From Selenomonadales bacterium (lineage in GTDB: Bacteria; Bacillota; UBA994): a DNA stretch of 64,000 nucleotides. Where the stretch lies: positions 6,281 to 70,280 of the forward strand of contig JAGXRZ010000001.1 of NCBI GenBank assembly GCA_018335585.1, read 5' to 3'. A program made the translations under genes and the position numbers. Below are positions 1 to 64,000 of this stretch, in pieces. Positions within the stretch are counted from its first letter, which is position 1. Every line of letters starts with the position of its first letter. The notes beneath the pieces were generated by a model. That model worked only from the letters and a program-made list of their open reading frames with translations. It searched no databases and had not been told where the DNA came from.

Positions 1-263
1 TGCACGTAGTCTAAGGTGCCCGACAGCTTAATAACCAAGCCTCTAATCCCGCCGTCACGCACAAGCAGGTTGCTGCCGTTGCCGATGACGGTTACCGGAA
101 TGTCAAGCTTCTGCGCCGATTTCAGCGCCTTCCTCAGCTCGCCGGCGTCGCGCGGAATAAACAAGGCATCCGCCGGTCCGCCGATGCGAAACGAAGTATG
201 CCTGTTCATCGGCTCGTCGAAACTAAGCGCGCCCCCTAAGCTCTGGTTCAGCCTGTCGAGCAT
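1..263 (-). CDS. murB: UDP-N-acetylenolpyruvoylglucosamine reductase MurB, N-terminal part (gene runs off window start)
   Basis: Not in the ORF track. Minus-strand ATG at 261-263 gives [68 protein letters not shown], a MurB-type FAD-binding N-terminus. Confidence 0.7.
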
Positions 264-265
264 AG

Positions 266-1357
266 CTATTTAACCACTTTAACCGCGCGCGGATAAGTCG
301 TCAGGCTTAAGGCGCCGGTAGCCGTGACACACACGTCGTCTTCAATGCGCACGCCGCCGACGCCGGGCAGATAAATCCCCGGTTCAATCGTAAACGTATG
401 CCCTATCTGCAGTCTCTCCTTGCTGCCGCCAACAATGTATGGCTCCTCATGTACCTCTAGGCCTAGCCCGTGGCCGGTGCGATGCGTAAAGAACTGCCCG
501 TATCCTGCCTGCGTAATGCATTCTCGCGCTACATCGTCTATGTAGCCAGCCTCTACATTTACGCCCACGGCTTCGCTCGCTAACCGGTTTGCCTCAAAGA
601 CAACCGCCCCAATTCGCTCAAGTTGCGCCGGAGCACCCTCTAACAGGAAGGTGCGCGTAATATCGCTTGTGTAGCCATCCACCACACAGCCAAGGTCTGC
701 GACCACCACGTCCCCAGGATGAAGCGGCCGACTACCGGTAGAGGCGTGCGGTAGCGCCGTGCGCTCCCCCGCGATAATGCTCACAAAAGACATGCGCCCG
801 CCCCGCGCTTTGACATATGCCTCGACCGCCTCGGCAATCTGTATTTCGGTAACACCTAGCGCGATGTTTCGTTCCACCACAGCCATAGCGGCGTCGGCGA
901 GCTGCGCTGCTTGCTGCAGCTTGTTAATTTCGGCCGGCTCTTTGCGCATGCGCTGCGCAGCTAAAATCGGCCGCAGGTCCGTCAGGTCCGTAACACCGCA
1001 AGCACTCTCTAAGAGCTTATACTCTAACAACCTCGCCGCCTGAAACTCCATAGCCACGACTTTAATCTGCGGAAGGCGCGCAGCTAACCGCGCAAACCCG
1101 GCTGCCCCGCCCTCTTCGTCTGTATAGGTTAATAGCTCCAGCACGCCGGAGTCTCTACGCACGCGTTCCGCCTCAAAGGCCGGGCACACCGCCATAGCCT
1201 CGCCCGCTGCCGTAAAAACGAAGAGCAGAGGACGCTCGCTTAAGGTAGCCGACATACCTGTGAGATAAAACAAGCCCGCGCTCGGCAAAACTGCCGCGGC
1301 AGAGATGCCTCGCTGCCGCAAGTTTGCCGCTAACGTCTCGATACGGTTAATGTGCAT
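266..1357 (-). CDS. M24 family Xaa-Pro aminopeptidase/dipeptidase
   Basis: 363 aa. C-terminal [15 protein letters not shown] and [14 protein letters not shown] metal-ligand motifs of the creatinase/prolidase fold. Confidence 0.8.
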
Positions 1358-1372
1358 AGCTTGACCTCGCTT

Positions 1373-1789
1373 TCAACACTCCGAAAGGTGCCGCCGCAGT
1401 TCTTCATAGGCTAAAACTAGTTTCTCACGGTCTAGGTCGTAGGTCAACATGCGCTCCGCCTGCTCGAGGGTGACGTATTGTCCGGCGATTATTTCGTAGC
1501 CATCGCACTTGATAAAGTTCGTTTCCGCCTGCATCAGAAACCAATACACCGTCTTTTGATGGCGCGTTCTGTCTTTAGGTGAAAAGACGGTATACTCGGT
1601 AGTGCCTAACGGAGCTAAGAGCTGCGGGCGAATGCCCGCTTCCTCAAACACCTCGCGCAGCGCCGCTTGTTCAGGCGTCTCCCCACGCTCAAGGTGCCCT
1701 TTGGGAAAGACCGCGTCCCCGCGAAAGTTGGTGAGGACTAAGACCTGCCTGCCCCAAAAGACGATACCTCCCGCACTCCACTCAGGCAT
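1373..1789 (-). CDS. NUDIX hydrolase
   Basis: Nudix box [23 protein letters not shown]. 138 aa. Confidence 0.8.
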
Positions 1790-1814
1790 TAAGACCCGTC
1801 CTTTCGAGTTATCG

Positions 1815-3509
1815 CTACATTTTGTCTACTGCGGTCACACCTAGGAGATACAAGCCGCGCGCTAGTATCCGCTGCGTCGCGCTCACAATCGCGAGACGCG
1901 TCCTCGAACTGTCTTTATCCTCCCCGATAATGCGCACATGGTGGTAATAGCGGTTAAAGAGGGAGGCGACATCTAGCACGTAGCGCGCGACCACCGAAGG
2001 CTCAAATTCTGCGGCGCTGCGGGCTACCACTTGTGGGAACTCCCCTAGGAGTTTAATGAGCGGCAAGGCGTGCTCGTCCGTGAGCGCGGCCTCGTCGCTA
2101 AGAGCCGGGTCAAACGCAGCCTTACGCAAAACCGAGCAAGCACGCGCGTGTGTATACTGCACGTAAGGTCCGGTCTCGCCGTCGAAGTTAAGTATTTCGT
2201 CCCAGTCAAAATTAACATCTTTAATGCGCCCGTGTTTAAGGTCGCCAAAGACCACCGCTCCCACGCCGACATGCTGCGCGATGTCGAGCTTGTTCTCTAG
2301 CTCAGGATTCTTGGCGTGAATCACCGCGGCCGCAAGTTCAATCGCGCGCGTGAGCACGTCCTCAAGGAAAATAACGTTGCCGCGACGCGTAGACATCTTA
2401 CCTTCCGGGAACTTAAACAGCCCAAACGGCACGTGTACGAGCTTGTCGCCCGCCGGAGCCCCCATCTTTAAGAGAACCTGCTTTACCTGCCTAAAGTGCA
2501 GCGTCTGCTCCTGCCCCACTACATAGAGCATAAGCTCGGGGTGGTGCTTTTTGTCGCGGTATAAAGCTGCCGCAATATCCCGCGTGGCGTAAAGCGTCGC
2601 GCCGTCAGTCTTGCGCAAGAGGCAGGGCGGCATGCCTGCTTCGGTTAAGTCTACAACGACCGCGCCTTCTGAGACGGTCGTAAGCCCTTGTGCCTCAATC
2701 GCCGCGACGGTTGAAGCTAACAGGGGCTCATAGTAGCTCTCGCCGAGCCAGAAGTCAAACTCTATGCCTAGGAGGTCATATACCCGCTGGTACTCTTTAA
2801 GACTTACTTCCACAAAGCGCTGCCACAGCGACCTAGCCTCATCGTCTCCCGCTTCCAGGCGCTTAAACCACACCCGCGCTTCCTCTAATAGCTCAGGCTG
2901 ATTCTCGGCGCGGCGGTGAAACTCCACGTAGATTTTAAACAGCGTACTTATGGGATCATGCGTAAGGTCTTCGTCTTTGGCCAATAGCTTGTAAGCTACG
3001 ATAAGCTTGCCAAACTGCGTTCCCCAGTCGCCAAGGTGGTTAACGCGTACTACGCGGTAGCCAAGCTCGCCGTAGATGCGCGAGAGGCTGTGCCCGATGA
3101 CCGTAGTGCGCAAATGACCGATGCCAAACGGTTTGGCGATGTTAGGCGAGGAGAAGTCGATAACTACGGTTTTTCCCGCGCCCGCGTTAGTGAAGCCAAA
3201 GGACGCCCCCCCATGAAGGATACCCTCCATAATGTGGCGCGCTACGGCCGCCTTTTCTAGCGTAATGTTGAGATACCCTGCCCTAGCCTCGACATTATCG
3301 GCTAAGCCGCGCAGGTCCAGCATGTTAGCCAAGTCTGCCGCAATGGCGGTAGGAGCCTTGCGCAGCACCTTGGCTAAGGAGAAGCACGGTATGGCGATAT
3401 CGCCCCACGCGGGGTTAGGCGGCACCTCCATCAGCGCGCGCGCGGCTTCGCTACTCATATTAAGCAGCGGCGCAAGTTTTTCGGCTATCGCTTGCCTGAA
3501 CTTTTCCAT
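1815..3509 (-). CDS. argS: arginine--tRNA ligase
   Basis: [10 protein letters not shown] (HIGH-like), [10 protein letters not shown] and KMSTRRG motifs, anticodon-binding C-terminus. Start set to ATG 3509 behind GGAGGAAGG (the track start 3524 is TTG). Confidence 0.9.
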
Positions 3510-3556
3510 GCGGCCTTCCTCCAATCACGGAAGTGGGAGAGCGTAGGTTGGTATAC

Positions 3557-4669
3557 TTAGGCGTTAGTAATAAGCGCTAAGGTCAGCCGAGCCACAGTCT
3601 CGAGGTCACTAATGGCCATGCTCTCCTCTGTAGTGTGCACCTTCTTATAGCCGACGCCGATGTTAGCCGTAGGTATGCCGTGCGCGTTAAAGATATTGGC
3701 GTCGCTGCCGCCGCCGGAAGGGATTAGCTCGCCCCTAAGATTCACTTCGCGGCAAGCGCGCTTAAACAAAGCAATGACAGGCATGCTTTCATCTAGGCGA
3801 AACGCCGAGTACATGCGGCTTATTTTCACCTCAGCGCGGGCGCCGACCTCTGCCGCTCCCCGCTCTAGGCACTCTCGCATATGCTGCGACTGGCGCTCTA
3901 GTTTCTCGTTCTTTAGACTGCGCGCCTCAGCTTGGATTACTACTTTATCGGTCACAATGTTCGTAGCTGTACCGCCCTTGATCGTGCCGATATTAGCCGT
4001 CGTCTCGTGGTCTAAGCGACCTGTCTTCATCTCTGCTATGCCGCGGCTGGCGGCCACGATGGCGCTGATGCCGTCTTCGGGGTTAACACCGGCATGCGCT
4101 GCTTTGCCGTAGATGACGGCTTCTATTTTGTCTTGAGCCGGGCCCTGCACAATGGCCGAGCCTACGGGGCCGCTGCTGTCGAGCGCAAAACCGAAGTCGG
4201 CTTTAAGTGCGCCGTAGTCTAGGTTCTTGGCGCCGTGCAGTCCGCCTTCTTCGACAATGGTAAAGACGAACTCCAGCGGCCCGTGCGTCGCTGACTTCTC
4301 TTTTAGGACATGGATAGCCTCGATAATCGCGGCTATGCCCGCCACATCGTCGGCGGCGAGAATGGTGCTCCCGTCGCTGTAGATTACGCCGTCTTTGACG
4401 ACAGGCTTAATATTAAGCCCGGGCTCTACTCTATCCATGTGGGCCGAGAACATAATAGTCGGCTTGCCGGCGTCACCTGGGAGCCTAGCGATAACATTTC
4501 CCGCGTCCCCGCCTACTTTCGCCCCGGCGTTATCCATCTCTGCCGCTACGCCTAAGCCTGCGAGTTGCCGGATAATCTCTGCCGCGATTTTCGCTTCCGC
4601 GCGCGGTGCGGAGTCAATCTGCACTAGTTTAAGAAAGTTGTCAACGAGTCTGGCTGAGTTAATCTGCAC
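3557..4669 (-). CDS. M20/M42-type metallopeptidase (PepT-like tripeptidase family)
   Basis: SAHMDRV, ADDVAGIAAI and EEGGLHGAK metal-site motifs. GTG start behind AAGGAGGA. Confidence 0.7.
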   Translation of the reverse strand: MQINSARLVDNFLKLVQIDSAPRAEAKIAAEIIRQLAGLGVAAEMDNAGAKVGGDAGNVIARLPGDAGKPTIMFSAHMDRVEPGLNIKPVVKDGVIYSDGSTILAADDVAGIAAIIEAIHVLKEKSATHGPLEFVFTIVEEGGLHGAKNLDYGALKADFGFALDSSGPVGSAIVQGPAQDKIEAVIYGKAAHAGVNPEDGISAIVAASRGIAEMKTGRLDHETTANIGTIKGGTATNIVTDKVVIQAEARSLKNEKLERQSQHMRECLERGAAEVGARAEVKISRMYSAFRLDESMPVIALFKRACREVNLRGELIPSGGGSDANIFNAHGIPTANIGVGYKKVHTTEESMAISDLETVARLTLALITNA

Positions 4670-6205
4670 TAATTTTCCTCCTTAGAAATGCACGGACTTG
4701 ACAGTTTTGCTGAACGGAAACATGATAACATATGTTGACCGAGTTGTCGCATGTGCGAATTGACTCGCTCTAGCATAGTATAATCTATCTTTGGCGCGAC
4801 ATCATAAAAGGAAGGGAGGCGGGAGGGCCACCATGAATACAGAGATCCTACATACCCCACGACGCATCCACTTCATCGGCATAGACGGCATCTCCATGAG
4901 CGCGCTGGCGTTAATCATGCAGAGGCGAGGCTGGCAGGTGTCCGGCTCAGACCTAAAACAGTCGGACCTCACGCGGCGCCTGATTAAGGACGGAGCAACG
5001 ATTTACCTAGGCCACGCCAAAGAGCATGTACTGGGTGCCGAAGTAGTGGTGTTTACTGCTGCCATAAAACCCGATAACCCAGAACTCGTGGCGGCGAGGG
5101 AGAGTAACGCCACCGTTCTTTCGCGTGCGGAGTTCCTTGGCACCCTAATGGGAGAAGCGCGGTACGGCATTGCCATAAGCGGCTCGCACGGCAAGACGAC
5201 GACCACGGCCTTAGTGGGCCTCTTGTGTGAACACGCGGGCCTTGACCCGACCGTATTAATAGGCGGCGAACTCGACGCGCTCGGCGGCAACGTCAAAGTA
5301 GGGAGCAGCGACTACTTTGTGGCAGAAGCCTGCGAATATGTCGAGACGTTTCTGGCTCTGCGCCCGATGCTCGGCGTGATTCTTAACATCGACGCCGACC
5401 ACCTCGACTATTTCGGCGACCTCGATCACGTCAAAGCCGCATTCCTGCGTTTTGCTAAGCTTATCCCAGCAGAGGGCCTCCTAGTCGCCTGCCGCGACGA
5501 CGCAAATGTGCGCGAAATCCTGGCTAACGCAAAGTGCCCAGTCGCCACCTATGGCCTCATGCAAGGTGCCGACTGGTGGGCGACAGAGATAGAACTCCGG
5601 CCCTCGGGCGAGAGCCTGTTTACGGTTTTCTTCCGCAATGCGCAACTTGGGCGCGTAACCTTAGGTGTACCCGGGCGGCACAACATACTAAACGCATTGG
5701 CCGGCCTCGCGGTAGGCAGCCACTTAGGCATTCCCTTTGCGACTATGGCCAAAACGCTACAGGCATTTCGCGGGACGCACCGACGCTTTCAGACTAAGGG
5801 TATGTTCGGCGGCGCGACGATTATTGACGACTACGCGCACCACCCCACCGAAATCCGCGCCACTCTAGCTGCCGCACGGGCGCTTGCCCCTAAACGCGTG
5901 ATTGTCGTGTTTCAACCGCACACCTACACCCGCACCAAAACTCTGCTTAACGAATTCGCAGTCTGCTTTGGTGACGCAGACGAGGTTATTATTACAGATA
6001 TTTACGCCGCGCGCGAGCGAAACACGCACGGCATAAGCTCAAAGGACTTAGTCGATAAAATTAAGGCCGAGCGGTCTTCGGTACATTACATCGGTTCTTT
6101 GGAAGACGCCACCGCTTTTCTTAGCACGCGCCTACGCGCAGGCGACCTGCTCCTGACGATGGGAGCAGGCGACGTGCATTACGTGGGGGAAGCGCTGTTG
6201 GCTCT

Positions 6206-6326
<121 letters not shown>

Positions 6327-6329
6327 ACG

Positions 6330-6719
6330 CTATAAGCCCTTAGCGCTCTTCCTCGCAAGGTAGTCCTTCACCGCTGCGTGCAATGCATCGGCGGCCAAGT
6401 TAGAACAGTGTAGCTTTAGGGGTGGCAGTCCGCCGAGGGACGTGGCCACCTCTTTGTTTGTCATGGCGAGCGCCTCTTCTACAGTTTTGCCGATAGCCAT
6501 CTCGGTAACGATGCTGCTTGTAGCTACAGCAGCTCCGCAGCCAAAGGTCTGGAACTTAATGTCGGTAATGCGCTCGTTTGCGTCAACCTTAATGTACATG
6601 CGCATAATGTCGCCGCAGCTGATGTTGCCTACCTCGCCCACGCCGTCGGCGTCTTCGATACTGCCGACGTTGCGCGGCCGCTGAAAGTGGTCCATTACTT
6701 TGTCGTTATACATACTCAT
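6330..6719 (-). CDS. iscU: Fe-S cluster assembly scaffold IscU/NifU N-terminal-domain protein
   Basis: GNISCGDIM, FQTFGCGAAVATSS and LHCSNLA give the three conserved scaffold cysteines. AGGAGG RBS. Confidence 0.9.
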   Translation of the reverse strand: MSMYNDKVMDHFQRPRNVGSIEDADGVGEVGNISCGDIMRMYIKVDANERITDIKFQTFGCGAAVATSSIVTEMAIGKTVEEALAMTNKEVATSLGGLPPLKLHCSNLAADALHAAVKDYLARKSAKGL

Positions 6720-6745
6720 TTATAAGTCCTCCTGTCAATTTGGGA

Positions 6746-7115
6746 GTGTCGCTTGTAGCTTGGGGAGGGAGCCGCCGGCCGCCAGGCGCCAGCCGCCAGC
6801 TTTATACGGAGAGCTTTTGGGCTTTAGGCGTTAGGCGTTAGGCGTTAGGCGTTAGGGGAACGGGCTATGAGCTTTGAGCTCTGAGCTGTGAGCGACGAGG
6901 GGTAATTGGCTCCTGGAACCAAGAGCCCCATCCTCCGCTGAGCACGAAGCACGAAGCACGCTCTCCTCTACTAGCAGCCAGGAGCTAGCAGCTAGGAGCG
7001 CTCCGTTCTACTGGGCACTGAGCACTGAGCACTAGGCACCTCCCTACCAGTAGCCAGGAGCTAGCAGCTAGGAGCCCCCCGTTCCCCTGGCGGCTGGCGG
7101 CTGGCGGCCGGTGGC
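6746..7115. repeat. Composite array of tandem heptamer blocks (array II, downstream of nifS)
   Basis: Blocks in order: GTCGCTT, GCCGCCA-type, GGCGTTA x4 (6819-6855), GAGCTnT x4 (6863-6892), GCACGAA x3, AGCCAGGAGCTAGC, GGGCACTGAGCAC (7008-7040), AGCCAGGAGC (7047-7075), CTGGCGG x3 (7087-7115). Confidence 0.9.
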
Positions 7116-7120
7116 ACCTC

Positions 7121-8275
7121 TCACCGGTACAGCGGCGACATCTTCCGCAGCCGCTCCACTATCGCGGGCATCACCGACAGCACATAGTCTACATCTGCCT
7201 CGGTGTTATCGATGCCTAAAGTAAGGCGAAGCGACCCGTGCGCCTGTTCGTGAGTTAAGCCCATGGCCAGGAGCACGTGCGATGGCTCAAGCGACCCCGA
7301 TGTGCAGGCCGAGCCGCTAGACACCGCTATCCCCTGCATATCGAGACTTAAAATCAAAGACTCGCCCTCTACGTAGCGCACGCTTACGTTTACGTTGCCG
7401 GGCAGGCGCTGTGTGGGGTGGCCGTTAAGCGTTACTTCGGGCAAGGCCAGAAGACCCGCGGCAAGCTTGTCGCGCAGCGCCGAGATTTTCGCCTGTCTTT
7501 CCGCCAAGTCAGCCGTCGCAAGCTCAAGCGCTTTCGCCAAGCCGATGATGCCGACGTGGTTCTCGGTGCCCGGCCTGTACTTGCGCTCTTGCCCGCCGCC
7601 GTGGTAAAGCGGCTTCACCCGCGTGCCTTTCTTAATGTAGAGCACGCCAATCCCCTTCGGGCCGTAGAACTTGTGCGCCGAGAAGGACATCATGTCTACG
7701 CCGAGGTCCTTTACGTCTACAGGAATACTCCCGACTGTCTGCACGGCGTCGGTATGAAAGCTTATCTTCTTGGCGCGAGCAATCGCCGCCATTTCTTTGA
7801 TTGGCTGAATCGTGCCCATCTCGTTGTTAGCGTGCATAATCGTGGCGAGAATGGTGTCGGGCCTCAGCGCGGCTTCAAAGTCTGCCACGCTAACCAAGCC
7901 ATGCTCGTCGACAGGCAGATAGGTAACCTCATAGCCCTGCGATTCGAGGAAATGGCACGTGTCGAGCACGGCGTGGTGTTCGATTTTACTCGTGATGATA
8001 TGTCGCCCATCCTTGTTGCGGGCAAGGGCTAAGCCTTGAATGGCAATATTGTCGGCTTCCGTGCCGCCCGACGTAAAGAATATCTCGCGTGGGTCGGCCC
8101 CTATGGCCGTAGCCACCTTTTCGCGTGCCTCGTCTACCGCTTTGCGCGAATCCCTCCCAAAGCTATGCACGCTCGACGGATTGCCAAAGTGGTTGTGAAA
8201 ATAAGGCAACATAGCCGCAATTACCTCCGGATGCACCGGGGTCGTAGCGGCATGGTCTAAGTAAACTCTTCTCAT
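7121..8275 (-). CDS. nifS: cysteine desulfurase (NifS/IscS type, PLP-dependent)
   Basis: MRRVYLDHAATTP N-terminus, SFSAHKFYGPKGIG PLP-lysine motif, SSGSACTSG active-site Cys loop. Confidence 0.9.
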   Translation of the reverse strand: MRRVYLDHAATTPVHPEVIAAMLPYFHNHFGNPSSVHSFGRDSRKAVDEAREKVATAIGADPREIFFTSGGTEADNIAIQGLALARNKDGRHIITSKIEHHAVLDTCHFLESQGYEVTYLPVDEHGLVSVADFEAALRPDTILATIMHANNEMGTIQPIKEMAAIARAKKISFHTDAVQTVGSIPVDVKDLGVDMMSFSAHKFYGPKGIGVLYIKKGTRVKPLYHGGGQERKYRPGTENHVGIIGLAKALELATADLAERQAKISALRDKLAAGLLALPEVTLNGHPTQRLPGNVNVSVRYVEGESLILSLDMQGIAVSSGSACTSGSLEPSHVLLAMGLTHEQAHGSLRLTLGIDNTEADVDYVLSVMPAIVERLRKMSPLYR

Positions 8276-8317
8276 GGTGAGAACCTCCTCTTGAGTTGGT
8301 TAGTAACTGAATGGAGG

Positions 8318-8556
8318 GCTGCTAGCTCCTGGCTGCTGGCTGCTGGTAGGGGGGTGCCTAGTGCTCAGTGCCCAGTAGAGCCGTGTCGCGGTAGTGCCCG
8401 GTTTCCCTTCTATCATAGCTCACAGCTCAAAGCTCACAGCCCTTAAAGCCTAACGCCTAGCGCCTAAAGCCTCAATGCTCACCGCTCACCGCTCAGAGCC
8501 CTCTCCCTCAAGCGACAAGCGACAAGCGACAAGCGACAATCTCCTGGCGCCTGGTG
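8318..8556. repeat. Composite heptamer array (array III, upstream of nifS), an inverted counterpart of array II
   Basis: Blocks 8318-8346, 8353-8378, 8414-8441 and 8441-8470 are reverse complements of 7047-7075, 7008-7040, 6863-6892 and 6819-6855, in nested antiparallel order. GCGACAA x4 and CTGGCGC blocks follow. Confidence 0.85.
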
Positions 8557-8558
8557 TC

Positions 8559-8972
8559 TCACATCTTCTCTCGCGCCCATGTCGCTAGGTCGCGGAGGGT
8601 AGCGCCATCCATAACCTGGCGCATGCTCTCGGATACCTTGTTCCATAGCTCGCGAGTAGCACAGACATGCACGCGCTCACACCCGCCGGCGTGGTCGCAA
8701 TCCACTAACTTAATGGGCCCTTCCACGGCGCGCACTATGTCGCCCGCGGTTATGTCCTCTGCCGGACGGGCTAGCGTATAGCCGCCTTTTGCGCCGCGCT
8801 GTCCGCTCACTAGTTTGGCACGTCGCAGCTCCATAAAAATTTGCTCCAGATACTGCGCCGAAATGTCCTCCATCTCGGCGACAAAACGCAGCGGCACCGG
8901 TCCCTGCTCTTCGTGCATGGCTACTACCGTCATCGCTCGCACTGCATATTGCCCTTTAGTAGATAACCGCAT
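8559..8972 (-). CDS. Rrf2 family transcriptional regulator (IscR/CymR-like)
   Basis: MRLSTKGQYAVRAM N-terminal wHTH signature, and it is the first gene of the nifS-iscU cluster. Start set to ATG 8972 (an alternative ATG is at 8990). Confidence 0.85.
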   Translation of the reverse strand: MRLSTKGQYAVRAMTVVAMHEEQGPVPLRFVAEMEDISAQYLEQIFMELRRAKLVSGQRGAKGGYTLARPAEDITAGDIVRAVEGPIKLVDCDHAGGCERVHVCATRELWNKVSESMRQVMDGATLRDLATWAREKM

Positions 8973-8991
8973 GGGTCTCACCCCTAGCATA

Positions 8992-9045
8992 CCCGATAGA
9001 ATTACTCGGGATTAGCCCGATAAAAAAACCGAGTATTTTCCTCGG
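8992..9045. promoter_or_regulatory. Nested palindromes upstream of the Rrf2 gene (candidate operator)
   Basis: CCCGA(8992-8996)..TCGGG(9006-9010)..CCCGA(9016-9020), plus CCGAG-N7-CTCGG (9029-9045), in the 5-prime region of the Rrf2 gene. Confidence 0.35.
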
Positions 9046-9058
9046 ATTAATTGTACGC

Positions 9059-9991
9059 CTAGCGAGAGTTAGTGTCAAGAGGCAAACGCCCTCCCACGAC
9101 GCGGTCGCGCCCGGCCAGGTCTTGTCGCACGAACAGCTCGGTGAAGTGCGCCGAGGCAAGGAGTGACTTCACTTCGTCCGCTTGGGTACAGCCTATTTCA
9201 AGCAGTAACCAGCCGCCCGGGGTAAGAAAGCCAGGAGCCAGAGCGGCAATGCGCCGATAATACGCCAAGCCGTCCTCCCCGCCCTCTAGAGCTATACGCG
9301 GCTCACTTTGCACGTCCGATGCTAGTATTGGAATTTCTGCGCTTGGAATATACGGCGGATTCGCTGTAATCATGCTAAAGCGCATACCCTCTACCGGGGC
9401 AAACAGATCCCCTTGCCTAAACTGCACGCGGTCGCTTACCCCAAGGCGCGCGGCATTTTCTGCAGCCACGGCTAACGCCGCGTCCGATATATCCGTAAGA
9501 TAGACCTGAAGCTCCGGCACCTCCGCCGCTAGCGTCAGCCCGATACATCCGGAACCCGTACATAGATCAAGCAATACATTCTCCGCAGTGCCGCTAACGC
9601 ATTCCCCAGTGCGAAGTGCGAAGTGCGAAGTGCTAGTGAGTTTGCGTGTTCTGGCAAATTCACCCCTACACACCCGCAGCGCTTCCTCGACTAGCGTTTC
9701 CGTATCAGGGCGCGGAATAAGCACCGCAGGCGTCACGCGAAACTCTCGCCCAAAAAACTCTGTATAGCCTATTATGTACTGCAGCGGCACACCGAGCGCG
9801 CGCTGCCGCAAAGCTTCGCGGTAGCGCTCTACCACATGCTCGTCCACCTCGCGGCTAGGGTACGCCAGGAACGCGGCGCGACTTAGGTCAGTTACCGAGC
9901 GCAGCAGTAGCTCCGCCTGCCAGCAGGCATCGGCAACACCCGCTAAGCTAAGCTCGGCCGCGCCGGCATCCCACAGGGCTTTTACCTTCAC
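9059..9991 (-). CDS. prmC: peptide chain release factor N5-glutamine methyltransferase
   Basis: [14 protein letters not shown] motif and ITANPPYIP (NPPY). GTG start overlaps the prfA stop (GTGA). Confidence 0.9.
9608..9640. repeat. Heptamer array (GCGAAGT x3) lying in frame inside prmC
   Basis: agtgcgaagtgcgaagtgcgaagtgctagtgag encodes part of ..[12 protein letters not shown].., in the variable linker before the SAM-binding motif. Confidence 0.8.
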
Positions 9992-11052
9992 TGCGGAGAA
10001 CCTAGTTTCTCCATCTGGTCGTGCGTAGTTAGTGCCTGGACTATCTCGGTGATATCGCCATCCAAAATCCCGGTCAAGCGGTGCGTCGTCAGGTTAATGC
10101 GGTGGTCGGACACGCGGTTCTGCGGGAAATTATACGTGCGAATGCGCTCGCTGCGGTCCCCTGTACCTACCTGCCCGCGCCTAGTCTCCGACAGCTCCGC
10201 ATCGCGCTTGGCTTGCTCAAGCTCAAGCAGCCTTGCCCGAAGCACGCGCATGGCCTTTTCGCGGTTCTTTATCTGCGATTTTTCATCCTGCATGCTTACG
10301 ACTACTCCCGTGGGGTTATGCGTAATGCGCACCGCGGAGTACGTGGTGTTTACTGATTGCCCGCCCGGCCCGCTAGAACAGAAGGTGTCGATACGCAGGT
10401 CGTTTTGGTCAATCTCGATGTCTACTTCCTCGGCCTCCGGCAACACAGCTACGGTAGCCGTCGAAGTGTGAATGCGGCCGCTCGCCTCTGTTTCCGGCAC
10501 GCGCTGCACGCGGTGTACGCCGCTCTCGTATTTTAGCTGGCTGTAGGCACCTTTGCCTTCAATCATAAAGACTACTTCTTTGTAGCCGCCCATGTCACTT
10601 AGCGAAGCAGACAGCAACTCCGTCTTCCAGCCCTGCCGCTCGGCAAAGCGGCTATACATGCGAAAGAGGTCGCCCGCAAAAATTGCGGCCTCGTTGCCCC
10701 CGGCACCGGCGCGCACTTCTACGATGACGTTCTTTTCGTCGTTAGGGTCTTTGGGCAACAGCAGAATTCTTATCTCTTCTTCTAGGGCGGTTGCCGCTGT
10801 CTTTAACGCGTCGATTTCCGTCTCCAACATAGAGCGAAAATCCGGGTCGCTCCCGGTAAGCGCAGCCTTAGCTTGCTCTAGCTCCTTAAGCGTCTGCTCG
10901 TAACGGTTAAAGGCGTCGACAAGGGCGTTTAGGCCCGCCTGTTCCTTGACATATGTGCGCCACTCGCTCTGGCGAGCGATGACCGCGGGGTCGCTGACCA
11001 GATCTGTCAGCTCGTCGTAGCGCTTCTTAATCGCGCGCAGTTTCTCTAGCAT
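9988..11052 (-). CDS. prfA: peptide chain release factor 1
   Basis: GGQSVNTT (GGQ) and [17 protein letters not shown] (PxT type). Start set to ATG 11052 behind AGGTGAGGTGAG (track start 11064 is GTG). Confidence 0.9.
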
Positions 11053-11083
11053 CCGTATGCTCACCTCACCTAGGTCCTGTTGT

Positions 11084-11944
11084 TTATCCGTTTGGGCTTA
11101 TGGCCTGCAGTGCCGCAATAGCGACTTCGATTTGGCCGTCGTCTGGTTCGCGGGTAGTCGCCCGCTGCAGCGCCATGCCGGGCGCCGTCAGTACGCACTG
11201 CCATGCACCGCGGCCACGCGCCGAGAGCTTAATTATCTCATAGGCCAACCCTGCCACTAGCGGCAGGAGGAGCAGCCGCGTGGCCATGCGCACCCACACG
11301 TTAGGCCAGCCAAAGAACGAGAACACGAGCACGCTCGTGAGCATTACCACGAGCAAAAAAGACGTGCCGCAGCGCGCGTGAAAGCGCGAGTGACGGCGGA
11401 CGTTCTCAATCGTCAGCTCCTGCCCTGCTTCAAAGCAATTAATCGCCTTGTGCTCAGCGCCGTGGTACTGAAAGAAGCGGCGCATGTCGGGCATATACGA
11501 GACGGCGGCTATATATATAGTAAAGATACTGAGGCGAATCGCGCCCTCGACGAGGTTTGCCACTAGCGGCTGCGCGTCTATTAAGCCAAACAGACGCAGC
11601 AACACGGTAGGGAGCAACATAAATAGCCCTACGGCTAGCGCTAACCCAAGAAAGACCGCGAAGCCGACCGCGCCCTTAGAGAGCTCGACTTCTTCGCCGC
11701 CCGATTCGTTAGCGCTGTAGAGCAGCGCGTCGATTCCTACCGTTAGCGTGTCCACTAGTGCCACGCCGCCGCGAATTACGGGCAAGCGAAACACCGCATA
11801 CCGCGACGCGAGGGATGCGGCACTTTGGTGCCTTACACTGCATGTTCCGTCCGGGCGACGCACGGCAATAGCCTGCTCTCCGCTCGCACGCCGCATGAGC
11901 ACGCCTTCCATTACCGCCTGTCCGCCGATAGCCTTCTCAGGCAC
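11084..11944 (-). CDS. DUF1385 domain-containing membrane protein
   Basis: N-terminal [14 protein letters not shown] signature, several TM segments, conserved position between rpmE and prfA. Confidence 0.7.
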
Positions 11945-11978
11945 ATCACTTGCCCCTTTCCAGAGCCGTATAGTACTG

Positions 11979-12005
11979 CGAAGCAGAGCGCGGCGCTCTG
12001 CTTCG
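11979..12005 (-). terminator. Hairpin downstream of rpmE (possible terminator or processing site, no U-tract)
   Basis: cgaagcagagcg-cgg-cgctctgcttcg, a perfect 12-bp stem. Confidence 0.3.
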
Positions 12006-12012
12006 TGTGCTA

Positions 12013-12219
12013 CTACTTATCAGTTAGGCCGTATTTCTTCTTAAAGCGGTCTACTCGTCCGCCCGCATCGACAAACTTCTGTTTGCCGGTGAAGAAAGGG
12101 TGGCATTTCGAGCAGAGCTCAACCCGAAGTTGCTTCTTTATTGAACCCGACTCGAAGGATTCGCCACATGCGCAGGTAACTAAAGCCTTCTGGTAATTCG
12201 GGTGAATCTTCTCCTTCAC
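12013..12219 (-). CDS. rpmE: 50S ribosomal protein L31
   Basis: (V)[38 protein letters not shown] with the CxxC Zn motif. Start set to GTG 12219 behind AAGAGGTG. Confidence 0.9.
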
Positions 12220-12290
12220 GCTACACACCTCTTTTCTGAAACTACTTGAATAGTATAGCACGCACAAGTGACGCGAGCAACAAAAACGCT

Positions 12291-12321
12291 TGAAGCAAAA
12301 GGGACGGAGCTTTTTGCTTCA
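12291..12321. repeat. REP-like hairpin (GAAGCAAAAG-N9-CTTTTGCTTC family)
   Basis: tgaagcaaaagggacggagctttttgcttca. Confidence 0.85.
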
Positions 12322-12510
12322 TTCGGGCAGCGGAGCTTTTGAACTGCTTGCAGGGAACTCCTCTAAGTTTGGCGAATACTTTGTTAACTGCGCTCATATG
12401 AATCTACGTGAACGAGCAAACTTACATCTTGTCAGAAGGACGTAAGTTCATCTCAATTTGCGCCAAACAGATTCATGGAGCACAGAAATATAAAGGAGGA
12501 GGGTTACTCA

Positions 12511-13764
12511 GTGAAGCTTGCCAATCGCATTCTCTACGGCCTCATTGCTGGTATCATCATCGGCCTGCTCTTGCACTTTGTGCGCGAAACCGCCTTCGTC
12601 AAGAACCTCATGACGTACCTCATTTCTCCTGTCGGTGATGCTTTTATCCGCGCTATTCGTATGCTCGTAGTTCCGTTGGTGCTCGCTAGCTTAGTGCTTG
12701 GCACTGCCAGCCTTGGCGACCTAAAGAAGGTAGGTCGCATCGGCGGCAAGATTATGTCGTTCTATCTCGTGACGACTGCCATTGCGATTATCCTTGGCAT
12801 TACGCTTACGGTCATTTTCCAGCCGGGACTCGCGGTTGACGTGGCAAAAGAAGGGAAATTCACCGCTACCCCTGCTCCCCCCATTATGACCACGATTATT
12901 GAGATGATTCCCGTTAACCCGTTTGACGCCCTTAACCGCGGTGCTATGCTGCAAATTATCATCTTCGCAGTGCTAGTTGGCGTTGGCATAGCCGCAGCCG
13001 GCGACGTAGCCAAGCCTCTACTCAACGTCTTCGAGGGGCTCAACCAAGTCATGCTCTGGCTCACAGGCTTAGTGATGCAAATTGCCCCCTATGGCGTCGC
13101 TGCGCTGATTGCGCGCACCGTCATTAACGTCGGCCCGGCCATACTGGTGAGCCTCGCCATGTTTATTGTGGTCGTCTACCTCGGGCTAATCATCCACTTG
13201 GTCGTCGTCTATGGCGGCATAGCTAAGTTCTTTGGCGGAGTTAGTCTCATTGAGATGATTAAACGCATCTCGCCCGCGATGCTGGTCGCCTTTACTACCG
13301 CTTCTTCCGCCGCTACACTTCCGGTTACCCTACAGTGCAGCGAAAAGAACCTAGGCGTTAAGAAAGAAATCGGCGCCTTCACCCTGCCGCTTGGCGCGAC
13401 TGTCAATATGGACGGCACGGCGCTGTATCAGGGCGTTTCCGTAGTGTTCCTCGCGCAACTCCTTGGCGTAGACCTCACCTTTAACCAAATGCTTATGGTC
13501 ATTGTGTCTGCGACCCTAGCCTCCATTGGCACGGCAGGCGTCCCCGGTGCCGGTATGATTATGCTGGCTATGGTGCTTGAGTCTGTGGGCATGCCGGTCT
13601 CGGCAATCGGCATTATTATGGGCGTTGACCGCATCGTCGACATGGGTCGCACTTGCATGAACGTCTCGGGTGACCTCATCTGCACACTAGCCGTAGCCCG
13701 CAGCGAAAACGCGGTGGATATGCCGGCTACAATACAGGCCACCCCAGGGGGGCATGCGGTCTAG
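12511..13764 (+). CDS. dicarboxylate/amino acid:cation symporter (DAACS/GltP family)
   Basis: Polytopic membrane protein. SSAATLP and NMDGTALYQG motifs typical of the sodium:dicarboxylate symporter family. Start set to GTG 12511 behind AAGGAGGA. Confidence 0.8.
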   Translation: MKLANRILYGLIAGIIIGLLLHFVRETAFVKNLMTYLISPVGDAFIRAIRMLVVPLVLASLVLGTASLGDLKKVGRIGGKIMSFYLVTTAIAIILGITLTVIFQPGLAVDVAKEGKFTATPAPPIMTTIIEMIPVNPFDALNRGAMLQIIIFAVLVGVGIAAAGDVAKPLLNVFEGLNQVMLWLTGLVMQIAPYGVAALIARTVINVGPAILVSLAMFIVVVYLGLIIHLVVVYGGIAKFFGGVSLIEMIKRISPAMLVAFTTASSAATLPVTLQCSEKNLGVKKEIGAFTLPLGATVNMDGTALYQGVSVVFLAQLLGVDLTFNQMLMVIVSATLASIGTAGVPGAGMIMLAMVLESVGMPVSAIGIIMGVDRIVDMGRTCMNVSGDLICTLAVARSENAVDMPATIQATPGGHAV

Positions 13765-13775
13765 TCGGTCTCCTT

Positions 13776-13827
13776 GTAGGGACGTGCCTCTGGCACGTCC
13801 ACGGACGTGCGAAACGCACGTCCCTAC
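13776..13827. repeat. 52-nt double-hairpin palindromic element (copy 1)
   Basis: gtagGGACGTGCCtctGGCACGTCCacGGACGTGCGaaaCGCACGTCCctac. A reverse-oriented copy is at 22694-22745 and a half copy at 23615-23645. Confidence 0.85.
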
Positions 13828-13834
13828 ATCTTAT

Positions 13835-13865
13835 GAGGGCGGCCACGCGCCGCCCTCTTTCTTTC
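13835..13865 (+). terminator. Rho-independent terminator of the symporter gene
   Basis: GAGGGCGGC-cacgc-GCCGCCCTC followed by TTTCTTTC. Confidence 0.7.
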
Positions 13866-14070
13866 GCCATTATTGCCCGGGAAATGACAGATGTAAGCGC
13901 ACTAGACAAGATTCGACACAAAAAGGCTCGCAACTTGTCGAATTGGCGCAAATGACACCCAGTCAGCTGCCGCCGTCGCCCGCGGAACCACTCTTGTCCC
14001 GCCCCACTTGCCATTCTTGCATGTTGTACTATACAATATAGCAAGAAACTTGGCTAGGGAGCTGATTATC

Positions 14071-15468
14071 GTGAGCTTTCTGGAGGACACCCAGGTACTC
14101 CAGGTACTGCGCGGCTTTAACCCGTGGTGGCGTAGCGGCGGTTGGGCTAATCCCCCACCCGCGTTCAGGCGCACTGCGTTTCACCGCACGTGGCGCCTAC
14201 TCACACAGGCACAGGTTCGCCGCCCCGTATTTCTTAGCGGCTCGCACCGCGTCGGCAAGACAACTATACTCCGGCAACTAGCAGAAGCGCTGCTTGCCGA
14301 CGGCCTCGCCCCCTACCAGCTGCTTTATGTCCCCCTAGACCACCCCGTACTTGAATTGACGCCACTTAACCGCCTAATTGAAATCTACCGCACGCAGATT
14401 CTCGGCGGTGCCGAGCAGGGCGTGCTACTTCTGGACGAAATCACACATGCCGAGGACTGGTCGGCCTGGCTAAAGCATACCGCTTTGCTCTGGCCTAATT
14501 ACCGCATCGCCGCATGTGGAAGTGTCTCTGCCGAAGCCTCGCTCCAATACGGGGGTTTCACAACGATTGCCGTCCCGCCGCTTTCGTTTGCGGAGTACGC
14601 TCATATGCGGGGCATGGCGCCTTCCGTGCCATGCGCGCTCCTAGAGCTCCCCGCACTGCCGCGCACATCACAGCAGCAACTCCTGCACTCACTGGCGATG
14701 CTTGAGCCGCACTTCCTGCGTTACCTGCTGCAAGGCGGCTACCCCGAGACTGCTCTGCTAGACGATACCGCCCTCGCACACGAACTCCTGCGCGAGCAGT
14801 GCGTTGACCGCGTGCTCCGGCACGACATAGCCCGTAACGCAGGCATTCGCAACGTGCGCGACCTCGAGAAAGTATTTGTCTACCTGTGTGTGCATGCGGG
14901 GGAGAGCTTAGGGCAGGAGGCCATGGCCCGGAGCCTGCAGCTTTCGCGCGTAACCCTTTCTAGCTACTTGCACGCGCTTGAGTCCGCGCAGCTTATTTTG
15001 CCTGCCCACCAAGTAGACCACTTGAGCCATCGCGTGCCTAAGTCGCGCAGCAAATACTACGTCGCCGATGCGGCGTTGCGCAATGCGGTGCTTCTGCGCG
15101 GTGAGGACTGCTTATCTGACCCAAACTATCTGGCGTCGTTGGCTGAGGGATGCCTGTTTCGCCATCTTAGCACACACTTTAGCCGCGCGGTAATCGGCTA
15201 TTGGCGCACGCCGCGCCGCGGCCTAGAACTGAGCATGGCGGTTATGCTGCCGGAGCGGCCGGCCTTAGCCGCGCAGCTTAAGTTTCGCGAGCGCCCGGAG
15301 ATTCTCGGCAGCGACCCGTTGCTTGAGTTTGCTAAGCTTCACCCCGACACCCCTTGCTTCTTTGTCACCAAAAGTAGCCTAGACTACGGACCATACGCTA
15401 ATTCCGCGCGCTACTTCCGACTGCCGGCCTACATGTTGCTCTACATGTTAGGCTTAGGGCAGGGGTAG
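14071..15468 (+). CDS. AAA+ ATPase of the AAA_14/DUF4143 type
   Basis: Walker A LSGSHRVGKTT, Walker B LLLDEI, C-terminal DUF4143-like region. Start set to GTG 14071 behind AGGGAG. Confidence 0.65.
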   Translation: MSFLEDTQVLQVLRGFNPWWRSGGWANPPPAFRRTAFHRTWRLLTQAQVRRPVFLSGSHRVGKTTILRQLAEALLADGLAPYQLLYVPLDHPVLELTPLNRLIEIYRTQILGGAEQGVLLLDEITHAEDWSAWLKHTALLWPNYRIAACGSVSAEASLQYGGFTTIAVPPLSFAEYAHMRGMAPSVPCALLELPALPRTSQQQLLHSLAMLEPHFLRYLLQGGYPETALLDDTALAHELLREQCVDRVLRHDIARNAGIRNVRDLEKVFVYLCVHAGESLGQEAMARSLQLSRVTLSSYLHALESAQLILPAHQVDHLSHRVPKSRSKYYVADAALRNAVLLRGEDCLSDPNYLASLAEGCLFRHLSTHFSRAVIGYWRTPRRGLELSMAVMLPERPALAAQLKFRERPEILGSDPLLEFAKLHPDTPCFFVTKSSLDYGPYANSARYFRLPAYMLLYMLGLGQG

Positions 15469-15470
15469 GT

Positions 15471-16691
15471 GTGCTTATGTTTAAGCTTATCTACGCCGAT
15501 AAACACGGTCAAGTCTTTGAGGACGAAAACTACGGTGCCGTCATGCGTACAGGCGGTATGCTTGTCGAGCCAGAGCAAGAAGACATGATTCCCCTGCCGC
15601 CGGGAGCGAGTTTTGTCGTGCTGCCGGGAAGAGAGGCGGCGGCCATCGACCGCCGCGGGCGCATCGTGCCCTATGCGCGCATGGGTGCCCAGGCCGTTGC
15701 CGCCCTGCTGCCGCAGGGTTATTTGCGCACGCTCCTCCCGGGGTATCGCAAAACGCAGGAAACACTTCCCCTGTTTGGTTACACAGGCGTGGCCTGGTCG
15801 CGCGGGCGGTTCTATGTGGCGGCCGTGCCAGCTGCTGCTAGCAACGACCTTACGCGGTGGGACCCAAGCCTGTTTAACACCCCCGAGCTGGCAGAGCTTA
15901 TCGCTAAGCGCCGAAAGGAGTTTGGCTCTAACCGCGTTCTGGCGCAGCTTATCCACTGTGCAGAGAGCTACGGCTGTTTTACCGCGCAAAACATGCTGTA
16001 TCGCCGGTTTGAGGCCGGGCTCCCTATCTCGCCCCGCTGCAACGCAAACTGCGTCGGCTGCATCTCACTGCAGGCATCCGAGTGCTGTCCAGCCCCGCAG
16101 GCGCGCATCGACTTTGTTCCCACCGCAGATGAAGCGGCGGCCTTGGCCGTCGGGCATCTGACAGGCGGAGGCGACACCGTTAGTTTCGGCCAAGGGTGCG
16201 AGGGTGAGCCGCTGCTTGAGAGCACGCTAGCCGCTAAAATTGTGTGTGCGGTTCGCGGGCAAACTAAGCTCGGCCGCATAAATATGAACACCAATGCAGG
16301 AAATTTTGCCGGCCTGCGCGAAGTCGTAGATGCAGGCATCGACTCGCTGCGCGTAAGCTTAAACTCCCCGCGTCCGGAGTATTACGACCCCTACTACCGG
16401 CAGCAAAGCTACGACCTTGACGACGTGGTGCAGGGCATCAAGTATGCGCGAAGCCGCGGCGTGTATGTCTCGCTTAATCTTCTTGTTATGCCCGGCGTAT
16501 CGGACCGCAGCGAAGAGGTTGCGGCTCTGCAGCGGTTTGTCCGGGAGACCGGCGTCAACCAGGTGCAGTTTCGCAACCTTAACATCGACCCTGACTTGTA
16601 TCTTGGGCTACTGCCCGAGGCTAAGGGAGAGCTTCTGGGCATGCGGAGCTTATTGCAGGCGGTGCGGGAAACCGGGGTTTCCGTGCGCTAG
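15471..16691 (+). CDS. radical SAM protein, function unknown
   Basis: CNANCVGC (CX3CX2C) at about residue 190, after a ~180-aa N-terminal domain. It starts 3 nt after the ATPase stop. Confidence 0.7.
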   Translation: MLMFKLIYADKHGQVFEDENYGAVMRTGGMLVEPEQEDMIPLPPGASFVVLPGREAAAIDRRGRIVPYARMGAQAVAALLPQGYLRTLLPGYRKTQETLPLFGYTGVAWSRGRFYVAAVPAAASNDLTRWDPSLFNTPELAELIAKRRKEFGSNRVLAQLIHCAESYGCFTAQNMLYRRFEAGLPISPRCNANCVGCISLQASECCPAPQARIDFVPTADEAAALAVGHLTGGGDTVSFGQGCEGEPLLESTLAAKIVCAVRGQTKLGRINMNTNAGNFAGLREVVDAGIDSLRVSLNSPRPEYYDPYYRQQSYDLDDVVQGIKYARSRGVYVSLNLLVMPGVSDRSEEVAALQRFVRETGVNQVQFRNLNIDPDLYLGLLPEAKGELLGMRSLLQAVRETGVSVR

Positions 16692-16725
16692 CTGCCCGCT
16701 CCGCTCGGTTGCTTGGGTCGCTAAG

Positions 16726-17733
16726 CTATGGAAGAAAATTAAGCGGGTCCTTAAAGCGGTCGTCCACACGCACTTCGAAGTGCACATGCGGCCCGGTCGA
16801 GTTTCCGGTGCTGCCCACGCGCGCTATCACTTGTCCCTGCACTACGCGGTCGCCGCGCTTAACTAGCAGGCGCGAGGCGTGGGCGTAAAGCGTTCTTACC
16901 CCGTTGCCGTGGTTAATAATCACGCAGTTGCCGTACCCGCCCCACCAGCCGGCCTTTTCTACCCGCCCGGCGCGCACGGCGCGAATCTCGGTGCCTGTCG
17001 GGGCGGCAATATCAAGCCCGGTGTGGCGCGTGCCCCAGCGCGGACCAAAATAGCTCGTAATCTGGCCAGTAACCGGCCAAATCATGCCGGAGGCGCTACT
17101 TGGGCTGCGCGCCTGCCCTGTTACCGCTGCCGCCGCCGGGATGTTCAGAACTTGCCCGATACTTAAGTGATCGACCTCCCTGAGGTCGTTTAGATCAACG
17201 ATGGCCGCCACCGTGACGCCGTGGTTAGCGGCAATAAGAGAGAGGTTTTCACCCGAACGTACTCTATGCCGGCGCGGCTCAGGCGGCTTCTCCACTAAAA
17301 GAAGCGTCTGACCAGGGCGCAGCATGTGGGGGTTTGTCAGCGAATTGAGCGCCCTGATGCGCTGTACGGTCGTGTTATACCGCGCCGCAATGCCGGACAG
17401 AGTGTCTCCGCGCGCCACCACATGCGTCAGCGGTGACGGGCCGCCTACACCGGCTGCCGGTTCTGGGGTGGGTTTGCTCTGGGAGGGACTCGTAGGCGTA
17501 GTGGGCGCAGTAGGCGTAGTAGGGGTAATGGTGGTAATGGTGGTCATGGGGGTAGTGGTGGTAGTCGGTGCCTCGCTCGCAGGGGTTGGGGCTTGTACAG
17601 CGGACAAGTCTTGGTCGTAAATCACCAAGTAAGCCGTGCTGTATTCCGGCGCCAGTGCAGACAGTGGCAAAACGCTGCTAAGCGCCACAAAAACCGAGCA
17701 AGCTAATACCCTACGCAAGTGTGAACTCGACAA
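16726..17733 (-). CDS. LysM domain-containing M23 family metallopeptidase
   Basis: Signal peptide, Pro/Thr linker, two LysM repeats (GDTLSGIAARY, GENLSLIAANH), and M23 motifs HTGLDIAAP and GSTGNSTGPHVHFEV. Confidence 0.85.
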   Translation of the reverse strand: MSSSHLRRVLACSVFVALSSVLPLSALAPEYSTAYLVIYDQDLSAVQAPTPASEAPTTTTTPMTTITTITPTTPTAPTTPTSPSQSKPTPEPAAGVGGPSPLTHVVARGDTLSGIAARYNTTVQRIRALNSLTNPHMLRPGQTLLLVEKPPEPRRHRVRSGENLSLIAANHGVTVAAIVDLNDLREVDHLSIGQVLNIPAAAAVTGQARSPSSASGMIWPVTGQITSYFGPRWGTRHTGLDIAAPTGTEIRAVRAGRVEKAGWWGGYGNCVIINHGNGVRTLYAHASRLLVKRGDRVVQGQVIARVGSTGNSTGPHVHFEVRVDDRFKDPLNFLP

Positions 17734-17850
17734 TTTGTTGTCACCTCGCCTAAAAGTACGGGCAAGTTCTTCTCTATTCTTACCTGACTAGAGGCGAGGT
17801 ATGCGTCAAGAGGGACGGAGAAATGTCTTTGAGGGACGGAGGATTGCGAC

Positions 17851-19488
17851 ATGAGGTTAACTTTTGTCGGTGGCTGTGACACGGTCACCGGGTCATGCTA
17901 CTTGCTTGAGGCAGGCGGAACGCGGCTGCTTATTGACTGTGGCATGTTTCAAGGAGGCAAGGACGAGAGATCGCGCAATGAGGAACCTTTTCCTTTTGCG
18001 CCACAGTCGCTTGATGGCGTGCTGCTGACCCACGCTCACATCGACCACAGCGGCCTTCTGCCAAAATTAGTTAAAGACGGTTTCGCAGGCCAGATAATTA
18101 CCACGCGAGCTAGCGTCAGCCTCGCTCAACTTATGCTGAGGGACTCCGCCCATATCCAAGAATCTGAAGCAGAGTGGCTGAACCGCAAGGGCAAGCGCGC
18201 CGGTTCTGTGGACGTAGAACCCCTCTACACACTAGAGGACGCCGAACGCTGCCTAGAGCGCTTTGCGGGCGTGAGTTACGGCGCCTCCCGCGAAGTCGCG
18301 CCCCACATAACCGTGCGCTTTCTTGACGCCGGGCACATTTTGGGTTCGAGCATTATTGAGCTCTATGTGCGCGAGGAAGGCCGCGAGCGAAAACTTGTGT
18401 TCTCCGGCGACCTTGGGGAAGAGGGCAGGCCTATTGTTGCCGACCCGACGATAGTTGAATCAGCAGATTATCTGGTCATGGAGGCCACTTACGGCAATCG
18501 CCTGCACGAAGAGACCGAGAAGCGCCGCGAAAAAATCCGCGACATTATTTTGCTGGCTGTTAAAGACCGCGAAAAAGTGATTATTCCGGCCTTTGCCGTC
18601 GGCAGGACGCAAGACGTGCTGTACGAAATAAATGGTCTGTACCGCGACGGGCAGATTCCTCTCATACCGGTGTATATTGACAGCCCGCTGGCTATATCCG
18701 CAACTCTGGTCTTTCGCCAGTACCAAGAGGATTACGATGAGGAAACGCGTGCGCTGCTTAAGCGCAACATGTCCCCCTTTGATTACCCCGGGCTCCGCTT
18801 TACGCGCACGGTGGAAGAGAGCAAAGCGCTAAACGAGTCGACCGAGACCTGCGTCATTATCTCCGCTAGCGGCATGTGTGAGGCCGGTCGCATTAAACAC
18901 CACCTAAAGCACAGTCTGTGGCGTGAAGGCGCGCATATTCTGTTTGTCGGCTACCAAGCCGAGGGCACGTTAGGCAGGCGCATCAAGGACGGAGCAAACA
19001 AGATTAACATTTTGGGCGAGGAAATAGCCGTGCGCGCTAACATCCATAGCATTGAGGGCCTGTCGGCGCATGCAGACCGGGCAGGGCTCTTCAAATGGGT
19101 GAGCGGCATAAAGAATCAGCCGCAGGCCGTCTTTATTACACACGGTGAGGCGACCCCAAGAGCCGAGTTCGCCGCGCTGCTGCACGCTGAACTGGGGCTG
19201 AGAGCCCTCGTGCCGAGCTGTGGCGAGCAGTATGACCTGCGCGAGGCAGCGGTTCTGGTTACTACAGGCACGCGACAGGCTGTACCGCCCAAAGCAGCGG
19301 ATGACCTCGAGCGGCTGTGGCGCCGTGCTCGAAAGTCTTTAGCGCGTGCTTTGCAGGCAGGCACTCGCAGAGAGGCGCGCGAGGCACAGCGCCTGACCGA
19401 AAAGCTCGAGAATCTCCTCCGCAAGATTGTGGCAGATGAAGCAAAAGGGACGGAGCTTTTTGCTTCACACAAAAGGCGATCCCCATGA
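17851..19488 (+). CDS. MBL-fold beta-CASP hydrolase (RNase J/CPSF-like family)
   Basis: THAHIDHSG motif, beta-CASP and RMMBL-like C-terminal region. The last ~15 codons are read through a REP hairpin. Confidence 0.75.
   Translation: MRLTFVGGCDTVTGSCYLLEAGGTRLLIDCGMFQGGKDERSRNEEPFPFAPQSLDGVLLTHAHIDHSGLLPKLVKDGFAGQIITTRASVSLAQLMLRDSAHIQESEAEWLNRKGKRAGSVDVEPLYTLEDAERCLERFAGVSYGASREVAPHITVRFLDAGHILGSSIIELYVREEGRERKLVFSGDLGEEGRPIVADPTIVESADYLVMEATYGNRLHEETEKRREKIRDIILLAVKDREKVIIPAFAVGRTQDVLYEINGLYRDGQIPLIPVYIDSPLAISATLVFRQYQEDYDEETRALLKRNMSPFDYPGLRFTRTVEESKALNESTETCVIISASGMCEAGRIKHHLKHSLWREGAHILFVGYQAEGTLGRRIKDGANKINILGEEIAVRANIHSIEGLSAHADRAGLFKWVSGIKNQPQAVFITHGEATPRAEFAALLHAELGLRALVPSCGEQYDLREAAVLVTTGTRQAVPPKAADDLERLWRRARKSLARALQAGTRREAREAQRLTEKLENLLRKIVADEAKGTELFASHKRRSP
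19437..19467. repeat. REP-like hairpin inside the 3-prime end of the MBL gene
   Basis: tgaagcaaaagggacggagctttttgcttca, translated as [10 protein letters not shown]. Confidence 0.85.
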
Positions 19489-20474
19489 AAGTCCTTCACT
19501 TCGGCAGCTACTGGATGGGCGAAAACGATATTGTCGCTCTAATGGCCAAAGACCTCGCCACTATGTGCGAGGCCAAGCTTGTCGATACTCGACTGTACAC
19601 TGGCCAGCCCTCGCCGTGGGTGGCCAAAGATGCCGACCCGCACTTTCACAGCGTAAATTGGCTGCGGGATGACCGCGTGCGCGAGGTTGTCGCGTCTTTT
19701 GAGCCCGCTGTCGTCGTCTGCAACGCCGGCGCGATGAGCCTAACGCCTAGTATGCACCTAGAGCTACGCGCGCAGGGCATCGTCACCGTGGGAATTGCGT
19801 TGTCAGACCCTGATGTCTTTGCCGCACAAGGCAAGCTCTACGCTAATCTCTTTGACCTATACTACACTAATGCAGCCGCGTCGATTCAGGATTATGCCCA
19901 GATCGGGGTTAAGGCCAGACTGCTGCCGTTTGCCGCCTCTGCGGGGTTTCACCGCCCGCTGCCGGATGTCAAGCGCAAGTACGATGTAATTATCGTAGGG
20001 CACGCCCGCGCCGACCGCCTGCCCGTGGTCGCCGAGTTGGACAAGCACTTTAGGGTCGGCCTATACGGCAAGGGGTGGCGTCGCTGGGGCATACTGCCGC
20101 GCGGCCGCCAAGTAAACGGCGATGAGCAAGTGCGCGCCTTAAACAGCGGCAAAGCATACGTTTCATTTGCGCAGACCGTCGCCGGTTACACCAACGTCAA
20201 AGTAGGCCTGTTTGAAGCGGTCGCCTGCGGCACGCCGGTTTTTACGCAGGTGTTCCCCGAAATGGAGAAATACTTTGCTTATGAGAGAGAGATTATCGGA
20301 TTTAGCTCCCTGCCGGAGCTGGTAGAAAAGCTACGCTACTATTTGTCCCGCCCAGTCGAGCTCGCCCAAGTAGCCCAAAACGCCCGCGAACGCCTGCTCT
20401 GCGAGCACACCTGGGTACACCGCTGGGAACAAGTTTTGGCCGACGTAAGGGCCCACGCGGAGGGATGTCGTTGA
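19485..20474 (+). CDS. CgeB-like glycosyltransferase family protein (Glyco_trans_1_2 type)
   Basis: C-terminal ..VGLFEAVACGTPVF..EKLRYYLSRP..ARERLLCEHTWVHRWEQVL resembles the CgeB/DUF3880 family. ATGA overlap with the MBL gene. Confidence 0.55.
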   Translation: MKVLHFGSYWMGENDIVALMAKDLATMCEAKLVDTRLYTGQPSPWVAKDADPHFHSVNWLRDDRVREVVASFEPAVVVCNAGAMSLTPSMHLELRAQGIVTVGIALSDPDVFAAQGKLYANLFDLYYTNAAASIQDYAQIGVKARLLPFAASAGFHRPLPDVKRKYDVIIVGHARADRLPVVAELDKHFRVGLYGKGWRRWGILPRGRQVNGDEQVRALNSGKAYVSFAQTVAGYTNVKVGLFEAVACGTPVFTQVFPEMEKYFAYEREIIGFSSLPELVEKLRYYLSRPVELAQVAQNARERLLCEHTWVHRWEQVLADVRAHAEGCR

Positions 20475-20494
20475 GGGACGGAGGAGCGCGACAT

Positions 20495-20526
20495 TGTGAA
20501 GCAAAAGGCTCCGTCCCTTTTGCTTC
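20495..20526. repeat. REP-like hairpin (opposite orientation) between convergent genes
   Basis: tgaagcaaaaggctccgtcccttttgcttc. Confidence 0.85.
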
Positions 20527-21858
20527 TCACACCCGCAGGGTGATTGTGAACACGGCGCCGTGGTCGTTGGTTACCGTGATAGTGCCGCTGTGGCTAACGA
20601 CGATGGCCTTGACAATCGCTAATCCGAGCCCTGTCTGCCCGCCTTCGCCGCGACTAAAGCGCTCGAAAGCCTGCTCCCCTAGCGCGGGGTCTATGCCGGG
20701 GCCGTCATCACGCACAGTGATAGTCACCGCACTGCCTTTTACACCCGCGGAGAGCTCAATTCTTTGCCGCGCGTAGCGAGTAGCGTTGGCTATAAGGTTC
20801 GTCAGCGCGCGCACTAGCTTGTCGAAGTCTCCGGCGAGCACAATATCGGGCGGTTCGGTTACCAAAAGCTCGCGCCCTGCCTCAACCACAATGCCACGCG
20901 TCGATTCCTCGGCCGCGCCAAACAAGTCGCAGAGACGCACGTCTTCTTTTACTAACCGCTCCGGGCGCGAGGTAATGGTAGAAAGATAGATCATGTCGTT
21001 GACAAGCTTCTGCATCCTCACTGTTTCGCGCGCGATGACGTCTAGGCACTTGGCCGCTTCGTCTCCGCTGTAGATGCCGTCCTTTAGCGCCTCGGCATAC
21101 CCCTGAATGTTCATCAGGGGTGTTTTTAGTTCGTGGCTGGCGTTTTGCACAAACTCGCGCTGCGCCTCTTCGCCCGCCTGCAGCTGCAAGGCCATGGCAT
21201 AGAGCGCATGCGAAAGCTCGGCAATCTCGTCGTCCCCCGCCAGACGCGGGACAGCGCGGTAATTGCCGTTAGCTACTTGATGTGCAGCAGAGGCTAAGCT
21301 TTGCACCGGCTTTGAAATCTTGCCTGTCCAGAAGCTCCCAAGCAATGTCCCCGCCAACACAACCACAACAGAAATCGGAATAAATATGGACATAATGCCG
21401 GCCGTAATCGCCCGCAGTTCTCGTAGAGGTGCTACGGCCATCAGAAAACCGCGCGTACCCGGCAGTTCCGCCAAAGCGTAGACGTGCTCGTCGGTTTGCA
21501 GATGCCAGCGCTCTGCCCGCGTCATGCGTGCCAAGTCTTTAAGGGGCACGTTAACAAATGCCCCCACAGGAAAAGCCACACTGCTGCTGGCCAGAATGCG
21601 CCCCTGCAGCGACACCCACACCAGCTCAGCCCCCACCATGCGGTGCGCCGCCCGAAAGCGCATCACCCCATGCATGGGCATAGGCGCGTCAAGTGTGCCT
21701 GCCATTATGGTGGCGACGCGGTGGAGTTCAGTCTGCGCGCTCTGAATCAAGTAGCGCCGCAGCATGACGTTGGCGCTTAAGGCGAGCATCAGGCAAGCTA
21801 GCAGCGCAAACACCGTATTCGTCAGTGCGATTTTCTGCGCCAGGCTGAGTCTACGCAT
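20527..21858 (-). CDS. sensor histidine kinase (2 TM, HAMP, HisKA, HATPase_c)
   Basis: H-box ASHELKTPL, N-box LIANATRY, G-boxes DDGPGI and GLGLAIV. Confidence 0.85.
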   Translation of the reverse strand: MRRLSLAQKIALTNTVFALLACLMLALSANVMLRRYLIQSAQTELHRVATIMAGTLDAPMPMHGVMRFRAAHRMVGAELVWVSLQGRILASSSVAFPVGAFVNVPLKDLARMTRAERWHLQTDEHVYALAELPGTRGFLMAVAPLRELRAITAGIMSIFIPISVVVVLAGTLLGSFWTGKISKPVQSLASAAHQVANGNYRAVPRLAGDDEIAELSHALYAMALQLQAGEEAQREFVQNASHELKTPLMNIQGYAEALKDGIYSGDEAAKCLDVIARETVRMQKLVNDMIYLSTITSRPERLVKEDVRLCDLFGAAEESTRGIVVEAGRELLVTEPPDIVLAGDFDKLVRALTNLIANATRYARQRIELSAGVKGSAVTITVRDDGPGIDPALGEQAFERFSRGEGGQTGLGLAIVKAIVVSHSGTITVTNDHGAVFTITLRV

Positions 21859-22522
21859 TGACCCTATACCCGTAGCCCCACACGGTCGTCACTTCCACTG
21901 CCGAGACGCCGTCGAGCTTCTTGCGAATGCGCCGCACCAAGTCGTCGACGGAGCGGCTGTCTCCTACATACGAGTACCCCCACACCGCCGTCAGAAGCTG
22001 CTCCCGCGTAAAGGCGCGCCCCTTGTTCTCGATTAAGTACTTGAGGAGCTCAAACTCCTTGTTCGTTAATTCGAGGGTAACTCCGTCTACCCGCGCAACA
22101 CGGGCGGCAAGGTCAAGCGTGAGGTCAAGGTGCTGGGTCGTGCCCGGCTCCGAGCCTTGCTGTTCGATGCGCCGAAAAATAGCCTTTATGCGGGCCAAAA
22201 GCTCGCGCGGGCTAAACGGCTTTACAAGATAGTCGTCGCCGCCAAGCTCAATCCCCAAAATGCGGTCGAACTCTTCGCTGCGCGCCGAGACAAAAATGAT
22301 AGGGGTGGAATGCTTGGCGCGTATGCGTTTGCAGAGCTCGAGCCCGTCTATCCCGGGGAGCATGATGTCCAGCACGATTAAGTCTGCGCCGTGTTGCGCA
22401 ATCGCCTCTAGGACGCCTTCGCCACTGGCATGTGGAAAAACGCGGTACCCCTCATGCTCGAGGTACCGCATTAGGAGCTCGCGTACTCCCTGTTCGTCTT
22501 CAACCACGTGAATCTTGCGCAT
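21851..22522 (-). CDS. OmpR-family response regulator
   Basis: Receiver MRKIHVVEDE..DLIVLDIMLPGIDG plus winged-helix C-terminus (VWGYGYR). Start set to ATG 22522. Confidence 0.85.
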   Translation of the reverse strand: MRKIHVVEDEQGVRELLMRYLEHEGYRVFPHASGEGVLEAIAQHGADLIVLDIMLPGIDGLELCKRIRAKHSTPIIFVSARSEEFDRILGIELGGDDYLVKPFSPRELLARIKAIFRRIEQQGSEPGTTQHLDLTLDLAARVARVDGVTLELTNKEFELLKYLIENKGRAFTREQLLTAVWGYSYVGDSRSVDDLVRRIRKKLDGVSAVEVTTVWGYGYRVNA

Positions 22523-22693
22523 ATCTTGTACCACCTCGTGCGCGACGGTCTGTGGGCTGTGTGGGGCGCAGTTCATGAATTTGCATGAACACGCAAATTC
22601 ACTAGCACTTGGCACTTAGCACTTAGTAGAACGAGGGGGCCGCTGGCTCCTGGCTCCTGGTAGAGGGAGAGCACGCACGCTCTCCACAACGAC

Positions 22694-22745
22694 GTAGGGA
22701 CGTGCGTTTCGCACGTCCGCGGACGTGCCAGAGGCACGTCCCTAC
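22694..22745. repeat. 52-nt double-hairpin palindromic element (copy 2, inverted)
   Basis: gtagggacgtgcgtttcgcacgtccgcggacgtgccagaggcacgtccctac. Confidence 0.85.
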
Positions 22746-22798
22746 GCCCACTAGTCAAAGCCCTCCCGGCGGCCGGCGGCCGGCGCCTGGCGGCAGGT

Positions 22799-23482
22799 CT
22801 ATTGCCCTGCGTTCTGCTTGTTTTGCCTGCGCTGGCGCATTTGCCCGATGCGGCGCTGCGCGTTCTCACGGATAATGTCTAGCCCTTCGCCGGCTTCAAT
22901 GCGGGCGCGAATCTCTGCTGCGTTCGCGAGGACAGTCTCGGCATGCTTGATCATTCTTTCGGCTATCTGTGCGGCGTTCTTCTCGGTGGCGGCTAGGACG
23001 CGGGCCTGGCGCTCCTGCAGTGCGGCTAGGCGCTTCGCTGCTGCCTCTTGGTCGGTTGCGCTCTTAGCTCTTTCGGTAGCCTCGGCTAGTATACGTGCCT
23101 GAGCTGCCTTTAGGTCGGCCACAATTTTGGCGGGGAGGTTAGCCTTGTTGGCTAATGTCTCTTCTGCGCGAGCTACCATGGCATCGTGACGCTCTAGCAT
23201 GCGTGCCTTAAGCGCTTCCGGGTCAGTTTCGGCTAGTTCTTTGCACTTGGCAAAGCGTTCTTTAGCTTGGTCGGCAGCTTGGCCTACGCGCTTGCGTAAT
23301 TGGCCTGCTTGGGGAGGTGCATTTAGCCCAGCACGGATTTGGCCAAAGCCTAGACCCATGCCGTTTCCTGCGCCGGGGCGCGGCGCTTGGGGTTGTGGAG
23401 TGGCCGCTGCGGCTACTTGAGCTGCTAACGCCAGCACAACGACTAGTAGCAGTATTCTTTTCACTGACTTCACCTCTTTCAT
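22799..23482 (-). CDS. secreted Ala/Gln-rich helical protein, function unknown
   Basis: Signal peptide MKEVKSVKRILLLVVVLALAAQVAAA, then a long predicted helical region. Upstream of, and co-oriented with, the RR/HK pair. Confidence 0.5.
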   Translation of the reverse strand: MKEVKSVKRILLLVVVLALAAQVAAAATPQPQAPRPGAGNGMGLGFGQIRAGLNAPPQAGQLRKRVGQAADQAKERFAKCKELAETDPEALKARMLERHDAMVARAEETLANKANLPAKIVADLKAAQARILAEATERAKSATDQEAAAKRLAALQERQARVLAATEKNAAQIAERMIKHAETVLANAAEIRARIEAGEGLDIIRENAQRRIGQMRQRRQNKQNAGQ

Positions 23483-23583
23483 AGGATGGTTTTAGTATAT
23501 CCTGCATTTGCCGCGCATTGGAGCGGTAATTGTGAAAAAAGTGTAGGAATGAGTGTGGGAACGAGTGTGGGGCGTGTCGCTTG

Positions 23584-23645
23584 TGAAGCAAAAAGCTCCG
23601 TCCCTTTTGCTTCCGTCCGCGGACGTGCGGAACGCACGTCCCTAC
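23584..23645. repeat. REP-like hairpin fused to a half copy of the double-hairpin element
   Basis: tgaagcaaaaagctccgtcccttttgcttc, then gtccgcggacgtgcggaacgcacgtccctac. Confidence 0.8.
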
Positions 23646-23646
23646 A

Positions 23647-24612
23647 TCAACTACGCTTTAGGAAGGTTTTGCGTTCGAGGACGTGGGTGGCTTCTACCAG
23701 GCGGACGGTGCCAGTCTTAGAGCGCATGACAATCGAGTGCGTGGTGGCTTTAGGGCCGCTGTAGCGCACGCCGCGCAGGAGGTCGCCGTCGGTAATGCCG
23801 GTGGCGGCGAAAATTACGTCGGCGCTCTTGACTAAGTCGTTTTGCGTCAGCACGCCAGAAATATCTTTAAGGCCCATCGCGCGCGCACGCTCTACTTCTT
23901 GCTGACTGCCCGGCACGAGCCGCCCCTGCATCTCGCCGCCCAAACACTTAAGCGCCGCGGCCGCGAGCACACCCTCCGGTGCGCCGCCGATGCCTAACAG
24001 CACATCCACGCCGCTTTGTCCAAAAGCCGTAGCCACGGCCGGAGCCACGTCGCCGTCGCTAATTAGTTTAATGCGCGCCCCGGCTTCCCTTACCGCCCTG
24101 ATTATCGCGGCATGGCGCTCGCGGTCTAAAATAACGACAGTAAGGTCTTCTACTTTAACGCCTTTAGCCTGCGCTATACGTGCCAGATTATCGGCAATCG
24201 GCGCCTCTATATCTATGCAGCCCTTAGCTTCCGGCCCGACCGCAATCTTGTCCATATACATATCCGGCGCATGTAGGAGGCCTCCCTTTGGCGCAACGGC
24301 CAAAACGGAAATTGCGTTTGGCAGGCCCTTCGCCACCAAGCTTGTGCCTTCTAACGGGTCTACCGCAATATCTACCTCCGGAAATTGCGCACCGCCTACC
24401 TGCTCGCCGATATAGAGCATGGGCGCTTCGTCCATTTCGCCTTCGCCGATGACGACCGTGCCCTTAATCTGCACCGTGTCGAGCATAGCGCGCATGGCGT
24501 CTACCGCCGCTTTATCCGCAGCGTCCTTCATCCCGCGGCCCATTAAGCGGCCACTAGCGATAGCGGCAGCTTCGGTGACGCGGACGAATTCGAGAGCGAG
24601 TTCGCGTTCCAT
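23647..24612 (-). CDS. glpX: class II fructose-1,6-bisphosphatase
   Basis: [27 protein letters not shown].. N-terminus and [15 protein letters not shown] are typical GlpX. Start set to ATG 24612. Confidence 0.85.
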
Positions 24613-24637
24613 GGGGGTTCCTCCTTGCTTGGTGGAT

Positions 24638-25170
24638 TCGCACTTAGCACTTCGCACTTTGCACTTAGGAGAGTTGGAGCTTGGCTATGCGCAAGTAGAA
24701 AGTACCTATGGGAGCGTGGCGTGCCGCGCTACTCTGATCTGGCGTTTAGTAGCTTCTATTAATCCGCTCAGCATCGCTCCTACGGTGTTGCACGTATCGC
24801 GGAGGCGTTCTGACTGTTCTCCGGTAAGAAACCCTAGGTCTTTGGACAGCGTTACGAGACTTCTTACTTCCATCAGTGAGCCCTTCGAAACGTACAGAAA
24901 CCGTAACAGCTCCGGCCTGCTGTGTCTTCCGTGCCCTTCAGCAATATTCGACATTACCGACACCGCTGCACGCCTAACCTGAGACGTTATACCGTACTGC
25001 TCTTTTAGTGGGAACGAGTCAGTGAGGCGGTACACATCTCCTGCTAATCTCCGCGCTTCCTGCCACACCTTAAGTTGCTCAAACCCCGCCATCTCACTGC
25101 TCCTTCCTAGCAAGGTCGTTCCAGCATCGCGTCGTCATATTCTTCTACGAAGTGCCAAGTGCCAAGTGCT
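24638..25170 (-). other. IVS-like cassette 1: four-helix-bundle gene bracketed by inverted GCACTTn heptamer arms
   Basis: Arm 24638-24669 (tcgcacttagcacttcgcactttgcacttagg) against arm 25148-25170 (cgaagtgccaagtgccaagtgct), which is its reverse complement apart from the 7th positions. Confidence 0.6.
24706..25092 (-). CDS. four-helix-bundle protein (23S rRNA intervening-sequence protein / Avd-like family), copy 1
   Basis: QVRRAAVSVMSNIAEGHGR..LRFLYVSKGSLMEV signature. ATG 25092 behind GGAAGGAG. Confidence 0.8.
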   Translation of the reverse strand: MAGFEQLKVWQEARRLAGDVYRLTDSFPLKEQYGITSQVRRAAVSVMSNIAEGHGRHSRPELLRFLYVSKGSLMEVRSLVTLSKDLGFLTGEQSERLRDTCNTVGAMLSGLIEATKRQIRVARHATLP

Positions 25171-25174
25171 ACCC

Positions 25175-25819
25175 CTACTTACCCACCTTGCGCCAATCGT
25201 CAAGGAACCTCTCAATCCCCGCATCGGTAAGCGGGTGCCTCGCCATCTGCTTGATAACGCTAGCGGGGACGGTGGCGATGTGGGCGCCGGCGAGGGCGGC
25301 TTCGTGCACGTGCTGCGGGTGGCGGATAGAGGCGGCAATAATCTCGGTTGTGATGTTGTGGATGGCAAAGATTTCGGCGATGTCGCGTACGACCTGCATG
25401 CCGGGGGTGGAGATGTCGTCTAAGCGCCCGACAAAAGGCGAGACGAAGCTTGCACCGGCACGGGCGGCGAGCAGGGCTTGATTGGCGGTAAAGATAAGCG
25501 TGACGTTTGTCTTGATCCCCTCCTGCGCTAAGGTGTGCACGGCTTCTAGCCCGGCTTCGGTCATGGGGATTTTCACTACTACGTTTGGGGCGAGCGCCGC
25601 GAGCTCCCGCGCTTCTCTAAGCATACCCTCTACGTCTAGGCTAATGGCTTCGGCGCTGACAGGGCCGGGGCAAAGGGCGCAAATCTCTTTGATGGTCGGG
25701 AAAAACTCGCGGCCTTCTTTGGCGATAAGCGTGGGGTTCGTGGTTATGCCGGCGATAACGCCGAGTTTAACAGAGCGGCGAATCTCGTCTATGTTAGCGG
25801 TGTCGAGAAAGAATTTCAT
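25175..25819 (-). CDS. fsa: fructose-6-phosphate aldolase / TalC-type transaldolase
   Basis: [13 protein letters not shown].., VVKIPMT (Schiff-base Lys), SPFVGRLDD. Start set to ATG 25819. Confidence 0.85.
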
Positions 25820-25844
25820 GCGGAGTCCTCCTTGTGTGAATGTG

Positions 25845-26015
25845 GCTTGTCGCTTGTCGCTTGTCACTTGTCCCTTGGGGAAATGCGTCGGTCGCTTGTC
25901 CCTTGGGGAAATGCGTCGGTCGCTTGTCGCTTGTCGCTTGTCCCTTGTGGATAGCGGAAAGCGGACAGCGTAAAGCCTCCTCTCTGCTGGTGGCTGGCGC
26001 CTGGCGGCCGGCGGC
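25845..26015. repeat. Composite heptamer arrays (CTTGTCG, AGCGGAn, CTGGCGG) plus a 28-nt direct duplication
   Basis: cttgtcgcttgtcgcttgtc.., then cttgtcccttggggaaatgcgtcggtcg repeated at 25867-25894 and 25895-25922, then gatagcggaaagcggacagcg and ggtggctggcgcctggcggccggcggc. Confidence 0.85.
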
Positions 26016-26672
26016 TTAAAAAGGCATCACCGCGACGTCGCTGACGACTAGATTGGCCCCGGTTGCCGCTACCACTGCTTCAATCGTGGTATCTGGTGCC
26101 ACTTCTTTAAGCACCAATCCCATCGGCGTAACCTCAATCACGGCCATCTCGGTGACGATTAAGTCTACCTGCTCCTTGGCCGTGAGGGGCAGCGTGCACA
26201 GCGGCAGAATTTTCGGTGCGCCCTTGGCCGTGTGCTCCATCGCCACAATTACTTTGCGCGCGCCAACGGTTAAATCCATCGCCCCACCCATGCCGGGCAC
26301 AATTTTGCCGGGCACCATCCAGTTGGCGAGGTTGCCGCGCTCGTCTACCTCAAGCGCGCCGAGCACCGTCACATCGACGTGCCCGCCGCGGATAATGGCA
26401 AACGACATGGCGCTGTCAAAGCAGGCTCCGCCCGGGACAATCGTCACCGGCTGCCCACCGGCGTTTGTGGTGTCGCGGTCCTCCGTCCCTACATCCGGAG
26501 CCTTCCCCAACCCCACAAACCCATTCTCCGACTGGAACAACACGTCTACCCCGGGGGGCAAGAAGTTAGCTACCATGGTCGGCATGCCAATCCCTAAGTT
26601 CACTACCATACCGTCTGAAAGTTCAAGGCCGACGCGGCGCGCGATGCGCTCGCGTTTGATGTCTTTGCTCAT
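26016..26672 (-). CDS. atoA: 3-oxoacid CoA-transferase subunit B
   Basis: [14 protein letters not shown].., [15 protein letters not shown] motifs. Start set to ATG 26672. Confidence 0.85.
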
Positions 26673-26699
26673 GGACGTTCCTCCGTTTCGTGTGGGGAT

Positions 26700-26805
26700 G
26701 GTGGATTTCGCACTTTGCACTTGGCACTTAGCACTTAGTGGGCTCAAAGCTCAAAGCTCACGGCCCAAAGCTGGCGGCCGGTGGCTGGCGCCTGGCGGCT
26801 GGAAG
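26700..26805. repeat. Composite heptamer arrays (GCACTTn, GCTCAAA, CTGGCGG)
   Basis: tcgcactttgcacttggcacttagcacttag / ggctcaaagctcaaagctcacgg / ctggcggccggtggctggcgcctggcggctgg. Confidence 0.85.
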
Positions 26806-27462
26806 CTAACTCCCCGCTCGCACCACATACGTCACAAACAACCCCGGCGTCATTACTTCGTCGGGGTCGATAGCGCCGACGGGGACTATTTCTTCTGCTT
26901 CGGCGACAACAACCTTGGCCGCCATGGCCATCAGGGGGTTAAAGTTGCGCGCCGCGCGGCGGTAAACGAGGTTGCCCTTCTCGTCGGCCTTGTATGCTTT
27001 AATCAACGCAAAGTCGGCGTGAAGCGGCAGTTCGAGCAGGTACTCTTTGCCTTCTATCGTCAGTTTCTGCTTGCCTTCTTCTACTACGGTGCCTACCCCG
27101 GTGGGGGTGAGGACTCCGCCTAGACCCGCGCCTGCCGCGCGCACCTGCTCGGCGAGTGTACCCTGCGGCACAAGCACGACCTCGGTTTCGCCTGAGTGCA
27201 TCTGCCTGCCGGTCTCGGGGTTCGTGCCGATATGCGAGGCCATGGCCTTCTTTACGCGCTTGGCGACAATCAGCTTACCTATGCCCCGCTCAGGAAAGCC
27301 GGTGTCGTTGCCGATGACGGTTAAGTCTTTGCTGCCCTTCGCCAGCACCTCATCTACTAGCCCTTCCGGCGTCCCTACGCACAAGAAGCCGCCGATCATT
27401 ACTGACATGCCGTCCTGCAGCGAAGCGAGGGCATGTGAGGGTGATGTAACTTTACTCCTCAT
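26806..27462 (-). CDS. atoD: 3-oxoacid CoA-transferase subunit A
   Basis: [10 protein letters not shown] and the GIG/ETEV region are typical of CoA-transferase A subunits. Adjacent to subunit B. Confidence 0.85.
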
Positions 27463-27892
27463 TTGTGACCATCCTCCTGTTGGATTTGCTGCCAGCCGCC
27501 AGCCGCCGGGCGCCAGCCCTAGGAACGACCGTCGGAGGCGAAGCTAACGCTTTAAGTAGTCCATTTAGCATTCTGGAGACCGTGCGCGCTTCCGCGTCAA
27601 GCCTACGATATTCCTGCTCGGGGAGCAAGCCGAGATCTTTAGCCAGCAATAGCAGGTACTCTAGTTCACCACAAGAAGCGCGAGATATGTAAAGAAACCT
27701 AGCGTAGTCTGCGTCGGATCCCCTGTTCTTCCCCTCCGCAATGTTGGTCGGCACGGACACAGCAGCGCGCCTTATCTGCGAGGTCAAGCCGTATAACTCG
27801 TCGCGCGGGAAGTTCGCTGTAATCTTGTAGGCGTCAAGAACAAATGCGTGCGCCTTCTGCCACACTAGTAGCGTTTCGTGTCCTCCCGTCAT
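27452..27892 (-). CDS. four-helix-bundle protein (23S rRNA IVS / Avd-like family), copy 2
   Basis: [37 protein letters not shown]. Its ATG overlaps the kce stop (ATGA). The C-terminal ~30 aa are read through a heptamer arm and overlap the atoD start by 11 nt. Confidence 0.8.
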
Positions 27893-27930
27893 ACACTACT
27901 CCTGGAGGCTGGCGGCTGGCGCCTGGCGGC
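27488..27930 (-). other. IVS-like cassette 2: four-helix-bundle gene bracketed by inverted CTGGCGG-type arms
   Basis: Arm 27488-27519 (gctgccagccgccagccgccgggcgccagccc) against arm 27904-27930 (ggaggctggcggctggcgcctggcggc). Confidence 0.6.
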
Positions 27931-28737
27931 TATCCCAAGCATCTCCCTCGCCTCAGTTGGCGTCGCTATTTCGCGGCCGCACTCGCGGGCAATGCGCACT
28001 ATGCGCGCCACAAGTTCGGCGTTGCTCTTGGCGAGCACACCTTTTGAGTAATAGATGTTGTCCTCAAAGCCAACGCGCACGTGCCCGCCCAGGACAATGG
28101 CCATTACGGCTAGCGGCAGCTCGGCGCGCCCGATGCCGGCGACGGTCCAAGTGGCACCCGCAGGCAGGCTTTCCACCAAGTGCATTAGGTTCTTGGCCGT
28201 ACCGGGCATGGCACCGGGCACACCTAGCACCAAGTCAAAGTGGAGCGGTTCACTTAGCAGGCCTTTTTTAAGCAGAGCAAGTGCGTTTTGAATCATGCCT
28301 GTTTCAAGGACCTCGACCTCGGGTTTAACGCCGTGCTCCTGCAGCGCTTTTGCGATGCGCTCCATGTACTGCGGCGAGTTCATAAAGACATCGTCGCCAA
28401 AGTTGCAGGTGCCCGCGGTAAGCGTGGCCATCTCGGGCCTCAGGGTAATCGGCGCGATGCGCTCCTCGATTTTCGCCGTCACCGCCCCGCCGGTAGAGAG
28501 CTGCACGATTAGATCGCACTTCTCGCGCATCAGGCGCATCGTCTCGCGGAAAATCTCCGGGTCCTGTGAAGGCTTACCGTCTTTGTCGCGCACGTGAATA
28601 TGTGCTATTGACGCACCGGCTTGCCAAGAGCGATACGCCTCCTCGGCGATCTCCGCCGGAGTAAGGGGTAGGTATGGGGTTTGCGCGCGGGTAACTTCTG
28701 CGCCGACTAAAGCGGCGGTGATGATGAGTTTAGTCAT
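27889..28737 (-). CDS. kce: 3-keto-5-aminohexanoate cleavage enzyme (BKACE/DUF849 family)
   Basis: MTKLIITAALVGAEVTRAQTPYLPLTPAEIAEEA..ASIAHIHVRD is the DUF849 TIM-barrel N-terminus. Neighbours are kal and atoDA. Confidence 0.75.
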   Translation of the reverse strand: MTKLIITAALVGAEVTRAQTPYLPLTPAEIAEEAYRSWQAGASIAHIHVRDKDGKPSQDPEIFRETMRLMREKCDLIVQLSTGGAVTAKIEERIAPITLRPEMATLTAGTCNFGDDVFMNSPQYMERIAKALQEHGVKPEVEVLETGMIQNALALLKKGLLSEPLHFDLVLGVPGAMPGTAKNLMHLVESLPAGATWTVAGIGRAELPLAVMAIVLGGHVRVGFEDNIYYSKGVLAKSNAELVARIVRIARECGREIATPTEAREMLGIAARRQPPASRSSV

Positions 28738-29177
28738 GTGGGAAACCTCCTTCTGGGGCTTTCCGCTGTCCGCTTTCCGCTTAATTGGTTCGTGCGAACG
28801 CTGCGTTGCTCGCTCAGCGTCCTCCTAACAGCTGTATTCATCTTACTAATCATCGAGGCGATGTCATCTAGGTCACTTTCAATTTTGCGATACGTGTCGG
28901 GACCCCAATATCCCAAGTCCTTACTTAATAAGGTTAGGTAGCGCACCTCAAGCAAAGATGCCCTGGCAATAGCAAGGAACCGCAGGAACTCCAAGTCGCT
29001 TCCCCGTCCCTTCCCTTCACAGATGTTGGTTGGTATCGACACAGCCGCCCTTCGTATCTGACTCACAATCCCAAACTGCTCGGCCTTGGGGAAACTCTCG
29101 GTGGCTCTATATACCTGCATCACCAAACCATGCGCTCTAGACAAAACCTCGAGTCTGTTCATCAACTCAAAACCCAC
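28734..29177 (-). CDS. four-helix-bundle protein (23S rRNA IVS / Avd-like family), copy 3
   Basis: [37 protein letters not shown]. Its stop overlaps the kce ATG (ATGA). GTG 29177 behind AGGGGGA. Confidence 0.8.
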   Translation of the reverse strand: MGFELMNRLEVLSRAHGLVMQVYRATESFPKAEQFGIVSQIRRAAVSIPTNICEGKGRGSDLEFLRFLAIARASLLEVRYLTLLSKDLGYWGPDTYRKIESDLDDIASMISKMNTAVRRTLSEQRSVRTNQLSGKRTAESPRRRFPT

Positions 29178-29246
29178 GTGGTTTCCCCCTATTCATCCTA
29201 CAGCTCGGCACCCTCCAGATCAGCGGATAGCGGAAAGCGGATAGCC
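28757..29246 (-). other. IVS-like cassette 3: four-helix-bundle gene bracketed by inverted GCGGAnA arms
   Basis: Arm 28757-28783 (ggctttccgctgtccgctttccgctta) against arm 29221-29246 (cagcggatagcggaaagcggatagcc). Confidence 0.6.
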
Positions 29247-29248
29247 AC

Positions 29249-29638
29249 CTACACTCTCCCCCGCTGCTTCGCAGCGGGAACGACACACGTCCCACTCGCG
29301 CGGCACACTAACAGCGGTTCGGGCAGCACTTCGGCGGCAGAAGGGTTGGCGGGGTCGTTAAGCGCGCGGATTACTTTGTAGGCGGCGAACGTCATCTTGC
29401 GACTGGTATTGCCTACCTTAGTAATCTCCCCGTGCGCTTCGATATAGTCTCCGGCGTAGGTTGGAGCCTTAAACTCCACGCTGTCGTAGGCCACAAACAG
29501 CCCCTCGTCTCCGTCGTGGCGGATGAGGAGCTCGGTCGCTAGGTCGCCAAACAGCGCCATTATGCGCGCGCCGTCCACTAAGTTGCCGCCGTAATGCGCG
29601 TCGTGATTGCTCATGCGCAGTCTAATCATGGTCTTCAT
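29249..29638 (-). CDS. kal: hotdog-fold protein, probable 3-aminobutyryl-CoA ammonia-lyase
   Basis: 129 aa and hotdog-like (..[27 protein letters not shown]..). Size and its position next to kce and atoDA match the lysine-fermentation kal gene. Confidence 0.55.
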
Positions 29639-29641
29639 AAA

Positions 29642-29700
29642 GGAAAACCCCCCTGTCGCTTTCTTTCGCTAGTCAATTCGCGAAGCGCAGGGGGTTTTCC
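29642..29700 (-). terminator. Large hairpin between the S41 peptidase gene and kal (terminator-like)
   Basis: GGAAAACCCCCCTG ..32 nt.. CAGGGGGTTTTCC. On the minus strand the stem runs into TTTTCCTTTAT. Confidence 0.4.
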
Positions 29701-29763
29701 TGTTTGTAATGGAGAGTGTGGTCGCTTGTCGTTAGTCGCTCGTCGCTCGGGGAGCGCACTGCT

Positions 29764-31137
29764 TCATGGCCTTCGCGGGGGGTTCCTAAGGATGTTGACA
29801 GCACGATCTAGTTGGTTATCGACTATGCTTGGAGGAACATGTAACCTCTGGTTGAGCAGACGGATGTCCTCTACCGCTGCAACGCCATCTGCTGCGAGCC
29901 CCTCTCGCTGCTGGAATCGACTAACCGCGCTGGCCGTATTGGTGTCGTATATGCCGGTGATCTCACCCACATAGTAGCCAAGGAGCCGCAGGCCTTTCTG
30001 CAATTTCACCACTTCAGCGCTCTTGGTGCCATACCGCAATGTGGACTCCTCGGAAACGCGCTCGGCAGCTTGCGGCATGCGTGTAAACGTATTCCCGACG
30101 ATGACATTTGGAGTGAGTCCCCGCCCATCGATACGTGCTCCAGTAATATCTAGGTAATTGCCTACGGTGTAGATAATGCCCCCTAACTCGGGGCCGAGGT
30201 CGTGCCAGCGTTGAGCTGTACCCTTGCCATAGGTAATCTCCCCCACAAGCAAAGTGCCGCTATACTTCATGCCTGCGGCTAGTATCTCCGCAGCGCTGGC
30301 TGTGCCTGCGTTGACAAGGGCGACAAACGGTTTGGCAGGACCAGGCCCGGGGCTCCGTAAGGGTTGCCTTTGGCCGCGGCTTTCGACAAAACCCATTAAA
30401 CCTTGTGGCACAAAGTACTGTGTGACAGCCATAAGCGATTGCATAGAGCCGCCTTGGCAATCTCGTAAATCGAGAATGATCCCAGGGGTGTCCTTCAGGG
30501 CCTCTAGAGCGTCTTTTACGTCAGCGGCAAGGTGCTCGCCGAAGGTAAGAATTCTAATATAGCCATAGCCTTGGTGCACTCCCCAAGCAGCGGAGGGCGG
30601 GGTCACCCACTGGCGAGTCAGCGAGACTGTTTGGACGCTAGCGGGATCACCGCTGTAATAGGTGAGCCGAACTAGGGTATTTACCTCGCCGTCTAGTTGG
30701 CTCATCACCTGCGCAATGCCCAGACCCTTAATAGCCCTCCCGTCCACAGCGGTAATCACGTCGCCAATCTTTAGGCCTGCGGATAGGGCAGGGCTAGCCC
30801 TGTACAACTGCGCTATCTTGGCTCCGTCTGGAGCGATTTCAATCTTGACACCTATCCCTGGTTGCGTCCTTGTTACTTGCGACAACAACAGCCCGTAAAC
30901 CTCTGGTGGTATGTAATAGGCATGTTCGTCATCTAGAGCGTTAACGATGCCTTGCAGGGCTCCCTGGACTAAGGTCTTGCCGTCGATGTCTCTCCAGTAT
31001 TCCCTTTGCAACATATCCATGACCTGTGTTAGTACGCTATAGAGGCTGCTAGCCGTGGCCCTAGGTTGCCACAAGAAACTTGCCAGCAATAATACCAGTG
31101 CGATGCTGGCGATTAGAACTCTTGATAGTCTTCTCAT
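29764..31137 (-). CDS. S41 family C-terminal processing peptidase with PDZ and C-terminal peptidoglycan-binding domain
   Basis: N-terminal anchor, PDZ (GLKIGDVITAVDG), S41 core (NAGTASAAEI), PG_binding_1-like tail (VVKLQKGLRLLGYY..SRFQQREGL). ATG 31137 behind GAGGGGAG. Confidence 0.8.
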   Translation of the reverse strand: MRRLSRVLIASIALVLLLASFLWQPRATASSLYSVLTQVMDMLQREYWRDIDGKTLVQGALQGIVNALDDEHAYYIPPEVYGLLLSQVTRTQPGIGVKIEIAPDGAKIAQLYRASPALSAGLKIGDVITAVDGRAIKGLGIAQVMSQLDGEVNTLVRLTYYSGDPASVQTVSLTRQWVTPPSAAWGVHQGYGYIRILTFGEHLAADVKDALEALKDTPGIILDLRDCQGGSMQSLMAVTQYFVPQGLMGFVESRGQRQPLRSPGPGPAKPFVALVNAGTASAAEILAAGMKYSGTLLVGEITYGKGTAQRWHDLGPELGGIIYTVGNYLDITGARIDGRGLTPNVIVGNTFTRMPQAAERVSEESTLRYGTKSAEVVKLQKGLRLLGYYVGEITGIYDTNTASAVSRFQQREGLAADGVAAVEDIRLLNQRLHVPPSIVDNQLDRAVNILRNPPRRP

Positions 31138-31255
31138 CACAAACACTCCCCTCGCTTACTGTTATTCGCGCCGATACGCTTAATTCCTTGTGTTATGCAA
31201 ATAATCCGCTAGAACTGAGTAACGAAGCAGCAACCGCCCTGCCCTAACCCAGAGT

Positions 31256-31292
31256 GCAAAAAGGAGACCCCCTCGCGGGGGCCTCCTCTTTT
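31256..31292 (-). terminator. Rho-independent (bidirectional) terminator after the 1015-aa surface protein gene
   Basis: AGGAGaCCCCC-tcgc-GGGGGcCTCCT, flanked by an A-run on one side and a T-run on the other. Confidence 0.7.
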
Positions 31293-31303
31293 GAAGCGCT
31301 ACC

Positions 31304-34300
31304 TTATGGCCTTACGGTAAAGGTTACTTCGTCGTTGACGGGGTTCCAGTTCACGATATAGCCGAAGGTCTCAGCCAAGAAGCGGGCAGGCACCAAGGTG
31401 CGGCCGCCGGTGGCGAACGGAGCTACATCGAGGGCTACCGGGACTCCGTTTACCTTGGCAATGGTGCTATTGAGGGTGAGCTCAACATGCATGTTGCCGC
31501 GGTGGAGGGTGACGATCTCAGCGGCGCCGACAACTCTGAAGTCGACGGTGGCGTTTAAGATGCGCTCACCGAACCAGCGGAAGGGCACCATGAGGCGGCC
31601 GTTGCGCACGTTAGCGGGCACATCGAGGCCGATAGCAGGGTTAGCTCTGCCGATGGTAATGGTGTGCGCTACCGGAGCGGGGATTCTGCGGTCAATGACG
31701 ATGATGCGGTCAGTTACGTTGCCAGCTGCGTCGGTGACAGAGAGGGTGAAGGAGTTGAGGCCTTCGCGCAAGGCAACGGTGCGCATAATCGTTACGGTTG
31801 CGCCTGGGAACATCGCCACGGGTGCGCCCTCGAAGATTATGCCGGTAACCGCAACGTTGTCGCGAGCCACGATGGTGATCATCGCGTTAGCGTCGGTTGT
31901 TACGGAAGGAGCAGTTACTTCGATGGTTGGGCGAGCGGTGTCGCGTGGAGGAGCCGGGGGAGCCACAACAGGAATCGTTGCGGTTAGTGCAGTGGCTACT
32001 GCACGGTCAGGAGTAACCGAGATTCCAATCTCGGAGGCAGGCATTACGCCGGTTGTCGGGAACGACGGGACTACAACCACCTCAAGTATGCCACCGGTCG
32101 GGATGACAGGGCTAAACGTGGTTGTGCCACCAGCTACATTAGCTGGAACCGTCACACTCACAGCCCTACCGGTCAGAGCAACGCCGTGCGCGTTGTTCAA
32201 GCGAACGGTAACTGTACCGCTGCTGTCACGCACGAGGCTAGCTGGGCCGACAACCAAAGTGGCTGCATGCAAGGTGAGGTCAGTCGGAGGGGCGCCGGCT
32301 ACGGTAATGCGTACCTGCGGAGCCTGTGCTACGCCACCAACCGATAGTGCCGCAGTGTGAGCTAAAATCTGGTATTGCTGTGCGCTAGCAGAAGTAGCTG
32401 CAACATACGCGCCCCAAGCAGGAGTCGGTGTAGCTACAGCGCGCTGCTCAATAGAGGCGATGGTGGTTGTCGGAAGAGCTGCACCGTTAGGGGCGGTGAT
32501 GTTCCGAGGAGCCACGGTGATAGCGCGGGCTACTGGTACGTTAGTCCGCGGGTCGGTTACGGTCACGGTAATGACATCGCGGAACTCAGCAGTGAGTCTG
32601 CCGCCAGCGGGAGTCACGGCGACAACCGGAGCAACGGCGGTAATGGTGGTGGTGCCAATTATTGTGGCATCAGCCAACACAGCATTGTTCGCGGCAGTGA
32701 TCGTGAACGTGCCTGCGGCTGCTGCCGACAGCGATACGTTCCATACGTTCGGAGTTGCGGTAGGTACTGCGGTGACTGGCGTTGTGCCGATGAAGAAGCT
32801 CGGGGTTACGCCTGCGGCAAGACCGGTTACTGTTACCGGTACGGCTTCAGCAGCGCCACCTGCAAGCAGGGTATGGGCCAAAGTGACGGTGTAGCCAGCG
32901 GTTGCCGTAACAGCAATCGCTTGCAGTCTCTCTGGGCCAGGAGCATACACGAATGCCGTTGCTTCAGCATCCCACACTAGGTCTCTGACAGAGATGTCGA
33001 TTTGACCGATAGAGTTGAGGGTCACTTCAACGGAGTACTCACCGTTGACTACGCTTTGGCCGTGTCCTAGCGGGGTGCCGCCGCGCATCACAATGCTGTT
33101 ACCAGCAGCAGCCGCGTCCTCAAACGTGCCTGCAGTTGCCAGCCTACGGCGGAACATGGCGGGCTGACCAGCAGCAGGAACTGCGGTGAAGGTCACTTCA
33201 GCGTTGTTAATGCGGTTGCCGAGTGCATCGGTGATGATGGCGCTCAGGGCAACTACGTCGCCTCTCCGATGAGCAGTCACCGGGACAGTGATGCGGTGGA
33301 GCGGTACGGTGATTTCGCGTGTTACAGTCCCCACAAGGGCATGTGCCGCACTGTAGAACTCTACCGTTACGGTAATCACGCCAGGAGCGTTCGGGGTGAC
33401 TGTGCGGGAGCCATGATCGACCAGAGCAGTTGTAGCGGCAATTGGGCCCGCAAAAGTCGTGCGAGTGTACGCGAATGTCGGGGACACCCCGCCAACGCCT
33501 GCACCAATGCCTAGACCTGCTGCATCGAAAGCTGAGGTTAGGAGTATGGTCAGCGGCTGATGCGCAACCGGTGGATCAGGTATCCACATTACGCTGGCGT
33601 TAAAGGCAGCGCGCGGCGCAACGGTGATATGGGCGACTCCTTCCCAGTTGTCGTCAGTGTGACGTACCGTAAAACTAATCGTGCCGCTGGTTACAGCCGG
33701 GGTAGGATTCGTGACCGTAAACTGCCGGATATTGCCCGTAACGGTTGATACTGGGCCGATTGCTGCCACAGGGAGACCGTTAAAGGTTGCAGCCACGATT
33801 TGCAGGTCACTTAGGGGGACATGCGTTGTCGTTCCGCCAACAACACGCGTTACAGTCATTGGAATGTCGAGCGCGTTGTCAAGACGCCACACAACCGACG
33901 GGACGGTGGGAGTTACGGCTAGGGCTGAGCGTGCGACCGTGCCAATAGTGTGGACAAGGATCGGGGTAGCAATGCCACCGGTGGCGTTGAGCGCTGCTCC
34001 GGCGCTGTCCGCTACAATAACGCGATAGTCGCCATGTCCAGTCAAGCGAATAGCTGCATGGAAAGAGCGGTTCGCAGGCGTCTGTACGGCGGTAGCAATT
34101 GTGGCAAATGCCCCCCATGCTCCACCAATCGGCCGACGCTGCACAATAACACTGTACATCGCAGTAGGAAGAGTTGCACCAACACCGCCTACGGGGAGCA
34201 ATGCGCCCTGTAGGATGATATCGGCGTTTAAGGCAGCGGTGCCTGTCTGGGTTACCTGTAGGGTAGCAGTTGGGGTAGCAGCAAAAGTTACTCCGACGAA

Positions 34301-34351
34301 CAGAGTCGCCAGCATAGCTATGCTTAACGCAAAAGCAAGCAGTTTTTTCAT
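31304..34351 (-). CDS. large secreted cell-surface protein with Ig-like repeats and C-terminal Cu-amine-oxidase-N-like 'stalk' domain
   Basis: Signal peptide MKKLLAFALSIAMLATLFVGVTFA, T/A/V-rich beta-repeat body, C-terminus ..RLMVPFRWFGE..VNGVPVALDVAPFATGGRTLVPARFLAETFGY. Confidence 0.65.
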   Translation of the reverse strand: MKKLLAFALSIAMLATLFVGVTFAATPTATLQVTQTGTAALNADIILQGALLPVGGVGATLPTAMYSVIVQRRPIGGAWGAFATIATAVQTPANRSFHAAIRLTGHGDYRVIVADSAGAALNATGGIATPILVHTIGTVARSALAVTPTVPSVVWRLDNALDIPMTVTRVVGGTTTHVPLSDLQIVAATFNGLPVAAIGPVSTVTGNIRQFTVTNPTPAVTSGTISFTVRHTDDNWEGVAHITVAPRAAFNASVMWIPDPPVAHQPLTILLTSAFDAAGLGIGAGVGGVSPTFAYTRTTFAGPIAATTALVDHGSRTVTPNAPGVITVTVEFYSAAHALVGTVTREITVPLHRITVPVTAHRRGDVVALSAIITDALGNRINNAEVTFTAVPAAGQPAMFRRRLATAGTFEDAAAAGNSIVMRGGTPLGHGQSVVNGEYSVEVTLNSIGQIDISVRDLVWDAEATAFVYAPGPERLQAIAVTATAGYTVTLAHTLLAGGAAEAVPVTVTGLAAGVTPSFFIGTTPVTAVPTATPNVWNVSLSAAAAGTFTITAANNAVLADATIIGTTTITAVAPVVAVTPAGGRLTAEFRDVITVTVTDPRTNVPVARAITVAPRNITAPNGAALPTTTIASIEQRAVATPTPAWGAYVAATSASAQQYQILAHTAALSVGGVAQAPQVRITVAGAPPTDLTLHAATLVVGPASLVRDSSGTVTVRLNNAHGVALTGRAVSVTVPANVAGGTTTFSPVIPTGGILEVVVVPSFPTTGVMPASEIGISVTPDRAVATALTATIPVVAPPAPPRDTARPTIEVTAPSVTTDANAMITIVARDNVAVTGIIFEGAPVAMFPGATVTIMRTVALREGLNSFTLSVTDAAGNVTDRIIVIDRRIPAPVAHTITIGRANPAIGLDVPANVRNGRLMVPFRWFGERILNATVDFRVVGAAEIVTLHRGNMHVELTLNSTIAKVNGVPVALDVAPFATGGRTLVPARFLAETFGYIVNWNPVNDEVTFTVRP

Positions 34352-34653
34352 CGTTTACCTCCTAGAAATACTAGGTAATCTTGCCCGGTGCTTCCCCCAG
34401 CGGCTAACGACGCTCGACCATTCTACCCAAATAGGGTCGCCTTAGTGCAGGGTCTGTGAAAGGGCATGCTGCTAATGCACCGTAGCTGCCTTGAGTTTAT
34501 AGGACAGTGTGAGGAAACCATAGCAGCATTCGTCTTTTGTAAGCGATTTGTAATGAAATCTACGCTAGGGAACATAAGCCCCCGACCACGCAATTCAACT
34601 TGCGCGGCCGGGGCAGCTGCCGACTTCAATGTCGGCTAGGGTCTAGGGAGAGT

Positions 34654-37600
34654 CTAGGGAATCGCAGCCGTAACTACTACCGTAACCACAGCTGTGCGGC
34701 TCCCGTCCACTGTGGTAACCACGATATGGGAGAGCCCAGGAGCCACTGCCGTAACAATGCCGTTCGCACATACCCTAACCGCAGCCGGGTTAGTCGATAG
34801 CCACGTGACGGCGCGGTTAGTGGCGTGCAGTGGCAACACAACAGGAACCAATGTAACTGTACCGCCAACAGCTAGGGTATGCATGGCTGGTGTAAGTGTT
34901 ACACCAGTAACACGCACAACCCCAACCGGGGCTAGGACGGTAATAACCGCCGTAGCCGTATGGTTGCCGTCAGCGGTGGTCGCTGTGATTGTTACCGTGC
35001 CTGTGGCCATTCCAGTGACTAAGCCTGTCGCGCTGACAGTAGCCCATGCGGTATTGCTGGAGCTCCACGTGACGGTTCTGTTTGTGGCGTTAGCAGGTGC
35101 AACAGCTGCGGTGAGCTGGACAGCGCCGCCAACAGTGACGGTGGCAGTTGTCGGGGTAAGGCTAACACCTGTTACGGGCACAACCCCATCTGCTGGCGTC
35201 ACTACGACTGTAGCCAACGCCACGTGCCCACCATCAGCCGTCATAACTGCAATCTGCGCGGTGCCGGGGGCTACTGCCGTGACCAAACCGACTGCAGAGA
35301 CCGAAGCGATGGTCGGGGCGGTAGATAGCCAAGTTACTGCGCGGTTAGTGGCGTTAGCGGGGAGAACCGTGGCCGTCAACTGCGCTGTTGCCCCCACGGC
35401 GAGAGTAGATGTAGTGGGAGTTAATGTCACTCCGGTAACGCGCACACCCGCGGCTACTGGCGTAACGACGATGCTAGATACAGCGCTGTGCTGGCCGTCT
35501 ACGGTTGTGACTGTTATCTGGGCGCTACCGGCAGCAATCGCTGTGACTAAGCCCGTGGCATCTACAGTAGCGACCGCCGCGTTAGTGGAGGCCCAAGTCA
35601 CAGCTCTGTTAGTAGCGGTGGCGGGCAGAACAGTGGCCGTCAGTTGCACGTTCCCGCCGATGGAAAGAGTAGCGGTGACAGGGGATACCGTTACGCCTGT
35701 GACGGGGATAACCCCTGCGGGCGGAACCACGGTTATCGTGACAACTGCTGTGCGGTGTCCGTCGACCGTAGTAGCGGCAATATGTGCTACGCCAGGCGCG
35801 ACCGCAGTCACCAACCCGGTGCCACTCACGGTAGCTACCGACGTGTTAGTCGAAAGCCATGCCACAGCGCGGTTTGTGGCATTAGCTGGCAGGATGGTGG
35901 GTGCAAGTTGCACAGTCGCTCCACGTTCTAGTGTGTGGGCAGCTGGCGTCAGTGTAATGCCCGTTACCCTTATCGGCGGCACGACAGTAACAACGGTGCT
36001 GGCGGTGAGGCCCCCGTCCGCTGCTCTGGCCGTGATGGTGGTAGTGCCAAGCGCCACAGAGGTGACCAGGCCTGTTGCACTGACTGTAGCCACTGCCGGG
36101 TGGCTAGAAGTAAAGGTCACTGCCCGATTGGTGGCGTCGGCTGGTGTCAGTGTCGCGGTCATTTGCAGGGTTAGACCGCGGTGTAAATTGGGCGTCAGCG
36201 GTGCGATGCTGATCGCGGTGACAGGCGTTGGTACTACGGTAATACTGGCATTTGCAGCAAGGTTACCGTCAGTCGACCTAGCAGTAATTGTAGCTGTACC
36301 GAGCCCTACTGCCGTGACTAGCCCAGTTGGGGAAACAGTGGCCACTGCGGTGTCGCTTGATAGCCAGGTCACTGTTTGTACTGTAGCCGTGGGAGGGGCA
36401 ATTGTAGCGGTTAGTTGTACGGTGCCGCCTACGCGCAACTCTGCGGAGGGCGGGGTCACCATGATCCCCGCAACCGGAATTGGGCGCTCTACAGTGAACT
36501 GCCGGCTGATGGGGGTGAAAGCCGCGCCCCAAGCAGGCACACCGGCTGTTACGGTAAAGGTATTTGTGCCGAAAGTAAGCGGCAGCGTAACGTCGAATCT
36601 GCCGAATGCGTCATATGTGGCAGGGGCGCCGTTAATGGTCAGAGTCATGCCCAGCACGACAGTTCCTTGCACCCGTACTTCCGTCGTGGTGGCAAGAACC
36701 GTTGTTGCCGTAGGATTGTTGACCACGAGCCCGGTAAAGTTAAGGGTTTGCGTGCGCTCGTTGCCGGCGGCGTCACGCGCGCGCAAAGTGGCTGTGTTGT
36801 TGTCGGCGAGAGTTGCCGTTATGGACTGCGACTCAAACGTCGCCCAATCCCAGACCGCACCAGCGGGAGCCGGGGGTATGGGCATGTTTCCGCTGCGGAT
36901 GGGGACGAGCTGGTCGTTCACCCACACCGAGCCGCCGTCACTCATTACGTTGCTAATCAAGAGGTCGTCTACCGCGCCGCGAACTCGCACGCGGTTAGCA
37001 GTTGTGGTGTCGATTGCGGGGGTGACGTTGTGGAATGCTGGTGGGGTAGTGTCTATCTGGAGGCGGGCAAACCCGGGGGAAATGGTCGGGCTCGCGCTGA
37101 GGGCGGGCGTCCAGGCTGCACCCGATGTCGGTTGTACCTGAACATTGATTTGGCCAAACCGATCCGGCGAAGTGAAGCCAGTTGGTGCGGCCCCGTTCCA
37201 GACAAACGAGTACCTGCCGGGCTGCAGCGGGCCGAAGGTCGCTATCGCGACATGATAGGTGAATCCATCCGGAACTACCGGCAGGAATCCATTTAACATG
37301 ATGCGCGTGGCATGAGCCGCACGGCCTAGTACAAACGAGATGGTAGTCGTATCCTGAACACCGTCACCGTTGGGCGAGAAGGCGTCAGGCGTCGCGGTGA
37401 CTTGGCTGACCACTTGCCCGTTGACGAAGAAGAAGGGCACACGGTAGCTATCGGCAGGGTTGGCGACATTCTCCAAGACAATGTAGCCAGTGTAGTCACT
37501 GGTGCCGGGCACACTAAGTGGCAGTGCCGCGTCGACAAATAACGCCACAGGTACATTGACCCGAGCTCCTGCGCCGACTGTGACTTGAGTGGGCACAAGC

Positions 37601-39606
37601 ACTTCATAGGCGTGCGCGGGGTTAAACTTCTCCACCCGCGTGCGGAATACCGCGCTCGTCGTGCGCAGACTTTCAAGGTTAAGCATCGCCTGCGTTTCGC
37701 CCACGGTCACCTCGCGGAAGTTGAGCATGCCGGGGGCAACGCGTAGGCCCGCCGTTATGGCGTGGTGGATGTTAATCATCCCTGCACCTTGGTCAATCGG
37801 GCGGAAGGAACGTCCGTCGATGTTCACCATATTGCTCGCCGTGTTCATTAGCCCTAGGCGGATTTGTTCAGGCGTAAGCGTCGGCCTAGCCTGGAGCATC
37901 AGCGCCGCAGCACCGGCGACGTGCGGGGCGGCCATAGAAGTGCCGCTGATAGTGCCAAACCACGGGTTGCCGGGGCCTGCCACGCGCTGGAAGGCACCGC
38001 TTACGTGGCTGCCGTCAGTGCCGGGGAAGGGGTAAGCTGCAGTTATGTTCTGCCCGGGTGCCGACACATGCGGCAGAATGCCGAGCAGAGCGTCAGGACC
38101 GCGCGAACTTGACGGCGACATCAGGTGATGCTCTCCCATAGAGAAAGTCACAAACCTAGTGCCTGCAGCCATGGCGCGCAGCACCAAGCCGTCTTCGCGG
38201 CTTAGCGACAGGGTCGGGATATCTCCCAGCTGGTTATCACCTAAGGTGCCTCCAAATGTCCCGGCCACGTTGTTAAAGATAATCGCGCCGATTGCACCGG
38301 CATCACGAGCGTTGCGCGATTTAACCGCAAACGCTGCTCCGCCGCGCTCCATCAGGGCAATGCGGCCGGTGACTAAGCTGTTGCCGCCTGCATCCCTAAA
38401 ATCTGCGGGGACATTCCCTAAGCCGACCGACACGAACTCAACCGGCGTGCCTAAGGGCGCAAGAGCCGGGGAGAAGGTCATCAGCCCGCCGACAAAAGGC
38501 GCTGTGCCCCCCTGCGGCAGAACCAAAGGCTTGGGCGTGGTATCCGCCCAGCCGACGGCAATGCCGAGGCGGGTATTAGCGTATGTGCCGGTTGTACGTT
38601 CGCCAGGGCCGCTGTTGCCAGCAGAAACTGTAAACACCACGCCAGCACGGACTGCGTTGTCGACAGCGCGCGCCCATGGGGAATCCGGGTGAGCTAGCGC
38701 AGCGCCTAGACTCATGTTGGCGACATCTGCGCCTACTTGTACCGCGCGCTCAATGCCTGCCATTACGTCGGAGGAGGAACCGCTACCCCCGCGCCCGAGG
38801 ACGCGGATTATGTATAAGCTAGCCTCAGGCGCTACTGCGACCACCGTAGCGGCCACATGCGTGCCGTGCGAGGTGTTCCAGTCACGGCCTGTGGCAGGGT
38901 TGATGCCTGGGTCGTTTTTTCGCTCCATAGGGTCGTTGTCGTCATCGACAAAGTCGGTGCCGCCGATGACCTTAAATGTGGGGCCGATACCGCCACCGAG
39001 GTCGGGGTGCATGTAGTCGGCACCGGTGTCAAGCACCGCCACTAAAATGCCGCTACCCGAAAGCCCGGGCGGGATGGCCCACGCTTGCTGCGCACGTATC
39101 GCAGGAAGGCTGTGTTCTAGCCCCGTGGCCTGCATTTCGATGTCTGGGAAGACATCAATGATACCAGGTATGCTCAGAAGCTTTTTCACCTGGTTAGCAG
39201 GAACTTGCATCGCTATGCCGTTAAACGTCAGCGCGTAGCTATGACGAGTAGTAGCCGCTATTCCTGCGCCGCGCAGGGCGTCCATAACTTGCGCCCTCTT
39301 CGTATCAAGGCGCTGCAAGAGACTTCCTTGCATCGCCTGCGTCACGACAACCCCTTGGTTGTGCAGGCTTTCCTCGATGACCGCGAGCGGCTCCCCCGCC
39401 AGCTCAACGATGACTGAGATGGGTTTGCTTGATGTTAAGTCGTAGTCTACAAAGCGAGTGCGGAGAATGTCGGCCGTAGCTTGAACCTCTGCGTAGCCCA
39501 AAGGCACTGCGGCTGGCACAGCCGCGATAGCAGGTGCTATAAGGCTTGGCACTAGCACCAAAGCTGCAAGTACAGACCACAATTTTCTCCTGAATGTCTT
39601 CATCAA
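34654..39606 (-). CDS. S8 (subtilisin-like) serine protease, 1650 aa, with propeptide, PA-like insert and 7 C-terminal Big_2 domains
   Basis: Signal peptide. Catalytic VAVLDTGADY (Asp), HGTHVAATV (His), GTSMAAPHVAGAAAL (Ser). Seven copies of V(T/S)L(T/S)P..L..G..QLTATV.PA.ATN(R)AVTW.S. Confidence 0.85.
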   Translation of the reverse strand: MMKTFRRKLWSVLAALVLVPSLIAPAIAAVPAAVPLGYAEVQATADILRTRFVDYDLTSSKPISVIVELAGEPLAVIEESLHNQGVVVTQAMQGSLLQRLDTKRAQVMDALRGAGIAATTRHSYALTFNGIAMQVPANQVKKLLSIPGIIDVFPDIEMQATGLEHSLPAIRAQQAWAIPPGLSGSGILVAVLDTGADYMHPDLGGGIGPTFKVIGGTDFVDDDNDPMERKNDPGINPATGRDWNTSHGTHVAATVVAVAPEASLYIIRVLGRGGSGSSSDVMAGIERAVQVGADVANMSLGAALAHPDSPWARAVDNAVRAGVVFTVSAGNSGPGERTTGTYANTRLGIAVGWADTTPKPLVLPQGGTAPFVGGLMTFSPALAPLGTPVEFVSVGLGNVPADFRDAGGNSLVTGRIALMERGGAAFAVKSRNARDAGAIGAIIFNNVAGTFGGTLGDNQLGDIPTLSLSREDGLVLRAMAAGTRFVTFSMGEHHLMSPSSSRGPDALLGILPHVSAPGQNITAAYPFPGTDGSHVSGAFQRVAGPGNPWFGTISGTSMAAPHVAGAAALMLQARPTLTPEQIRLGLMNTASNMVNIDGRSFRPIDQGAGMINIHHAITAGLRVAPGMLNFREVTVGETQAMLNLESLRTTSAVFRTRVEKFNPAHAYEVLVPTQVTVGAGARVNVPVALFVDAALPLSVPGTSDYTGYIVLENVANPADSYRVPFFFVNGQVVSQVTATPDAFSPNGDGVQDTTTISFVLGRAAHATRIMLNGFLPVVPDGFTYHVAIATFGPLQPGRYSFVWNGAAPTGFTSPDRFGQINVQVQPTSGAAWTPALSASPTISPGFARLQIDTTPPAFHNVTPAIDTTTANRVRVRGAVDDLLISNVMSDGGSVWVNDQLVPIRSGNMPIPPAPAGAVWDWATFESQSITATLADNNTATLRARDAAGNERTQTLNFTGLVVNNPTATTVLATTTEVRVQGTVVLGMTLTINGAPATYDAFGRFDVTLPLTFGTNTFTVTAGVPAWGAAFTPISRQFTVERPIPVAGIMVTPPSAELRVGGTVQLTATIAPPTATVQTVTWLSSDTAVATVSPTGLVTAVGLGTATITARSTDGNLAANASITVVPTPVTAISIAPLTPNLHRGLTLQMTATLTPADATNRAVTFTSSHPAVATVSATGLVTSVALGTTTITARAADGGLTASTVVTVVPPIRVTGITLTPAAHTLERGATVQLAPTILPANATNRAVAWLSTNTSVATVSGTGLVTAVAPGVAHIAATTVDGHRTAVVTITVVPPAGVIPVTGVTVSPVTATLSIGGNVQLTATVLPATATNRAVTWASTNAAVATVDATGLVTAIAAGSAQITVTTVDGQHSAVSSIVVTPVAAGVRVTGVTLTPTTSTLAVGATAQLTATVLPANATNRAVTWLSTAPTIASVSAVGLVTAVAPGTAQIAVMTADGGHVALATVVVTPADGVVPVTGVSLTPTTATVTVGGAVQLTAAVAPANATNRTVTWSSSNTAWATVSATGLVTGMATGTVTITATTADGNHTATAVITVLAPVGVVRVTGVTLTPAMHTLAVGGTVTLVPVVLPLHATNRAVTWLSTNPAAVRVCANGIVTAVAPGLSHIVVTTVDGSRTAVVTVVVTAAIP
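34670..36484 (-). repeat. Seven tandem ~255-bp coding repeats (Big_2 domains) in the S8 protease gene
   Basis: Recurring ..ATNRAVTWLST..GLVTAVAPG.. modules. They also generate long spurious antisense ORFs. Confidence 0.8.
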
Positions 39607-39822
39607 ATCATCTCCTACCCCCTAATTTGTTGGCTCGTCCGTACAGCAACAACCAAAACAGCCTTCCTGCGTTCACCCCTTTCCTCAACAACTACATTAC
39701 TCCGTTGTGAAGTGTTGTCTTCTGTAGTATGATGATACCAAAATATTCTGCATTGCACTAGTGTTTCAGTAAATTCTCGCGCGATCATCCCTCTACAAAA
39801 TGAGTTAGGAGGCGAAGTAATA

Positions 39823-40944
39823 TTGAAACATGCCAGCCGTTTGTGGAAGTGCTTTTTGATGCTAACCCTTATACTTCCGTTGGGAGTCATTCACGCGGGC
39901 GCACCAGAAATCGTCGTCGTCGAGGCTAGCCCGCTCATGCCAACAATTATCAGCTTTGAGCAGCCCACCGTTTCGGTTCAAGTCCACGCCATGCCGCTTG
40001 GCACTGTGCTGACATTACAGACTGCTAATGCCACTGCCGTGGCAGGGTTGACGGGCAACAACCGACTCATCGGGAATCCGTTTCACTTTTGGGTTGAGCA
40101 GGCTGGCGCTCGTCTGCCAGAGCTCGATACCAAGTACACACTTAGCGTCATGGTGCCTAGCGCCGGAGTATTACCGAGTGCACTTGGGCTTTACTATTAC
40201 CATGCGTCTGAGGGCGTCTGGCAACGCGTCTTGACAGATTTTGCATCAGACACCCACACCCTAACGGGCAGATTTACGCACACGGGACTTTTCGCGCTAT
40301 TGGTGGACACGACGCCGCCAGGGCGCCTGACCAGTATCGGGGTCGCAGTAAACGGACAAAACGTCACACTTTCCGGCATGGCCGAGGCCCTAGCCACCAT
40401 TCAGCTCTTTGTGGGGAACCAGTTTTTGGGCGATGTGCAAGCTGACCTGCGGGGACAGTACAGGATGCAAAGGGATTTTGTGCCGGGCCAACACGTATTG
40501 CGCCTGCGCCAGCTTGACCAGGCAGGCAATGTCAGTGAACAGTCCTTAGCGCTCACGGTCACGACCGACTGGCGGGTGCATATCGCGCTCGTTCCCGGTA
40601 GCACAACGGCAACGCTTAACCGCACCCTACTTATGCTGGAAGTTCCCCCGCGCATTGTGCAGGGGCGCACTGTGGTTCCCGTACGGTTTGTGGCCGAGGC
40701 CTTGGGGGCGACGGTCACTTGGCAAGAAGCGACTCAAAGCGTGACGGTGACCTACGGCGCGACTGCCGTCCATTTGACTATCGGTTCAACGATAGCCACA
40801 GTGAACGGTAACCGTGTCTCGCTGGACGTAGCCCCCTTCGTCGAGCGCGGCCGCACTTTGGTTCCGCTGCGCTTTTTGGCCGAAACACTAGGGTTTGAGG
40901 TGCTCTGGCACGGGCTCACTAACAGCATAGAGGTGCGAAAGTAA
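39823..40944 (+). CDS. secreted protein with two C-terminal Cu-amine-oxidase-N-like 'stalk' repeats
   Basis: TTG start behind AGGAGG, signal peptide, C-terminus ..GRTVVPVRFVAEALGATV.. and ..GRTLVPLRFLAETLGFEV. Confidence 0.6.
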   Translation: MKHASRLWKCFLMLTLILPLGVIHAGAPEIVVVEASPLMPTIISFEQPTVSVQVHAMPLGTVLTLQTANATAVAGLTGNNRLIGNPFHFWVEQAGARLPELDTKYTLSVMVPSAGVLPSALGLYYYHASEGVWQRVLTDFASDTHTLTGRFTHTGLFALLVDTTPPGRLTSIGVAVNGQNVTLSGMAEALATIQLFVGNQFLGDVQADLRGQYRMQRDFVPGQHVLRLRQLDQAGNVSEQSLALTVTTDWRVHIALVPGSTTATLNRTLLMLEVPPRIVQGRTVVPVRFVAEALGATVTWQEATQSVTVTYGATAVHLTIGSTIATVNGNRVSLDVAPFVERGRTLVPLRFLAETLGFEVLWHGLTNSIEVRK

Positions 40945-40949
40945 ATAGA

Positions 40950-43211
40950 CTATCTGATTGCTAGCCGTAAAAACCCCATGTAGTCTGCGAGTCCTGCGGC
41001 TGTACTGTACTTAGCTATAAGTGCCAGTGCCTCGTGGCTCCGCCCCTGCAGCTCATACACCCGCGCCAGCACGAGCCCAGCCCGTGCCGCGATTTGCGCA
41101 TCGCGGCTTCTTTCTGCAGCGACAAGATGCGGCAGCGCAGCCGCTTGGTTGGCGCGCAAAAGGTAACCCTCGCCTAGGGCTAACTGCAACGCAGGCGTCA
41201 AGGCAAAAGGCACTGCGCTTTTTGGCAGGAGGTGTTCCGGTATGGCGGCACGCACCTGCTCAAACTGCTGATGCACGGAGAAGACCTTGTCTACGTAAGA
41301 TTGCCACCCCTCTTGCCCCCTTGCCCGATAGGCAAGCGCCGCCGAGGCTGCGGTCAAGGCTAGTGTTTCATAGTTTTGGATATTGCGTGGCTGTAGCGCC
41401 ATGCTGCGCTCGTGGTAACGCACAGCCGCAGCGTGATTAGCACGCGCAGCATGCCAGTGCCCAAGCAGGTTGGTGGCACGTGGGTCAAACGGCTCGTGCC
41501 GCAGAAGTGCCTCTAGGTTCGCGCGCTGGGCGGCATCTGGGAGCGAACGGTGCTGCATCATGTTGTCCAGCTCACGCCGCGCGTCAGCATGCCATGGGTT
41601 AACACTGAGTGTGCGCTGGAGACTGGCCATGATTTCGTCTACTTTCCCTGCCTGCGCTAAAGCTGGCACGCGCGCCATCTCCAGCTCAGCTAAGTAGAGA
41701 GCACCGCCTAGCAAGAGCAGCAGACCAAGGGTCGGTGCCAGCACAGGCCTCATGTCAAACCGGAAAGCGTAGCGATTGCCCTGCGCGGAAAGCGCCCCTA
41801 GCGCGGCAAAAAGCAGCAAGTACATAGAGGGGAAGGCCAAGAGCGCTTCTCCTACGGAATGGAAGAGCACCGCAAAGGCTAAGATGCCGATCGCCGCAGC
41901 CGCAGGTTCAGCGCGCCGCTTCCATGCCCAGTACATGTTAACGAGCATAAAGGCAAGATAGATGACCAACCCCAGAATACCAATCTCAAGCGTTATGTCC
42001 AGCGGATCCGAATGGGCACGCAATGTACCGTAATGAAAACTCTGATAGCGAGGATAGACAGCGTTCCACGCCCCACCGCCAAAACCTAAGAGCGGAGACC
42101 CGCGCAGTGCATGCAGCCCGTCTTCGAAAAAGACAAAGCGACCGTCGTCAAGCAGCCCGCGCAGGGTAATACGCGAAAAATAGCCTGCAACTTCCGCAGG
42201 CACAACGCGCGTTGCGCCAAAAACCGTTAAGGCCACACCCAAGGCGAGGGCCAAGGCGAGTATGGCTTTGCCTGCCGTGCGGGCATGTTTTTGCACCAAG
42301 CCCGCCTCCGCAAGCGCCGTCAGCCCCGCCAACACAGGGACGGCAAGAAGCACGGTGAGCCCCGACTGCGTTACCATCAAATACGTTGCTATAAGCCCCG
42401 GCGCACCCATAAACACCAGGAAAGAGAAGAGCTCGAAAAAGCGCCTGTAACAGACGACAACAGTCAGAAGCACACCTGCCGCCAAGGCCAAGTAGCCTCC
42501 CCGCGAAAGCGTAAGCAAAAATGCGGGGATAGTTACTGCCCCTGACGCACTCCAAAGCACACGCCACGGTAGGCTAGTTTCCTGAAAGCCCAAGACTATG
42601 CTGATTAAGAGACTCGCCATGAACAGGCTCGCGGTGGCATTTGGGTACTCGAAGCCGGCGGAGATGCGCCCACCCACTAACTGCGCGGGAGCATCGTAAA
42701 CACCGCTGTATACGGCAAGACCTACTAGGGCAAGCACTGCTCCGCCTGCCACTACGCCTCCAAGCAGCAGTTTTCTTTCCCGCTCACCCAGTTCTAAGGA
42801 AGAGACCAGCCAATAGAGGGCCACAAAGCCCGCCCAGAGCACCAACCCGCGCAGTGCTCCGTTCATAGACGCAGGGCGAAACAGCCCCATGGCATACAGG
42901 AGCACCAGCAGACTTCCTAGCGCGTGCCCTAAGGACCATGGGAGGGGTTTTTTACCCACACCAAACACTAGAGCTCCACAAGCTAGGGCCAAAACCACGG
43001 CACTAACTAACAGCTTGTCCTGTGGCCAATAAAGCCCTTGGACAAAAGGAGACAGCACGACGACAGCTACCACCACTGCAAGCAATGCGCGCCTTGCGGT
43101 TAGTGCCGAGCCGCCCTTTTCCCCTGTTGGGTTACCCGCTGACTTATTCGTTGGTTTGCTCGGCGCAGGCTGCTTCCTCTTGCCCATTGTTTGCCTCCCG
43201 TTGCTTGTCAA
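40950..43211 (-). CDS. O-antigen ligase (Wzy_C) family membrane protein with C-terminal TPR-like region
   Basis: At least 10 hydrophobic segments, ..LTLSRGGYLALAAG.. loop typical of Wzy_C, and ~250 aa of helical repeats at the C-terminus. Confidence 0.55.
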   Translation of the reverse strand: MTSNGRQTMGKRKQPAPSKPTNKSAGNPTGEKGGSALTARRALLAVVVAVVVLSPFVQGLYWPQDKLLVSAVVLALACGALVFGVGKKPLPWSLGHALGSLLVLLYAMGLFRPASMNGALRGLVLWAGFVALYWLVSSLELGERERKLLLGGVVAGGAVLALVGLAVYSGVYDAPAQLVGGRISAGFEYPNATASLFMASLLISIVLGFQETSLPWRVLWSASGAVTIPAFLLTLSRGGYLALAAGVLLTVVVCYRRFFELFSFLVFMGAPGLIATYLMVTQSGLTVLLAVPVLAGLTALAEAGLVQKHARTAGKAILALALALGVALTVFGATRVVPAEVAGYFSRITLRGLLDDGRFVFFEDGLHALRGSPLLGFGGGAWNAVYPRYQSFHYGTLRAHSDPLDITLEIGILGLVIYLAFMLVNMYWAWKRRAEPAAAAIGILAFAVLFHSVGEALLAFPSMYLLLFAALGALSAQGNRYAFRFDMRPVLAPTLGLLLLLGGALYLAELEMARVPALAQAGKVDEIMASLQRTLSVNPWHADARRELDNMMQHRSLPDAAQRANLEALLRHEPFDPRATNLLGHWHAARANHAAAVRYHERSMALQPRNIQNYETLALTAASAALAYRARGQEGWQSYVDKVFSVHQQFEQVRAAIPEHLLPKSAVPFALTPALQLALGEGYLLRANQAAALPHLVAAERSRDAQIAARAGLVLARVYELQGRSHEALALIAKYSTAAGLADYMGFLRLAIR

Positions 43212-43363
43212 TCCCTCCTGGTGCTAGGAGACTACACCACAGAGCATGGTACATGGCATTCACTCGTCTAAGAAACCCCATAACCCACCACCCTTTACTC
43301 TCTTGCCTTATCTCCTACAGTAATACTCATTCTATACCAACTGCGGTTATCCTGCCGCACTTG

Positions 43364-43645
43364 CTAACCATACAAACCCCCAACGCCGCCGACGCCCTGC
43401 CCTTCCCGCAAAGACCACTCCATGTACATCTTGTACTGCTCTCCTTCATCTAGGCTGAAAAAACGCCGCTTTTGTTCTGCGCTGAGAGTCGCAATGAAGG
43501 AGTCGTAGTACTGAGCCTTTCGCCAGCTAAGCCCGCGCCGACGCAAGCTGCGTTCCCTAGCTACTTGTAGGCGCAGCCAGTAGCCGAAGGTCACCACCGC
43601 TACCCCCGTTGCCATTAATAGGTACCACACCAGACTATCGCCCAT
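43364..43645 (-). CDS. small single-TM protein, paralog of 58830..59081
   Basis: MGDSLVWYLLMATGVAVVTFGYWLR..SWRKAQYY..LSAEQKRRF..MEWSLREGQ aligns along its full length with the 83-aa product of 58830..59081. Start chosen by that alignment. Confidence 0.5.
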   Translation of the reverse strand: MGDSLVWYLLMATGVAVVTFGYWLRLQVARERSLRRRGLSWRKAQYYDSFIATLSAEQKRRFFSLDEGEQYKMYMEWSLREGQGVGGVGGLYG

Positions 43646-43770
43646 TCCACCCCACACCTTTTCTTTATTTTTAGGCTGCATATCAAATTCTCTCGCTATT
43701 CTAACACTAGAACATTCACCATTTAGTCGAAGTATGTCGAACGCGAAAAAAATCAAAAGGAAAGGAAAAG

Positions 43771-43909
43771 GAAGCAAAAGGGACGGAGCCTTTTGCTTCA
43801 CCCGTTGCTTCACGGGCTGGCGCAGGAACTCCCAGTACTTGCCGCGAACATTCCTATACGTTACTGGACACCGCTAGAGTGAAGCAAAAGGCTCCGTCCC
43901 TTTTGCTTC
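43771..43909. repeat. Two REP-like hairpins in opposite orientation upstream of pmm
   Basis: 43771-43800 gaagcaaaagggacggagccttttgcttca and 43880-43909 tgaagcaaaaggctccgtcccttttgcttc. Confidence 0.85.
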
Positions 43910-43925
43910 GAAAGGGGATATTCTT

Positions 43926-45365
43926 GTGCCAATAAACCCACAGATCTTTCGTGAATACGATATTCGCGGCAACGCCGAGCGGGACTTTGCTGAGCCCGAC
44001 CTGCGCCGCCTGACCCAGGCCATCGTTACATATTTTGAGTCCCACGGCAGGAGAGAGATGCTCGTCGCCCACGACTGCCGCCTGAGCTCGCCCCGCATCG
44101 TGGCTACCATTCTTGACGTGGCGCGTGAGCGCGGCATGCGGGTCGTTAACATCGGCATGGTTACCACGCCTGCCTTCTACTACGCCGCCAAGCACCTCGG
44201 CATTGACGCCGGGCTTATCGTCACCGCCAGCCATAACCCCCCGCCCGACAACGGCATGAAGGTGCTGCTTGGCCCCTCCACCATCCACGGGGCGGAGATA
44301 AAGCAGATAGAGCGAATTGCCGCCAGGCTCCAGCCGCCAGCCGCCAGCCACCAGCCGCCAACAGCCGGCAGCAACCACCTGCAAGCGACAAGCGACAAGC
44401 CACAAGCGACAATCCATTATGACATCCTCACCCCCTACGTCGCTATGTTGGCCGAAAAAATAAGGCTCGGCCCGCGCCGGCTTAAAGTGGTGGTCGACTG
44501 CGGCAACGGCACCGCCGGCCCGGTTACGGAACGTTTCTTAGAGGCACTAGGCATCGACTACATACCGCTCTATTTTACGCCCGACGGCACCTTCCCCAAC
44601 CACGAGGCCGACCCCACCAAGCTAAAGAACCTTGTGGACCTCCGCGCGCGCGTGCTCGCGGAGAAAGCAGACCTCGGCATCGGCTTTGACGGCGACGGCG
44701 ACCGCATTGGCGTGGTGGACGACCTCGGCAACGTCATTTGGGGCGATTTGCTTATGGCCCTCTTCTGGCGCGAGATACTGCCCAAGCACCCGGGCACCAC
44801 CTGCCTGGTGGAAGTAAAGTGCTCACAAGGCTTAGTGGACGAAATAGTGCGCCTCGGCGGCCGGCCCGAGTTCACCAAAACCGGGCACTCCCTAATCAAG
44901 GCGCGCATGCGCGAGCTTGGCGCCGTCTTCACCGGCGAAATGAGCGGACACATCTTCTTTGCGGACGAGTACTACGGCTTTGACGATGCTCTCTACGCCG
45001 CGGGTCGCTTGCTTAGGCTGCTTTCGCACAGCACTGACAAGCTTTCTTCGCTAATAGCCACGCTCCCCACCTACTACAGCACGCCCGAAACGCGCATCCC
45101 CTGCCCCGACGAGCTAAAGTTTGGCGTGGTCGACGAGCTTACGCAAGTCCTCGCCCGGCAATACGCTACCATTACCGTCGACGGCGTGCGCGTGCAGTTC
45201 CCGGAGGGTTGGGGATTGTTTAGAGCATCAAACACCGGGCCGGTGATTGTCACCCGCTGCGAAGGAAAAACTCCCGCGCTAAGGCAGGAGTATATGCGTA
45301 TACTTGATGAGGCATTAGCCAAGGTGCTGCCCGGCGTTGCGATACCTTGGGAAGTGGGAAACTAA
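43926..45365 (+). CDS. phosphomannomutase/phosphoglucomutase (alpha-D-phosphohexomutase)
   Basis: Active-site TASHNPPPDNGMK, Mg loop GFDGDGDR, GEMSGH, C-terminal RASNTGPVIVTRCEG. Confidence 0.85.
   Translation: MPINPQIFREYDIRGNAERDFAEPDLRRLTQAIVTYFESHGRREMLVAHDCRLSSPRIVATILDVARERGMRVVNIGMVTTPAFYYAAKHLGIDAGLIVTASHNPPPDNGMKVLLGPSTIHGAEIKQIERIAARLQPPAASHQPPTAGSNHLQATSDKPQATIHYDILTPYVAMLAEKIRLGPRRLKVVVDCGNGTAGPVTERFLEALGIDYIPLYFTPDGTFPNHEADPTKLKNLVDLRARVLAEKADLGIGFDGDGDRIGVVDDLGNVIWGDLLMALFWREILPKHPGTTCLVEVKCSQGLVDEIVRLGGRPEFTKTGHSLIKARMRELGAVFTGEMSGHIFFADEYYGFDDALYAAGRLLRLLSHSTDKLSSLIATLPTYYSTPETRIPCPDELKFGVVDELTQVLARQYATITVDGVRVQFPEGWGLFRASNTGPVIVTRCEGKTPALRQEYMRILDEALAKVLPGVAIPWEVGN
44322..44412. 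repeat. Heptamer arrays (GCCAGCC-type, then GCGACAA x4) lying in frame inside pmm
   Basis: gccaggctccagccgccagccgccagccaccagccgcc...caagcgacaagcgacaagccacaagcgacaa encodes ..ARLQPPAASHQPPTAGSNHLQATSDKPQAT.., in a variable loop. Confidence 0.8.
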
Positions 45366-45406
45366 CGATAGATGACCAGAGCCTGATTAGCCTTATTGCC
45401 AACCTG

Positions 45407-45435
45407 TTGACTCCAAGCTGCTGTATGGCTATACT
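45407..45435 (+). promoter_or_regulatory. sigma70-like promoter for the first island cassette
   Basis: TTGACT (45407-45412), 17-nt spacer, TATACT (45430-45435). Confidence 0.45.
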
Positions 45436-45483
45436 AAATCTATGTTTTGGAATCGCCACATCATCCGGTGGGGAGGAGTTAGC

Positions 45484-46737
45484 TTGTACATTACGCGGGC
45501 TGTAGAGCCCGTAATCAAGCGATTGGCGGGCATGTTTGGCGTTTTGCTGGTCACAGGGCCGCGACAGGTGGGCAAAACAACCATGCTGCAAAGCTTATCC
45601 GGCCCCGAACGCAAGTATGTCACGTTAGATGACCCCGATCTAAGGCGCTTGGCCAAGGCGGACCCAAGCCTCTTTCTGCAGCGTTTTACGCCTCCCGTCA
45701 TCATCGACGAAATTCAGTACGCCCCCGAACTGCTGCCTTACATCAAGATGCATGTAGATTCCACGCGGCGCACAGACGAGTTTTGGCTGACGGGCTCGCA
45801 AGTCTTTCAGACTATGCAGAACGTCAGCGAATCCCTAGCCGGGAGAGTAGGCATCGTCAATCTGCTTGGCTTGTCTACCCACGAGATACACGGCACTCAC
45901 TCTGAGCCATTTCTGCCTGTGCCCGAGAAGCTCTTGGCCAAAGCCGCGCCACAGCAAGCGAAACTCGGACTCCACGAGCTGTATGCCCGCATATTTAAGG
46001 GCAGCATGCCGGCCCTCTACGCCCATGCCATCGACCGCGAGGCCTACTACCGCGCTTACGTTAATACCTATCTGCAACGAGACATCCGCGACCTTACACA
46101 AGTAGCGGACGAAATGTCGTTCTTCAACTTTATGACGGTGGTTGCCGCCCGCACGGCCCGACCTATAGTCTACGAGGAAATCTCTAAGGATTGCGGCATT
46201 AGCGCGCCCACAGCCAAGAAGTGGCTCTCCATACTGGTTTCGTCCGGCCTTGTGGCGCTCGTGCAGCCCTATCACAACAACATCCTAAAGAGGGTCGTTA
46301 AGTCGCCGCTTCTACACTTTCTGGACACAGGGTTGTGTGCGTATCTACTTAAGTGGGCCAGCCCCGAAACGCTAGAGCGCGGCGCGATGTCCGGCGCCTT
46401 TTTTGAGAGCTTCGTGTTCGCGGAAATCTACAAGGGGTGGCTTAACGCCGGCAAGGAACCCCCTCTCTACTACTACCGCGACAAAGACCAAAAGGAAATC
46501 GACCTGCTTATCTACTGGGACGGCACCCTCTACCCCATCGAAATTAAAAAAACCGCGTCCCCCGGGCGAGATGCGGGTAAGCACTTCCATCTATTGCAGC
46601 CGCTCGCCGACTCTCTGCGAACCGAGGCGCACCCGCACCTTAAAGCAAGCATCGGCCCGGGCGCGGTTGTCTGCATGGCTAACAACCTCTTGCCCATAGA
46701 CAGACACGTCTGGGCTGTCCCGGCGTGGATGATCTGA
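45484..46737 (+). CDS. AAA+ ATPase of the AAA_14/DUF4143 type (island cassette 1)
   Basis: Walker A TGPRQVGKTT, Walker B VIIDEIQ. Start set to TTG 45484 behind GGGGAGGAG, giving (M)YITRAVEPV (track start 45442). Confidence 0.65.
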   Translation: MYITRAVEPVIKRLAGMFGVLLVTGPRQVGKTTMLQSLSGPERKYVTLDDPDLRRLAKADPSLFLQRFTPPVIIDEIQYAPELLPYIKMHVDSTRRTDEFWLTGSQVFQTMQNVSESLAGRVGIVNLLGLSTHEIHGTHSEPFLPVPEKLLAKAAPQQAKLGLHELYARIFKGSMPALYAHAIDREAYYRAYVNTYLQRDIRDLTQVADEMSFFNFMTVVAARTARPIVYEEISKDCGISAPTAKKWLSILVSSGLVALVQPYHNNILKRVVKSPLLHFLDTGLCAYLLKWASPETLERGAMSGAFFESFVFAEIYKGWLNAGKEPPLYYYRDKDQKEIDLLIYWDGTLYPIEIKKTASPGRDAGKHFHLLQPLADSLRTEAHPHLKASIGPGAVVCMANNLLPIDRHVWAVPAWMI

Positions 46738-46740
46738 AGT

Positions 46741-47189
46741 GGAGGATAACCAGAGCCTGATTGACCTTATTGCACTGATTAGGAGTTGACCTCAGGGGCC
46801 TGCATAGGGGCCTATATAAGCGTCTCTCCTTCTAATCAGGGTAATCAGTGAAATCAGGCTCTAAACTACGGGGGTTACTCAGGATAACCAGAGCCTGATT
46901 AGCCTTATTGCCCTGATTAGGAGTTGAGCACAGGGGCCTTCACCTCAGGGGCCTTCATAGGGGCCTATACAAGCGTCTCTCCTTCCAAATCAGGGTAATC
47001 AGTGAAATCAGGCTCTAAATTACCTGGGATACTCAGGATAACCAGAGCCTGATTAGCCTTATTGCCCTGATTAGGAGTTGACCTCAGGGGCTTTCACCTC
47101 AGGGGCCTTCATAGGGGCCTTTATAAGCGTCTCTCCTTCCAATCAGGGTAATCAGTGAAATCAGGCTCTAAACTACCGGGGATACTCAG
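46741..47189. repeat. Tandem island hairpin units (~153-bp period, ~2.9 copies) with no cargo between them
   Basis: Units at 46834-46918, 46988-47072 and 47141-47189 (truncated), plus a solitary right arm starting at 46744. Confidence 0.9.
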
Positions 47190-47245
47190 ATCCTAGCGCA
47201 GTTGCCTGCCTTGCTAGGGCCTATTTATCATGCTATTGTAGTATT

Positions 47246-47626
47246 GTGGAAGAGCATTGGGGGTGGCAATTTGCTATGTGGTCAACCCATATCCTAGACA
47301 GCGCGCGTGCCAAGAAAAAGCAAGCGCGGGAGCAACTTCGCGTTCGATTGCTAGACGCTGCCATGCAAGCCCTAGATAAGCTGTCCCTGTTGCTTCAGTT
47401 TGATAAAGCCTATGTATTTGGTTCCGTGGCAAGGCAGCAGGGGTTCGACGAGCTTTCGGATTTGGATATAGCCTTCGCAGGGCTGCGGGACGAAGATTAT
47501 TTTACCGCTGCGGCTTTTCTCTCAAGAGAAGTGGGCATAGACGAAGTGGATGTCGTGCAATTAGAGGGACATCGCCTGGCTAGTACAATAGTAAAGGAAG
47601 GGATACCGTGGAAAAGGAAAGGGTAG
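47246..47626 (+). CDS. nucleotidyltransferase-domain protein (MNT-type antitoxin)
   Basis: VFGSVARQ..SDLDIAF (GS..DxD Pol-beta NTase motif). Alternative ATG at 47276. Confidence 0.7.
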   Translation: MEEHWGWQFAMWSTHILDSARAKKKQAREQLRVRLLDAAMQALDKLSLLLQFDKAYVFGSVARQQGFDELSDLDIAFAGLRDEDYFTAAAFLSREVGIDEVDVVQLEGHRLASTIVKEGIPWKRKG

Positions 47627-48090
47627 CCTTACTACAGGCAGAACTGCAGTCACGCACCCAAGAGATTGAGAACATATACTTGAAGATTGACGAACGTAAA
47701 GGGCGGAGGGGCAAAATAGCCGTCGAAAGCCTTGCCTATCAGCTCCACAACCTGTACTGCGCATTTGAAGACCTCTTTAAGGCCGTATCTGTTGCCTTTG
47801 AAAACAACATCGACCACAAGTCGCGCTATCACACCGAACTGCTAAAAAGAATGACCTACACGATTGAAGGCGTAAGGCCCGCTCTCCTGACGCAGGATAG
47901 TTACATGTTGCTAGATAATCTGCGTGCGTTCAGGCATGTGTTCCGGCACGCCTATTCCTATGACCTAGATGAACGAAAGGTGCGAATTGTCTTAGAAGAT
48001 GTGGCCAAACTGCGGGCGTTGTACGCTAGGGATGTGCAGGCCTTTTTGCAGGGACTAGGGAGTCGCAATAGCAGTGACAACGGCAGGTAA
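47608..48090 (+). CDS. HEPN-like putative RNase toxin partner of MNT
   Basis: RHVFRH (Rx4H) motif in a helical 160-aa protein. GTG start overlaps the MNT gene by 19 nt. Confidence 0.5.
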   Translation: MEKERVALLQAELQSRTQEIENIYLKIDERKGRRGKIAVESLAYQLHNLYCAFEDLFKAVSVAFENNIDHKSRYHTELLKRMTYTIEGVRPALLTQDSYMLLDNLRAFRHVFRHAYSYDLDERKVRIVLEDVAKLRALYARDVQAFLQGLGSRNSSDNGR

Positions 48091-48201
48091 TCAGTGAAAT
48101 CAGGCTCTAAATTACCGGAGATCCTCAGGATAACCAGAGCCTGATTGACCTTACTGCCCTGATTAGGAGTTGAGCACAGGGGCCTTTGAATCAGGCTCTA
48201 A
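48088..48201. repeat. Island hairpin unit (left arm 5-prime truncated, starts in the HEPN stop codon)
   Basis: taatcagtgaaatcaggctctaaattaccggagatcctcaggataaccagagcctgattgaccttactgccctgattaggagttgagcacagggg.. Confidence 0.85.
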
Positions 48202-48261
48202 CACGCACTGGCACATGCTTTCGCTTATGTGTTAGCGATGAACCAAAATTGAGCACTAATC

Positions 48262-48336
48262 CTACCTCAAGACCGTTGGCGTGCGCGTGCACTTAAGGAA
48301 AAACTCCCGCCTAAGGCAGGAGTATAAGCGCATGTT
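48262..48336 (+). pseudogene. remnant of the pmm 3-prime end with an internal deletion
   Basis: accgttggcgtgcgcgtgca|cttaaggaaaaactcccgcctaaggcaggagtata matches pmm 45176-45196 joined to 45262-45298. Confidence 0.7.
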
Positions 48337-48427
48337 CAGCGTCGGTCGTTAGTCGCTGCGGCAAGCGGACAGCCTCCCAGCAGCTAGTGTAAAGCAAAAG
48401 GCTCCGTCCCCGGTGCTTCCCGGTGCT

Positions 48428-48646
48428 TTACCTCGCAATTAGCTCAGTTCTAGCGTAGCGCACACCCGTCTTACGGAGGACACCGGCATCTCTTAGCCTG
48501 TCAATGCGTCTTTTTACGTCATCGTCATCAAATCCGAGCTGTTTTTTCTTCACCTCAATGAGGATCTGGTCGATGGTGAACGGCTCACTCTTTGATAAAA
48601 CAATTTGCACAAGCTCGTATATGGGCGACTCTTTAACTGGAACCAT
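48428..48646 (-). CDS. small winged-helix-like protein coupled to the HD protein
   Basis: 72 aa. Its ATG follows the HD gene TGA directly (TGAATG). ..IDRLRDAGVLRKTG.. resembles a wHTH wing. Confidence 0.45.
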   Translation of the reverse strand: MVPVKESPIYELVQIVLSKSEPFTIDQILIEVKKKQLGFDDDDVKRRIDRLRDAGVLRKTGVRYARTELIAR

Positions 48647-50488
48647 TCATTCTCCTCCTTTTGCTCCATTATATCCGGGCACAAAGTGTTTTGACAGACC
48701 TTTTCCTAATTCTTCTCCTATTTGTTTTCTGAGTGAAGTGAGATTTTTATGTTCCCCGGTGAAGTACAGAAAAAACACTGGGAACAGAGACCAGTTCCTG
48801 TCCAGTTCTGCATTAATTGAAGACACCTCTGACAACGGCACCGCCTCTCCTTGGCAGTGCACATATGGGTCTAACACGGATGCCTTATTCTTGTTAAACT
48901 GCACTAGGTACTTACCTAGGACTGCGCGAGCAGCATGGTGGACAATCTCTTGGAACTTACTGCTATCGTCTACATCCATAAGTGCCTTCGCAGCCCCTAA
49001 GAAGAATCCCCCGCTTTTTACCTTCTTAGCCTGCTCAAAGGATGCCCTAAGCGGTTCCGGCAGCCACTCGCTGGCTGCGTTCATGGCCTGCACGCAGGCC
49101 TGGTCTATTTGACGAAAATCATTAGTCCGTTTGACAAGCGAGCTATAGCGTTTCTGATTAGATAGGAGTTCTTCTAGCTGGAACTTCAACTCGTCCTGAC
49201 CATTGTGGTACTCCTCGTAGTAATGGCGGCGCAGCACGGTAAGCATCCAAGCGTCGTCCCACTGCACAAGGTCATCAAAATACACCTTGTCAGCATCACG
49301 GTCACCATTAGCCACTGCTCGCCACAGCCCAGAAATATCCATGGGAAGCGCGCGGCCCTTTTCGGTTAGAACGGCACCTTGGTCCATTAAATACCTGGTC
49401 GCGAGGCCTGTTACAGTTTGTGTCAAGAGGGCGTCTGTCTTCCTTACTCTGTGGTGGAAGACTACATACTTGTAGAGAAACCACCGTAGCTTGAAAAAAT
49501 CCTCTATCGCGCTTAGCGCTCGAATGTCAGGGCAGAAGTAGAACCTTTCTTCAACTTGCATAAGACGCATAGATGTCAATAGGCGTTCATCGGCTGCCCT
49601 GCTCTTCATAAAGCCTGAATTCTCAAGGTCTCTTACAACATAGTCTAGTCTATCACCGTCCATGGGGCCGGAGATAATGCCATGTATATCAGCGCACAGA
49701 AAATCACCTTCGTTCTTCCCTGTTTCTTTTAGGATATCCAAACATAAACTATGTACGAGTTTATAGAGCATTTGGCAGCACGCTTCTTCGCGGTTAGGGT
49801 GCACATTTAGCTGAGCCTTGCGCGCTACATGCTCTAATAGCCTATCAGCAATCCTAATACCTAACGCCTCATGCAGTTCATCTGTGCCATTAACACCCAA
49901 GCTGTTGCTAAACTCCGCAACCCGCGTGGTCATCGTTGGGGCACACGACAGGCCGTGGTTAATGTCGTTTAGTGCCAACTCTGTGACGTGGCTGAATGGC
50001 GGGTGGCCGATATCATGTAACAGAGCTGCGCATCTGACAGCTTGGTATAGGATAACGTAAACCCAGACCTGCTCCTGCTTGAGCGAGGGCCGGTTAGTAA
50101 TGTACATCCTGTCACAATCGGCAATCACAGATGGGTGCCTCATAAGCTCTGTAATGTGGTCGCCTAACTTCGTCCGCCATATCTCCGCCTGCCCCGTACT
50201 AAGGTAGCCTCTTATTCGCTGCTCGACTTTACCAAGAAAATCATCCTTGGTCGTAGGTACTGCGTTCTCCACTGCATACCGCAAAATCCGGCTACAGAGG
50301 TGCATGGCCCCAATCGAGTGCGTAAAGCGAGAGGTTTTGTTCGCCGGATATGTTAAGTAGGCCGTAGAATTCTGTAAGACGGAATGCAGACGGTTAAAAG
50401 CCTGCGTCGATATTATGAGCTTCTCCATTTGACTCAACTGGACTGAGCCATGGACAGAGTCTGCTATCTGGAATATCTTGTCGTTCAT
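48647..50488 (-). CDS. HD-domain phosphohydrolase of the dGTPase/SAMHD1-like type
   Basis: FTHSIGAMH .. LLHDIGHPPFSH .. DGDRLDYVVRD gives the H..HD..D metal motif set. ATG 50488 behind GAAGGAG. AT-rich gene. Confidence 0.7.
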   Translation of the reverse strand: MNDKIFQIADSVHGSVQLSQMEKLIISTQAFNRLHSVLQNSTAYLTYPANKTSRFTHSIGAMHLCSRILRYAVENAVPTTKDDFLGKVEQRIRGYLSTGQAEIWRTKLGDHITELMRHPSVIADCDRMYITNRPSLKQEQVWVYVILYQAVRCAALLHDIGHPPFSHVTELALNDINHGLSCAPTMTTRVAEFSNSLGVNGTDELHEALGIRIADRLLEHVARKAQLNVHPNREEACCQMLYKLVHSLCLDILKETGKNEGDFLCADIHGIISGPMDGDRLDYVVRDLENSGFMKSRAADERLLTSMRLMQVEERFYFCPDIRALSAIEDFFKLRWFLYKYVVFHHRVRKTDALLTQTVTGLATRYLMDQGAVLTEKGRALPMDISGLWRAVANGDRDADKVYFDDLVQWDDAWMLTVLRRHYYEEYHNGQDELKFQLEELLSNQKRYSSLVKRTNDFRQIDQACVQAMNAASEWLPEPLRASFEQAKKVKSGGFFLGAAKALMDVDDSSKFQEIVHHAARAVLGKYLVQFNKNKASVLDPYVHCQGEAVPLSEVSSINAELDRNWSLFPVFFLYFTGEHKNLTSLRKQIGEELGKGLSKHFVPGYNGAKGGE

Positions 50489-50630
50489 ACTTACCGCTCC
50501 TTCGTGACCCATCGCCTACTACCGTGGCTGCTCAGGCCAAATGTAGACCTTTAAGGATACATTCTCCACAAACGAGAGCATTTCCTGCACCCCCGCGCGT
50601 GAAGCAAAAGCTCTGTCCCCAGTGCTTTCG

Positions 50631-50873
50631 TAATCAGGGTAATCAGTCAAATCAGGCTCTAAGCTTACGGGGGATACTCAGGATGACCAGAGCCTGATTA
50701 GCCTTATTGCCCTGATTGAGAGTTTGCCCTCAGGGGCCTTCACCTCAGGGGCCGTCATAGGGCCTTTATAAGCGTCTCTCCTTCCAATCAGGGTAATCAG
50801 TGAAATCAGGCTCTAAATTACCGGAGATCCTCAGGATAACCAGAGCCTGATTGACCTTATTGCGCTGATTAGG
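50631..50873. repeat. Two island hairpin units with linker
   Basis: Units at about 50631-50720 and 50788-50873. Preceded by a degenerate REP at 50598-50630. Confidence 0.9.
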
Positions 50874-50970
50874 GCATAGATTTAGAATCTGTGCGTCCCG
50901 GACAGCTGCACTTTTATGCTCTATTTTGATACACTTTGAAGCATAAACGTACAAACGCGAGGTGACTGGC

Positions 50971-51570
50971 ATGTCAGTTGATGAAAGAACGTCCATTTAC
51001 AGGCTCTTGAAAGATGGCAACGGTTTCGTGACAGCAACGCAAGTTACGGCAGCCGGAATTCCGCGACGCTGCCTAACCGCCATGAGTAGGTCTGGGTTAA
51101 TATGTAAGGTCGAACGCGGTATCTACGCCCTACCTGAGGTCTGGGAGGACGATCTGTTTTTCACTCAGTATCGCTTTAGCAGAGGCATTTTCTCGCACGA
51201 AACGGCATTGTCATTGCACTCACTAACAGACCGCACTCCCGTCAAGTATACCATGACCTTCCCCGCTGGGTACAATACTGTAAACGCTAGGCGCAAGGGT
51301 ATCATTGCTAAATGTGCGACAGCGGATACTTATGCATTAGGAGTGACAGAAGTGCCTTCTCCTAACGGAAACCCACTGCGGGCCTATGACATTGAACGTA
51401 CTCTGTGCGACATTGTAAAGACTAGGCATCAGGCTGACATTCAAGTCATCAACCAAGCCATGAAGGCCTATGCCAGCTCAAGGGATAAGGATATGGCTAA
51501 GCTCATTGACTATGCCAGAAGGCTACGTGTGACACCCAAGGTGCTGCACTACATGGAGGTGCTGCTATGA
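50971..51570 (+). CDS. AbiEi-family antitoxin (type IV TA)
   Basis: N-terminal ..VTATQVTAAGIPRRCLTAMSRSGLICKVERGIYALPE. ATGA overlap with AbiEii. ATG 50971 behind GAGGTGA. Confidence 0.7.
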   Translation: MSVDERTSIYRLLKDGNGFVTATQVTAAGIPRRCLTAMSRSGLICKVERGIYALPEVWEDDLFFTQYRFSRGIFSHETALSLHSLTDRTPVKYTMTFPAGYNTVNARRKGIIAKCATADTYALGVTEVPSPNGNPLRAYDIERTLCDIVKTRHQADIQVINQAMKAYASSRDKDMAKLIDYARRLRVTPKVLHYMEVLL

Positions 51571-52451
51571 CGACACGCAATCCTGCACAGCTTAAAGCCT
51601 TGTTCAAGAAAATGGCTACCGAAAAGAACTTATCCGCACAGCTGATCATGCAGAATTACATGATGGAACGGTTTCTAGAACGTCTTTCACTGTCTAATTA
51701 CAGGGAAAACTTCATCCTAAAGGGCGGCTTTCTTATCGCAGCCATTGTCGGGCTTGATTCTAGAGCTACGAGGGATCTCGACGCTACAGTTAGAGGTCTC
51801 ACGCTCACGCATGATTCTATTCGTTCGGTGTTTAGCAGCATATGTGGGGTTGACGCAGGGGACCAGGTCACATTTTCGGTTTCTAGAACAACGGATATCC
51901 GTGAAGCCGATGATTATCCCGGCATACGTGTTAGCCTGACAGCCAGCTTCCCACCCCTAATTGTCCCCATGTCCGTTGACGTAACTGCTGGCGATAAGAT
52001 TACGCCCCGCGCAATCGAATACACTTTTAGCCTTATGTTTGACGCCCGCTCTATATCTGTTCTAGCCTATAATCTAGAGACCATCTTAGCGGAAAAGCTC
52101 GAAACTATCTTGTCGAGAAACATCGCCAACACAAGGCCTAGGGATTTCTATGACGTATACATCCTCTATACGTTGTGTGGATCAGAGTGCAACCGGGCAG
52201 TCCTTCAAGCGGCCTTAGGAGAAACTGCCGTGAAGCGCGGCAGCGTAGCTGTGCTGAGGCAGTACGAGAGCATTGTCACTAACATCAAAAGCAGTTCAAG
52301 CCTGCGGGCTTTCTGGTCACGCTACCAGAAGGATTTCGACTATGCCAAAGACATCAGCTTTGACGACGCTTGTGATGCCATCCTGACGGTCCTAACTGAA
52401 GCATGTGCAGCCGGGCGGTCGCCTTTCCCTCCAAATCAGGGTAATCAGTGA
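51567..52451 (+). CDS. AbiEii/AbiGii nucleotidyltransferase toxin (DUF1814)
   Basis: ILKGGFLIAA..SRATRDLDATV NTase motif. The last 6 codons (PNQGNQ) and the stop come from the hairpin unit. Confidence 0.7.
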   Translation: MTTRNPAQLKALFKKMATEKNLSAQLIMQNYMMERFLERLSLSNYRENFILKGGFLIAAIVGLDSRATRDLDATVRGLTLTHDSIRSVFSSICGVDAGDQVTFSVSRTTDIREADDYPGIRVSLTASFPPLIVPMSVDVTAGDKITPRAIEYTFSLMFDARSISVLAYNLETILAEKLETILSRNIANTRPRDFYDVYILYTLCGSECNRAVLQAALGETAVKRGSVAVLRQYESIVTNIKSSSSLRAFWSRYQKDFDYAKDISFDDACDAILTVLTEACAAGRSPFPPNQGNQ

Positions 52452-52846
52452 AATCAGGCTCTAAACTACGGGGGTTACTCAGGATAACCAGAGCCTGATT
52501 AGCCTTATTGCCCTGATTAGGAGTTGACCTCAGGGGGCTTCACCTCAGGGGCCTTCATAGGGGCCTTCATAAGCGTCTCTCCTTCTAATCAGGGTAATCA
52601 GTGAAATCAGGCTCTAAACTACGGGGGTTACTCAGGATGACCAGAGCCTGATGGACCTTATTGCTCTGATTAAGGCGTGTAGGAGTGCTGTGAAGCAAAA
52701 AGCTCCGTCCCTTTTGCTTCCACCTCAGGGGCCTTCACAGGGGCCTGTATAAGCGTCTCTCCTTCCAATCAGGGTAATCAGTGAAATCAGGCTCTAAATT
52801 ACTGCGGATACTCAGGATAACCAGAGCCTGATTAGCCTTATTGCCC
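52434..52846. repeat. Three island hairpin units with an embedded REP hairpin (52691-52720)
   Basis: Units at about 52434-52520, 52586-52672 and 52768-52846. The last right arm is cut at ccttattgccc|acgag. Confidence 0.9.
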
Positions 52847-53056
52847 ACGAGCCACCTCAAAATGGGTGACAAACACCTCGCCGCGCAGGCGCGACACCAT
52901 TTCTTCCGGATGAGCCGTTTCGAAGAACAGCTCTACTGCTTCCCGTAGGTTGAACCTCGCTTGTTCCACTGTGTCCCCTTGGCTGGCGATATCGAGCTCT
53001 GGGCACAAGGCTACAAACCCACTACCTTCACGCTCAATCACAGCGGTAAATACCAT
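52838..53056 (-). CDS. hicB: HicB-family antitoxin, orphan copy (hicA replaced by repeat)
   Basis: MVFTAVIEREGSGFVALCPELDIASQGDTVEQARFNLREAVELFFE, near-identical to 56134..56364. Its stop codon is supplied by the repeat arm. Confidence 0.75.
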   Translation of the reverse strand: MVFTAVIEREGSGFVALCPELDIASQGDTVEQARFNLREAVELFFETAHPEEMVSRLRGEVFVTHFEVARGQ

Positions 53057-53093
53057 TGCGATCATCCTCCACTTCGAACAATCATGTGTCTAC

Positions 53094-53122
53094 AGTTTAC
53101 ATGATATGTCTAGCAGTGACAA
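53094..53122 (-). promoter_or_regulatory. reused promoter module, copy 1 (drives orphan hicB)
   Basis: Minus strand TTGTCA, 17 nt, TAAACT. Same module at 55792-55820 and 56402-56430. Confidence 0.45.
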
Positions 53123-53194
53123 CGGCACGCAAGACTGGCTCATCTTTGTCGTCCGCTGCGAAGAAAAAACTCCCGCGCTAAGGCAGGAGTATAC

Positions 53195-53740
53195 CTAGTC
53201 CAACTGCTCTGCAAAAATGTCGCCTAGGCAAACAGTAATCCCTGAAAGAACACAGGAGGAGATCTCCCCTGCTTCCCCTACTTCCTGATCTAGAACAAGC
53301 TTGCCGTCTTTTAGAGCAAAAACCTGCACCGACTTGTCATCCGGATCCACAATCCAGTATTCCCTGACCCCGCATCGTTCGTAGACTTTGAATTTCTTCC
53401 GCAAATCGTAATAGGCGGTGGCCGGAGAAAGAATTTCGACCACCAGATCAGGTGCTCCGTTGATCCGGGCCGGCTCGACTATTTCCATTCGCTCTTTGGA
53501 GATAAACAGGATGTCCGGTTGGAAGGTTTCTGTTTCACCTAGACAAACATCTACCGGAGCATCCAAGATCAGCCCCAGCTTTTGCTTAGTCACAAAGGAG
53601 CGCATCTGGAACCCTAGGCGCCCGGAAATAATCTGGTGATAAATAGACGGCGCAGGCGTCATAACAAGCTCTCCTCCGATTAACTGATACGGTGCACCTT
53701 CCGGGAGATTTTGATAGTCGGCGTGAGTATAGATCGTCAT
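53195..53740 (-). CDS. Uma2 family (DUF820) endonuclease
   Basis: ..YQLIGGELVMTPAP..PDILFISKER..APDLVVEILSP..REYWIVDP. Start moved to ATG 53740 behind AGAGGGGGG (the track N-terminus is repeat-derived). Confidence 0.7.
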   Translation of the reverse strand: MTIYTHADYQNLPEGAPYQLIGGELVMTPAPSIYHQIISGRLGFQMRSFVTKQKLGLILDAPVDVCLGETETFQPDILFISKERMEIVEPARINGAPDLVVEILSPATAYYDLRKKFKVYERCGVREYWIVDPDDKSVQVFALKDGKLVLDQEVGEAGEISSCVLSGITVCLGDIFAEQLD

Positions 53741-53852
53741 AATCACACCCCCCCTCTTAGCGCGGAGATTCCTTATGTCAATCGCCACGGTTTCGCTATC
53801 ATCATAGCACCGCAGACTGCTTCCCGCAACGGGAGTCTGGCTTCCACGTTCA

Positions 53853-54030
53853 CTCAGGATGACCAGAGCCTGATGGACCTTATTGCCCTGATTAGGAGTT
53901 GAGCACAGGGCCTTCATAGGGCCTTTTTACGCGCCTTTCCCTCTAAATCAGGGTAATCAGTGAAATCAGGCTCTAAATTACCGGGGATACTCAGGATGAC
54001 CAGAGCCTGATGGACCTTATTGCCCTGATT
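53853..54030. repeat. Solitary right arm plus one full island hairpin unit
   Basis: ctcaggatgaccagagcctgatggaccttattgccctgattaggagttga.. followed by the unit at about 53944-54030, then REP 54051-54080. Confidence 0.9.
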
Positions 54031-54580
54031 AAGACGTGTAGGAGTGCTGTGAAGCAAAAAGCTCCGTCCCTTTTGCTTCGCTAGCGGCTGGCGACTTACC
54101 TAGGACAAATCTGGCCCCTTCACGACGCAGCATTTGGTACGGGCTAATGCAGGCAATGCCTATCCCTTGGCATACGTTAGGGATCTTTATGCGCTTCAAG
54201 GAATTCGCCGGAATCTCGTGCGTGACAACGATGTGGCGCCCCGCTAATGCGTGTGCTATTAGGTAGTAATCGGCCACTTGCATAAAAGTGTTGATTGCAG
54301 CTGCTTCGTACTTCTGCCTCGTTACCCAGTCGGCAACTTTCCCAAGCTGCACAAAAACGTCAGCGTCAGTGTCACGGAAGAGGCTGCCACCCGTGTTCCG
54401 TACCCAATCCGACAGCTCATCAGCACCGCCAGCTATTTCGTCGGCAATTTTGTCTACACTCCAAACACGGCCCTTGGCATTGCTAACAAGCAGCCAATCC
54501 CAGAATGCAGGGCAAAAGTCTAATCCGTAGTGTAGGTTTTTAGCCTGAATGAACACATTGGTATCCAGCAAATAAGTCAT
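54029..54580 (-). CDS. DUF4411 PIN-like nuclease
   Basis: MTYLLDTNVFIQAKNLHYGLDFCPAFWDWL N-terminus. ATGA overlap with the upstream ImmA gene. The C-terminal tail is read through a REP hairpin. Confidence 0.65.
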   Translation of the reverse strand: MTYLLDTNVFIQAKNLHYGLDFCPAFWDWLLVSNAKGRVWSVDKIADEIAGGADELSDWVRNTGGSLFRDTDADVFVQLGKVADWVTRQKYEAAAINTFMQVADYYLIAHALAGRHIVVTHEIPANSLKRIKIPNVCQGIGIACISPYQMLRREGARFVLGKSPAASEAKGTELFASQHSYTS

Positions 54581-55776
54581 AGCATCACCCCTAATGCACG
54601 GGCAGCCTCATAGAAGGTAGCGGTTTTACGTATTCCCAACATGCGAAAAGCGTCGCGAAACAATGTCTGCCCTTCTAGGGTGCTAGAGATTACTGCCCGA
54701 GCAAAGAGCTTGCCCGTGCGCGCCGCAAGTGTGCGGTAAAAATCACCGCCGCTGCCACCACCACGATCGTAGCTTAAGATGCGTTCCGCTTCTGCATTGT
54801 AGGCCTGCCAGTAAGTATCCTGATCGATAGCGCCAATGTCCAGCAGTCGACGCAATATCACCAGCAGGCTCACCTTGAACACGCGGGCCAAATGCTGTAC
54901 CTCCTCTTCGAGCGGAAGATCTGGCCGACGTCGACCATGCAATTCTTCCACAGGCACGAGCACCTCTGCTGCTATCGCATTGCACCACCGCTCGATTGGC
55001 TGCGCGGGAACTGCTCCCGCAACCGGATCGGACACTCCACTTTCCCCAATCCACAAGTGTGCCAATTCATGGCATAGGGTAAACATTTGCGCAGACTTGC
55101 TGTCGGCTGCATTCAAAAAGATCACCGGAGCGAAGCGGTCAGCAAGGGCGAATCCACGGAACTCGGCAACATCAAGCTTGCGACGAGTGTTGCTCCCAAC
55201 TATTGAACTCGCCATAACAAGAATACCCACATCTTCGGCTTTTTGTTTAAGATAGCGTAACGCCTCCGCCCAAGTCGGAAGTCTCATTCTTGCTTCTGTA
55301 GAAAGCCCTAGCGTGCGCGCTATCGACCCCGCCACTGCGACAGGATCCTCTTGCGGGCTGACGCTCTGTATGAAGCTCAAAGGTGTTAAGCCATGTAAGT
55401 GCGCGTACTCGACAAACCAGTCTTGCCTCTGTTGGCACATGTACACCGTGTCAAGCAAGTTTAGGCTGGGGCGTGTGTCTATTCGACCGGCAAGTGTTCG
55501 CAAATCAGGTATCGGCAACTGCAGATCCGGAGGCACGGATAGGAACAAGTACCCAATCGGAAGATGCACAGCTTGCGCGTACTCCTCCAGCTGACGCAGA
55601 GTCGGCTGAACTTTGCCTAACTCCCAATCTCGCAGTTTTGGGAAGCGCCGGCTAAGGAACATGCTTTCTAGTCCCGCGCGTTCGCGTGCCCAACGCAGCA
55701 CCTCGGGCTTGACCGCGACCCTAGCCAATCCGACCACGTCCCTTTCTAGGTTAAATCTCGCTTGTTCCACTGCCAC
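54577..55776 (-). CDS. HTH (XRE-like) plus ImmA/IrrE-type zinc metallopeptidase
   Basis: HELAHLWIGE (HEXXH) with an N-terminal ..PEVLRWARERAGL.. HTH region. The first ~10 codons are a hicB fragment, so the true start is uncertain. Confidence 0.65.
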   Translation of the reverse strand: MAVEQARFNLERDVVGLARVAVKPEVLRWARERAGLESMFLSRRFPKLRDWELGKVQPTLRQLEEYAQAVHLPIGYLFLSVPPDLQLPIPDLRTLAGRIDTRPSLNLLDTVYMCQQRQDWFVEYAHLHGLTPLSFIQSVSPQEDPVAVAGSIARTLGLSTEARMRLPTWAEALRYLKQKAEDVGILVMASSIVGSNTRRKLDVAEFRGFALADRFAPVIFLNAADSKSAQMFTLCHELAHLWIGESGVSDPVAGAVPAQPIERWCNAIAAEVLVPVEELHGRRRPDLPLEEEVQHLARVFKVSLLVILRRLLDIGAIDQDTYWQAYNAEAERILSYDRGGGSGGDFYRTLAARTGKLFARAVISSTLEGQTLFRDAFRMLGIRKTATFYEAARALGVML

Positions 55777-55791
55777 TTCTCATGTGTCTAC

Positions 55792-55820
55792 AGTTTACAT
55801 GATATGCCTAGCAGTGACAA
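55792..55820 (-). promoter_or_regulatory. reused promoter module, copy 2 (drives ImmA/DUF4411)
   Basis: TTGTCA-17-TAAACT on the minus strand. Confidence 0.4.
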
Positions 55821-55937
55821 CGGCACGCAAGACTGGCTCAGCTTTGTCATCCGCTGCGAAGAAAAAACTCCTGCGCTAAGACAGGAGTGCTGTGAAGCAA
55901 AAAGCTCCGTCCCCGGTGCTTCCCCGGTGCTTCACGC

Positions 55938-56156
55938 CTACTCGAATAGTTCTCGGGACAATCCTGATTGCCTGATGATCGACTGAAGCGTCCCAATGCG
56001 AAGCTCATCGTGATCCGGAACGGGAACGGTTAAAGAACTTTGGAGAAGCTTCTTTTGCATGACAATATGGCTACCGCGCCGTCGTACTTCGACGAACCCA
56101 TGCGCAGAGAGAATCGTGCACACCTGTTTGCCACTAAGAACGCGCAGTTTGCCCAC
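55938..56156 (-). CDS. hicA: HicA-family mRNA interferase toxin
   Basis: (V)GKLRVLSGKQVCTILSAHGFVEVRRRGSHIVMQK. GTG 56156 preferred over the track TTG 56168. Confidence 0.7.
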   Translation of the reverse strand: MGKLRVLSGKQVCTILSAHGFVEVRRRGSHIVMQKKLLQSSLTVPVPDHDELRIGTLQSIIRQSGLSRELFE

Positions 56157-56364
56157 GAGACACCTCAAAATGGGTTACAAAAACCTCGCCGCGCAGGCGC
56201 GACACTATTTCTTCAGGATGAGCCGTCTCGAAGAACAGCTCTACTGCTTCCCGTAGGTTGAACCTCGCTTGTTCCACTGTGTCCCCCTGGCTGGCGATAT
56301 CGAGCTCTGGGCACAAGGCTACAAACCCACTACCTTCACGCTCAATCACAGCGGTAAATACCAT
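56134..56364 (-). CDS. hicB: HicB-family antitoxin
   Basis: MVFTAVIEREGSGFVALCPELDIASQG.. Overlaps hicA. GGAGGA RBS 8 nt upstream. Confidence 0.75.
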   Translation of the reverse strand: MVFTAVIEREGSGFVALCPELDIASQGDTVEQARFNLREAVELFFETAHPEEIVSRLRGEVFVTHFEVSRGQTARS

Positions 56365-56401
56365 TGCGATCATCCTCCACTTAGAACAATCCTGTGTCTA
56401 C

Positions 56402-56430
56402 AGTTTACATGATATGCCTAGCAGTGACAA
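56402..56430 (-). promoter_or_regulatory. reused promoter module, copy 3 (drives hicBA)
   Basis: TTGTCA-17-TAAACT on the minus strand. Confidence 0.45.
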
Positions 56431-56531
56431 CGGCACGCAAGACCGGCTCATCTTTGTCGTCCGCTGCGAAGAAAAAACTCCCGCGCTAAGGCAGGAGTGC
56501 TGTGAAGCAAAAAGCTCCGTCCCCGGTGCTT

Positions 56532-56728
56532 CTCAGGATGACCAGAGCCTGATTGACCTTATTGCCCTGATTAGGAGTTGAGCGCAGGGGACTTCACCTG
56601 AGGGGCCTTCATAGGGCCCTTTATAGGTGCCTTTCCCTCTAAATCAGGGTAATCAGTGAAATCAGGCTCTAAATTACCGGGACACTCAGGATAACCAGAG
56701 CCTGATTAGCCTTATTGCCCTGATTAGG
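56532..56728. repeat. Solitary right arm plus one full island hairpin unit
   Basis: Flanked by degenerate REP copies at 56502-56532 and 56742-56785. Confidence 0.9.
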
Positions 56729-56781
56729 GCGTGTAGGAGTGTTGTGAAGCAAAAGGCTCCGTCCCCGGTGCTTCCCGGTGC

Positions 56782-57432
56782 TTACTCCCTCTGACCCACC
56801 TGCTCCAAAAACTCCACAAAGGGGCCAAAACATTGCGGGCAGCGCTCTGCAATCTCTTTATACCCAACTCTAGACAACACCGCCGGTGCATCTACTGTCT
56901 CTTTATATCTTCGTCCCTCTTGCATGAAGAGCTCTTCTACCACTACCTTAGGGGGGCGGTCATGGTTCTGGTCTTCCACTGGCACAACCCAAGATCGCTT
57001 TAGCTGCTTCTTGCCCAAACGCCAAGCCAGAGCATCCTCGGCAGCTAGCACTAGCGCCTCTAAATCATGCTTGAGGCAGAAAACAAAAAACCGATCCAGA
57101 AGACGCATATCATCGACGTTGCTGTGCTGCAGTGCCCGCCTAAAAGCGCTGACAATGCCCTGCTGGAGTTGCGTCGTCGTTTCATGCTCAAGCCCTTTAT
57201 TCTTTGGGTACAGGTCTGGCAAGGCTACCACAACTGTATCAGCACTATGCCGCAGTATATTTGCGGCCCTCACCGGCACCTTAAAGACCATAGACTTCTT
57301 CTTATCCCCGTTTGGCGCCTCAAAAAACTCGATGGTGACCCCGCTCTGACGTTTACTTTCAATTACTGGGCTCAATAAAAGCTCTAACGCAGCTTTATCT
57401 GACGGTCCCTCAACATAAACAATTATCCTCAT
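56782..57432 (-). CDS. DUF4276-like (Toprim-related) protein
   Basis: MRIIVYVEGPSDKAALELLL.., ALPDLYP, KHDLEALVLA. ATGA overlap with the upstream ATPase. Confidence 0.55.
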   Translation of the reverse strand: MRIIVYVEGPSDKAALELLLSPVIESKRQSGVTIEFFEAPNGDKKKSMVFKVPVRAANILRHSADTVVVALPDLYPKNKGLEHETTTQLQQGIVSAFRRALQHSNVDDMRLLDRFFVFCLKHDLEALVLAAEDALAWRLGKKQLKRSWVVPVEDQNHDRPPKVVVEELFMQEGRRYKETVDAPAVLSRVGYKEIAERCPQCFGPFVEFLEQVGQRE

Positions 57433-58595
57433 GGTAGCCTCTCCAACTCGTCGCTACGATGCATTGCTTCAAGCTCATCTATGCCAAATTCCAGCAGGTT
57501 CGCCTTTAGCATCTGAGAGGTGCTCGGCTTAATAAATTGAGCCCCTCCGTCTACTTTGCGAAATACGGCAAGACGCTCTAAGTCAAAATGCACGAGGAAA
57601 TAGGAGGCATGGGTAGCCAAAAATATCTGCGTGCGATCACACGCCTTTTCGAAGAGCCCTGCGAGAAGCGGGAGGGTGCGGGGGTGGACGCCTTGGTCAG
57701 GCTCATCAATGCATATCAATGAGGGAGGTTTTGGTTGGACGCAAAGGACAATCCAACAGATTAGTCGTAATATCCCATCCGAGAGGTCCGCTAGACTTAG
57801 TTCTTGGTCAACGCCTTCTTCTTGCCAGAAGGCAATGACCTCGCCTCGTCCCCCGCGGGCCTTCACCGCTAGTCCCTTAAAGCCAGGCACAACCGCTCGC
57901 AGATGCAACTCCAGCTCTTCAAACGCCTCCCTGTGTTCTGTCATCAGATAATGCATCATAGAGCTCAGGTTGCCACCGTCTTCATGCAGGACCGGCTCCT
58001 GCTCGATGGGCACAGACTTGCGAATCTTCTCGTGATTAATGTTAAAGGAGCTATAGAAGCGCCATTCACGTATGTACTCCCTGAGTTGAAAGAGCGTCTT
58101 TTGGTTGGGGTTGGTCATGGTGCTGAGCGCCAGCTGGTTGGGACGCGACAGGGTGATCTCCTGCCGCTCTAACTTCTTGGACTCACCCTGAACTACGCCC
58201 ACCCGATCCTTAAAGTCCATAAAAACGTACGGCTTGTCATGCTGCGGGCCGAACGGTCTTCTGGATACCACCTTCTCGAAAGAGACCCGTGTGCGGCCGA
58301 TAGGGCCCGTTAACTCCCCTTGATAGCAGATAGGAACGGGCTGCCCACTGTCTATTTCTAGGCTCCACGAAAAGCGTTCGGGGCCCGGCATATGGAATAT
58401 CTGCTGCCCGACTGAGCCCGCTATAATCTCCGGCGGAATCTCCTGGTACACACTATTGCGCAGAAACTTCAGGAACTCAAAGAAGCTCGATTTGCCCGCG
58501 CCATTTGCACCAACAAGTATCTCCAGCGGCCCGAGCGGTGCCACCAAATCCTTAAAAGGTCGGTAGCCCATAATCTGCACGGAGTTCAACTTCAT
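57429..58595 (-). CDS. ABC-type/AAA_21-like ATPase
   Basis: Walker A VGANGAGKSS, Walker B LICIDEPDQGVHP, H-loop LATHASY. Start set to ATG 58595 (MKLNSVQIMGYRPF). Confidence 0.7.
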   Translation of the reverse strand: MKLNSVQIMGYRPFKDLVAPLGPLEILVGANGAGKSSFFEFLKFLRNSVYQEIPPEIIAGSVGQQIFHMPGPERFSWSLEIDSGQPVPICYQGELTGPIGRTRVSFEKVVSRRPFGPQHDKPYVFMDFKDRVGVVQGESKKLERQEITLSRPNQLALSTMTNPNQKTLFQLREYIREWRFYSSFNINHEKIRKSVPIEQEPVLHEDGGNLSSMMHYLMTEHREAFEELELHLRAVVPGFKGLAVKARGGRGEVIAFWQEEGVDQELSLADLSDGILRLICWIVLCVQPKPPSLICIDEPDQGVHPRTLPLLAGLFEKACDRTQIFLATHASYFLVHFDLERLAVFRKVDGGAQFIKPSTSQMLKANLLEFGIDELEAMHRSDELERLP

Positions 58596-58660
58596 CCGCA
58601 TATGCGTCCACCCCGTTTCACAACTTTGCTCCAGTATAGCATGCCGGCGCGGCCCTGTGG

Positions 58661-58813
58661 GCATCTCTCTTTCCAATCAGGGTAATCAGTGAAATCAGGC
58701 TCTAAACTACGGGGGTTCCTCAGGATAACCAGAGCCTGATTGACCTTATTGCCCTGATTAGGGCATGTAGGAGTGCTGTGAAGCAAAAAGCTCCGTCCCT
58801 TTTGCTTCGCATT
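58661..58813. repeat. Terminal island hairpin unit plus REP hairpin (right island boundary)
   Basis: Unit 58675-58762, then gtaggagtgctgtgaagcaaaaagctccgtcccttttgcttc (REP 58782-58813). Confidence 0.9.
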
Positions 58814-58829
58814 TCTTAACAAGCGCATG

Positions 58830-59081
58830 CTAGCACCCCTCGCGCAAAGACCAATCCATGAACTGCTGAAACTGCTCGTCCTCAGCTAGGTCTAAGAAGC
58901 GCTGCCTTTGTTCCGCACTGAGAGCCGCGAGGAAGCGGTGGTAGTATTGTGATTTACGCCAACTCACTCCGTATCGGCGTACACCGCGTGCTCTAATGGC
59001 CCGCACGCGTAGCCAGCAACCCAGGATAACTGCCCCTGCCCCCGCTGCTATCACCAAGTACCACAATAAGTTGGCGTACAC
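58830..59081 (-). CDS. small single-TM protein, paralog of 43364..43645
   Basis: (V)YANLLWYLVIAAGAGAVILGCWLR..SWRKSQYY..LSAEQRQRF..MDWSLREGC. GTG start. Confidence 0.5.
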   Translation of the reverse strand: MYANLLWYLVIAAGAGAVILGCWLRVRAIRARGVRRYGVSWRKSQYYHRFLAALSAEQRQRFLDLAEDEQFQQFMDWSLREGC

Positions 59082-59186
59082 CCCACCCCATACCCTTCTC
59101 TACTCAACTTATTCGCATGAGTTCTCTGGGTATTCTAACACCGCGAGATGGAAAAACAAGTCGAAGCGTGTCGGACGGGAAAGAAA

Positions 59187-60353
59187 TCAATCCTTCGCAT
59201 ACAAGTCGCGAGTATAGACTTTGTCGATTACGTCTGCCAATTCCGAGGTCATCCTATTGCTTATAATCACGTCCGAGATTCGCTTAAACTCGTCTAAGTC
59301 GCGTACAACGCGCGAACCGAAAAAGTGAGTGTCCCGCAATAGAGGTTCGAAGACAACCACTTCTATGCCCTTGCCCTTGATACGCTTCATGATGCCTTGA
59401 ATAGATGAGGCCCTGAAGTTGTCGGAGTCTGCCTTCATGGTTAGACGGTAGACCCCGACGACTTTTGGTTTTCTGGCTAACACCATCTCGGCTATGTGGT
59501 CTTTTCGGGTTCGATTCGCTTCGACGATTGCACAGATAATATTGTTTGGCACCTTGTCGTAGTTGGCCAGGAGCTGCTTGGTGTCCTTGGGCAGGCAATA
59601 CCCACCGTAGCCAAAGGAGGGGTTGTTGTAGTGAAGGCCAATTCTTGGGTCTAACCCTACCCCCTCGATGATTTCCCTTGTATTAAGGCCCTTTACTTCA
59701 GCATAAGTGTCCAGCTCATTGAAGAAAGCAACCCGCATTGCGAGGTAGGCATTGGCAAAGAGCTTAATCGCCTCTGCTTCTTCTGGCCCGGTAAACAGCA
59801 CCGGCACGTCTTGCTTAGCGGCTCCATCGACTAGGAGTTGGGCAAACCCCTCTGCGCGGGCGCATTTCGCTCCTACGATAATACGCGAAGGGTATAAACT
59901 GTCATGCAAAGCTTTCCCTTCGCGCAGGAACTCCGGCGAGAATATGATATTGTCGCAGTCGAACTGGCGACGCATCCTAGCGGTAAAGCCAATTGGCACC
60001 GTTGACTTAACTACGATCGTTGCGCCTGGGTTCTCAACTATGGTAGCAGATATCGCATCTTCTACCGTGGAAGTGTCAAATCCGCCATTTGAAGCATCGT
60101 AGTTTGTGGGCGTAGCAATCACAACATAGTCCGCATCACGAACGGCTTCTTGCATATCCACCGTTGCATCTAGCAGAAGGTCTTTAGCGGCTAAGTATTG
60201 CTCAATATCTACGTCTATAATGGGCGAAAGCTTCCTCTGTACCATGTCGACTTTTTCGGCTACGATGTCGGATCCAACTACGTTGTTGCGTTGAGCAAGC
60301 AAAATCGCCATCGAGAGTCCTACATAACCCAAACCTATAACAGCTATCTTCAT
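59187..60353 (-). CDS. ugd: UDP-glucose 6-dehydrogenase
   Basis: [14 protein letters not shown] Rossmann N-terminus, [10 protein letters not shown] catalytic Cys motif. Confidence 0.85.
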
Positions 60354-61390
60354 AGGCAGCCCTCACGCTTGAACCACTCTAAAGTCTTACGCAATCCGGT
60401 ATATAGATCCACAGTCGGCTGCCAGCCAAGCAGGGCTCTTGCTTTCGCTATGTCAGGTTGACGAACATGCGGGTCGTCCTGGGGCAGGGGCAGGTGCACT
60501 AGCTCACTACTGCTTCCTGAGGCCTCCAAGACAGCCCTAGCAAACTCCATTATTGTTATTTCGCTCGGGTTACCGAGATTAAAAACGCAGGCTAGCTCTT
60601 CCTTACCGGCTAGCGCCCCTGCCGTATCGGACGCGTGCGCACAAGGCTCCCAGTAAAGAAGGCGCATCAACCCCTCGACCAAATCATCGACATAACAAAA
60701 GCTTCGCGTCTGCAATCCGCTACCATATATTGTTAACGGGTGGCCTTTCAGGGCTTGTGCAATGAAGTTTGGTAAAGCACGTCCGTCGTTTGGGCACATG
60801 CGCGGCCCATAGGTATTAAAGATGCGCGCTATACGGATGGGCACTCCATGCACACGATGGTAGGCGAGAGTCATGGCCTCTGCATATCGTTTGGCCTCGT
60901 CATAAACGCTGCGCGGACCAATAGGGTTCACATTGCCCCAGTAGCTCTCAGGCTGTGGGTTTATCATCGGATCCCCATATACCTCCGATGTAGAAGCCAG
61001 GAGAAAGGTTGCGCCAGTAGCTCTTGCCAAATTCAGTGCGTTATAGGTGCCAAACGCACCCGCCTTGAGCGTGTCTATCGGATATGCTAGGTAATCTTTT
61101 GGGCTGGCGGGGCTTGCGAAATGGAGGACGTAGTCTATTCGGCTTTCGGGGAGCCCTAGGTCTGCTATATCAATGCGTTCAGAGATGTCGCGTTCCACGA
61201 AGGAGAAGTTGTTGTGCCCAACCAGATGCGACAGGTTTTCTAATGTTCCGGTGAGCAGGTTATCAAGGCATAGGACTAGGTGACCGTCTTGCACTAGCCG
61301 GTCGCAAAGGTGAGAGCCCAAGAACCCAGCTCCGCCTGCTAGTAGGCTAATGGTTTGACGTTTGGACACTTGCATCGGTAACACCTCCAC
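60350..61390 (-). CDS. UDP-glucuronate decarboxylase (UDP-xylose synthase-like SDR)
   Basis: [20 protein letters not shown] (YxxxK). Follows ugd with a 4-nt overlap. Confidence 0.75.
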
Positions 61391-61398
61391 CTAATGAA

Positions 61399-62367
61399 TT
61401 ATCGGACAACCCCACCTTTTGCCACAGCGTGGAGTCTATGTCGTAAGGCATGGGGGAGTCTTCGCACAATCTCAACCGCTAGGCGCGGGTCGCTAGCAAC
61501 ATGCTTACACAAGCCTATGAAATTGCCTTTCCTAAGCGCAGAGGCGACCGGGGCGAAACGCTGCTCAAGCTTTGCAGTAGAGGCATGCTTTCTTATTACA
61601 TCCTTTTCTTCGTGTGAAAAATCCGAACGCAAAAGCAACCGCCCATAGAGATGCAGGAGATCCGCCCATCTACGGTCTTGCGTACTAAACGACTGTGGAG
61701 TCAGGCGGTAGTAATATAAAGCAGGCTCAATAAGTATCAGCCGTAGCCCCGCCTTGAAAAGCTCGCAATAAAACTCCAGATCCTCGCCGTATCTGCGGTC
61801 AATATTGTATGTAAGCTCATGTTGGCGGATAGCATCCAAAGGGATGAGTGGCTTAATCATGGGTGCACTAAGTGTCAGGTACTGCAGGAGGTCTAGCTCC
61901 AGTCTGCCATCAGCATCGTAAGGCACTCTGTGAAAGAGCTGAGACCCGGTGCCAAACGGGCGCAATCCCCTGGGCGTTTCAAAACACACCAGATGATCGT
62001 CCGCCACAAAGAACTCGCTTCCGGCAGCCTCGGCTAGTAGCACCAAGATTTCAAGTCGATTCGGGGCCCACTCGTCGTCTGCGTCGAGGAGTGTGACATA
62101 CTTGCCCCTTGCCTGCGCCAGGGCGGTGTTGCGCGCCGCCCCAGGCCCACCGTTAGAACTGTGAGCGATTAGGGTTATTCGCTTGTCCGTAAAGTAGCGC
62201 ACAGCCTGCGCCGAGTTATCGCGGGAGCAGTCGTCAACCACTAATAGCTCAAAGTTTGTGTACGTTTGTGCAAGTACCGAAGTAATTGCGGCGGCAATGT
62301 ACTTTTCTGCGTTATAAGTGGGAACGATTATTGAGACTAAGTGCCCAGTGAGCACACCATTGCCCAT
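61399..62367 (-). CDS. glycosyltransferase family 2
   Basis: VSIIVPTYNAEKYI..LLVVDDCSRDNS..LDADDE (DxD). Confidence 0.8.
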   Translation of the reverse strand: MGNGVLTGHLVSIIVPTYNAEKYIAAAITSVLAQTYTNFELLVVDDCSRDNSAQAVRYFTDKRITLIAHSSNGGPGAARNTALAQARGKYVTLLDADDEWAPNRLEILVLLAEAAGSEFFVADDHLVCFETPRGLRPFGTGSQLFHRVPYDADGRLELDLLQYLTLSAPMIKPLIPLDAIRQHELTYNIDRRYGEDLEFYCELFKAGLRLILIEPALYYYRLTPQSFSTQDRRWADLLHLYGRLLLRSDFSHEEKDVIRKHASTAKLEQRFAPVASALRKGNFIGLCKHVASDPRLAVEIVRRLPHALRHRLHAVAKGGVVR

Positions 62368-62372
62368 GTTGA

Positions 62373-63524
62373 TTACCCCTTTACCGAAGTTTTGCGCGAC
62401 AGCATATCAAAATACACCATTTCCCATCGAGCAACGACCGTGCCTAGACTATAGTTGTCCTCCACATGACGCCGGCCAGCCTCACCCATTGACTGGCGCT
62501 CCGCAGCCGTAAGAGCCATAACTCGGACCATGGCCTCGGCTAGTGCCTCTGCGTCGCCGGGAGGAACGAGATACCCGCCGTCTCTTGGCACCGCTTCGCT
62601 GTTTCCGCTTACGTTAGTGGCGACAATAGGCAGCCCGCTAGCTGCAGCCTCAAGCAGGGCCATCGGCAGCCCTTCGTAAACTGAAGACATAACATAGGCA
62701 TCGGCGACATTCATGAGCGCAGGCACATCTCGCCGCACGCCTAGAAACAGCACCTTCTGCGACAAGCCTAGTTTGGCGGTAAGTTGTATCATATCCGGCA
62801 TTAACGGACCATGCCCGGCTACAAGCAACTTTGCGCTCTGACTCGCCGCGTTGGCAATCTTGAAAGCAGACAGCAGCGTAGGATAGTCCTTTGGCGATTC
62901 AAGTCGTCCCACCGCTAGCCAGACGAACTCGTTAGTGACCCCTAGGCTGTCCAGCAGTGGCCGCGCTAGGGCCGGGTTGAGTGCGAATTTGGCGATGTCT
63001 ACGCCGTTAGGCACTGTCATAATCTTAGCCTCTGGAGCTACGCCTATCCGGATGTAGCGCTCGGTTGCCGCATGGCTTACATTAGTGGTTACGTCTGCCA
63101 AACCATCTGTTAGTCGATAAGCGACTTCGCGCCATCTGCCGCCCTCATTGATGCTGTGGGCAGTGGAGATCAGCACCGGCACATTCTGCAACAGACGCGT
63201 AATCCGCCCGAGAATATTCGCGTGCACCATATGGCTGTGCAGTACATCTGGCTTCCACTGGCGAAGGATTCTCGCTAACGCCCAGACGGCGCGTGGGTCT
63301 GGAACCCCTCGCCGCATATGAAGCGTTTCAACAACGACCCCTGCGTGACGCAGGTCGTCAGCTAACGCTTTTAGCGGCAGCAAGGAGATTACACCAACTT
63401 GCCATCCGCGCAGTCTGAGAGCGACAGCTAGGTTTACGACCTGTTGTTCGGCTCCACCGACATCGAGCCCTGTAAGCAAAAACACTACACGAAGGGTCGA
63501 CGGGTTGTCTACGCCTAGTACCAA
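62373..63524 (-). CDS. glycosyltransferase family 4 (GT-B)
   Basis: N-terminal ..LTGLDVGGAEQQV and C-terminal SVYEGLPMALLEAAASGLPIVAT (EX7E). TTG track start, true start uncertain. Confidence 0.8.
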   Translation of the reverse strand: MVLGVDNPSTLRVVFLLTGLDVGGAEQQVVNLAVALRLRGWQVGVISLLPLKALADDLRHAGVVVETLHMRRGVPDPRAVWALARILRQWKPDVLHSHMVHANILGRITRLLQNVPVLISTAHSINEGGRWREVAYRLTDGLADVTTNVSHAATERYIRIGVAPEAKIMTVPNGVDIAKFALNPALARPLLDSLGVTNEFVWLAVGRLESPKDYPTLLSAFKIANAASQSAKLLVAGHGPLMPDMIQLTAKLGLSQKVLFLGVRRDVPALMNVADAYVMSSVYEGLPMALLEAAASGLPIVATNVSGNSEAVPRDGGYLVPPGDAEALAEAMVRVMALTAAERQSMGEAGRRHVEDNYSLGTVVARWEMVYFDMLSRKTSVKG

Positions 63525-63543
63525 AGGACATCGCCCCTCCGCA

Positions 63544-64000
63544 TTACTGCAATAGAATCTCTAGGTACTTCTCGGCCACGGCATTGACCTCAAACACCTG
63601 TGCACGCTCTGCCAAACCAAGCCTTTCCTGAGGACATATAAGCTCGTTTGTGATTGCGTCAGCAAGTGCTTTGTGGTCGCCTACGGGGACAAGCTGGCCC
63701 CATTTGCCATCTTCTAAAATCTCTGCCGGACCGGATGGGCAATCAGTGGCGATAACCGGGGTGCCCAAAGCCATCGTCTCCACTAGCACGGTGGGAAGTC
63801 CTTCCCACATTGATGACAGAACAAACAGCGACGCACGCGCCATATAGGCGTAGGGATTGTCGACATAGCCAGGCATTGAAACGTAGTCTTGGATTCCTAG
63901 CTCGCTTGCCAAAGCCGCTAATCGCGCGCGCTCATCGCCCTCGCCCAGGACAACCAGCCTGGCCGAACAAGTCGGACGCACCAAGGCAAAGGCCCGCAAA
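63544..64000 (-). CDS. glycosyltransferase family 4, C-terminal part (gene continues past window end)
   Basis: SSMWEGLPTVLVETMALGTPVIATD (EX7E motif). The ORF is open at the window edge. Confidence 0.7.
   Translation of the reverse strand, partial: LRAFALVRPTCSARLVVLGEGDERARLAALASELGIQDYVSMPGYVDNPYAYMARASLFVLSSMWEGLPTVLVETMALGTPVIATDCPSGPAEILEDGKWGQLVPVGDHKALADAITNELICPQERLGLAERAQVFEVNAVAEKYLEILLQ

Follow-up and report, generated by a model that had tools for sequence, protein, structure and literature searches.

The nifS gene of an iscR-nifS-iscU operon is enclosed by two spacers built of tandem heptamers, which are nested, colinear reverse complements of each other and are predicted to pair across the gene in the operon RNA. 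The operon lies in a 64,000-nucleotide stretch of DNA, all of which was analysed and which we call the window; the closest named relatives of its host are metagenome-assembled genomes of candidate division NPL-UPA2 / Bacillota, NPL-UPA2 being an uncultured Bacillota group found in serpentinite waters. We propose that the spacers are an inverted duplication of a composite heptamer module, and that the module is transcribed and acts as a processing stalk of the intervening sequence (IVS)/rRNA type, probably cut by RNase III. We put the chance that this reading is correct a little short of even.

Heptamer spacers on either side of nifS

The positions of the features are collected in Table 1. A promoter scan of 6000-9300 found only one promoter-like site on the minus strand, upstream of iscR, and this sigma-70-like site is probably the start of the iscR-nifS-iscU transcript. 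No promoter-like, terminator-like or T-tract terminator site was found when both spacers flanking nifS were scanned, which, together with the site upstream of iscR, fits co-transcription of the three genes. At the other end of the operon, murC and iscU are convergent, and the array hairpin that sits between them is probably the end of the operon transcript. With a permissive cut-off, Rfam matched the nifS and murC-iscU region only below threshold, through miRNA-like families on the murC/iscU hairpin, and found no rRNA at the nifS bracket.

The iscR-nifS spacer measures 283 bp (8276-8558) and the nifS-iscU spacer 401 bp (6720-7120), in agreement with the sizes of about 280 and 400 bp in the original prediction. 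They are also unusually large, as had been supposed: in compact relatives with NifS identities of 79-88% (three species, five loci) the nifS-iscU spacers are 51-70 bp, and in those at 79-80% identity, where the upstream junction was read, iscR abuts nifS. Tandem Repeats Finder detected 15 period-7 arrays of 2.7-5.3 copies each in the two spacers, confirming that both are mosaics of tandem heptamers. In sense orientation the upstream spacer carries arrays of GTCGCTT (four copies), GAGCGGT, TAGGCGN and GAGCTNT, followed by a unique, non-array core at 8377-8412, whose pattern occurs once in the 64-kb window, and then by GGCACTN and CAGCAGCCAGGAG. The last ~42 nt of this spacer, after the arrays, carry the nifS Shine-Dalgarno site.

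All four of the block pairs proposed originally were recovered. Segment 7047-7068 pairs with 8318-8339 (22 nt, 95% complementary), nested in the pair 7017-7084/8309-8376; 7007-7032 pairs with 8354-8379 (92%), 6862-6891 with 8413-8442 (30 nt, 90%) and 6807-6858 with 8440-8491 (52 nt, 77%). Nowhere in the window is there a longer inverted repeat within 4 kb than the 68-nt arm pair. Two features were new: a fifth, outermost pair (6747-6765 with 8506-8524), and a local closing stem of the downstream spacer, in which 6768-6799 is complementary to 7087-7118 (32 nt, 91%). The closing stem folds the downstream spacer on itself and thus competes with the long-range pairing. As 27 nt separate the end of the outermost 3′ arm from the iscU start codon, the iscU Shine-Dalgarno site would stay free.

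Table 1. Positions of the nifS bracket and related features in the window
Feature	Position	Strand	Detail
Sigma-70-like promoter upstream of iscR	9050-9078	minus	TTGACA-17-TACAAT, 11/12 match
iscR-type Rrf2 regulator gene	8559-8990	minus	PF02082, E = 5e-42
Upstream spacer, 5′ arm in RNA	8276-8558	minus	sequence, Tandem Repeats Finder arrays, arm-pair search
nifS/iscS-type cysteine desulfurase (class-V aminotransferase), cistron predicted to be looped out	7121-8275	minus	PF00266, E = 6e-99
GCCGCCA-type array, 5′ half of local closing stem	7084-7118	minus	downstream spacer alone z = -3.8
Inner part of 3′ arm	7017-7084	minus	pairs with 8309-8376, 68 nt, 87%; MFE helices 24, 9, 17 bp
Allele-specific segment of downstream spacer	6900-7005	minus	second direct CTCCTAGCTGCTAG copy, GTGCTTC array, small hairpin
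Middle part of 3′ arm, TAACGCC and AGCTCAN arrays	6807-6893	minus	pairs with 8413-8491; helices 19, 12, 11 bp
CTGGCGG-type array, 3′ half of local closing stem	6768-6801	minus	paired with 7087-7118
Outermost part of 3′ arm, ACAAGCGACA...	6747-6767	minus	pairs with 8503-8524
iscU (NifU_N)	6330-6719	minus	PF01592, E = 4e-51
Hairpin of complementary arrays	6204-6331	unspecified	AGTGCCC x4 and ACTGAGC x6; 36 columns, 81%
PF05635 gene 24706-25113 in bracket	24637-25172	minus	GCACTTN and AAGTGCC arrays
PF05635 gene 27452-27892 in bracket	27480-27938	minus	GCCAGCC and GGCTGGC arrays; 37 nt, 78%
PF05635 gene 28734-29177 in bracket	28757-29245	minus	GCTTTCC and GGAAAGC arrays

The nifS bracket is not an assembly artefact. 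Eight contigs were shown for the window's NifS (JGI, ENA, Logan), and six of them match the window wherever they reach, four with both spacers in full and two stopping within the downstream spacer. Another two (L010 and L011), which come from separate assemblies, share a second allele of this spacer, in which the 6900-7005 segment gives way to an uninterrupted copy, in inverted orientation, of the upstream spacer. The arms of this allele form a 168-column inverted repeat of 83% identity that includes unique, non-array sequence. Since unique sequence is common to both arms, they are inverted DNA duplicates and not the outcome of a chance vocabulary. These alleles show that the bracket arose at the DNA level, by duplication in inverted orientation and by mosaic replacement.

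Predicted pairing across nifS

Cofolding of both spacers gave a gain of -93 kcal/mol over the separate folds, compared with -7.5 when one spacer was flipped and -27 when the block order was reversed. In 40 random block orders the gain was -63.5 ± 17.5, and one of the 40 attained the real value. Other array-rich spacers in the window gave -5 to -48 kcal/mol, and the arms of the second allele gave -137; both downstream alleles are strongly complementary to an identical upstream spacer. Chance complementarity through a common heptamer vocabulary was considered and rejected, because the other spacers gained so little and because of the unique sequence in the second allele's arms.

When the upstream spacer was joined through GAAA to the downstream spacer, the folding energy was -386.6 kcal/mol (z = -18.6). 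The upstream spacer alone had z = -0.02, i.e. it was no more structured than shuffled sequence. The minimum free energy (MFE) fold contained 143 inter-spacer pairs, whether the RNA modelled was spacer-nifS-spacer (1839 nt) or the whole operon (2849 nt), and the longest unbroken helices between the spacers were 24, 19 and 17 bp. Of the 283 bases in the upstream spacer, 123 were paired to the downstream spacer at P > 0.9 in the 2849-nt model. The local closing stem was unpopulated when the full transcript was modelled as an equilibrium ensemble, and both Shine-Dalgarno sites fell outside the predicted duplex.

The segmented stem looping out nifS is thus upheld as a thermodynamic prediction, and it carries no sign of selection at the RNA level. 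The antisense strand folds as well as the sense strand, with equal energies on both. Mismatches were tallied in six array pairs, namely the arms around nifS, the brackets of the three PF05635 genes and two local hairpins, and showed no excess of G:U on the sense strand: 11 would be G:U on that (minus) strand, 18 on the plus strand and 48 on neither. Nor was a G:U bias found in 46 PF05635 cassettes (27 sense, 38 antisense, 49 neither). Nothing in these comparisons points to selection acting on the RNA of the nifS bracket.

The proposed processing would run as follows. The operon would be read as a single RNA from the 9078-9050 promoter. Having no fold of its own, the upstream arm would be available throughout nifS transcription, and the inner arrays of the downstream spacer would pair with it before that spacer's own closing partner is made. 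The result would be an interrupted duplex of ~140 bp, with helices of at most 24 bp, from which nifS is looped out and which covers neither ribosome-binding site. Such a duplex would be a substrate for RNase III, and cuts in it would give iscR, nifS and iscU pieces with stem-capped ends, the stabilities of which would be uncoupled as with 23S IVS and rRNA stalks. Processing of the bracket RNA is an inference. If looped out as predicted, nifS would be a clear case of IVS/rRNA-type processing on an mRNA cistron, and would offer a simple means of uncoupling how much regulator, desulfurase and scaffold protein is made.

Relatives, dispersed arrays and PF05635 genes

Conservation of block order and complementarity, the loss of which the original prediction would have counted against itself, was absent from most relatives. 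One other species (L003, NifS 89%) has nifS bracketed by other heptamers, CCGTCAA/TTGACGG, over 40 columns with 93% identity and a cofold gain of -58 kcal/mol; L004, whose NifS is identical to that of L003, has lost the inner pairing. Five other lineages with NifS identities of 81-92% contain heptamer arrays, and a bracket was seen in none of them: three have one-sided arrays or a purely local hairpin, and in two the contigs end before the downstream spacer. A purely local, nested hairpin in the nifS-iscU spacer was found in L001 and L103. Among the relatives examined, the bracket was found only in the window's species (two alleles) and in L003; it was not seen in eight of the ten other lineages, with two more unreadable on the downstream side. 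Conserved pairing or compensatory change in relatives was not observed, the heptamers of L003 being wholly different and the inner pair of L004 lost. Judged from these loci, the nifS bracket is not a conserved or old device of the isc operon.

A further locus (L190, NifS 95%) has flanks identical to those of the window except for the lack of one 7-nt unit, which gave an appearance of constraint. Its differences are confined to nifS nucleotides 111-975, indicating a recombinant or chimeric mosaic from which constraint on the flanks cannot be deduced, and this candidate was discarded.

Thirty arrays of at least eight families are present in the window, at 6.2-9.6, 22.6-29.7 and 44.3 kb, mainly in intergenic positions. 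Arrays are dense in relatives of the window's lineage, and for the most part missing from other Bacillota loci (none at 64 of 101 loci). No description of repeats in NPL-UPA2 genomes was found in the papers searched. The arrays constitute an invasive repeat system with fast turnover, lineage-specific and lineage-wide, similar to cyanobacterial STRR (see below). On this comparison the nifS bracket is one instance of a genome-wide invasive system and is not specific to nifS. The typical arrangement of the system is a complementary pair of arrays, either as a local hairpin or around a short gene, most often one encoding a protein of PF05635, the "23S rRNA intervening-sequence protein" family.

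All three PF05635 genes in the window lie in inverted-array brackets, two of which are kept in a relative (L022), and the array families that flank them are the three commonest of the window. Flanking inverted repeats were found at 56 of 76 unrelated metagenomic PF05635 loci, compared with 4 of 76 in a direct-orientation control. Period-7 arrays were 20-fold enriched beside PF05635 genes (2.55 per kb in the flanks and 0.13 elsewhere), with 0.57 per kb for period 8 and approximately zero for other periods. Plasmids of cultured cyanobacteria carry PF05635 homologues with the same bracket, including insertions between cas6 and cas4, and plasmid homologues of the PF05635 protein are almost all cyanobacterial. 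Arrays persist at one orthologous PF05635 locus while the flanking proteins drop to 65-95% identity. At another locus (L153) the gene is flanked by GGGGACT/CCCCAGT arrays, and we take CCCCAGT to be STRR1. None of 80 PF05635 loci examined lay inside a 23S rRNA gene, and no link between PF05635 genes and STRR or heptamer arrays was found in the papers searched.

Two apparent patterns at PF05635 loci were rejected. Heptamer identity tracked protein similarity, suggesting mobility or protein specificity; the loci are orthologous, and the link follows from this. The 5′ arm was G-rich in 42 of the 44 cassettes with non-zero GC skew (46 scored), and was discarded as a signal of gene strand because the handedness of an inverted repeat is identical on both strands. 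The window's own PF05635 cassettes and L003 deviate from the G-rich rule. Separately, repeat-separated cassettes occupy 46.8-58.7 kb of the window; no integrase that would favour an integron reading of them was found in the ORFs checked.

We tentatively suggest, as a doubtful but wider reading, that inverted heptamer arrays with a PF05635 gene form a widespread, undescribed 'operonic intervening sequence' cassette, of which STRR repeats would be the arms and the dispersed remains. The cassette would be co-directional and placed between genes, looped out and probably cut from polycistronic RNA at its 7-nt-repeat stem. In the NPL-UPA2-like lineage the arms would have come loose from their cargo, bracketing nifS and invading coding linkers, and the arrays themselves may be recognised, or made, by PF05635 proteins. 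The association of PF05635 with period-7 arrays ties together two old unknowns, the nature of STRR/heptamer repeats and the role of free-standing "23S rRNA intervening-sequence" proteins. Heptamer-array brackets also explain why metagenome assemblies break at such loci.

Alternative readings and known systems

The bracket might instead be selfish or neutral repeat DNA, an explanation that we regard as unlikely on balance though a serious one. Arrays would be spread or homogenised by slippage, lagging-strand single-stranded fold-back or inverted-copy gene conversion, two copies would have landed in opposition by chance, and the RNA duplex would be a tolerated by-product of no function. Rapid turnover between strains and species, with the bracket missing from most relatives, fits this explanation, as do variation by single 7-nt units, the lack of G:U bias and the equal strand energies. 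Arrays of one family within 5 kb of each other are inverted about as often as direct (11 and 10 pairs respectively). Arrays also occur in frame inside two genes, a PGM/PMM gene and prmC, which points to insertion or mutation taking place without regard to what the RNA does. Against neutrality, most of the upstream spacer has its complement, in nested order, in the downstream one, far beyond what other array spacers achieve, and strong pairing is retained by two distinct downstream alleles. In a second species, too, nifS is bracketed, there by other heptamers; both Shine-Dalgarno sites are clear of the duplex, and PF05635-flanking arrays in other lineages are conserved well beyond neutral intergenic expectation.

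An improbable alternative is that the arrays are putative binding sites for a protein reading 7 nt, such as the PF05635 four-helix bundle or a cold-shock-type protein, that would control translation, RNA stability or transcription, inversion being secondary. The tight linkage of PF05635 to period-7 arrays across unrelated taxa (the 2.55 and 0.13 per kb given above) would be accounted for, as would the flanking of the window's PF05635 genes by its commonest families and the cyanobacterial origin of the plasmid homologues. A heptamer-binding factor has been speculated upon in papers on cyanobacteria and Beggiatoaceae (PMC4679880; bioRxiv 10.1101/2022.06.06.494920). However, heptamers differ widely among loci, the link between protein and heptamer similarity is due to orthology, and the complementarity of the arms would be left unexplained.

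It is very unlikely that each spacer acts locally, as an RNA-stabilising or insulating hairpin or partial terminator of the REP/BIME kind, with the cross-spacer complementarity irrelevant. The 32-bp closing stem (z = -3.8 for the downstream spacer alone), the local hairpins of L001 and L103 and that of the murC-iscU arrays agree with local action, but the upstream spacer lacks an independent fold, the closing stem is unpopulated in the full-transcript ensemble and the spacers are without T-tract terminators. A DNA switch in which recombination between the arms flips nifS, suggested by the flanking inverted repeats, is very hard to credit, as nifS is in operon orientation in every fetched contig with iscR or iscU (seven species/lineages, many samples), the arms are just 77-95% identical in short tracts, the neighbours (iscR, iscU, prmC and murC) include no recombinase gene, and no rationale is evident for uncoupling an essential Fe-S assembly gene from its operon by inversion.

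The proposed processing stalk resembles several known systems in part. Intervening sequences of 23S rRNA, some encoding a PF05635 protein, are excised by RNase III at the stem formed by their flanking inverted repeats. This excision was reportedly described by Burgin in 1990 and by Ralph and McClelland in 1993. Like an IVS, the nifS bracket is an insert in a transcribed unit with flanking inverted repeats that would form a long stem, and three genes of the IVS protein family in the window are enclosed by inverted heptamer arrays. Unlike an IVS, it sits in an mRNA operon and encloses nifS instead of a PF05635 gene, and the spacers hold no PF05635 remnant (best E = 1.7 in a profile search of six-frame translations for a decayed gene). 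In bacterial rRNA stalks, RNase III cuts the duplex formed by the sequences on either side of 16S or 23S rRNA. The nifS bracket shares with them the predicted long-range pairing of 5′ and 3′ flanks, over at least 1.2 kb, that loops out a functional segment. However, rRNA stalks are conserved and covarying, whereas the bracket is strain-variable, missing in most relatives and devoid of an RNA-specific substitution pattern.

Intercistronic hairpins of the REP type give the segments of an operon different mRNA stabilities, as in malE-malF. REP, BIME and REPIN elements are, like the nifS arrays, dispersed intergenic repeats that vary among strains and form hairpins in operon transcripts. They differ in being imperfect palindromes of ~35 nt with a fixed consensus and local folding, whereas the arrays described here are multi-sequence tandem heptamers that pair across a gene. 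The genome also carries a separate REP-like palindrome, GAAGCAAAAGGGACGGAGCCTTTTGCTTC.

Cyanobacteria are noted for heptamers of the STRR (short tandemly repeated repetitive) type. Those of heterocystous species are said to have been reported by Mazel et al. in 1990. STRR and the nifS arrays alike consist of tandem 7-nt units, usually in 3-6 copies, with several families per genome; both are mostly intergenic or within operons, strain-variable and assembly-breaking. The host is cyanobacterial for STRR, and here belongs to a Bacillota-like lineage of serpentinite waters with other heptamer families. Unlike STRR, several arrays are here joined in a module of ~200 nt that forms an inverted pair around a 1.15-kb housekeeping gene.

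Mixed heptamer arrays are also present in Microcystis and Bacteroidetes (PMC4679880). In marine Beggiatoaceae, TAACTGA direct-repeat arrays have been proposed to have a post-transcriptional role (MacGregor 2015, PMC4679880). These are intergenic heptamers near start codons with a patchy phylogenetic distribution, as are the nifS arrays. Their single dominant heptamer is almost always direct (1 inverted in 170 sets), whereas here there are many families and complementary pairs are the rule.

Heptamer arrays on both sides of nifS

The genes iscR, nifS and iscU are co-directional, and murC is convergent toward iscU from the left. The spacers flanking nifS, put at about 280 and 400 bp in the original prediction, measured 283 bp upstream (spacer B) and 401 bp downstream (spacer A), and Tandem Repeats Finder detected 15 period-7 arrays inside them. 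All four block pairs previously matched across nifS were recovered, nested and colinear, together with a fifth, outermost pair. The inner two blocks form a single 68-nt inverted repeat (87%); a search of the whole 64-kb window for repeats inverted within 4 kb gave none longer. One composite heptamer-array module occurs on both sides of nifS in opposite orientations, an arrangement statistically far beyond chance. Spacer A also contains a local closing stem of its own. A scan for promoter-like and terminator-like sites gave none in either spacer, the sole good minus-strand promoter candidate lying upstream of iscR, and an Rfam search matched no known RNA family in the nifS region.

Positions of the isc operon features and of the complementary arrays in the window
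Feature	Position	Strand	Detail
Rrf2/IscR-type regulator (iscR)	8559-8990	minus	
Class-V aminotransferase NifS/IscS (nifS)	7121-8275	minus	
NifU_N/IscU (iscU)	6330-6719	minus	
Promoter-like site	9078-9050	minus	TTGACA-17-TACAAT
Spacer B	8276-8558		283 bp
Spacer A	6720-7120		401 bp
Outermost block pair	6747-6765 with 8506-8524		
Inner inverted repeat	7017-7084 with 8309-8376		68 nt
Closing stem within spacer A	6768-6799 with 7087-7118		32 bp
PF05635 bracket 1	24637-24668 with 25146-25172		
PF05635 bracket 2	27480-27516 with 27902-27938		
PF05635 bracket 3	28757-28781 with 29215-29245		

Eight contigs were shown for the window's NifS protein, and six of these, from JGI, ENA and Logan assemblies, agree with the window wherever they reach; four span both spacers fully and two end within spacer A. 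An assembly artefact is ruled out by these six contigs. Spacer B was identical in every same-species contig covering it, and spacer A occurs as two alleles within the species. In contigs L010 and L011, spacer A holds a continuous inverted copy of B (168 columns, 83%) that takes in the unique, non-repeat core of B.

Loci of relatives were fetched via NifS homologues. Operons at 79-88% NifS identity are compact, with nifS-iscU spacers of 51-70 bp, and in those whose upstream junction was covered (79-80%) iscR abuts nifS. Heptamer arrays are present in relatives at 81-92% identity, at differing positions and with differing sequences. L102 has four copies of AAGTGCG in the upstream spacer only; in L001, L002 and L103 no array occurs upstream and the downstream spacer forms a nested hairpin that is purely local; arrays occur only downstream in L104 and L105, and upstream in L005 (AACCTTG and AACCCTG). 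For L005 and L104, the contig stops before the downstream spacer is complete. L003 (89%) brackets nifS with wholly different heptamers, four copies of CCGTCAA facing five of TTGACGG (40 columns, 93%; cofolding gain -58), and has an outer pair of GAATCAT and ATGATTC arrays. In L004, whose NifS protein is identical to that of L003, the inner upstream array has been replaced and the inner pairing lost.

At the DNA level, therefore, the arms are genuine inverted duplicates of one another, and they arose by DNA duplication. Their evolution proceeds through mosaic replacement and through gain or loss of single 7-nt units. The bracket is no conserved feature of isc operons. In one further contig, L190 (Logan SRR24693326), nifS differs from the window at 85 places, all between gene positions 111 and 975. 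Both ends of the gene match the window exactly, as do the flanks bar one missing 7-nt unit. Either recombination has replaced a tract within nifS or the assembly is chimeric.

Inverted arrays around PF05635 genes

The heptamer families of the nifS spacers (GCACTNN, GCCGCCA, GGAAAGC, CAAGCGA, GAGCTNT and others) recur at 22.6-29.7 and 44.3 kb. The gene run at 24.6-29.3 kb encodes FBPase, transaldolase, CoA-transferase subunits and BKACE, together with three small genes of the "23S rRNA intervening-sequence protein" family PF05635 (four-helix-bundle proteins; E = 1e-34 to 1e-40). All three are bracketed by complementary arrays, and no further PF05635 genes were found in the window. The closest genome match to this operon, a candidate-division NPL-UPA2 metagenome-assembled genome (L022; BKACE 86% identical), retains two of the three at identical sites and with the same array families, and a 76% relative (L023) has neither PF05635 genes nor arrays at those junctions. 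The paper describing the NPL-UPA2 genome makes no mention of repeats.

Arrays also lie in frame within coding sequences. One encodes an insert of about 35 residues that separates domains I and II in a PGM/PMM enzyme (44323-44412, ORF 43926-45365), and another lies at 9605-9636 inside prmC (9059-9991), whose product is 310 aa long vs 293-305 aa in relatives. Among 101 fetched loci, arrays were concentrated in the window's lineage. The repeat system of which the nifS bracket is part is invasive and changes rapidly; it characteristically takes the form of a complementary pair, which either makes a local hairpin or brackets a short gene.

The reading frames of BKACE and two PF05635 genes extend through flanking arrays, giving array-encoded C-terminal tails (27889-27931, 27452-27560, 28734-28800), and the BKACE stop and the start codon of the PF05635 gene that follows overlap in an ATGA. 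A 28-nt unit, GTCGCTTGTCCCTTGGGGAAATGCGTCG, is present in about 2.5 copies at 25856-25940 between GTCGCTT arrays in the CoA-transferase B/transaldolase spacer; L022 has no spacer at this junction.

Eighty metagenomic loci with PF05635 homologues (L106-L185; 40-57% identity) were fetched, 76 with enough flank to score. Their 180-nt flanks formed an inverted repeat scoring at least 14 in 56 of the 76 unrelated loci, vs four in the direct-orientation control, and shuffled flanks gave a mean score of 7.6. The arms are heptamer arrays of locus-specific sequence (for example AGGTCTT, GTCGTTG, CAGGTGT, AGGGGCT, TTGCCAG, GCGAATG and 12 copies of CAAGAGC). Period-7 arrays reached 2.55 per kb in these flanks vs 0.13 per kb elsewhere; period 8 gave 0.57 per kb and other periods about zero. 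The PF05635 gene was co-oriented with both neighbours in 30 of 45 cases, and none of the metagenomic loci examined lay inside a 23S rRNA gene. A group of GTCGTTG loci represents one orthologous locus, and since their flanking proteins are only 65-95% identical, the arrays there persist over considerable divergence. L153 carries GGGGACT and CCCCAGT arrays, the STRR1 repeat of Nostocales.

PF05635 homologues among 72,556 plasmids were almost all cyanobacterial. Inverted arrays of about 7 nt flank those of Anabaena sp. 90, Pseudanabaena, Calothrix and Nostoc (L186-L189; unit nearer 6-7 nt in Nostoc), and the Anabaena and Pseudanabaena genes are inserted between cas6 and cas4. This general link between free-standing PF05635 genes and inverted heptamer arrays is the most valuable by-product of the analysis; no publication describing it was found in the literature searched, and papers on Beggiatoaceae and Nostoc regard the function of heptamer arrays as unresolved.

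Predicted pairing in the operon transcript

Cofolding spacers A and B as sense RNA gave a gain of -93 kcal/mol over separate folding (-137 for the L010/L011 allele). The gain fell to -7.5 kcal/mol with spacer A flipped and -27 with block order reversed, and twelve other array-rich spacers of the window gave -5 to -48. Random block orders averaged -63.5 +/- 17.5 kcal/mol, one of 40 equalling the real value. A construct of B, GAAA and A folded at -386.6 kcal/mol (z = -18.6). Spacer B alone showed no excess of structure over shuffled sequence (z = -0.02), and spacer A alone gave z = -3.8 because of its closing stem. In minimum-energy folds of a 1839-nt RNA (spacers plus nifS) and of a full operon RNA modelled at 2849 nt, 143 B-A pairs were predicted, the unbroken helices reaching 24, 19 and 17 bp; A paired at P > 0.9 with 123 of the 283 bases of B, and the closing stem was unpopulated. 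Both the nifS and iscU Shine-Dalgarno sites lie outside the predicted duplex. The segmented long-range stem proposed to loop out nifS is robustly predicted, but its conservation fails, and the proposal as a whole is supported in part.

The stems of 23S intervening sequences and the rRNA stalks are cut by RNase III. Our working model, which we hold tentatively at somewhat under even chances, is that iscR-nifS-iscU would be a single transcript in which arms B and A pair. This pairing would be favoured by the order of synthesis, because B is made without a partner of its own and the inner arrays of A emerge before A's closing partner. The interrupted duplex of about 140 bp would then, like those stems, be an RNase III substrate, and cutting would release separate, stem-capped iscR, nifS and iscU RNAs. 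Arrays like the STRR heptamers of cyanobacteria here enclose a housekeeping cistron much as the flanks of an intervening sequence would, and do so in a new lineage.

The main rival, in which selfish repeat dynamics produce the pairing and it is simply tolerated as a by-product, we consider less likely than the working model. It is favoured by the lack of conservation, by the in-frame arrays, and by same-family neighbours being inverted about as often as direct (11 vs 10). It is also favoured by the absence of a G:U bias: across the six array pairs scored in the window (nifS arms, the three PF05635 brackets and two local hairpins), G:U would be permitted by 18 mismatches on the plus strand, by 11 on the sense (minus) strand and on neither by 48. 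Antisense folding energies equalled sense energies, and neither mismatch types nor strand energies carry an RNA-specific signature. That the arrays are protein-binding sites is less likely still, a purely local hairpin function is improbable, and a DNA inversion switch is scarcely credible.

Other repeats in the window

Small defence or toxin-antitoxin cassettes (HepT-like, HD, AbiEi/AbiEii, Uma2, DUF4411 with an M78 peptidase, DUF4276 with AAA_21) lie on both strands at 46789-58700, spaced by repeat units of about 154 bp that have inverted repeats inside and carry AATCAGGG 9-mers. The layout resembles an integron-type array of cassettes with attC-like sites; the open reading frames checked included no integrase. 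A REP-like palindrome, GAAGCAAAAGGGACGGAGCCTTTTGCTTC, is intergenic at 19438-19469, 20495-20526, 23585-23615, 43771-43801 and 43879-43909 and also occurs in L001 and L102, sometimes as inverted pairs around arrays or genes. A non-heptamer inverted repeat beginning GACGTAGGGACGTGCG (35 nt, 94%; 22691-22725 and 23614-23648) forms another single-gene bracket, around a 227-aa ORF (22799-23482) with no Pfam match. Two adjoining period-9 arrays, GTAGGCGTA in four copies and GGTAATGGT in 4.4, occupy 17492-17563.

Follow-up and report, generated by a model that had tools for sequence, protein, structure and literature searches.

The closest described systems to the locus reported here are the ORF-containing intervening sequences (IVSs) of 23S and 16S rRNA, found in Leptospira, Coxiella burnetii and Brucella, whose S23p ORF belongs to the same family (PF05635/TIGR02436) as the four-helix-bundle (4HB) genes at our locus. 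In these IVSs terminal inverted repeats pair into a stem that carries the ORF in its loop. Each arm is built of tandem heptamers in which one position is free, and strains differ in the number of units. The ORF readily suffers deletions, and the IVSs are sporadically distributed with signs of horizontal transfer; each of these traits has its likeness at our locus. In the Coxiella literature the same heptamers form a 28-bp stem, within which RNase III cuts have been mapped by RACE. The 23S rRNA IVS of a Propionivibrio MAG (L274, helix 45), fetched as a control, has a 4HB ORF between CAGAnGA x4-5 and TCnTCTG x4-5, and a further 23S gene (L261) also has a 4HB ORF between inverted heptamer arms. 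A sequence-only reading of our locus had likened it to an rRNA IVS, and this control and the Coxiella literature bear that out: the architecture is identical.

Short IVSs without an ORF (Salmonella, Yersinia and Campylobacter, helices 25/45) are extended stem-loops, comparable to ORF-less heptamer hairpins at 6204-6331 of the window (the whole 64 kb stretch analysed) and at 3526-3590 of a relative, L283, although the IVSs reside in rRNA helices. Intergenic tandem heptanucleotide arrays, which are transcribed, are also known as the cyanobacterial STRR, the GGGGAYT repeats of Nostoc and the GGGAATC repeats of Xanthomonas; convergent inverted pairs are frequent, with 70-75 pairs in Xanthomonas (Rehm et al., 2015; PMC4692102).

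Our locus differs from the ORF-containing rRNA IVSs in that its host transcript is a protein-coding operon, that three cassettes occupy one operon, that two of them have arms partly or wholly inside translated ORFs, and that RNase III cleavage, mapped in Coxiella, is predicted here by analogy. We consider it somewhat probable (about 55%) that the units are IVS-type cassettes resident in operon spacers, stem-looped, probably processed by RNase III and semi-autonomous.

The host operon and its three cassettes

The operon is of the lysine fermentation type and reads kal-4HB-3-kce-4HB-2-atoD-atoA-fsa-4HB-1-glpX on the minus strand, with 4HB genes at the kal/kce, kce/atoD and fsa/glpX junctions. 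All three small ORFs match PF05635 (E 1e-34 to 1e-40) and exceed the curated cut-offs of both PF05635 and TIGR02436. Their proteins are 42-45% identical in pairwise comparison and are the only 4HB copies in the window. The features, all on the minus strand, are as follows.

23647..29638, minus: host operon kal-kce-atoD-atoA-fsa-glpX, compact and cassette-free in more distant relatives
29638-29249, minus: kal
29221..29245, minus: cassette 3 5' arm, TnTCCGC x3
28734..29177, minus: 4HB-3 ORF of cassette 3, 147 aa as called in public assemblies, PF05635/TIGR02436
28758..28783, minus: cassette 3 3' arm, GCGGAnA x3
28737-27889, minus: kce
27901..27931, minus: cassette 2 5' arm, GCCGCCA type, within an 11-codon kce tail that is missing from L283 kce
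27452..27892, minus: 4HB-2 ORF of cassette 2, 146 aa, PF05635/TIGR02436
27487..27519, minus: cassette 2 3' arm, CTGGCGG type
27462-26806, minus: atoD
~26672-26016, minus: atoA
~25819-25175, minus: fsa
25146..25172, minus: cassette 1 5' arm, GCACTTn x3, unit number and free position differing among strains
24706..25092, minus: 4HB-1 ORF of cassette 1, 128 aa, PF05635 (E 1e-37), TIGR02436
24637..24668, minus: cassette 1 3' arm, AAGTGCn x4
~24612-23647, minus: glpX

The anatomy is thus as the sequence-only reading had described it: three 4HB genes in a metabolic operon, each between inverted heptamer arms, with a different heptamer per copy (GCACTTn, CTGGCGG type, GCGGAnA) in arrays lying where that reading had placed them. 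The gene overlaps it listed are also real. 4HB-2 starts in an ATGA overlap with the kce stop (27889-27892), reads through its own 3' arm and shares 11 nt with atoD, and 4HB-3 reads through its own 3' arm into an ATGA overlap with the kce start (28734-28737). An Rfam search of the window gave no match, and terminator-like sites show no excess in the operon.

The paired arms are complementary over 28 nt at 86% (cassette 1), 37 nt at 78% (cassette 2) and ~25 nt (cassette 3). Scored as ungapped inverted matches, they reach 17.5-18; the other ~59 genes of the window have a median of 8, and the highest value among 286 shifted controls is 15. Arms bracket 3/3 4HB genes and 3/~59 other genes. When the cassettes are folded in isolation, the arms close the MFE structure and the centroid structure of all three.

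Several points count against the preferred reading. Compared with shuffled sequences, the folds of whole cassettes have no clear advantage in stability (z = -0.7 to -2.7). Complementarity could also persist at the DNA level through inverted-repeat template switching and slippage, without selection. Moreover, one or both arms of cassettes 2 and 3 lie inside translated ORFs, where ribosomes would compete with the stem.

Heptamer arrays are also widespread outside the cassettes. The window holds about 36 arrays in all, of ~10 unit types; many of the spacers that have them lack a 4HB gene, and prmC itself contains such repeats. The following are examples.

29728..29749, minus: ORF-less array upstream of kal
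26707..26802, minus: ORF-less arrays in the atoD/atoA spacer, AAGTGCn, GAGCTTT and GCCGCCA types
25840..26015, minus: ORF-less arrays in the atoA/fsa spacer, GCGACAA, TCCGCTn and GCCGCCA types, with a 28-nt tandem repeat
6204..8542, minus: iscU, iscS and iscR surrounded by heptamer arrays, 4HB gene absent

The proposal that distinct stems avoid cross-pairing is not supported, since the same heptamer families recur ORF-less in the operon and match the arms as well as, or better than, their own partners do. One such array, 25953-25977, is 96% complementary to the cassette 3 arm at 28757-28781, and when duplexes are tabulated across the window, only 1/6 cassette arms has its flanking partner as the top match. 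Same-family arrays in opposite orientation all pair well across the window.

Such arrays elsewhere in the operon would be competing partners, which weighs against the preferred reading; those at 26707..26802 are alternative partners for the cassette arms, and array content there differs in L283. Arrays are much more numerous than 4HB genes and mostly lie away from them (one is nearby in only 4/120 arrays chosen by sequence), and iscS (7121-8275) is itself flanked by nested inverted arrays without a 4HB gene, which again tells against that reading. The earlier reading had missed the arrays in other spacers, the bracketing of iscS and the family-wide association described below.

A gene-plus-arms module across bacterial phyla

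4HB genes are associated with arms in many bacterial phyla. At a score of 14 or more, inverted repeats flank the gene at 64/79 4HB loci, or 34/41 independent loci; the same threshold is reached by 1/286 shifted controls and by 4/197 other genes in the same loci (~2%). The best period is 7 in 58/64 arms, and the median arm length is 30 nt. In 42 cases the cassette's own partner arm ranks first among 79, so that arms match within cassettes and differ between them. The host operons are housekeeping ones, e.g. DUF1385/prfA, livM/livG and dGTPase/dnaG, and are functionally unrelated to one another. This association was not found in the searchable literature.

Each unit spans ~0.45-0.55 kb. Its 5' arm holds 3-5 tandem heptamers and is followed by a short leader, which carries a ribosome-binding site, and by the 4HB ORF; the 3' arm, the inverted complement of the 5' arm, sets in at the stop codon or close to it. 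If these units are IVS-type cassettes in the spacers of a co-transcribed operon, they would be transcribed along with it, and their arms would pair into an imperfect stem of 20-35 bp, made of 6-bp blocks and one free position per unit, with the ORF looped out. By analogy with 23S rRNA IVSs, which share the ORF family and the kind of arms and are cut in that stem, the stem is probably an RNase III substrate, and the cassette RNA could then be excised between cistrons. For the two cassettes where host and cassette ORFs run through the arms, overlapping stops and starts would let ribosomes melt the stem and reach the next cistron. The module would be a semi-autonomous resident with long vertical inheritance and, whatever part its protein may play, an ORF evolving fast under purifying selection. 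Its fates would include loss, decay to an ORF-less hairpin, replacement in the same slot and exchange between strains as a unit, and arrays would change through gain and loss of units.

Cassette turnover in relatives and competing explanations

The orthologous operons of more distant relatives (L082-L120) are empty of cassettes, including that of L082, whose kce is 76% identical. In the closer L283/L284 (~90-94% nucleotide identity) cassette 2 is absent, homology ends at 27931, the outer arm edge, and an ORF-less heptamer hairpin (the L283 3526-3590 hairpin) occupies the kce/atoD slot; slot 3 holds a different 4HB gene with different arms. Cassette 1 is near-identical there in flanks that differ by 3-4% (1/540 differences vs 56/1611 in flanks, p = 1.5e-6), a pattern repeated in other strains, where the 4HB-1 ORF shows 0-1 nt differences against 1-5% flank divergence. 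Heptamer unit number is polymorphic among strains. These empty operons, the presence/absence polymorphism, the swap at arm edges and the near-identical cassette 1 in diverged backgrounds support the sequence-only reading's suggestion of a mobile IVS-like cassette.

They also bear on a DNA-level mobile or recombinogenic element, in which the arms are terminal inverted repeats or hairpin/cruciform sites, the 4HB protein is possibly a mobility factor and RNA pairing is incidental. We regard this as unlikely, though a serious candidate; it overlaps with the preferred reading and the two are not mutually exclusive. Indel and swap breakpoints coincide with arm edges, and cassette 1 is exchanged as a unit with a co-converted flank of at most ~60 nt. 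On IMG/VR viral contigs arms accompany 20/32 4HB copies, and arm polarity is strand-symmetric, the leading arm being the G/T-rich one in 58/64 cassettes and 20/20 GACAGA array pairs. Arm mismatches show no sense-strand G.U excess (91 G.U vs 118 A.C), so RNA-level and DNA-level pairing are not distinguishable by this signature, whose absence suits the DNA-level account. A mobility function for the ORF was proposed long ago by Ralph and McClelland, in the words quoted by PMC4990558. Against this, neither recombinase nor nuclease activity is known for the 4HB fold, PADLOC and Pfam matches are only to 4HB/Avd, and no target-site duplications are visible at arm edges. Syntenic loci retain the cassette over 15-28% flank divergence, indicating that movement is rare, and the upstream gene is co-oriented with the cassette in 38/41 loci, which is unexpected for a purely DNA-level element.

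MITE-and-transposon pairs and the homing genes of introns and inteins offer a parallel, with full elements alongside ORF-less derivatives, presence/absence polymorphism at precise borders, and near-identical elements in diverged flanks with short co-converted tracts. Our cassettes differ in having no transposase, homing endonuclease or target-site duplication, and in being mostly vertical residents.

It is doubtful that the stems and 4HB protein are domesticated operon parts that tune neighbouring cistrons through segmental mRNA stability, processing or translational coupling, or by keeping Rho off a C/A-rich stretch. The same slots (kal/kce, kce/atoD, after atoA or fsa) are occupied in relatives down to 55-61% 4HB identity, dN/dS against the relative L081 is 0.16-0.25, the window, L081, L283 and L290 all share the 4HB-kce ATGA coupling, and cassettes have long persisted between DUF1385 and prfA in Acidobacteria. 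However, the orthologous operons without cassettes and the slot without a 4HB gene in so close a relative as L283 speak against it, and the functionally unrelated host operons fit a passenger better than a dedicated regulator. The L081 copies, too, have in-frame deletions and have lost the family core motif; both cassettes retain their 3' arm, cassette 2 its 5' arm as well, and that contig begins inside 4HB-3, so that the 5' arm of this cassette lies outside the visible sequence. Long vertical residence (in syntenic Acidobacteria loci and the operon clade) and purifying selection are as compatible with a gene that benefits its host as with a parasitic one, a further point against the preferred reading.

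That the 4HB genes encode the Avd accessory protein of a diversity-generating retroelement, with the repeats as template/target structures, is very improbable and contradicted for this locus: the shared fold family and remote similarity (PF22296 27-31 bits, NF033474 26-30 bits, PHROG 3206) stay below all curated Avd cut-offs while PF05635 and TIGR02436 far exceed theirs, the immediate neighbours are kal, kce, atoD, fsa and glpX, and a Pfam scan of the operon and ten ORFs at 43.9-58.7 kb gave no reverse transcriptase, nor is there TR or VR context. Avd is not known to have flanking heptamer arms.

It can hardly be coincidence, in a genome full of STRR-like heptamer microsatellites, that 4HB genes fall between opposite arrays: the abundance of arrays, the bracketed iscS and the ready pairing of opposite arrays would suit this, but it is contradicted by the bracketing of every 4HB gene in the window and by the association in other phyla with few arrays (1.9% of background 200-nt windows). 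The STRR, Nostoc and Xanthomonas arrays resemble ours as tandem heptamers in spacers, often in inverted pairs, and differ in having one dominant unit per genome against the ~10 types here; the papers on them draw no connection to 4HB genes. In Xanthomonas the start of XCC0516, whose 4HB product has been crystallised, is overlapped by one GGGAATC array.

Three 4HB cassettes in the kal-glpX operon

Three genes for four-helix-bundle (4HB) proteins are wedged into a metabolic operon, and each 4HB ORF lies between two opposed arrays of period 7, as the sequence-only reading had described. Such a unit, a 5′ arm of tandem 7-nt units, a 4HB ORF and an inverted 3′ arm, is here called a cassette.

29221-29246 and 28757-28783, minus strand: 5′ and 3′ arms of cassette 3, enclosing 4HB-3 between kal and kce
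27904-27930 and 27488-27519, minus strand: 5′ and 3′ arms of cassette 2, enclosing 4HB-2 between kce and atoD
25148-25170 and 24638-24669, minus strand: 5′ and 3′ arms of cassette 1, enclosing 4HB-1 between fsa and glpX

The proposed gene order also holds. With the arrays lettered by unit family (A = AAGTGCn, B = CTGGCGG, C = GCGGAnA, D = GCGACAA, F = GAGCTnT), the genes and arrays in transcript order are:

D+, kal, C-, 4HB-3, C+, kce, B-, 4HB-2, B+, atoD, B- F+ A+, atoA, B- C- D+ D+, fsa, A-, 4HB-1, A+, glpX

The ATGA overlaps that join kce to its 4HB neighbours (28734-28737 and 27889-27892) and the 11-nt overlap of 4HB-2 with atoD are likewise present in the window sequence. The 5′ arm of cassette 2 is entered by kce for 11 codons, and the 3′ arms of cassettes 2 and 3 are read through by 4HB-2 and 4HB-3, respectively. 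The 3′ end of kce (27889-27931) thus runs into a heptamer array and acquires a repeat-encoded C-terminal tail. The 3′ end of murC (6204-6236) enters a heptamer array in the same way, and its protein ends in ...LSAQCPVPSA. There was no excess of terminator-like sites within the kal-glpX operon.

The PF05635/TIGR02436 family is very large, and its members are 'hypothetical' proteins. The three window copies, which share 42-45% identity pairwise and are the only ones in the 64-kb window, score 118-138 bits against PF05635 (curated cut-off 33.8) and 111-134 bits against TIGR02436 (curated cut-off 24). They resemble in sequence (E = 4e-20) the crystallised protein XCC0516, a homopentameric toroid of four-helix bundles (PDB 2gsc). 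The family motif G..R...S...N..E (Zhang 2013, Lin 2006) is invariant in all three (G34, R41, S45, N49 and E52 in 4HB-1 numbering), in the setting GxxSQxRRAAVSxxxNIxEG. Identity with Avd, the accessory protein of diversity-generating retroelements, is contradicted by the profile scores (26-30 bits against NF033474, cut-off 80; 28-31 bits against PF22296, cut-off 40) and by the context, as the neighbours are metabolic genes rather than a reverse transcriptase and its template and variable repeats. PADLOC returned no match.

When each cassette is folded alone, the arms pair to close all three in both minimum free energy (MFE) and centroid structures, with a stem in which single mismatches divide 6-bp blocks; z-scores of the folds are modest. 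As in the intervening sequences (IVSs) of rRNA genes, complementary termini form a stem, here a predicted one, that encloses the ORF.

Inverted arms across the 4HB family

Relatives of the window 4HB proteins were collected from 80 loci in Acidobacteriota, Planctomycetota, Bacillota, Bacteroidota, Verrucomicrobiota, Pseudomonadota and other phyla, a sample biased towards relatives of those three proteins; the data of the whole analysis are metagenome assemblies. RNAduplex applied to 200-nt flanks could not tell pairs apart, giving about -110 kcal/mol for every pair, and arms were therefore scored by the highest ungapped inverted match that 200 nt of upstream sequence makes with 200 nt of downstream sequence, with a threshold of at least 14. 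This score was reached at 64/79 4HB loci, compared with 1/286 position-shifted controls and 4/197 other genes in the same loci. Because 20 of the loci represent one syntenic Acidobacteria locus, and so are pseudo-replicates, syntenic orthologues were collapsed, leaving arms in 34 of 41 independent loci. The window itself holds about 36 heptamer arrays, which fall into about 10 unit types and almost all occupy spacers or ORF ends; the controls across the family contradict the view that the association is coincidence in a genome rich in repeats.

The arms have a median length of 30 nt and a best period of 7 in 58/64 cases (8 in five). Their units vary by locus (GTCGTTn, GGTCTTA, GGCTTCC, AGGGGTT, TTAGCAG, TTTTTAG and others), and the two arms of a cassette match each other: for 42 cassettes the own partner was the best of 79, and only 6.8% of off-diagonal pairs scored at least 14. 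That arms stay complementary while their sequence drifts implies either selection for pairing or copying from arm to arm, by template switching at inverted repeats together with slippage. The 3′ arm begins a median of 4 nt past the stop codon and the 5′ arm ends about 60 nt ahead of the domain. In 38/41 independent loci the gene upstream has the same orientation, with host contexts such as DUF1385-prfA, livM-livG and dGTPase-dnaG, and no rRNA was found in twenty 4HB-relative loci scanned. Arms also surround 20/32 4HB copies on IMG/VR viral contigs.

The arms have a polarity. In loci L001-L080 (the 4HB relatives) and L161-L280, the 5′ arm has more G than C in 58/64 cassettes and more T than A in 48/64, and the rule is identical on both DNA strands; among the matches listed, 20 GACAGA arrays have an inverted partner, which in every case lies downstream. 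Cassettes 2 and 3 of the window are exceptions, with the C-rich arm first. The association runs one way, since a 4HB gene is rare in loci picked by a heptamer array: among the matches listed, only 4/120 loci picked by one such array had a 4HB gene within 400 nt, and on this count the idea that arrays imply 4HB genes was rejected. In 16 of these 120, again among the matches listed, an inverted partner lies 41-215 nt downstream, too close for an enclosed 4HB gene. Inverted heptamer arms are a family-wide rule for 4HB genes; we found no description of it in the literature, and no paper tying non-rRNA 4HB genes to heptamer arms.

Presence, absence and probable exchange of cassettes in related operons

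Comparison with orthologous operons favours the proposal that the cassettes are mobile. More distant operons are empty: locus L082, whose kce is 76% identical, has a compact, cassette-free kal-kce-atoD-atoA-fsa-glpX, and among 40 kce-containing loci (L081-L120) only L081 has a 4HB gene beside kce. This locus, from NPL-UPA2 GPS119, is the closest relative in the species set (kce 86% identical) and holds cassettes 3 and 2 with unit families as in the window. Its 4HB ORFs (1-350 and 1120-1540) carry in-frame deletions of 13 and 33 aa and have lost the RRAAVS..NIAEG core, the most conserved motif of the family, yet they stay open. Both cassettes retain their 3′ arm, and cassette 2 its 5′ arm as well; the contig begins within 4HB-3. 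Over the aligned parts, dN/dS against L081 is 0.16 and 0.25 for the 4HB genes, compared with 0.05-0.10 for neighbouring genes. The 4HB protein is under purifying selection yet dispensable in L081.

The window haplotype is present in public assemblies at 100% identity, together with a second, co-occurring haplotype (L283/L284) whose genes have 89-94% nucleotide identity to it. This second haplotype lacks cassette 2: homology stops at 27931, which is precisely where the 5′ arm has its outer edge, and restarts at the atoD start, and kce is 271 aa long (282 aa in the window), without the arm-encoded tail. The kce-atoD slot is filled by an ORF-less hairpin of AATCATG units. No target-site duplication was seen by eye at the arm edges, this comparison slot being itself occupied by another hairpin. 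Against a transposon or MITE with terminal inverted repeats speaks that no transposase gene is present, the 4HB gene being the sole ORF of the cassette and having no transposase domain.

In slot 3 (kal-kce), L283/L284 hold another 4HB gene, which shares 40-50% identity with each of the three window copies and has arms of GAGCTnT/AnAGCTC type, unlike those of the window. The two slot-3 cassettes could be orthologues whose arms changed in a concerted, compensatory manner (TnTCCGC/GCGGAnA against TnTGAGC/GCTCAnA). However, the proteins are only 40-45% identical within flanks of about 89% nucleotide identity, and a swap of cassettes is at least as likely. Every relative of the L283 slot-3 protein occupies this same slot of the operon; the one in locus L290 (76% identical) shares the unit family, that in L289 (61%) has GTCATAA units and that in L291 (55%) has longer, non-heptamer repeats. 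In L291 at 2660-3530, a 4HB cassette in the atoA-thiolase slot has non-heptamer arms of ~100-nt tandem units (GGGTCAGCTACTGAATGCATG...), with the inverted partner downstream.

Cassette 1 differs between the window and L283/L284 at 1 position in 540 nt, compared with 28/645 in fsa and 28/966 in glpX (Fisher p = 1.5e-6), and the identical tract covers the cassette and about 55 nt on either side. The same contrast with the flanks is seen in other strains (p = 3e-4 and 0.04). Near-identity within diverged flanks points to exchange of cassette 1 as a unit, probably by recombination between co-occurring strains, and the long syntenic residence of cassettes shows these exchanges to be rare. In one strain the 5′ arm of cassette 1 carries a fourth unit. 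The other operon spacers of the second haplotype also differ in the arrays they hold. A 28-nt unit (GTCGCTTGTCCCTTGGGGAAATGCGTCG) repeated 2.5 times in the atoA-fsa spacer (25863-25933) is not in L283 or in comparison locus L285, both of which have a REP-like GC-rich palindrome (GACGTAGGGACGTGCG...) inserted in this spacer. In the window, such palindromes (22691-22746 and 23614-23648; 35 nt at 94% complementary) flank an Ala-rich secreted ORF (22799-23482).

Likeness to rRNA IVSs, and arrays outside the cassettes

A scan with the heptamers of the Coxiella burnetii IVS, in which Coxiella was not among the matches listed, found a 23S IVS in a Propionivibrio MAG. Two of the 120 array-picked loci, L261 and L274 (among the matches listed), are 23S rRNA genes with a 4HB ORF in helix 45, ~1.16 kb from the 23S 5′ end.

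L274 6110-6560, also in L261: Propionivibrio 23S IVS, CAGAnGA heptamers
5′ arm: CAGAGGA CAGAAGA CAGATGA CAGATGA
3′ arm: TCTGTCC TCTGTCC TCTGTCT TCTGTCC

Its architecture, an ORF with inverted heptamer arms, is the same as that of the window cassettes. The heptamers of this betaproteobacterial IVS match the published 21-nt GACAGAT repeat string of the C. burnetii IVS, an SD-like AGAAGA is present too, and the likeness fits horizontal transfer of this IVS type. The C. burnetii IVS carries these heptamers as two or three units by strain, the inverted repeats at its termini pair as a 28-bp stem with RNase III cuts mapped mid-stem, and its S23p ORF is decaying (PMC4990558).

Window cassettes share with rRNA IVSs the tandem-heptamer termini with strain-variable unit number, as well as a sporadic distribution and signs of horizontal transfer, seen here as empty operons, slot polymorphism and a near-identical cassette 1. 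They differ in position: rRNA IVSs are inserted in a 16S or 23S helix, whereas these are flanked by kal, kce, atoD, fsa and glpX, and Rfam gave no match in the whole window. These are IVS-type cassettes in mRNA operons, not rRNA. In ORF and arm architecture, the module is homologous to ORF-bearing rRNA IVSs, placed in operon spacers and co-oriented with the host transcript. The interpretation first proposed is partly supported: IVS topology in a protein-coding operon has its parallel in the Propionivibrio IVS, and the modular IVS-type cassette stands; the accompanying idea that distinct stems avoid cross-pairing does not. ORF-less arrays of the cassette unit families recur in the kal-glpX operon, and their pairing with cassette arms equals or surpasses that of the local partners (25953-25977 with 28757-28781, for instance, at 96%), so that the argument fails.

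By analogy with rRNA IVSs, which RNase III excises from the precursor without religation, the arms would pair in the polycistronic RNA, RNase III would cut the stem, and the cassette would thereby part from the flanking cistrons. ORF read-through across the arms and the ATGA overlaps may then be an adjustment by which translation continues downstream. A purely DNA-level element is also possible, and overlaps with this explanation; the arm mismatch spectrum holds no sense-strand G.U signal (G.U against A.C). A domesticated regulator is a possible reading too, with similar overlap.

Heptamer repeats have been described before in other settings. Xanthomonas has ~186 GGGAATC arrays, including 70-75 convergent pairs, with no assigned function (Rehm et al., 2015; PMC4692102); that description does not mention 4HB genes, and in its supplementary table one array overlies the XCC0516 start codon. 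23S_rRNA_IVP genes have been noted wedged in cas operons (Zhang et al., 2013). A broader reading is that the PF05635 gene and its arms form a single widespread, undescribed class of element, an 'IVS cassette', colonising operon spacers, prophages and rRNA helices across phyla. It would spread from strain to strain as a unit by homing-like gene conversion and leave ORF-less inverted arrays (STRR-like, Xanthomonas GGGAATC pairs) on loss of the ORF, and its 4HB protein would act on the heptamer duplex. We consider this whole picture rather unlikely, at roughly three chances in ten. To our knowledge, rRNA IVSs have been without explanation since 1990, and the origin of STRR-like repeats and of the Xanthomonas pairs has stood unexplained for decades.

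If ORF and arms do form one module between cistrons in many phyla, questions about IVSs become testable outside the ribosome, namely whether RNase III cleaves operon mRNAs at cassette stems, whether the 4HB protein binds the arms and how the module moves. A possible origin would also follow for the intergenic heptamer repeats of Xanthomonas, cyanobacteria and the window lineage. For annotation, the module would account for 4HB genes 'wedged' in operons such as cas, acc, liv and dnaG, as well as for odd repeat-encoded tails on neighbouring ORFs.

Several window arrays form inverted pairs, as in heptanucleotide microsatellites of STRR-like or Xanthomonas GGGAATC type. Of ~62 window genes, no more than six are bracketed: the three 4HB genes, iscS and two that are flanked by non-heptamer palindromes. 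The isc operon spacers are filled with heptamer arrays, and the housekeeping gene iscS (7121-8275), which is not a 4HB gene, lies between inverted arrays in a nested arrangement (68 nt at 87%, 52 nt at 77% and 30 nt at 90%); an iscU look-up returned only contigs with the same gene arrangement.

6807-7084 and 8309-8491: composite inverted arms flanking iscS, of 3-4 different heptamer arrays in nested order
6768-6799 and 7087-7118: extra inverted pair enclosing the downstream iscS arm

An AGTGCGA array of 3-4 units (9605-9636) lies in frame inside prmC (9059-9991, minus strand) and codes for 11 residues, which fall between the N-terminal and methyltransferase domains.

Elsewhere in the window, 46789-58700 is a defence/toxin-antitoxin island, punctuated by ~150-nt repeat copies with AATCAGGG 9-mers and AGGGGCCTTCA units. 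Its genes are:

47246-48090: MNT and HepT
50962-52451: AbiEi/AbiEii
53195-53917: Uma2
54577-55776: IrrE-like M78 peptidase
57429-58676: AAA_21

Follow-up and report, generated by a model that had tools for sequence, protein, structure and literature searches.

The roughly 13.4-kb segment on the 3' side of pmm, within the 64,000-nt stretch of DNA analysed here (the window), is best explained as a strain-variable toxin-antitoxin (TA)/anti-phage island that has grown there. Both borders given in an earlier note on this DNA were re-found, namely the pmm stop at 45365 and, at 58830, a small membrane-protein gene whose product is a paralog (53% amino acid identity) of that of ORF 43364-43813 upstream of pmm. 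Arm mapping, Pfam and PADLOC bore out the description of the segment as a true repeat-delimited set of self-contained TA/defence cassettes, and the two databases upheld the individual annotations (PDC-S01/DUF4143, MNT-HEPN, HD, AbiE, Uma2, DUF4411+ImmA, HicAB, and HEC-01; Table 1). Having a promoter and a terminator of its own, every cassette forms a self-contained transcription unit, and the cassettes lie on mixed strands. That they are richer in AT than their surroundings held with regard to the left flank (56-62% GC vs 49-54%), but not with regard to the right-hand glycan genes, which are also at ~51% GC.

Table 1. Features of the pmm array and its borders (window positions; L and R, left and right arms of the hairpin unit)
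Feature	Position	Strand	Remarks
pmm (phosphomannomutase/phosphoglucomutase)	43926-45365	+	Pfam PGM_PMM I-IV; conserved left anchor
Intrinsic-terminator-like hairpin and T-run	45270-45291	-	In the 3' part of the pmm coding sequence; the "pmm scar" copies derive from it
Head-only copy (AGATGACC + R arm bases 1-23)	45371-45400	+	Directly after pmm stop
DUF4143/AAA_14 ATPase cassette (PADLOC PDC-S01)	45404-46742	+	Gene 45442/45484-46737
Unit cluster 1	46743-47189	+	Head, 3x R-X-L, last a tail-only copy (…ACTCAG)
MNT + HEPN/HepT-like cassette	47190-48079	+	MNT 47246-47626; HEPN 47608-48090
Hairpin unit	48080-48164	+	5-nt deletion in L arm relative to L031
HD-domain protein cassette	48165-50631	-	HD gene 48647-50512; 72-aa ORF 48428-48646; diverged pmm-type terminator 48303-48323; Y hairpin; bounded by R arm and L arm
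Unit cluster, two hairpins	50632-50870	+	
AbiEi + AbiEii cassette	50871-52433	+	AbiEi 50962-51570; AbiEii 51567-52451; bounded by R arm and L arm
Unit cluster, three hairpins	52434-52846	+	Last R arm truncated at base 24
Orphan hicB segment	52838-53194	-	hicB copy 52838-53065; promoter-like site 53094-53122; pmm-type terminator 53169-53190
Uma2-family nuclease cassette (PADLOC PDC-S03)	53195-53855	-	ORF reads to 53917
Head-only copy and one hairpin	53856-54030	+	
DUF4411 PIN-like + ImmA/IrrE-type protease	54029-55937	-	DUF4411 54029-54580; ImmA 54577-55776; promoter-like site 55792-55820; pmm-type terminator 55867-55888; Y hairpin
HicA + HicB	55938-56534	-	HicA 55938-56168; HicB 56134-56373; promoter-like site 56402-56430; pmm-type terminator 56477-56498; Y hairpin
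Head-only copy and one hairpin	56535-56725	+	
DUF4276 + AAA_21 ATPase	56726-58674	-	DUF4276 56782-57432; AAA_21 57429-58676; PADLOC HEC-01 B and A
Last hairpin unit and Y hairpin	58675-58808	+	Right-hand partner in the allele B 11.8-kb deletion
Single-TM protein gene, 83 aa	58830-59081	-	One TM helix predicted; right border

The repeat delimiting the cassettes is an 85-nt imperfect palindrome, of which 12 L arms and 15 R arms were mapped between 45378 and 58759, all on the + strand and forming 11 L-loop-R hairpins; re-mapping placed the clusters, from 45371 to 58675, at or near the starts reported before. The right-arm 24-mer (≤3 mismatches) had 15 matches from 45376 to 58752, again all on the + strand, and none in 100 shuffles, and as single-stranded DNA the unit folds at -24.9 kcal/mol (z = -5.7). 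It possesses an unpaired central bubble, conserved mismatches in one arm, a variable loop, and a stem base reading ATTAGGA/TTCTAAT, while each arm is composed of three direct 9-nt AATCAGG-type boxes that look like protein-binding sites. Each gap holds 1 to 4.5 tandem units separated by 40-70-nt fillers. Among 33 distinct complete units from 10 loci (copy counts being lower bounds, as the metagenome scan missed at least one motif-bearing contig, L030), conservation is 90-100% in the arms and in the loop bases CAGGATRACC, against only 30-70% in the fillers beside them. The claim that the unit is confined to the array was substantiated by an nhmmer profile search (--max), which found no further copy in the rest of the window or in ~45 kb of extra flanking contig. 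It was likewise missing from ~60 inspected housekeeping intergenic regions in which the genome's true dispersed repeats do occur, and over the ~150 kb inspected it is not evenly dispersed like a REPIN or BIME. Other short repeats of this genome include a Y hairpin (six copies) and a GTAG…CTAC doublet (three copies) in housekeeping intergenic regions, the latter forming a separate family that is also present in the window.

Comparison of the pmm junction among relatives for cassette gain and loss yielded five alleles (window/L011; L012; L030+L007; L031; L032), which have the hairpin unit in common and differ in their cassette sets. Recombination between direct copies of the unit removes whole blocks: allele B, with flanks 99.95% identical to the window, is devoid of 11.8 kb and joins the unit at 46834 to that at 58675, the crossover lying inside 43 nt of perfect identity common to both (L arm plus 14 loop bases). 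Furthermore, fillers and cassettes are swapped between strains. Between the R arm at 47044 and the L arm at 47141, for instance, flanks 97% identical enclose filler X in the window (68 nt) but filler X' in L007 (40 nt). Identity between the window and L031/L032 amounts to 96.7-97.5% in shared cassettes (DUF4143, 97.2% with L032; the Uma2 block, 96.7-97.5% with both) and to 88-95% in neighbouring core DNA. The borders of the MNT-HEPN cassette are identical in L007 and L031, and the orphan hicB is a 96% duplicate of 56149-56448. The unit occurs in variable copy number at two more loci, one downstream of rpsT and one next to a Fic gene, with TA genes adjoining it at all three unlinked loci. In L008, a 2.4-kb insert flanked by a 25-nt repeat represents cassette gain or loss without units.

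How such a repeat came to delimit the cassettes can be answered tentatively. We lean, with a confidence slightly short of even, to the hairpin being the head-to-tail joint of small inverted-repeat-bounded cassettes, empty or gene-carrying, that are moved by an enzyme encoded elsewhere, while other recombination adds changes. The 85-nt hairpin would then be the junction between the tail of one small non-autonomous element (CTCYYTYY-AATCAGGGTAATCAGTGAAATCAGGCTCT-AAAYTAC…ACTC) and the head of the next (AGGATRACC-AGAGCCTGATTRRCCTTATTGCCCTGATT-AGG). Empty elements would contain X, X' or Y fillers only (~125-155 nt in all), and loaded ones one or two genes (HD; AbiEi/Eii; HEC-01). Unrelated left neighbours (the pmm end, the DUF4143 end, a Y hairpin, and the L004 flank) are joined at one common base, ^AGGATRACC, within 0-2 nt; partial copies break in the loop and not at the stem base; and one tail ends …ACTCAG, so that the central AG belongs to both head and tail. 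Both ends are complete in three gene-carrying segments: HD, AbiE (the AbiEii stop codon falls within the L arm), and HEC-01, with R arm and Y on one side and L arm on the other. On these grounds, the pile-up of terminal-inverted-repeat mini-elements was the better of the two analogies offered in the earlier note, the integron being the one that failed. Clean head and tail bounds are missing from DUF4143, MNT-HEPN, Uma2, DUF4411-ImmA and HicAB, which probably entered via pmm-anchored recombination with an illegitimate join opposite. Speaking against a joint are tail borders that differ (+0, +10 and +20 loop bases), a pair of head borders retaining more of the loop, and an orthologous head border that is not alike in L004 and L008. 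In L032, the DUF4143 cassette is bounded by an L arm with 10 loop bases and by AGGATAACC plus R arm. Relatives show two truncated arms to be due to small secondary deletions, and because the junction of allele E (L032) continues into 2.5 further units, the head-only copy at 45371 reflects a secondary deletion of ~320 nt.

The enzyme, encoded elsewhere in the genome, would insert new copies beside resident ones, and could be either a transposase targeting element ends or a site-specific recombinase acting at the joint centre; both would lead to a pile-up at few loci, in a single orientation, with direct head-tail abutment. The elements may exist for a time in an excised state, circular or other, and homologous together with pmm-anchored recombination would add further changes. 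Domain scan and gene tables agreed with the earlier statement that the window has no integrase or transposase, with no such domain in the ORFs scanned or read. Neither did the window and the flanks read (10 to 18 kb on each side) contain a recombinase or transposase able to act on the unit, nor the annotated genes around six other loci a recombinase acting on it. The only recombinase-type genes met were an unrelated IS21, whose ends in L031 bear no relation to the unit, and an rve fragment; target-site duplications were not seen.

The deletion allele and the filler swap also speak against a joint in so far as RecA-type recombination between repeats explains them equally well. It is conceivable, if rather unlikely, that the unit is passive, a lineage-specific element of REP/BIME/NIME type with a structural or regulatory role (as, for example, a protein-binding site, transcript insulator or mRNA stabiliser) that spread in the island by unequal crossing-over, with cassette turnover proceeding via ordinary homologous and illegitimate recombination and the repeats serving as portable homology only. 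The perfect 43-nt identity at the allele B junction would agree with such an element, as would the many combinations in which arm, loop and bubble variants are found, which gene conversion would yield, the heterogeneous borders, the lack of target-site duplications and of an enzyme in our searches, the genome's richness in other short repeats (Y hairpin, GTAG…CTAC doublet), cassette indels away from units, and the mosaicism of pmm, by which homologous recombination is active at the locus. However, a passive repeat fits poorly with the unit-free housekeeping regions, with several unrelated sequences joining the unit at one base, and with TA genes beside it at three unlinked loci; ends that stay constant around exchangeable interiors (X, X', Y, genes) are moreover typical of elements with enzyme-recognised ends. 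Neisseria intergenic mosaic elements and minimal mobile elements are a further system for comparison. The array has in common with REPINs/BIMEs (PMC3116915) and with these elements inverted doublets folding into long imperfect hairpins, a mosaic build in which conserved units alternate with few linkers, and the exchange, by homologous recombination, of cassettes lying between conserved flanks. It differs in that each arm of our unit consists of three direct 9-mers instead of a GTAG-flanked palindrome, and in that the unit is missing from the housekeeping intergenic regions inspected.

Sedentary chromosomal integrons typically hold TA cassettes, and like those (for instance Vibrio VCR arrays), the pmm array is long and made of small self-contained cassettes, many of them TA/defence. 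Near-identical imperfect hairpin sites (~60-130 nt) in one orientation and strain-variable content are also shared with integron arrays. The unit moreover has an attC-like length, bubble, one-arm mismatches and variable loop, and the sequence past the R arm diverges immediately after …CCCTGATTAGG, that is, at the stem base, where the attC R' box would sit. To our knowledge, no integrons are known in the host lineage, which is Firmicutes/NPL-UPA2-like. An integron remnant (CALIN, a cluster of attC sites without an integron integrase), with its IntI-type integrase located elsewhere or lost, appears highly improbable. In none of the alleles does an intI gene or recognisable pseudogene lie within 10 to 18 kb; CALINs without a nearby intI are, however, common (PMC4889954). 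The stem base does not read GTTRRRY/RYYYAAC, partial sites are broken in the middle of the loop, as many as 4.5 tandem units with short conserved fillers stand between cassettes, and cassettes of mixed orientation carry their own promoters and terminators. Without an integron core consensus and with non-uniform cassette borders, the array is not an integron, and the strict form of the sedentary-integron analogy was rejected on intI, core (ATTAGGA vs GTTRRRY), tandem units (1-4.5 per gap) and variable borders.

Two exceptional boundaries, 53066-53194 and 55777-55937, were confirmed to have a promoter-like site alongside a 48-nt copy of pmm 45247-45294, but instead of a "pmm scar", as it was called before, the copied sequence is better regarded as a duplicate of a minus-strand intrinsic terminator also present inside the 3' part of the pmm coding sequence. 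The gene itself is mosaic, its identity to relatives shifting block by block; several alternative tails exist, and alleles C and D retain an 11-nt remnant of the other pmm tail (GGGAAACTAAC) right of a 290-nt insert. Here, pmm-anchored recombination with an illegitimate join opposite replaced the pmm tail and imported neighbouring DNA. That integrase-borne islands accreted in tandem at an attB site near the end of pmm, leaving attL/attR as pmm fragments and rendering the hairpins incidental, is suggested by these alternative tails, by the presence within the array of a 30-48-nt piece of the pmm 3' end in four or five direct copies, by the divergence of L033 from the window inside this piece (45279/45280), and by a 40-nt copy of the rpsT terminator flanking the insert at the rpsT locus. 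We consider it highly improbable, since no integrase was found in our searches, most fragments are devoid of the pmm tail expected of an attR, three copies belong to one duplicated hicB-promoter module, and in L031 a DUF4143 3' fragment fills the identical positional role. Furthermore, the copies flank minus-strand cassettes at their 3' (left) ends, immediately downstream of Uma2 and HicAB, and as terminators in that place their function alone can explain their retention. Tandem accretion at the 3' end of a housekeeping gene is known from the CIME/ICESt elements at fda of Streptococcus thermophilus; like these, the island grows at one gene's 3' end and has internal direct repeats from that gene, but the pmm array has no integrase and its gene-derived repeats double as terminators.

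With the hairpin read as a head-to-tail joint, two further systems are reminiscent of the array. MIC231 of the Bacillus cereus group is a MITE with cargo, or mobile insertion cassette, and the proposed elements would resemble it in being transposase-less, bounded by ~40-nt terminal inverted repeats, empty or with passenger genes, and mobilised in trans; unlike MIC231-type elements, however, they are arranged head-to-tail in one orientation at few loci instead of scattered, with neither a parent IS with matching ends found nor a target-site duplication seen. End-targeting transposases of the IS30, IS3 and IS256 types make head-to-tail IS dimers and circle junctions, which likewise show abutted right and left ends with a 2-nt common centre, in tandem and in one orientation, but the analogy is structural only; no such transposase is present here and the ends match no IS compared. 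In its organisation, the array looks like a gene-cassette exchange platform working without a nearby integrase.

The region between pmm and the gene for a small single-TM protein is a defence/toxin-antitoxin (TA) island that varies between strains. Its cassettes are joined by a hairpin of constrained sequence, specific to this lineage, two copies of which mediated at least one deletion. Both borders proposed in the earlier note, the pmm stop (45365) and the 83-aa protein gene on its right, were confirmed, as was the list of genes between them, by Pfam and PADLOC (table). The gene map also bore out the mixed orientation of the cassettes, which possess promoter-like and terminator-like sites of their own. 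Known or candidate defence genes and TA genes are clustered here, and their content varies between strains, as judged from PADLOC, Pfam and five alleles of the locus.

Features of the array, its alleles and the surrounding sequence (window positions unless a related contig, L-number, is named)
Feature	Location	Annotation or content
pmm	43926-45365	
DUF4143/AAA_14 ATPase	array	PADLOC PDC-S01
MNT + HepT-like HEPN	array	Pfam/PADLOC
HD-domain protein	array	Pfam/PADLOC
AbiEi/AbiEii	array	Pfam/PADLOC (AbiE)
Orphan hicB copy	array	Pfam/PADLOC
Uma2 nuclease	array	PADLOC PDC-S03
DUF4411 + ImmA/IrrE-type protease	array	Pfam DUF4411; PADLOC RmrA/CapP-like protease
HicB/HicA	array	Pfam HicA
AAA_21 ATPase + DUF4276	array	PADLOC HEC-01 A/B
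83-aa single-TM gene	58830-59081	minus strand, right border
Paralog of the 83-aa gene	43364-43813	
Third relative of the 83-aa gene	L030 11437-11607	immediately follows pmm in alleles C and D
Allele A	window, L011	nine cassettes
Allele B	L012	flanks 99.95% identical; DUF4143, then directly last unit and right flank
Allele C	L030 + L007	pmm 96% aa; small ORF, DUF4143, MNT-HEPN, Uma2, DUF4411-ImmA, different AbiE pair; right flank rmlDBCA, not ugd/uxs
Allele D	L031	pmm 88% aa; other cassettes/orders; unit always on pmm strand; IS21 insertion
Allele E	L032	pmm 87% aa; other cassettes/orders; unit always on pmm strand
Right-hand glycan genes	59187-64000	ugd/uxs/GT2/GT4
Right-hand glycan genes	L007 1-5045	rmlA/C/B/D + rve fragment
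Second DUF4143/AAA_14 paralog	14008-15468	outside array, no units adjoining
Further DUF4143 copies	L031 1163-2197; L032 1245-2528	upstream of pmm
rpsT terminator, duplicated	L001 2490-2530, 220-260	40 nt
Insert at Fic locus	L008 761-3206 (vs L004 ~760-790)	2.4 kb; MNT, shikimate-kinase-like gene, DUF4143
Terminator-like hairpin + T-run in pmm	45270-45291	3' coding region, antisense strand
GCGACAA-type tandem heptamers	44341-44414; 8468-8541; 25842-25960	first inside pmm, others intergenic
Y hairpin, six copies outside array	12285-12322; 19431-19468; 20491-20528; 23578-23615; 43764-43801; 43874-43911	housekeeping intergenic
GTAG…CTAC doublet	13776-13830; 22691-22748; 23614-23648; one more in L037	
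Four-helix-bundle genes	24706-25113; 27452-27892; 28734-29177	three paralogs

The repeat unit described in the earlier note is real, as a 24-mer from it matched 15 times at up to 3 mismatches, always on the plus strand and between 45376 and 58752, against 0 matches in shuffles. The unit is an 85-nt imperfect palindrome made up of an L arm (AATCAGGGTAATCAGTGAAATCAGGCTCT), a 27-nt loop (AAAYTAC…ACTCAGGATRACC) and an R arm (AGAGCCTGATTRRCCTTATTGCCCTGATT), and the array contains 12 L and 15 R arms, which form 11 complete hairpins. Each arm is built from three direct 9-nt boxes of the AATCAGG type; the middle box of one arm does not pair with that of the other, which leaves a conserved internal bubble in the stem. 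As single-stranded DNA the unit folds with -24.9 kcal/mol (z = -5.7); between its head (3' part of the loop plus R arm) and its tail (L arm plus 5' part of the loop), 24 of 29 arm bases are complementary, in addition to the tips GGATAACC/GGTTACTC. Comparison of 33 distinct complete units, drawn from 10 loci, shows 90-100% conservation in both arms and at the loop bases CAGGATRACC and weaker conservation in the 5' half of the loop, whereas the fillers on either side (X, X' and Y) reach only 30-70%, which points to constrained ends and interchangeable interiors. Profile searches with filters off supported the claim that the unit is absent from the remaining ~50 kb of the window, and detected none in ~45 kb of additional flank. 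Furthermore, Rfam at a permissive threshold (44500-59500) gave no match, nor did a unit cluster find one by BLAST in the plasmid and phage collections, and the open-frame peptide on the minus strand of the unit retrieved nothing from the protein database beyond its own ORF and a 41-aa relative. Viral contigs, scanned with both arms, contained a single match, a chance one in a collagen-like GNQ repeat gene, and four hits from genome and metagenome scans (L002, L005, L009, L010) were discarded as chance matches within coding regions. The L arm together with the first loop bases contains stop codons in all three plus-strand frames (for instance, at 52434-52462 and 48080-48108); the HEPN and AbiEii ORFs run into the L arm and terminate there, and the DUF4411 ORF extends through the Y hairpin into the R arm.

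By exact-sequence look-up, the window sequence was found again in several assemblies from ENA, JGI and Logan, and sequences closely related to its RF1 carry the names Firmicutes/Bacillota or candidate division NPL-UPA2. Among species-representative genomes, the unit occurs only in the one labelled Bellilinea sp. OMB012, on two short contigs. Its contig L003 is 100% identical to positions 13924-16210 of L032, the pmm-locus array of a Firmicutes/NPL-UPA2-like lineage, which renders the Bellilinea label or the binning doubtful; L001 and L003 are probably mis-binned, or else the label is wrong. Comparison of the pmm locus among relatives, as proposed in the earlier note, recovered five alleles (A-E) in which cassette content and order vary and the unit is kept; in GCA_009773495.1, with a pmm of 71% identity, no array follows pmm. 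The 11.8-kb deletion of allele B fuses the unit at 46834 to that at 58675, with the crossover lying within 43 nt common to both, namely the L arm and 14 loop bases. Moreover, between the R arm at 47044 and the L arm at 47141, allele A carries X (68 nt) and allele C carries X' (40 nt) in flanks of 97% identity. RecA-type exchange would account equally well for the deletion in allele B and for this swap of fillers. That the unit is a passive repeat supplying homology only is a possibility that we regard as real but rather doubtful. Cassettes common to allele A and alleles D/E share 96.7-97.5% identity as against 88-95% for the neighbouring core DNA, a modest indication of cassette movement between lineages. 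Strains also differ in the glycan genes on the right of the array, which therefore borders a variable surface-polysaccharide locus. The flanking single-TM genes are paralogs (53% aa identity) in direct orientation on either side of pmm and the array.

Further copies of the unit lie downstream of rpsT (L001, L006) and next to a Fic gene (L004, L008); in both places TA genes adjoin them, and their number depends on the strain. At least three unit loci are thus known, a lower bound since a contig that does contain the motif escaped the metagenome scan. At rpsT, the terminator of this gene is duplicated at the far end of an inserted block, which in L001 comprises hairpin units, Phd-Uma2 and a nucleotidyltransferase, and L006 represents a deleted version of the block lacking the second terminator copy. 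At the Fic locus, one strain only (L008) carries a 2.4-kb insert flanked by a 25-nt direct repeat (CCCCGGGCCCGCCCCGTGAAAGG) which precedes MNT genes; cassette turnover also happens without hairpin units. Uma2 as a gene always tied to the unit was excluded, because a Uma2 copy in the related contig L037 has no units.

The partial copies are informative about the joints. R arms without an upstream L arm start at or within 2 nt of ^AGGATRACC, and do so next to left neighbours as unlike as the pmm end, the DUF4143 end, the Y hairpin and the flank in L004, while one L arm without an R arm ends in …ACTCAG, so that head and tail overlap by the central AG. We propose that the array would consist of head-to-tail segments, each having AGGATRACC-R arm at its start and L arm-AAAYTAC…ACTC at its end, that a complete hairpin would be the tail of one segment abutting the head of the next, and that the segment interior would hold a gene or gene pair (HD; AbiE; HEC-01) or else filler (X, X', Y). 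Circular copies inserted beside resident ones, by an end-targeting transposase or a site-specific recombinase, would give a matching topology and would explain both the clustering at few loci and the single orientation. We tentatively favour this reading, in which the hairpins are joints of inverted-repeat-bounded cassettes mobilised in trans, at somewhat less than an even chance. The interpretation offered in the earlier note was partly supported: for a pile-up of TIR-bounded mini-elements, the head-to-tail segments fit, but borders vary and five cassettes (DUF4143, MNT-HEPN, Uma2, DUF4411-ImmA and HicAB) have no clean head or tail borders. Tail borders include +0, +10 or +20 loop bases, two head borders retain more of the loop, and an orthologous head border differs between the Fic-locus contigs L004 and L008. 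Truncated arms at 45378 and 48080 were considered as outer-box crossover points and rejected, as relatives show small secondary deletions. No target-site duplications were seen at the series ends inspected.

With respect to an enzyme, the claimed lack of recombinase and transposase genes was upheld for the ORFs of the window, and neither the 10 to 18 kb beyond it nor the flanks of the five alleles yielded a recombinase match, including PF00589; no RAYT gene was seen in window and flanks, and ~150 kb of sequence from the window's lineage contained no candidate enzyme. DUF4143, which lies between L and R arm in L032 and L030 (alleles E and C), was rejected as the element's own enzyme because its paralogs in the window, L031, L032 and L008 have no adjoining units. 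The only IS sequences seen were IS21 in L031 and the rve fragment in L007, with ends unrelated to the unit, and IS21 was for that reason rejected as its parent.

Among known systems, integrons are defined by intI, an integron-type tyrosine recombinase gene beside the array (or its pseudogene within 10 kb), and integrons and CALINs alike by attC sites, imperfect hairpins with L boxes, extrahelical bases, a variable loop and R''/R' cores RYYYAAC/GTTRRRY where the stem begins (PMC4889954). The unit has a hairpin with a central bubble and a 27-nt loop, and its stem base TTCTAAT/ATTAGGA agrees at 5 of 7 positions with the consensus RYYYAAC/GTTRRRY. In the window and the 10 to 18 kb searched beyond it intI is missing, ATTAGGA is not GTTRRRY, and where integrons have one attC per cassette at a uniform point, here 1 to 4.5 tandem units occupy each gap with differing borders. 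Likewise, integron cassettes are mostly promoterless and co-oriented, in contrast to the mixed-orientation cassettes of the array with their own promoter- and terminator-like sites. By this definition the array is no integron, which overturns the strict form of that comparison, and a true integron remnant is very unlikely. REPINs are inverted REP doublets that fold into a hairpin, each REP being a short palindrome next to GTAG (PMC3116915); the unit is an inverted doublet too, but with arms of three direct 9-mers. REPIN/RAYT systems comprise tens to hundreds of copies dispersed in extragenic space and a single-copy RAYT gene. The unit has 0 copies in ~50 kb of window and ~45 kb of flank and is known from three or more loci; it is missing from the housekeeping intergenic regions where GTAG…CTAC doublets occur, and is not a typical REPIN. 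Those doublets form a distinct REPIN-like family; each is 52 nt long (GTAGGGACGTGC…GCACGTCCCTAC) and consists of two small hairpins with GTAG/CTAC at the flanks. With MITEs and mobile insertion cassettes (MICs) the array shares transposase-less segments bounded by inverted repeats, both empty (X, X', Y) and gene-carrying (HD, AbiE, HEC-01), but no target-site duplication was seen at the series ends, and no autonomous IS with the same ends among the IS sequences seen. By analogy, it would work most like MITE/MIC-type cassettes stacked head-to-tail, and at the level of the whole array in the manner of sedentary integrons or of Neisseria-type mosaic repeat regions, with cassettes exchanged between conserved joints.

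The earlier note had named a pmm-scar/promoter module at two of the boundaries. Copies of pmm 45247-45294 are indeed present, but on the minus strand this fragment reads as a textbook intrinsic terminator, ACTCCTGCCTTAGCGCGGGAGT with a T-run after it. A reading of the fragments as recombination scars on the right of minus-strand cassettes was dropped since they are minus-strand terminators 3' of the cassettes on their right. Such copies immediately follow Uma2 and HicAB on the 3' side, lie a few hundred bases past the HD operon and, for HEC-01, are found beyond intervening units. Promoter-like sites for the left-hand cassette adjoin them, which makes each cassette a self-contained transcription unit. 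The original within pmm would stop antisense transcription from convergent downstream genes. An integrase-borne accretion at the 3' end of pmm would be expected to leave pmm-derived direct repeats as attL/attR, and pmm-derived repeats do exist; they coincide, however, with the terminator and mostly lack the pmm tail, and no integrase was found, so that we consider this origin highly improbable. At least three alternative C-terminal tails of pmm occur, and alleles C and D retain, right of a 290-nt insert, an 11-nt remnant of another tail, the expected residue of a pmm-homology-anchored replacement closed by an illegitimate join. pmm itself is a recombination mosaic with respect to the related contigs L030-L033, with blocks of 100% identity beside blocks of 71-87%, and its heptamers code for a low-complexity insert (…ATSDKPQAT…) that varies between alleles in both length and sequence (identity 30-60% there).

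The Y hairpin (GAAGCAAAAAGCTCCGTCCCTTTTGCTTC) is not array-specific. With 30-38 nt (GAAGCAAAAGGGACGGAGCTTTTTGCTTC), it is found at gene ends in either orientation throughout the housekeeping portion of the window, with 7 further copies in the array, and looks like a genome-wide REP-like or terminator-like element. Elsewhere in the window, the four-helix-bundle genes are interleaved with GlpX, transaldolase, CoA transferase and BKACE, and their orthologues in L031 and L032 match Pfam 23S_rRNA_IVP/bAvd.

To our knowledge, no other bacterial system for stockpiling and shuffling small gene cassettes is as yet well understood than the integron, and integrons have recently been tied to anti-phage defence. 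It is possible, although unlikely, that the hairpin unit is the recombination site of an undescribed gene-cassette capture system, integron-like in function, in which a different enzyme would recognise three 9-nt boxes per arm and place the crossover at the AG in the middle of the 27-nt core, collecting TA and anti-phage cassettes at few docking sites (pmm, rpsT and the Fic locus) in a Firmicutes/NPL-UPA2-like lineage. If true, this would be a second, unrelated route of array building, so that cassette platforms would have evolved more than once, and it would provide a new recombination site and an enzyme to seek, starting from a joint with predicted protein-binding boxes and no nearby integrase. 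Several alleles come from the same communities and can be compared read by read. Even if the unit supplied homology only, the array would still be a clear natural example of defence-island turnover.
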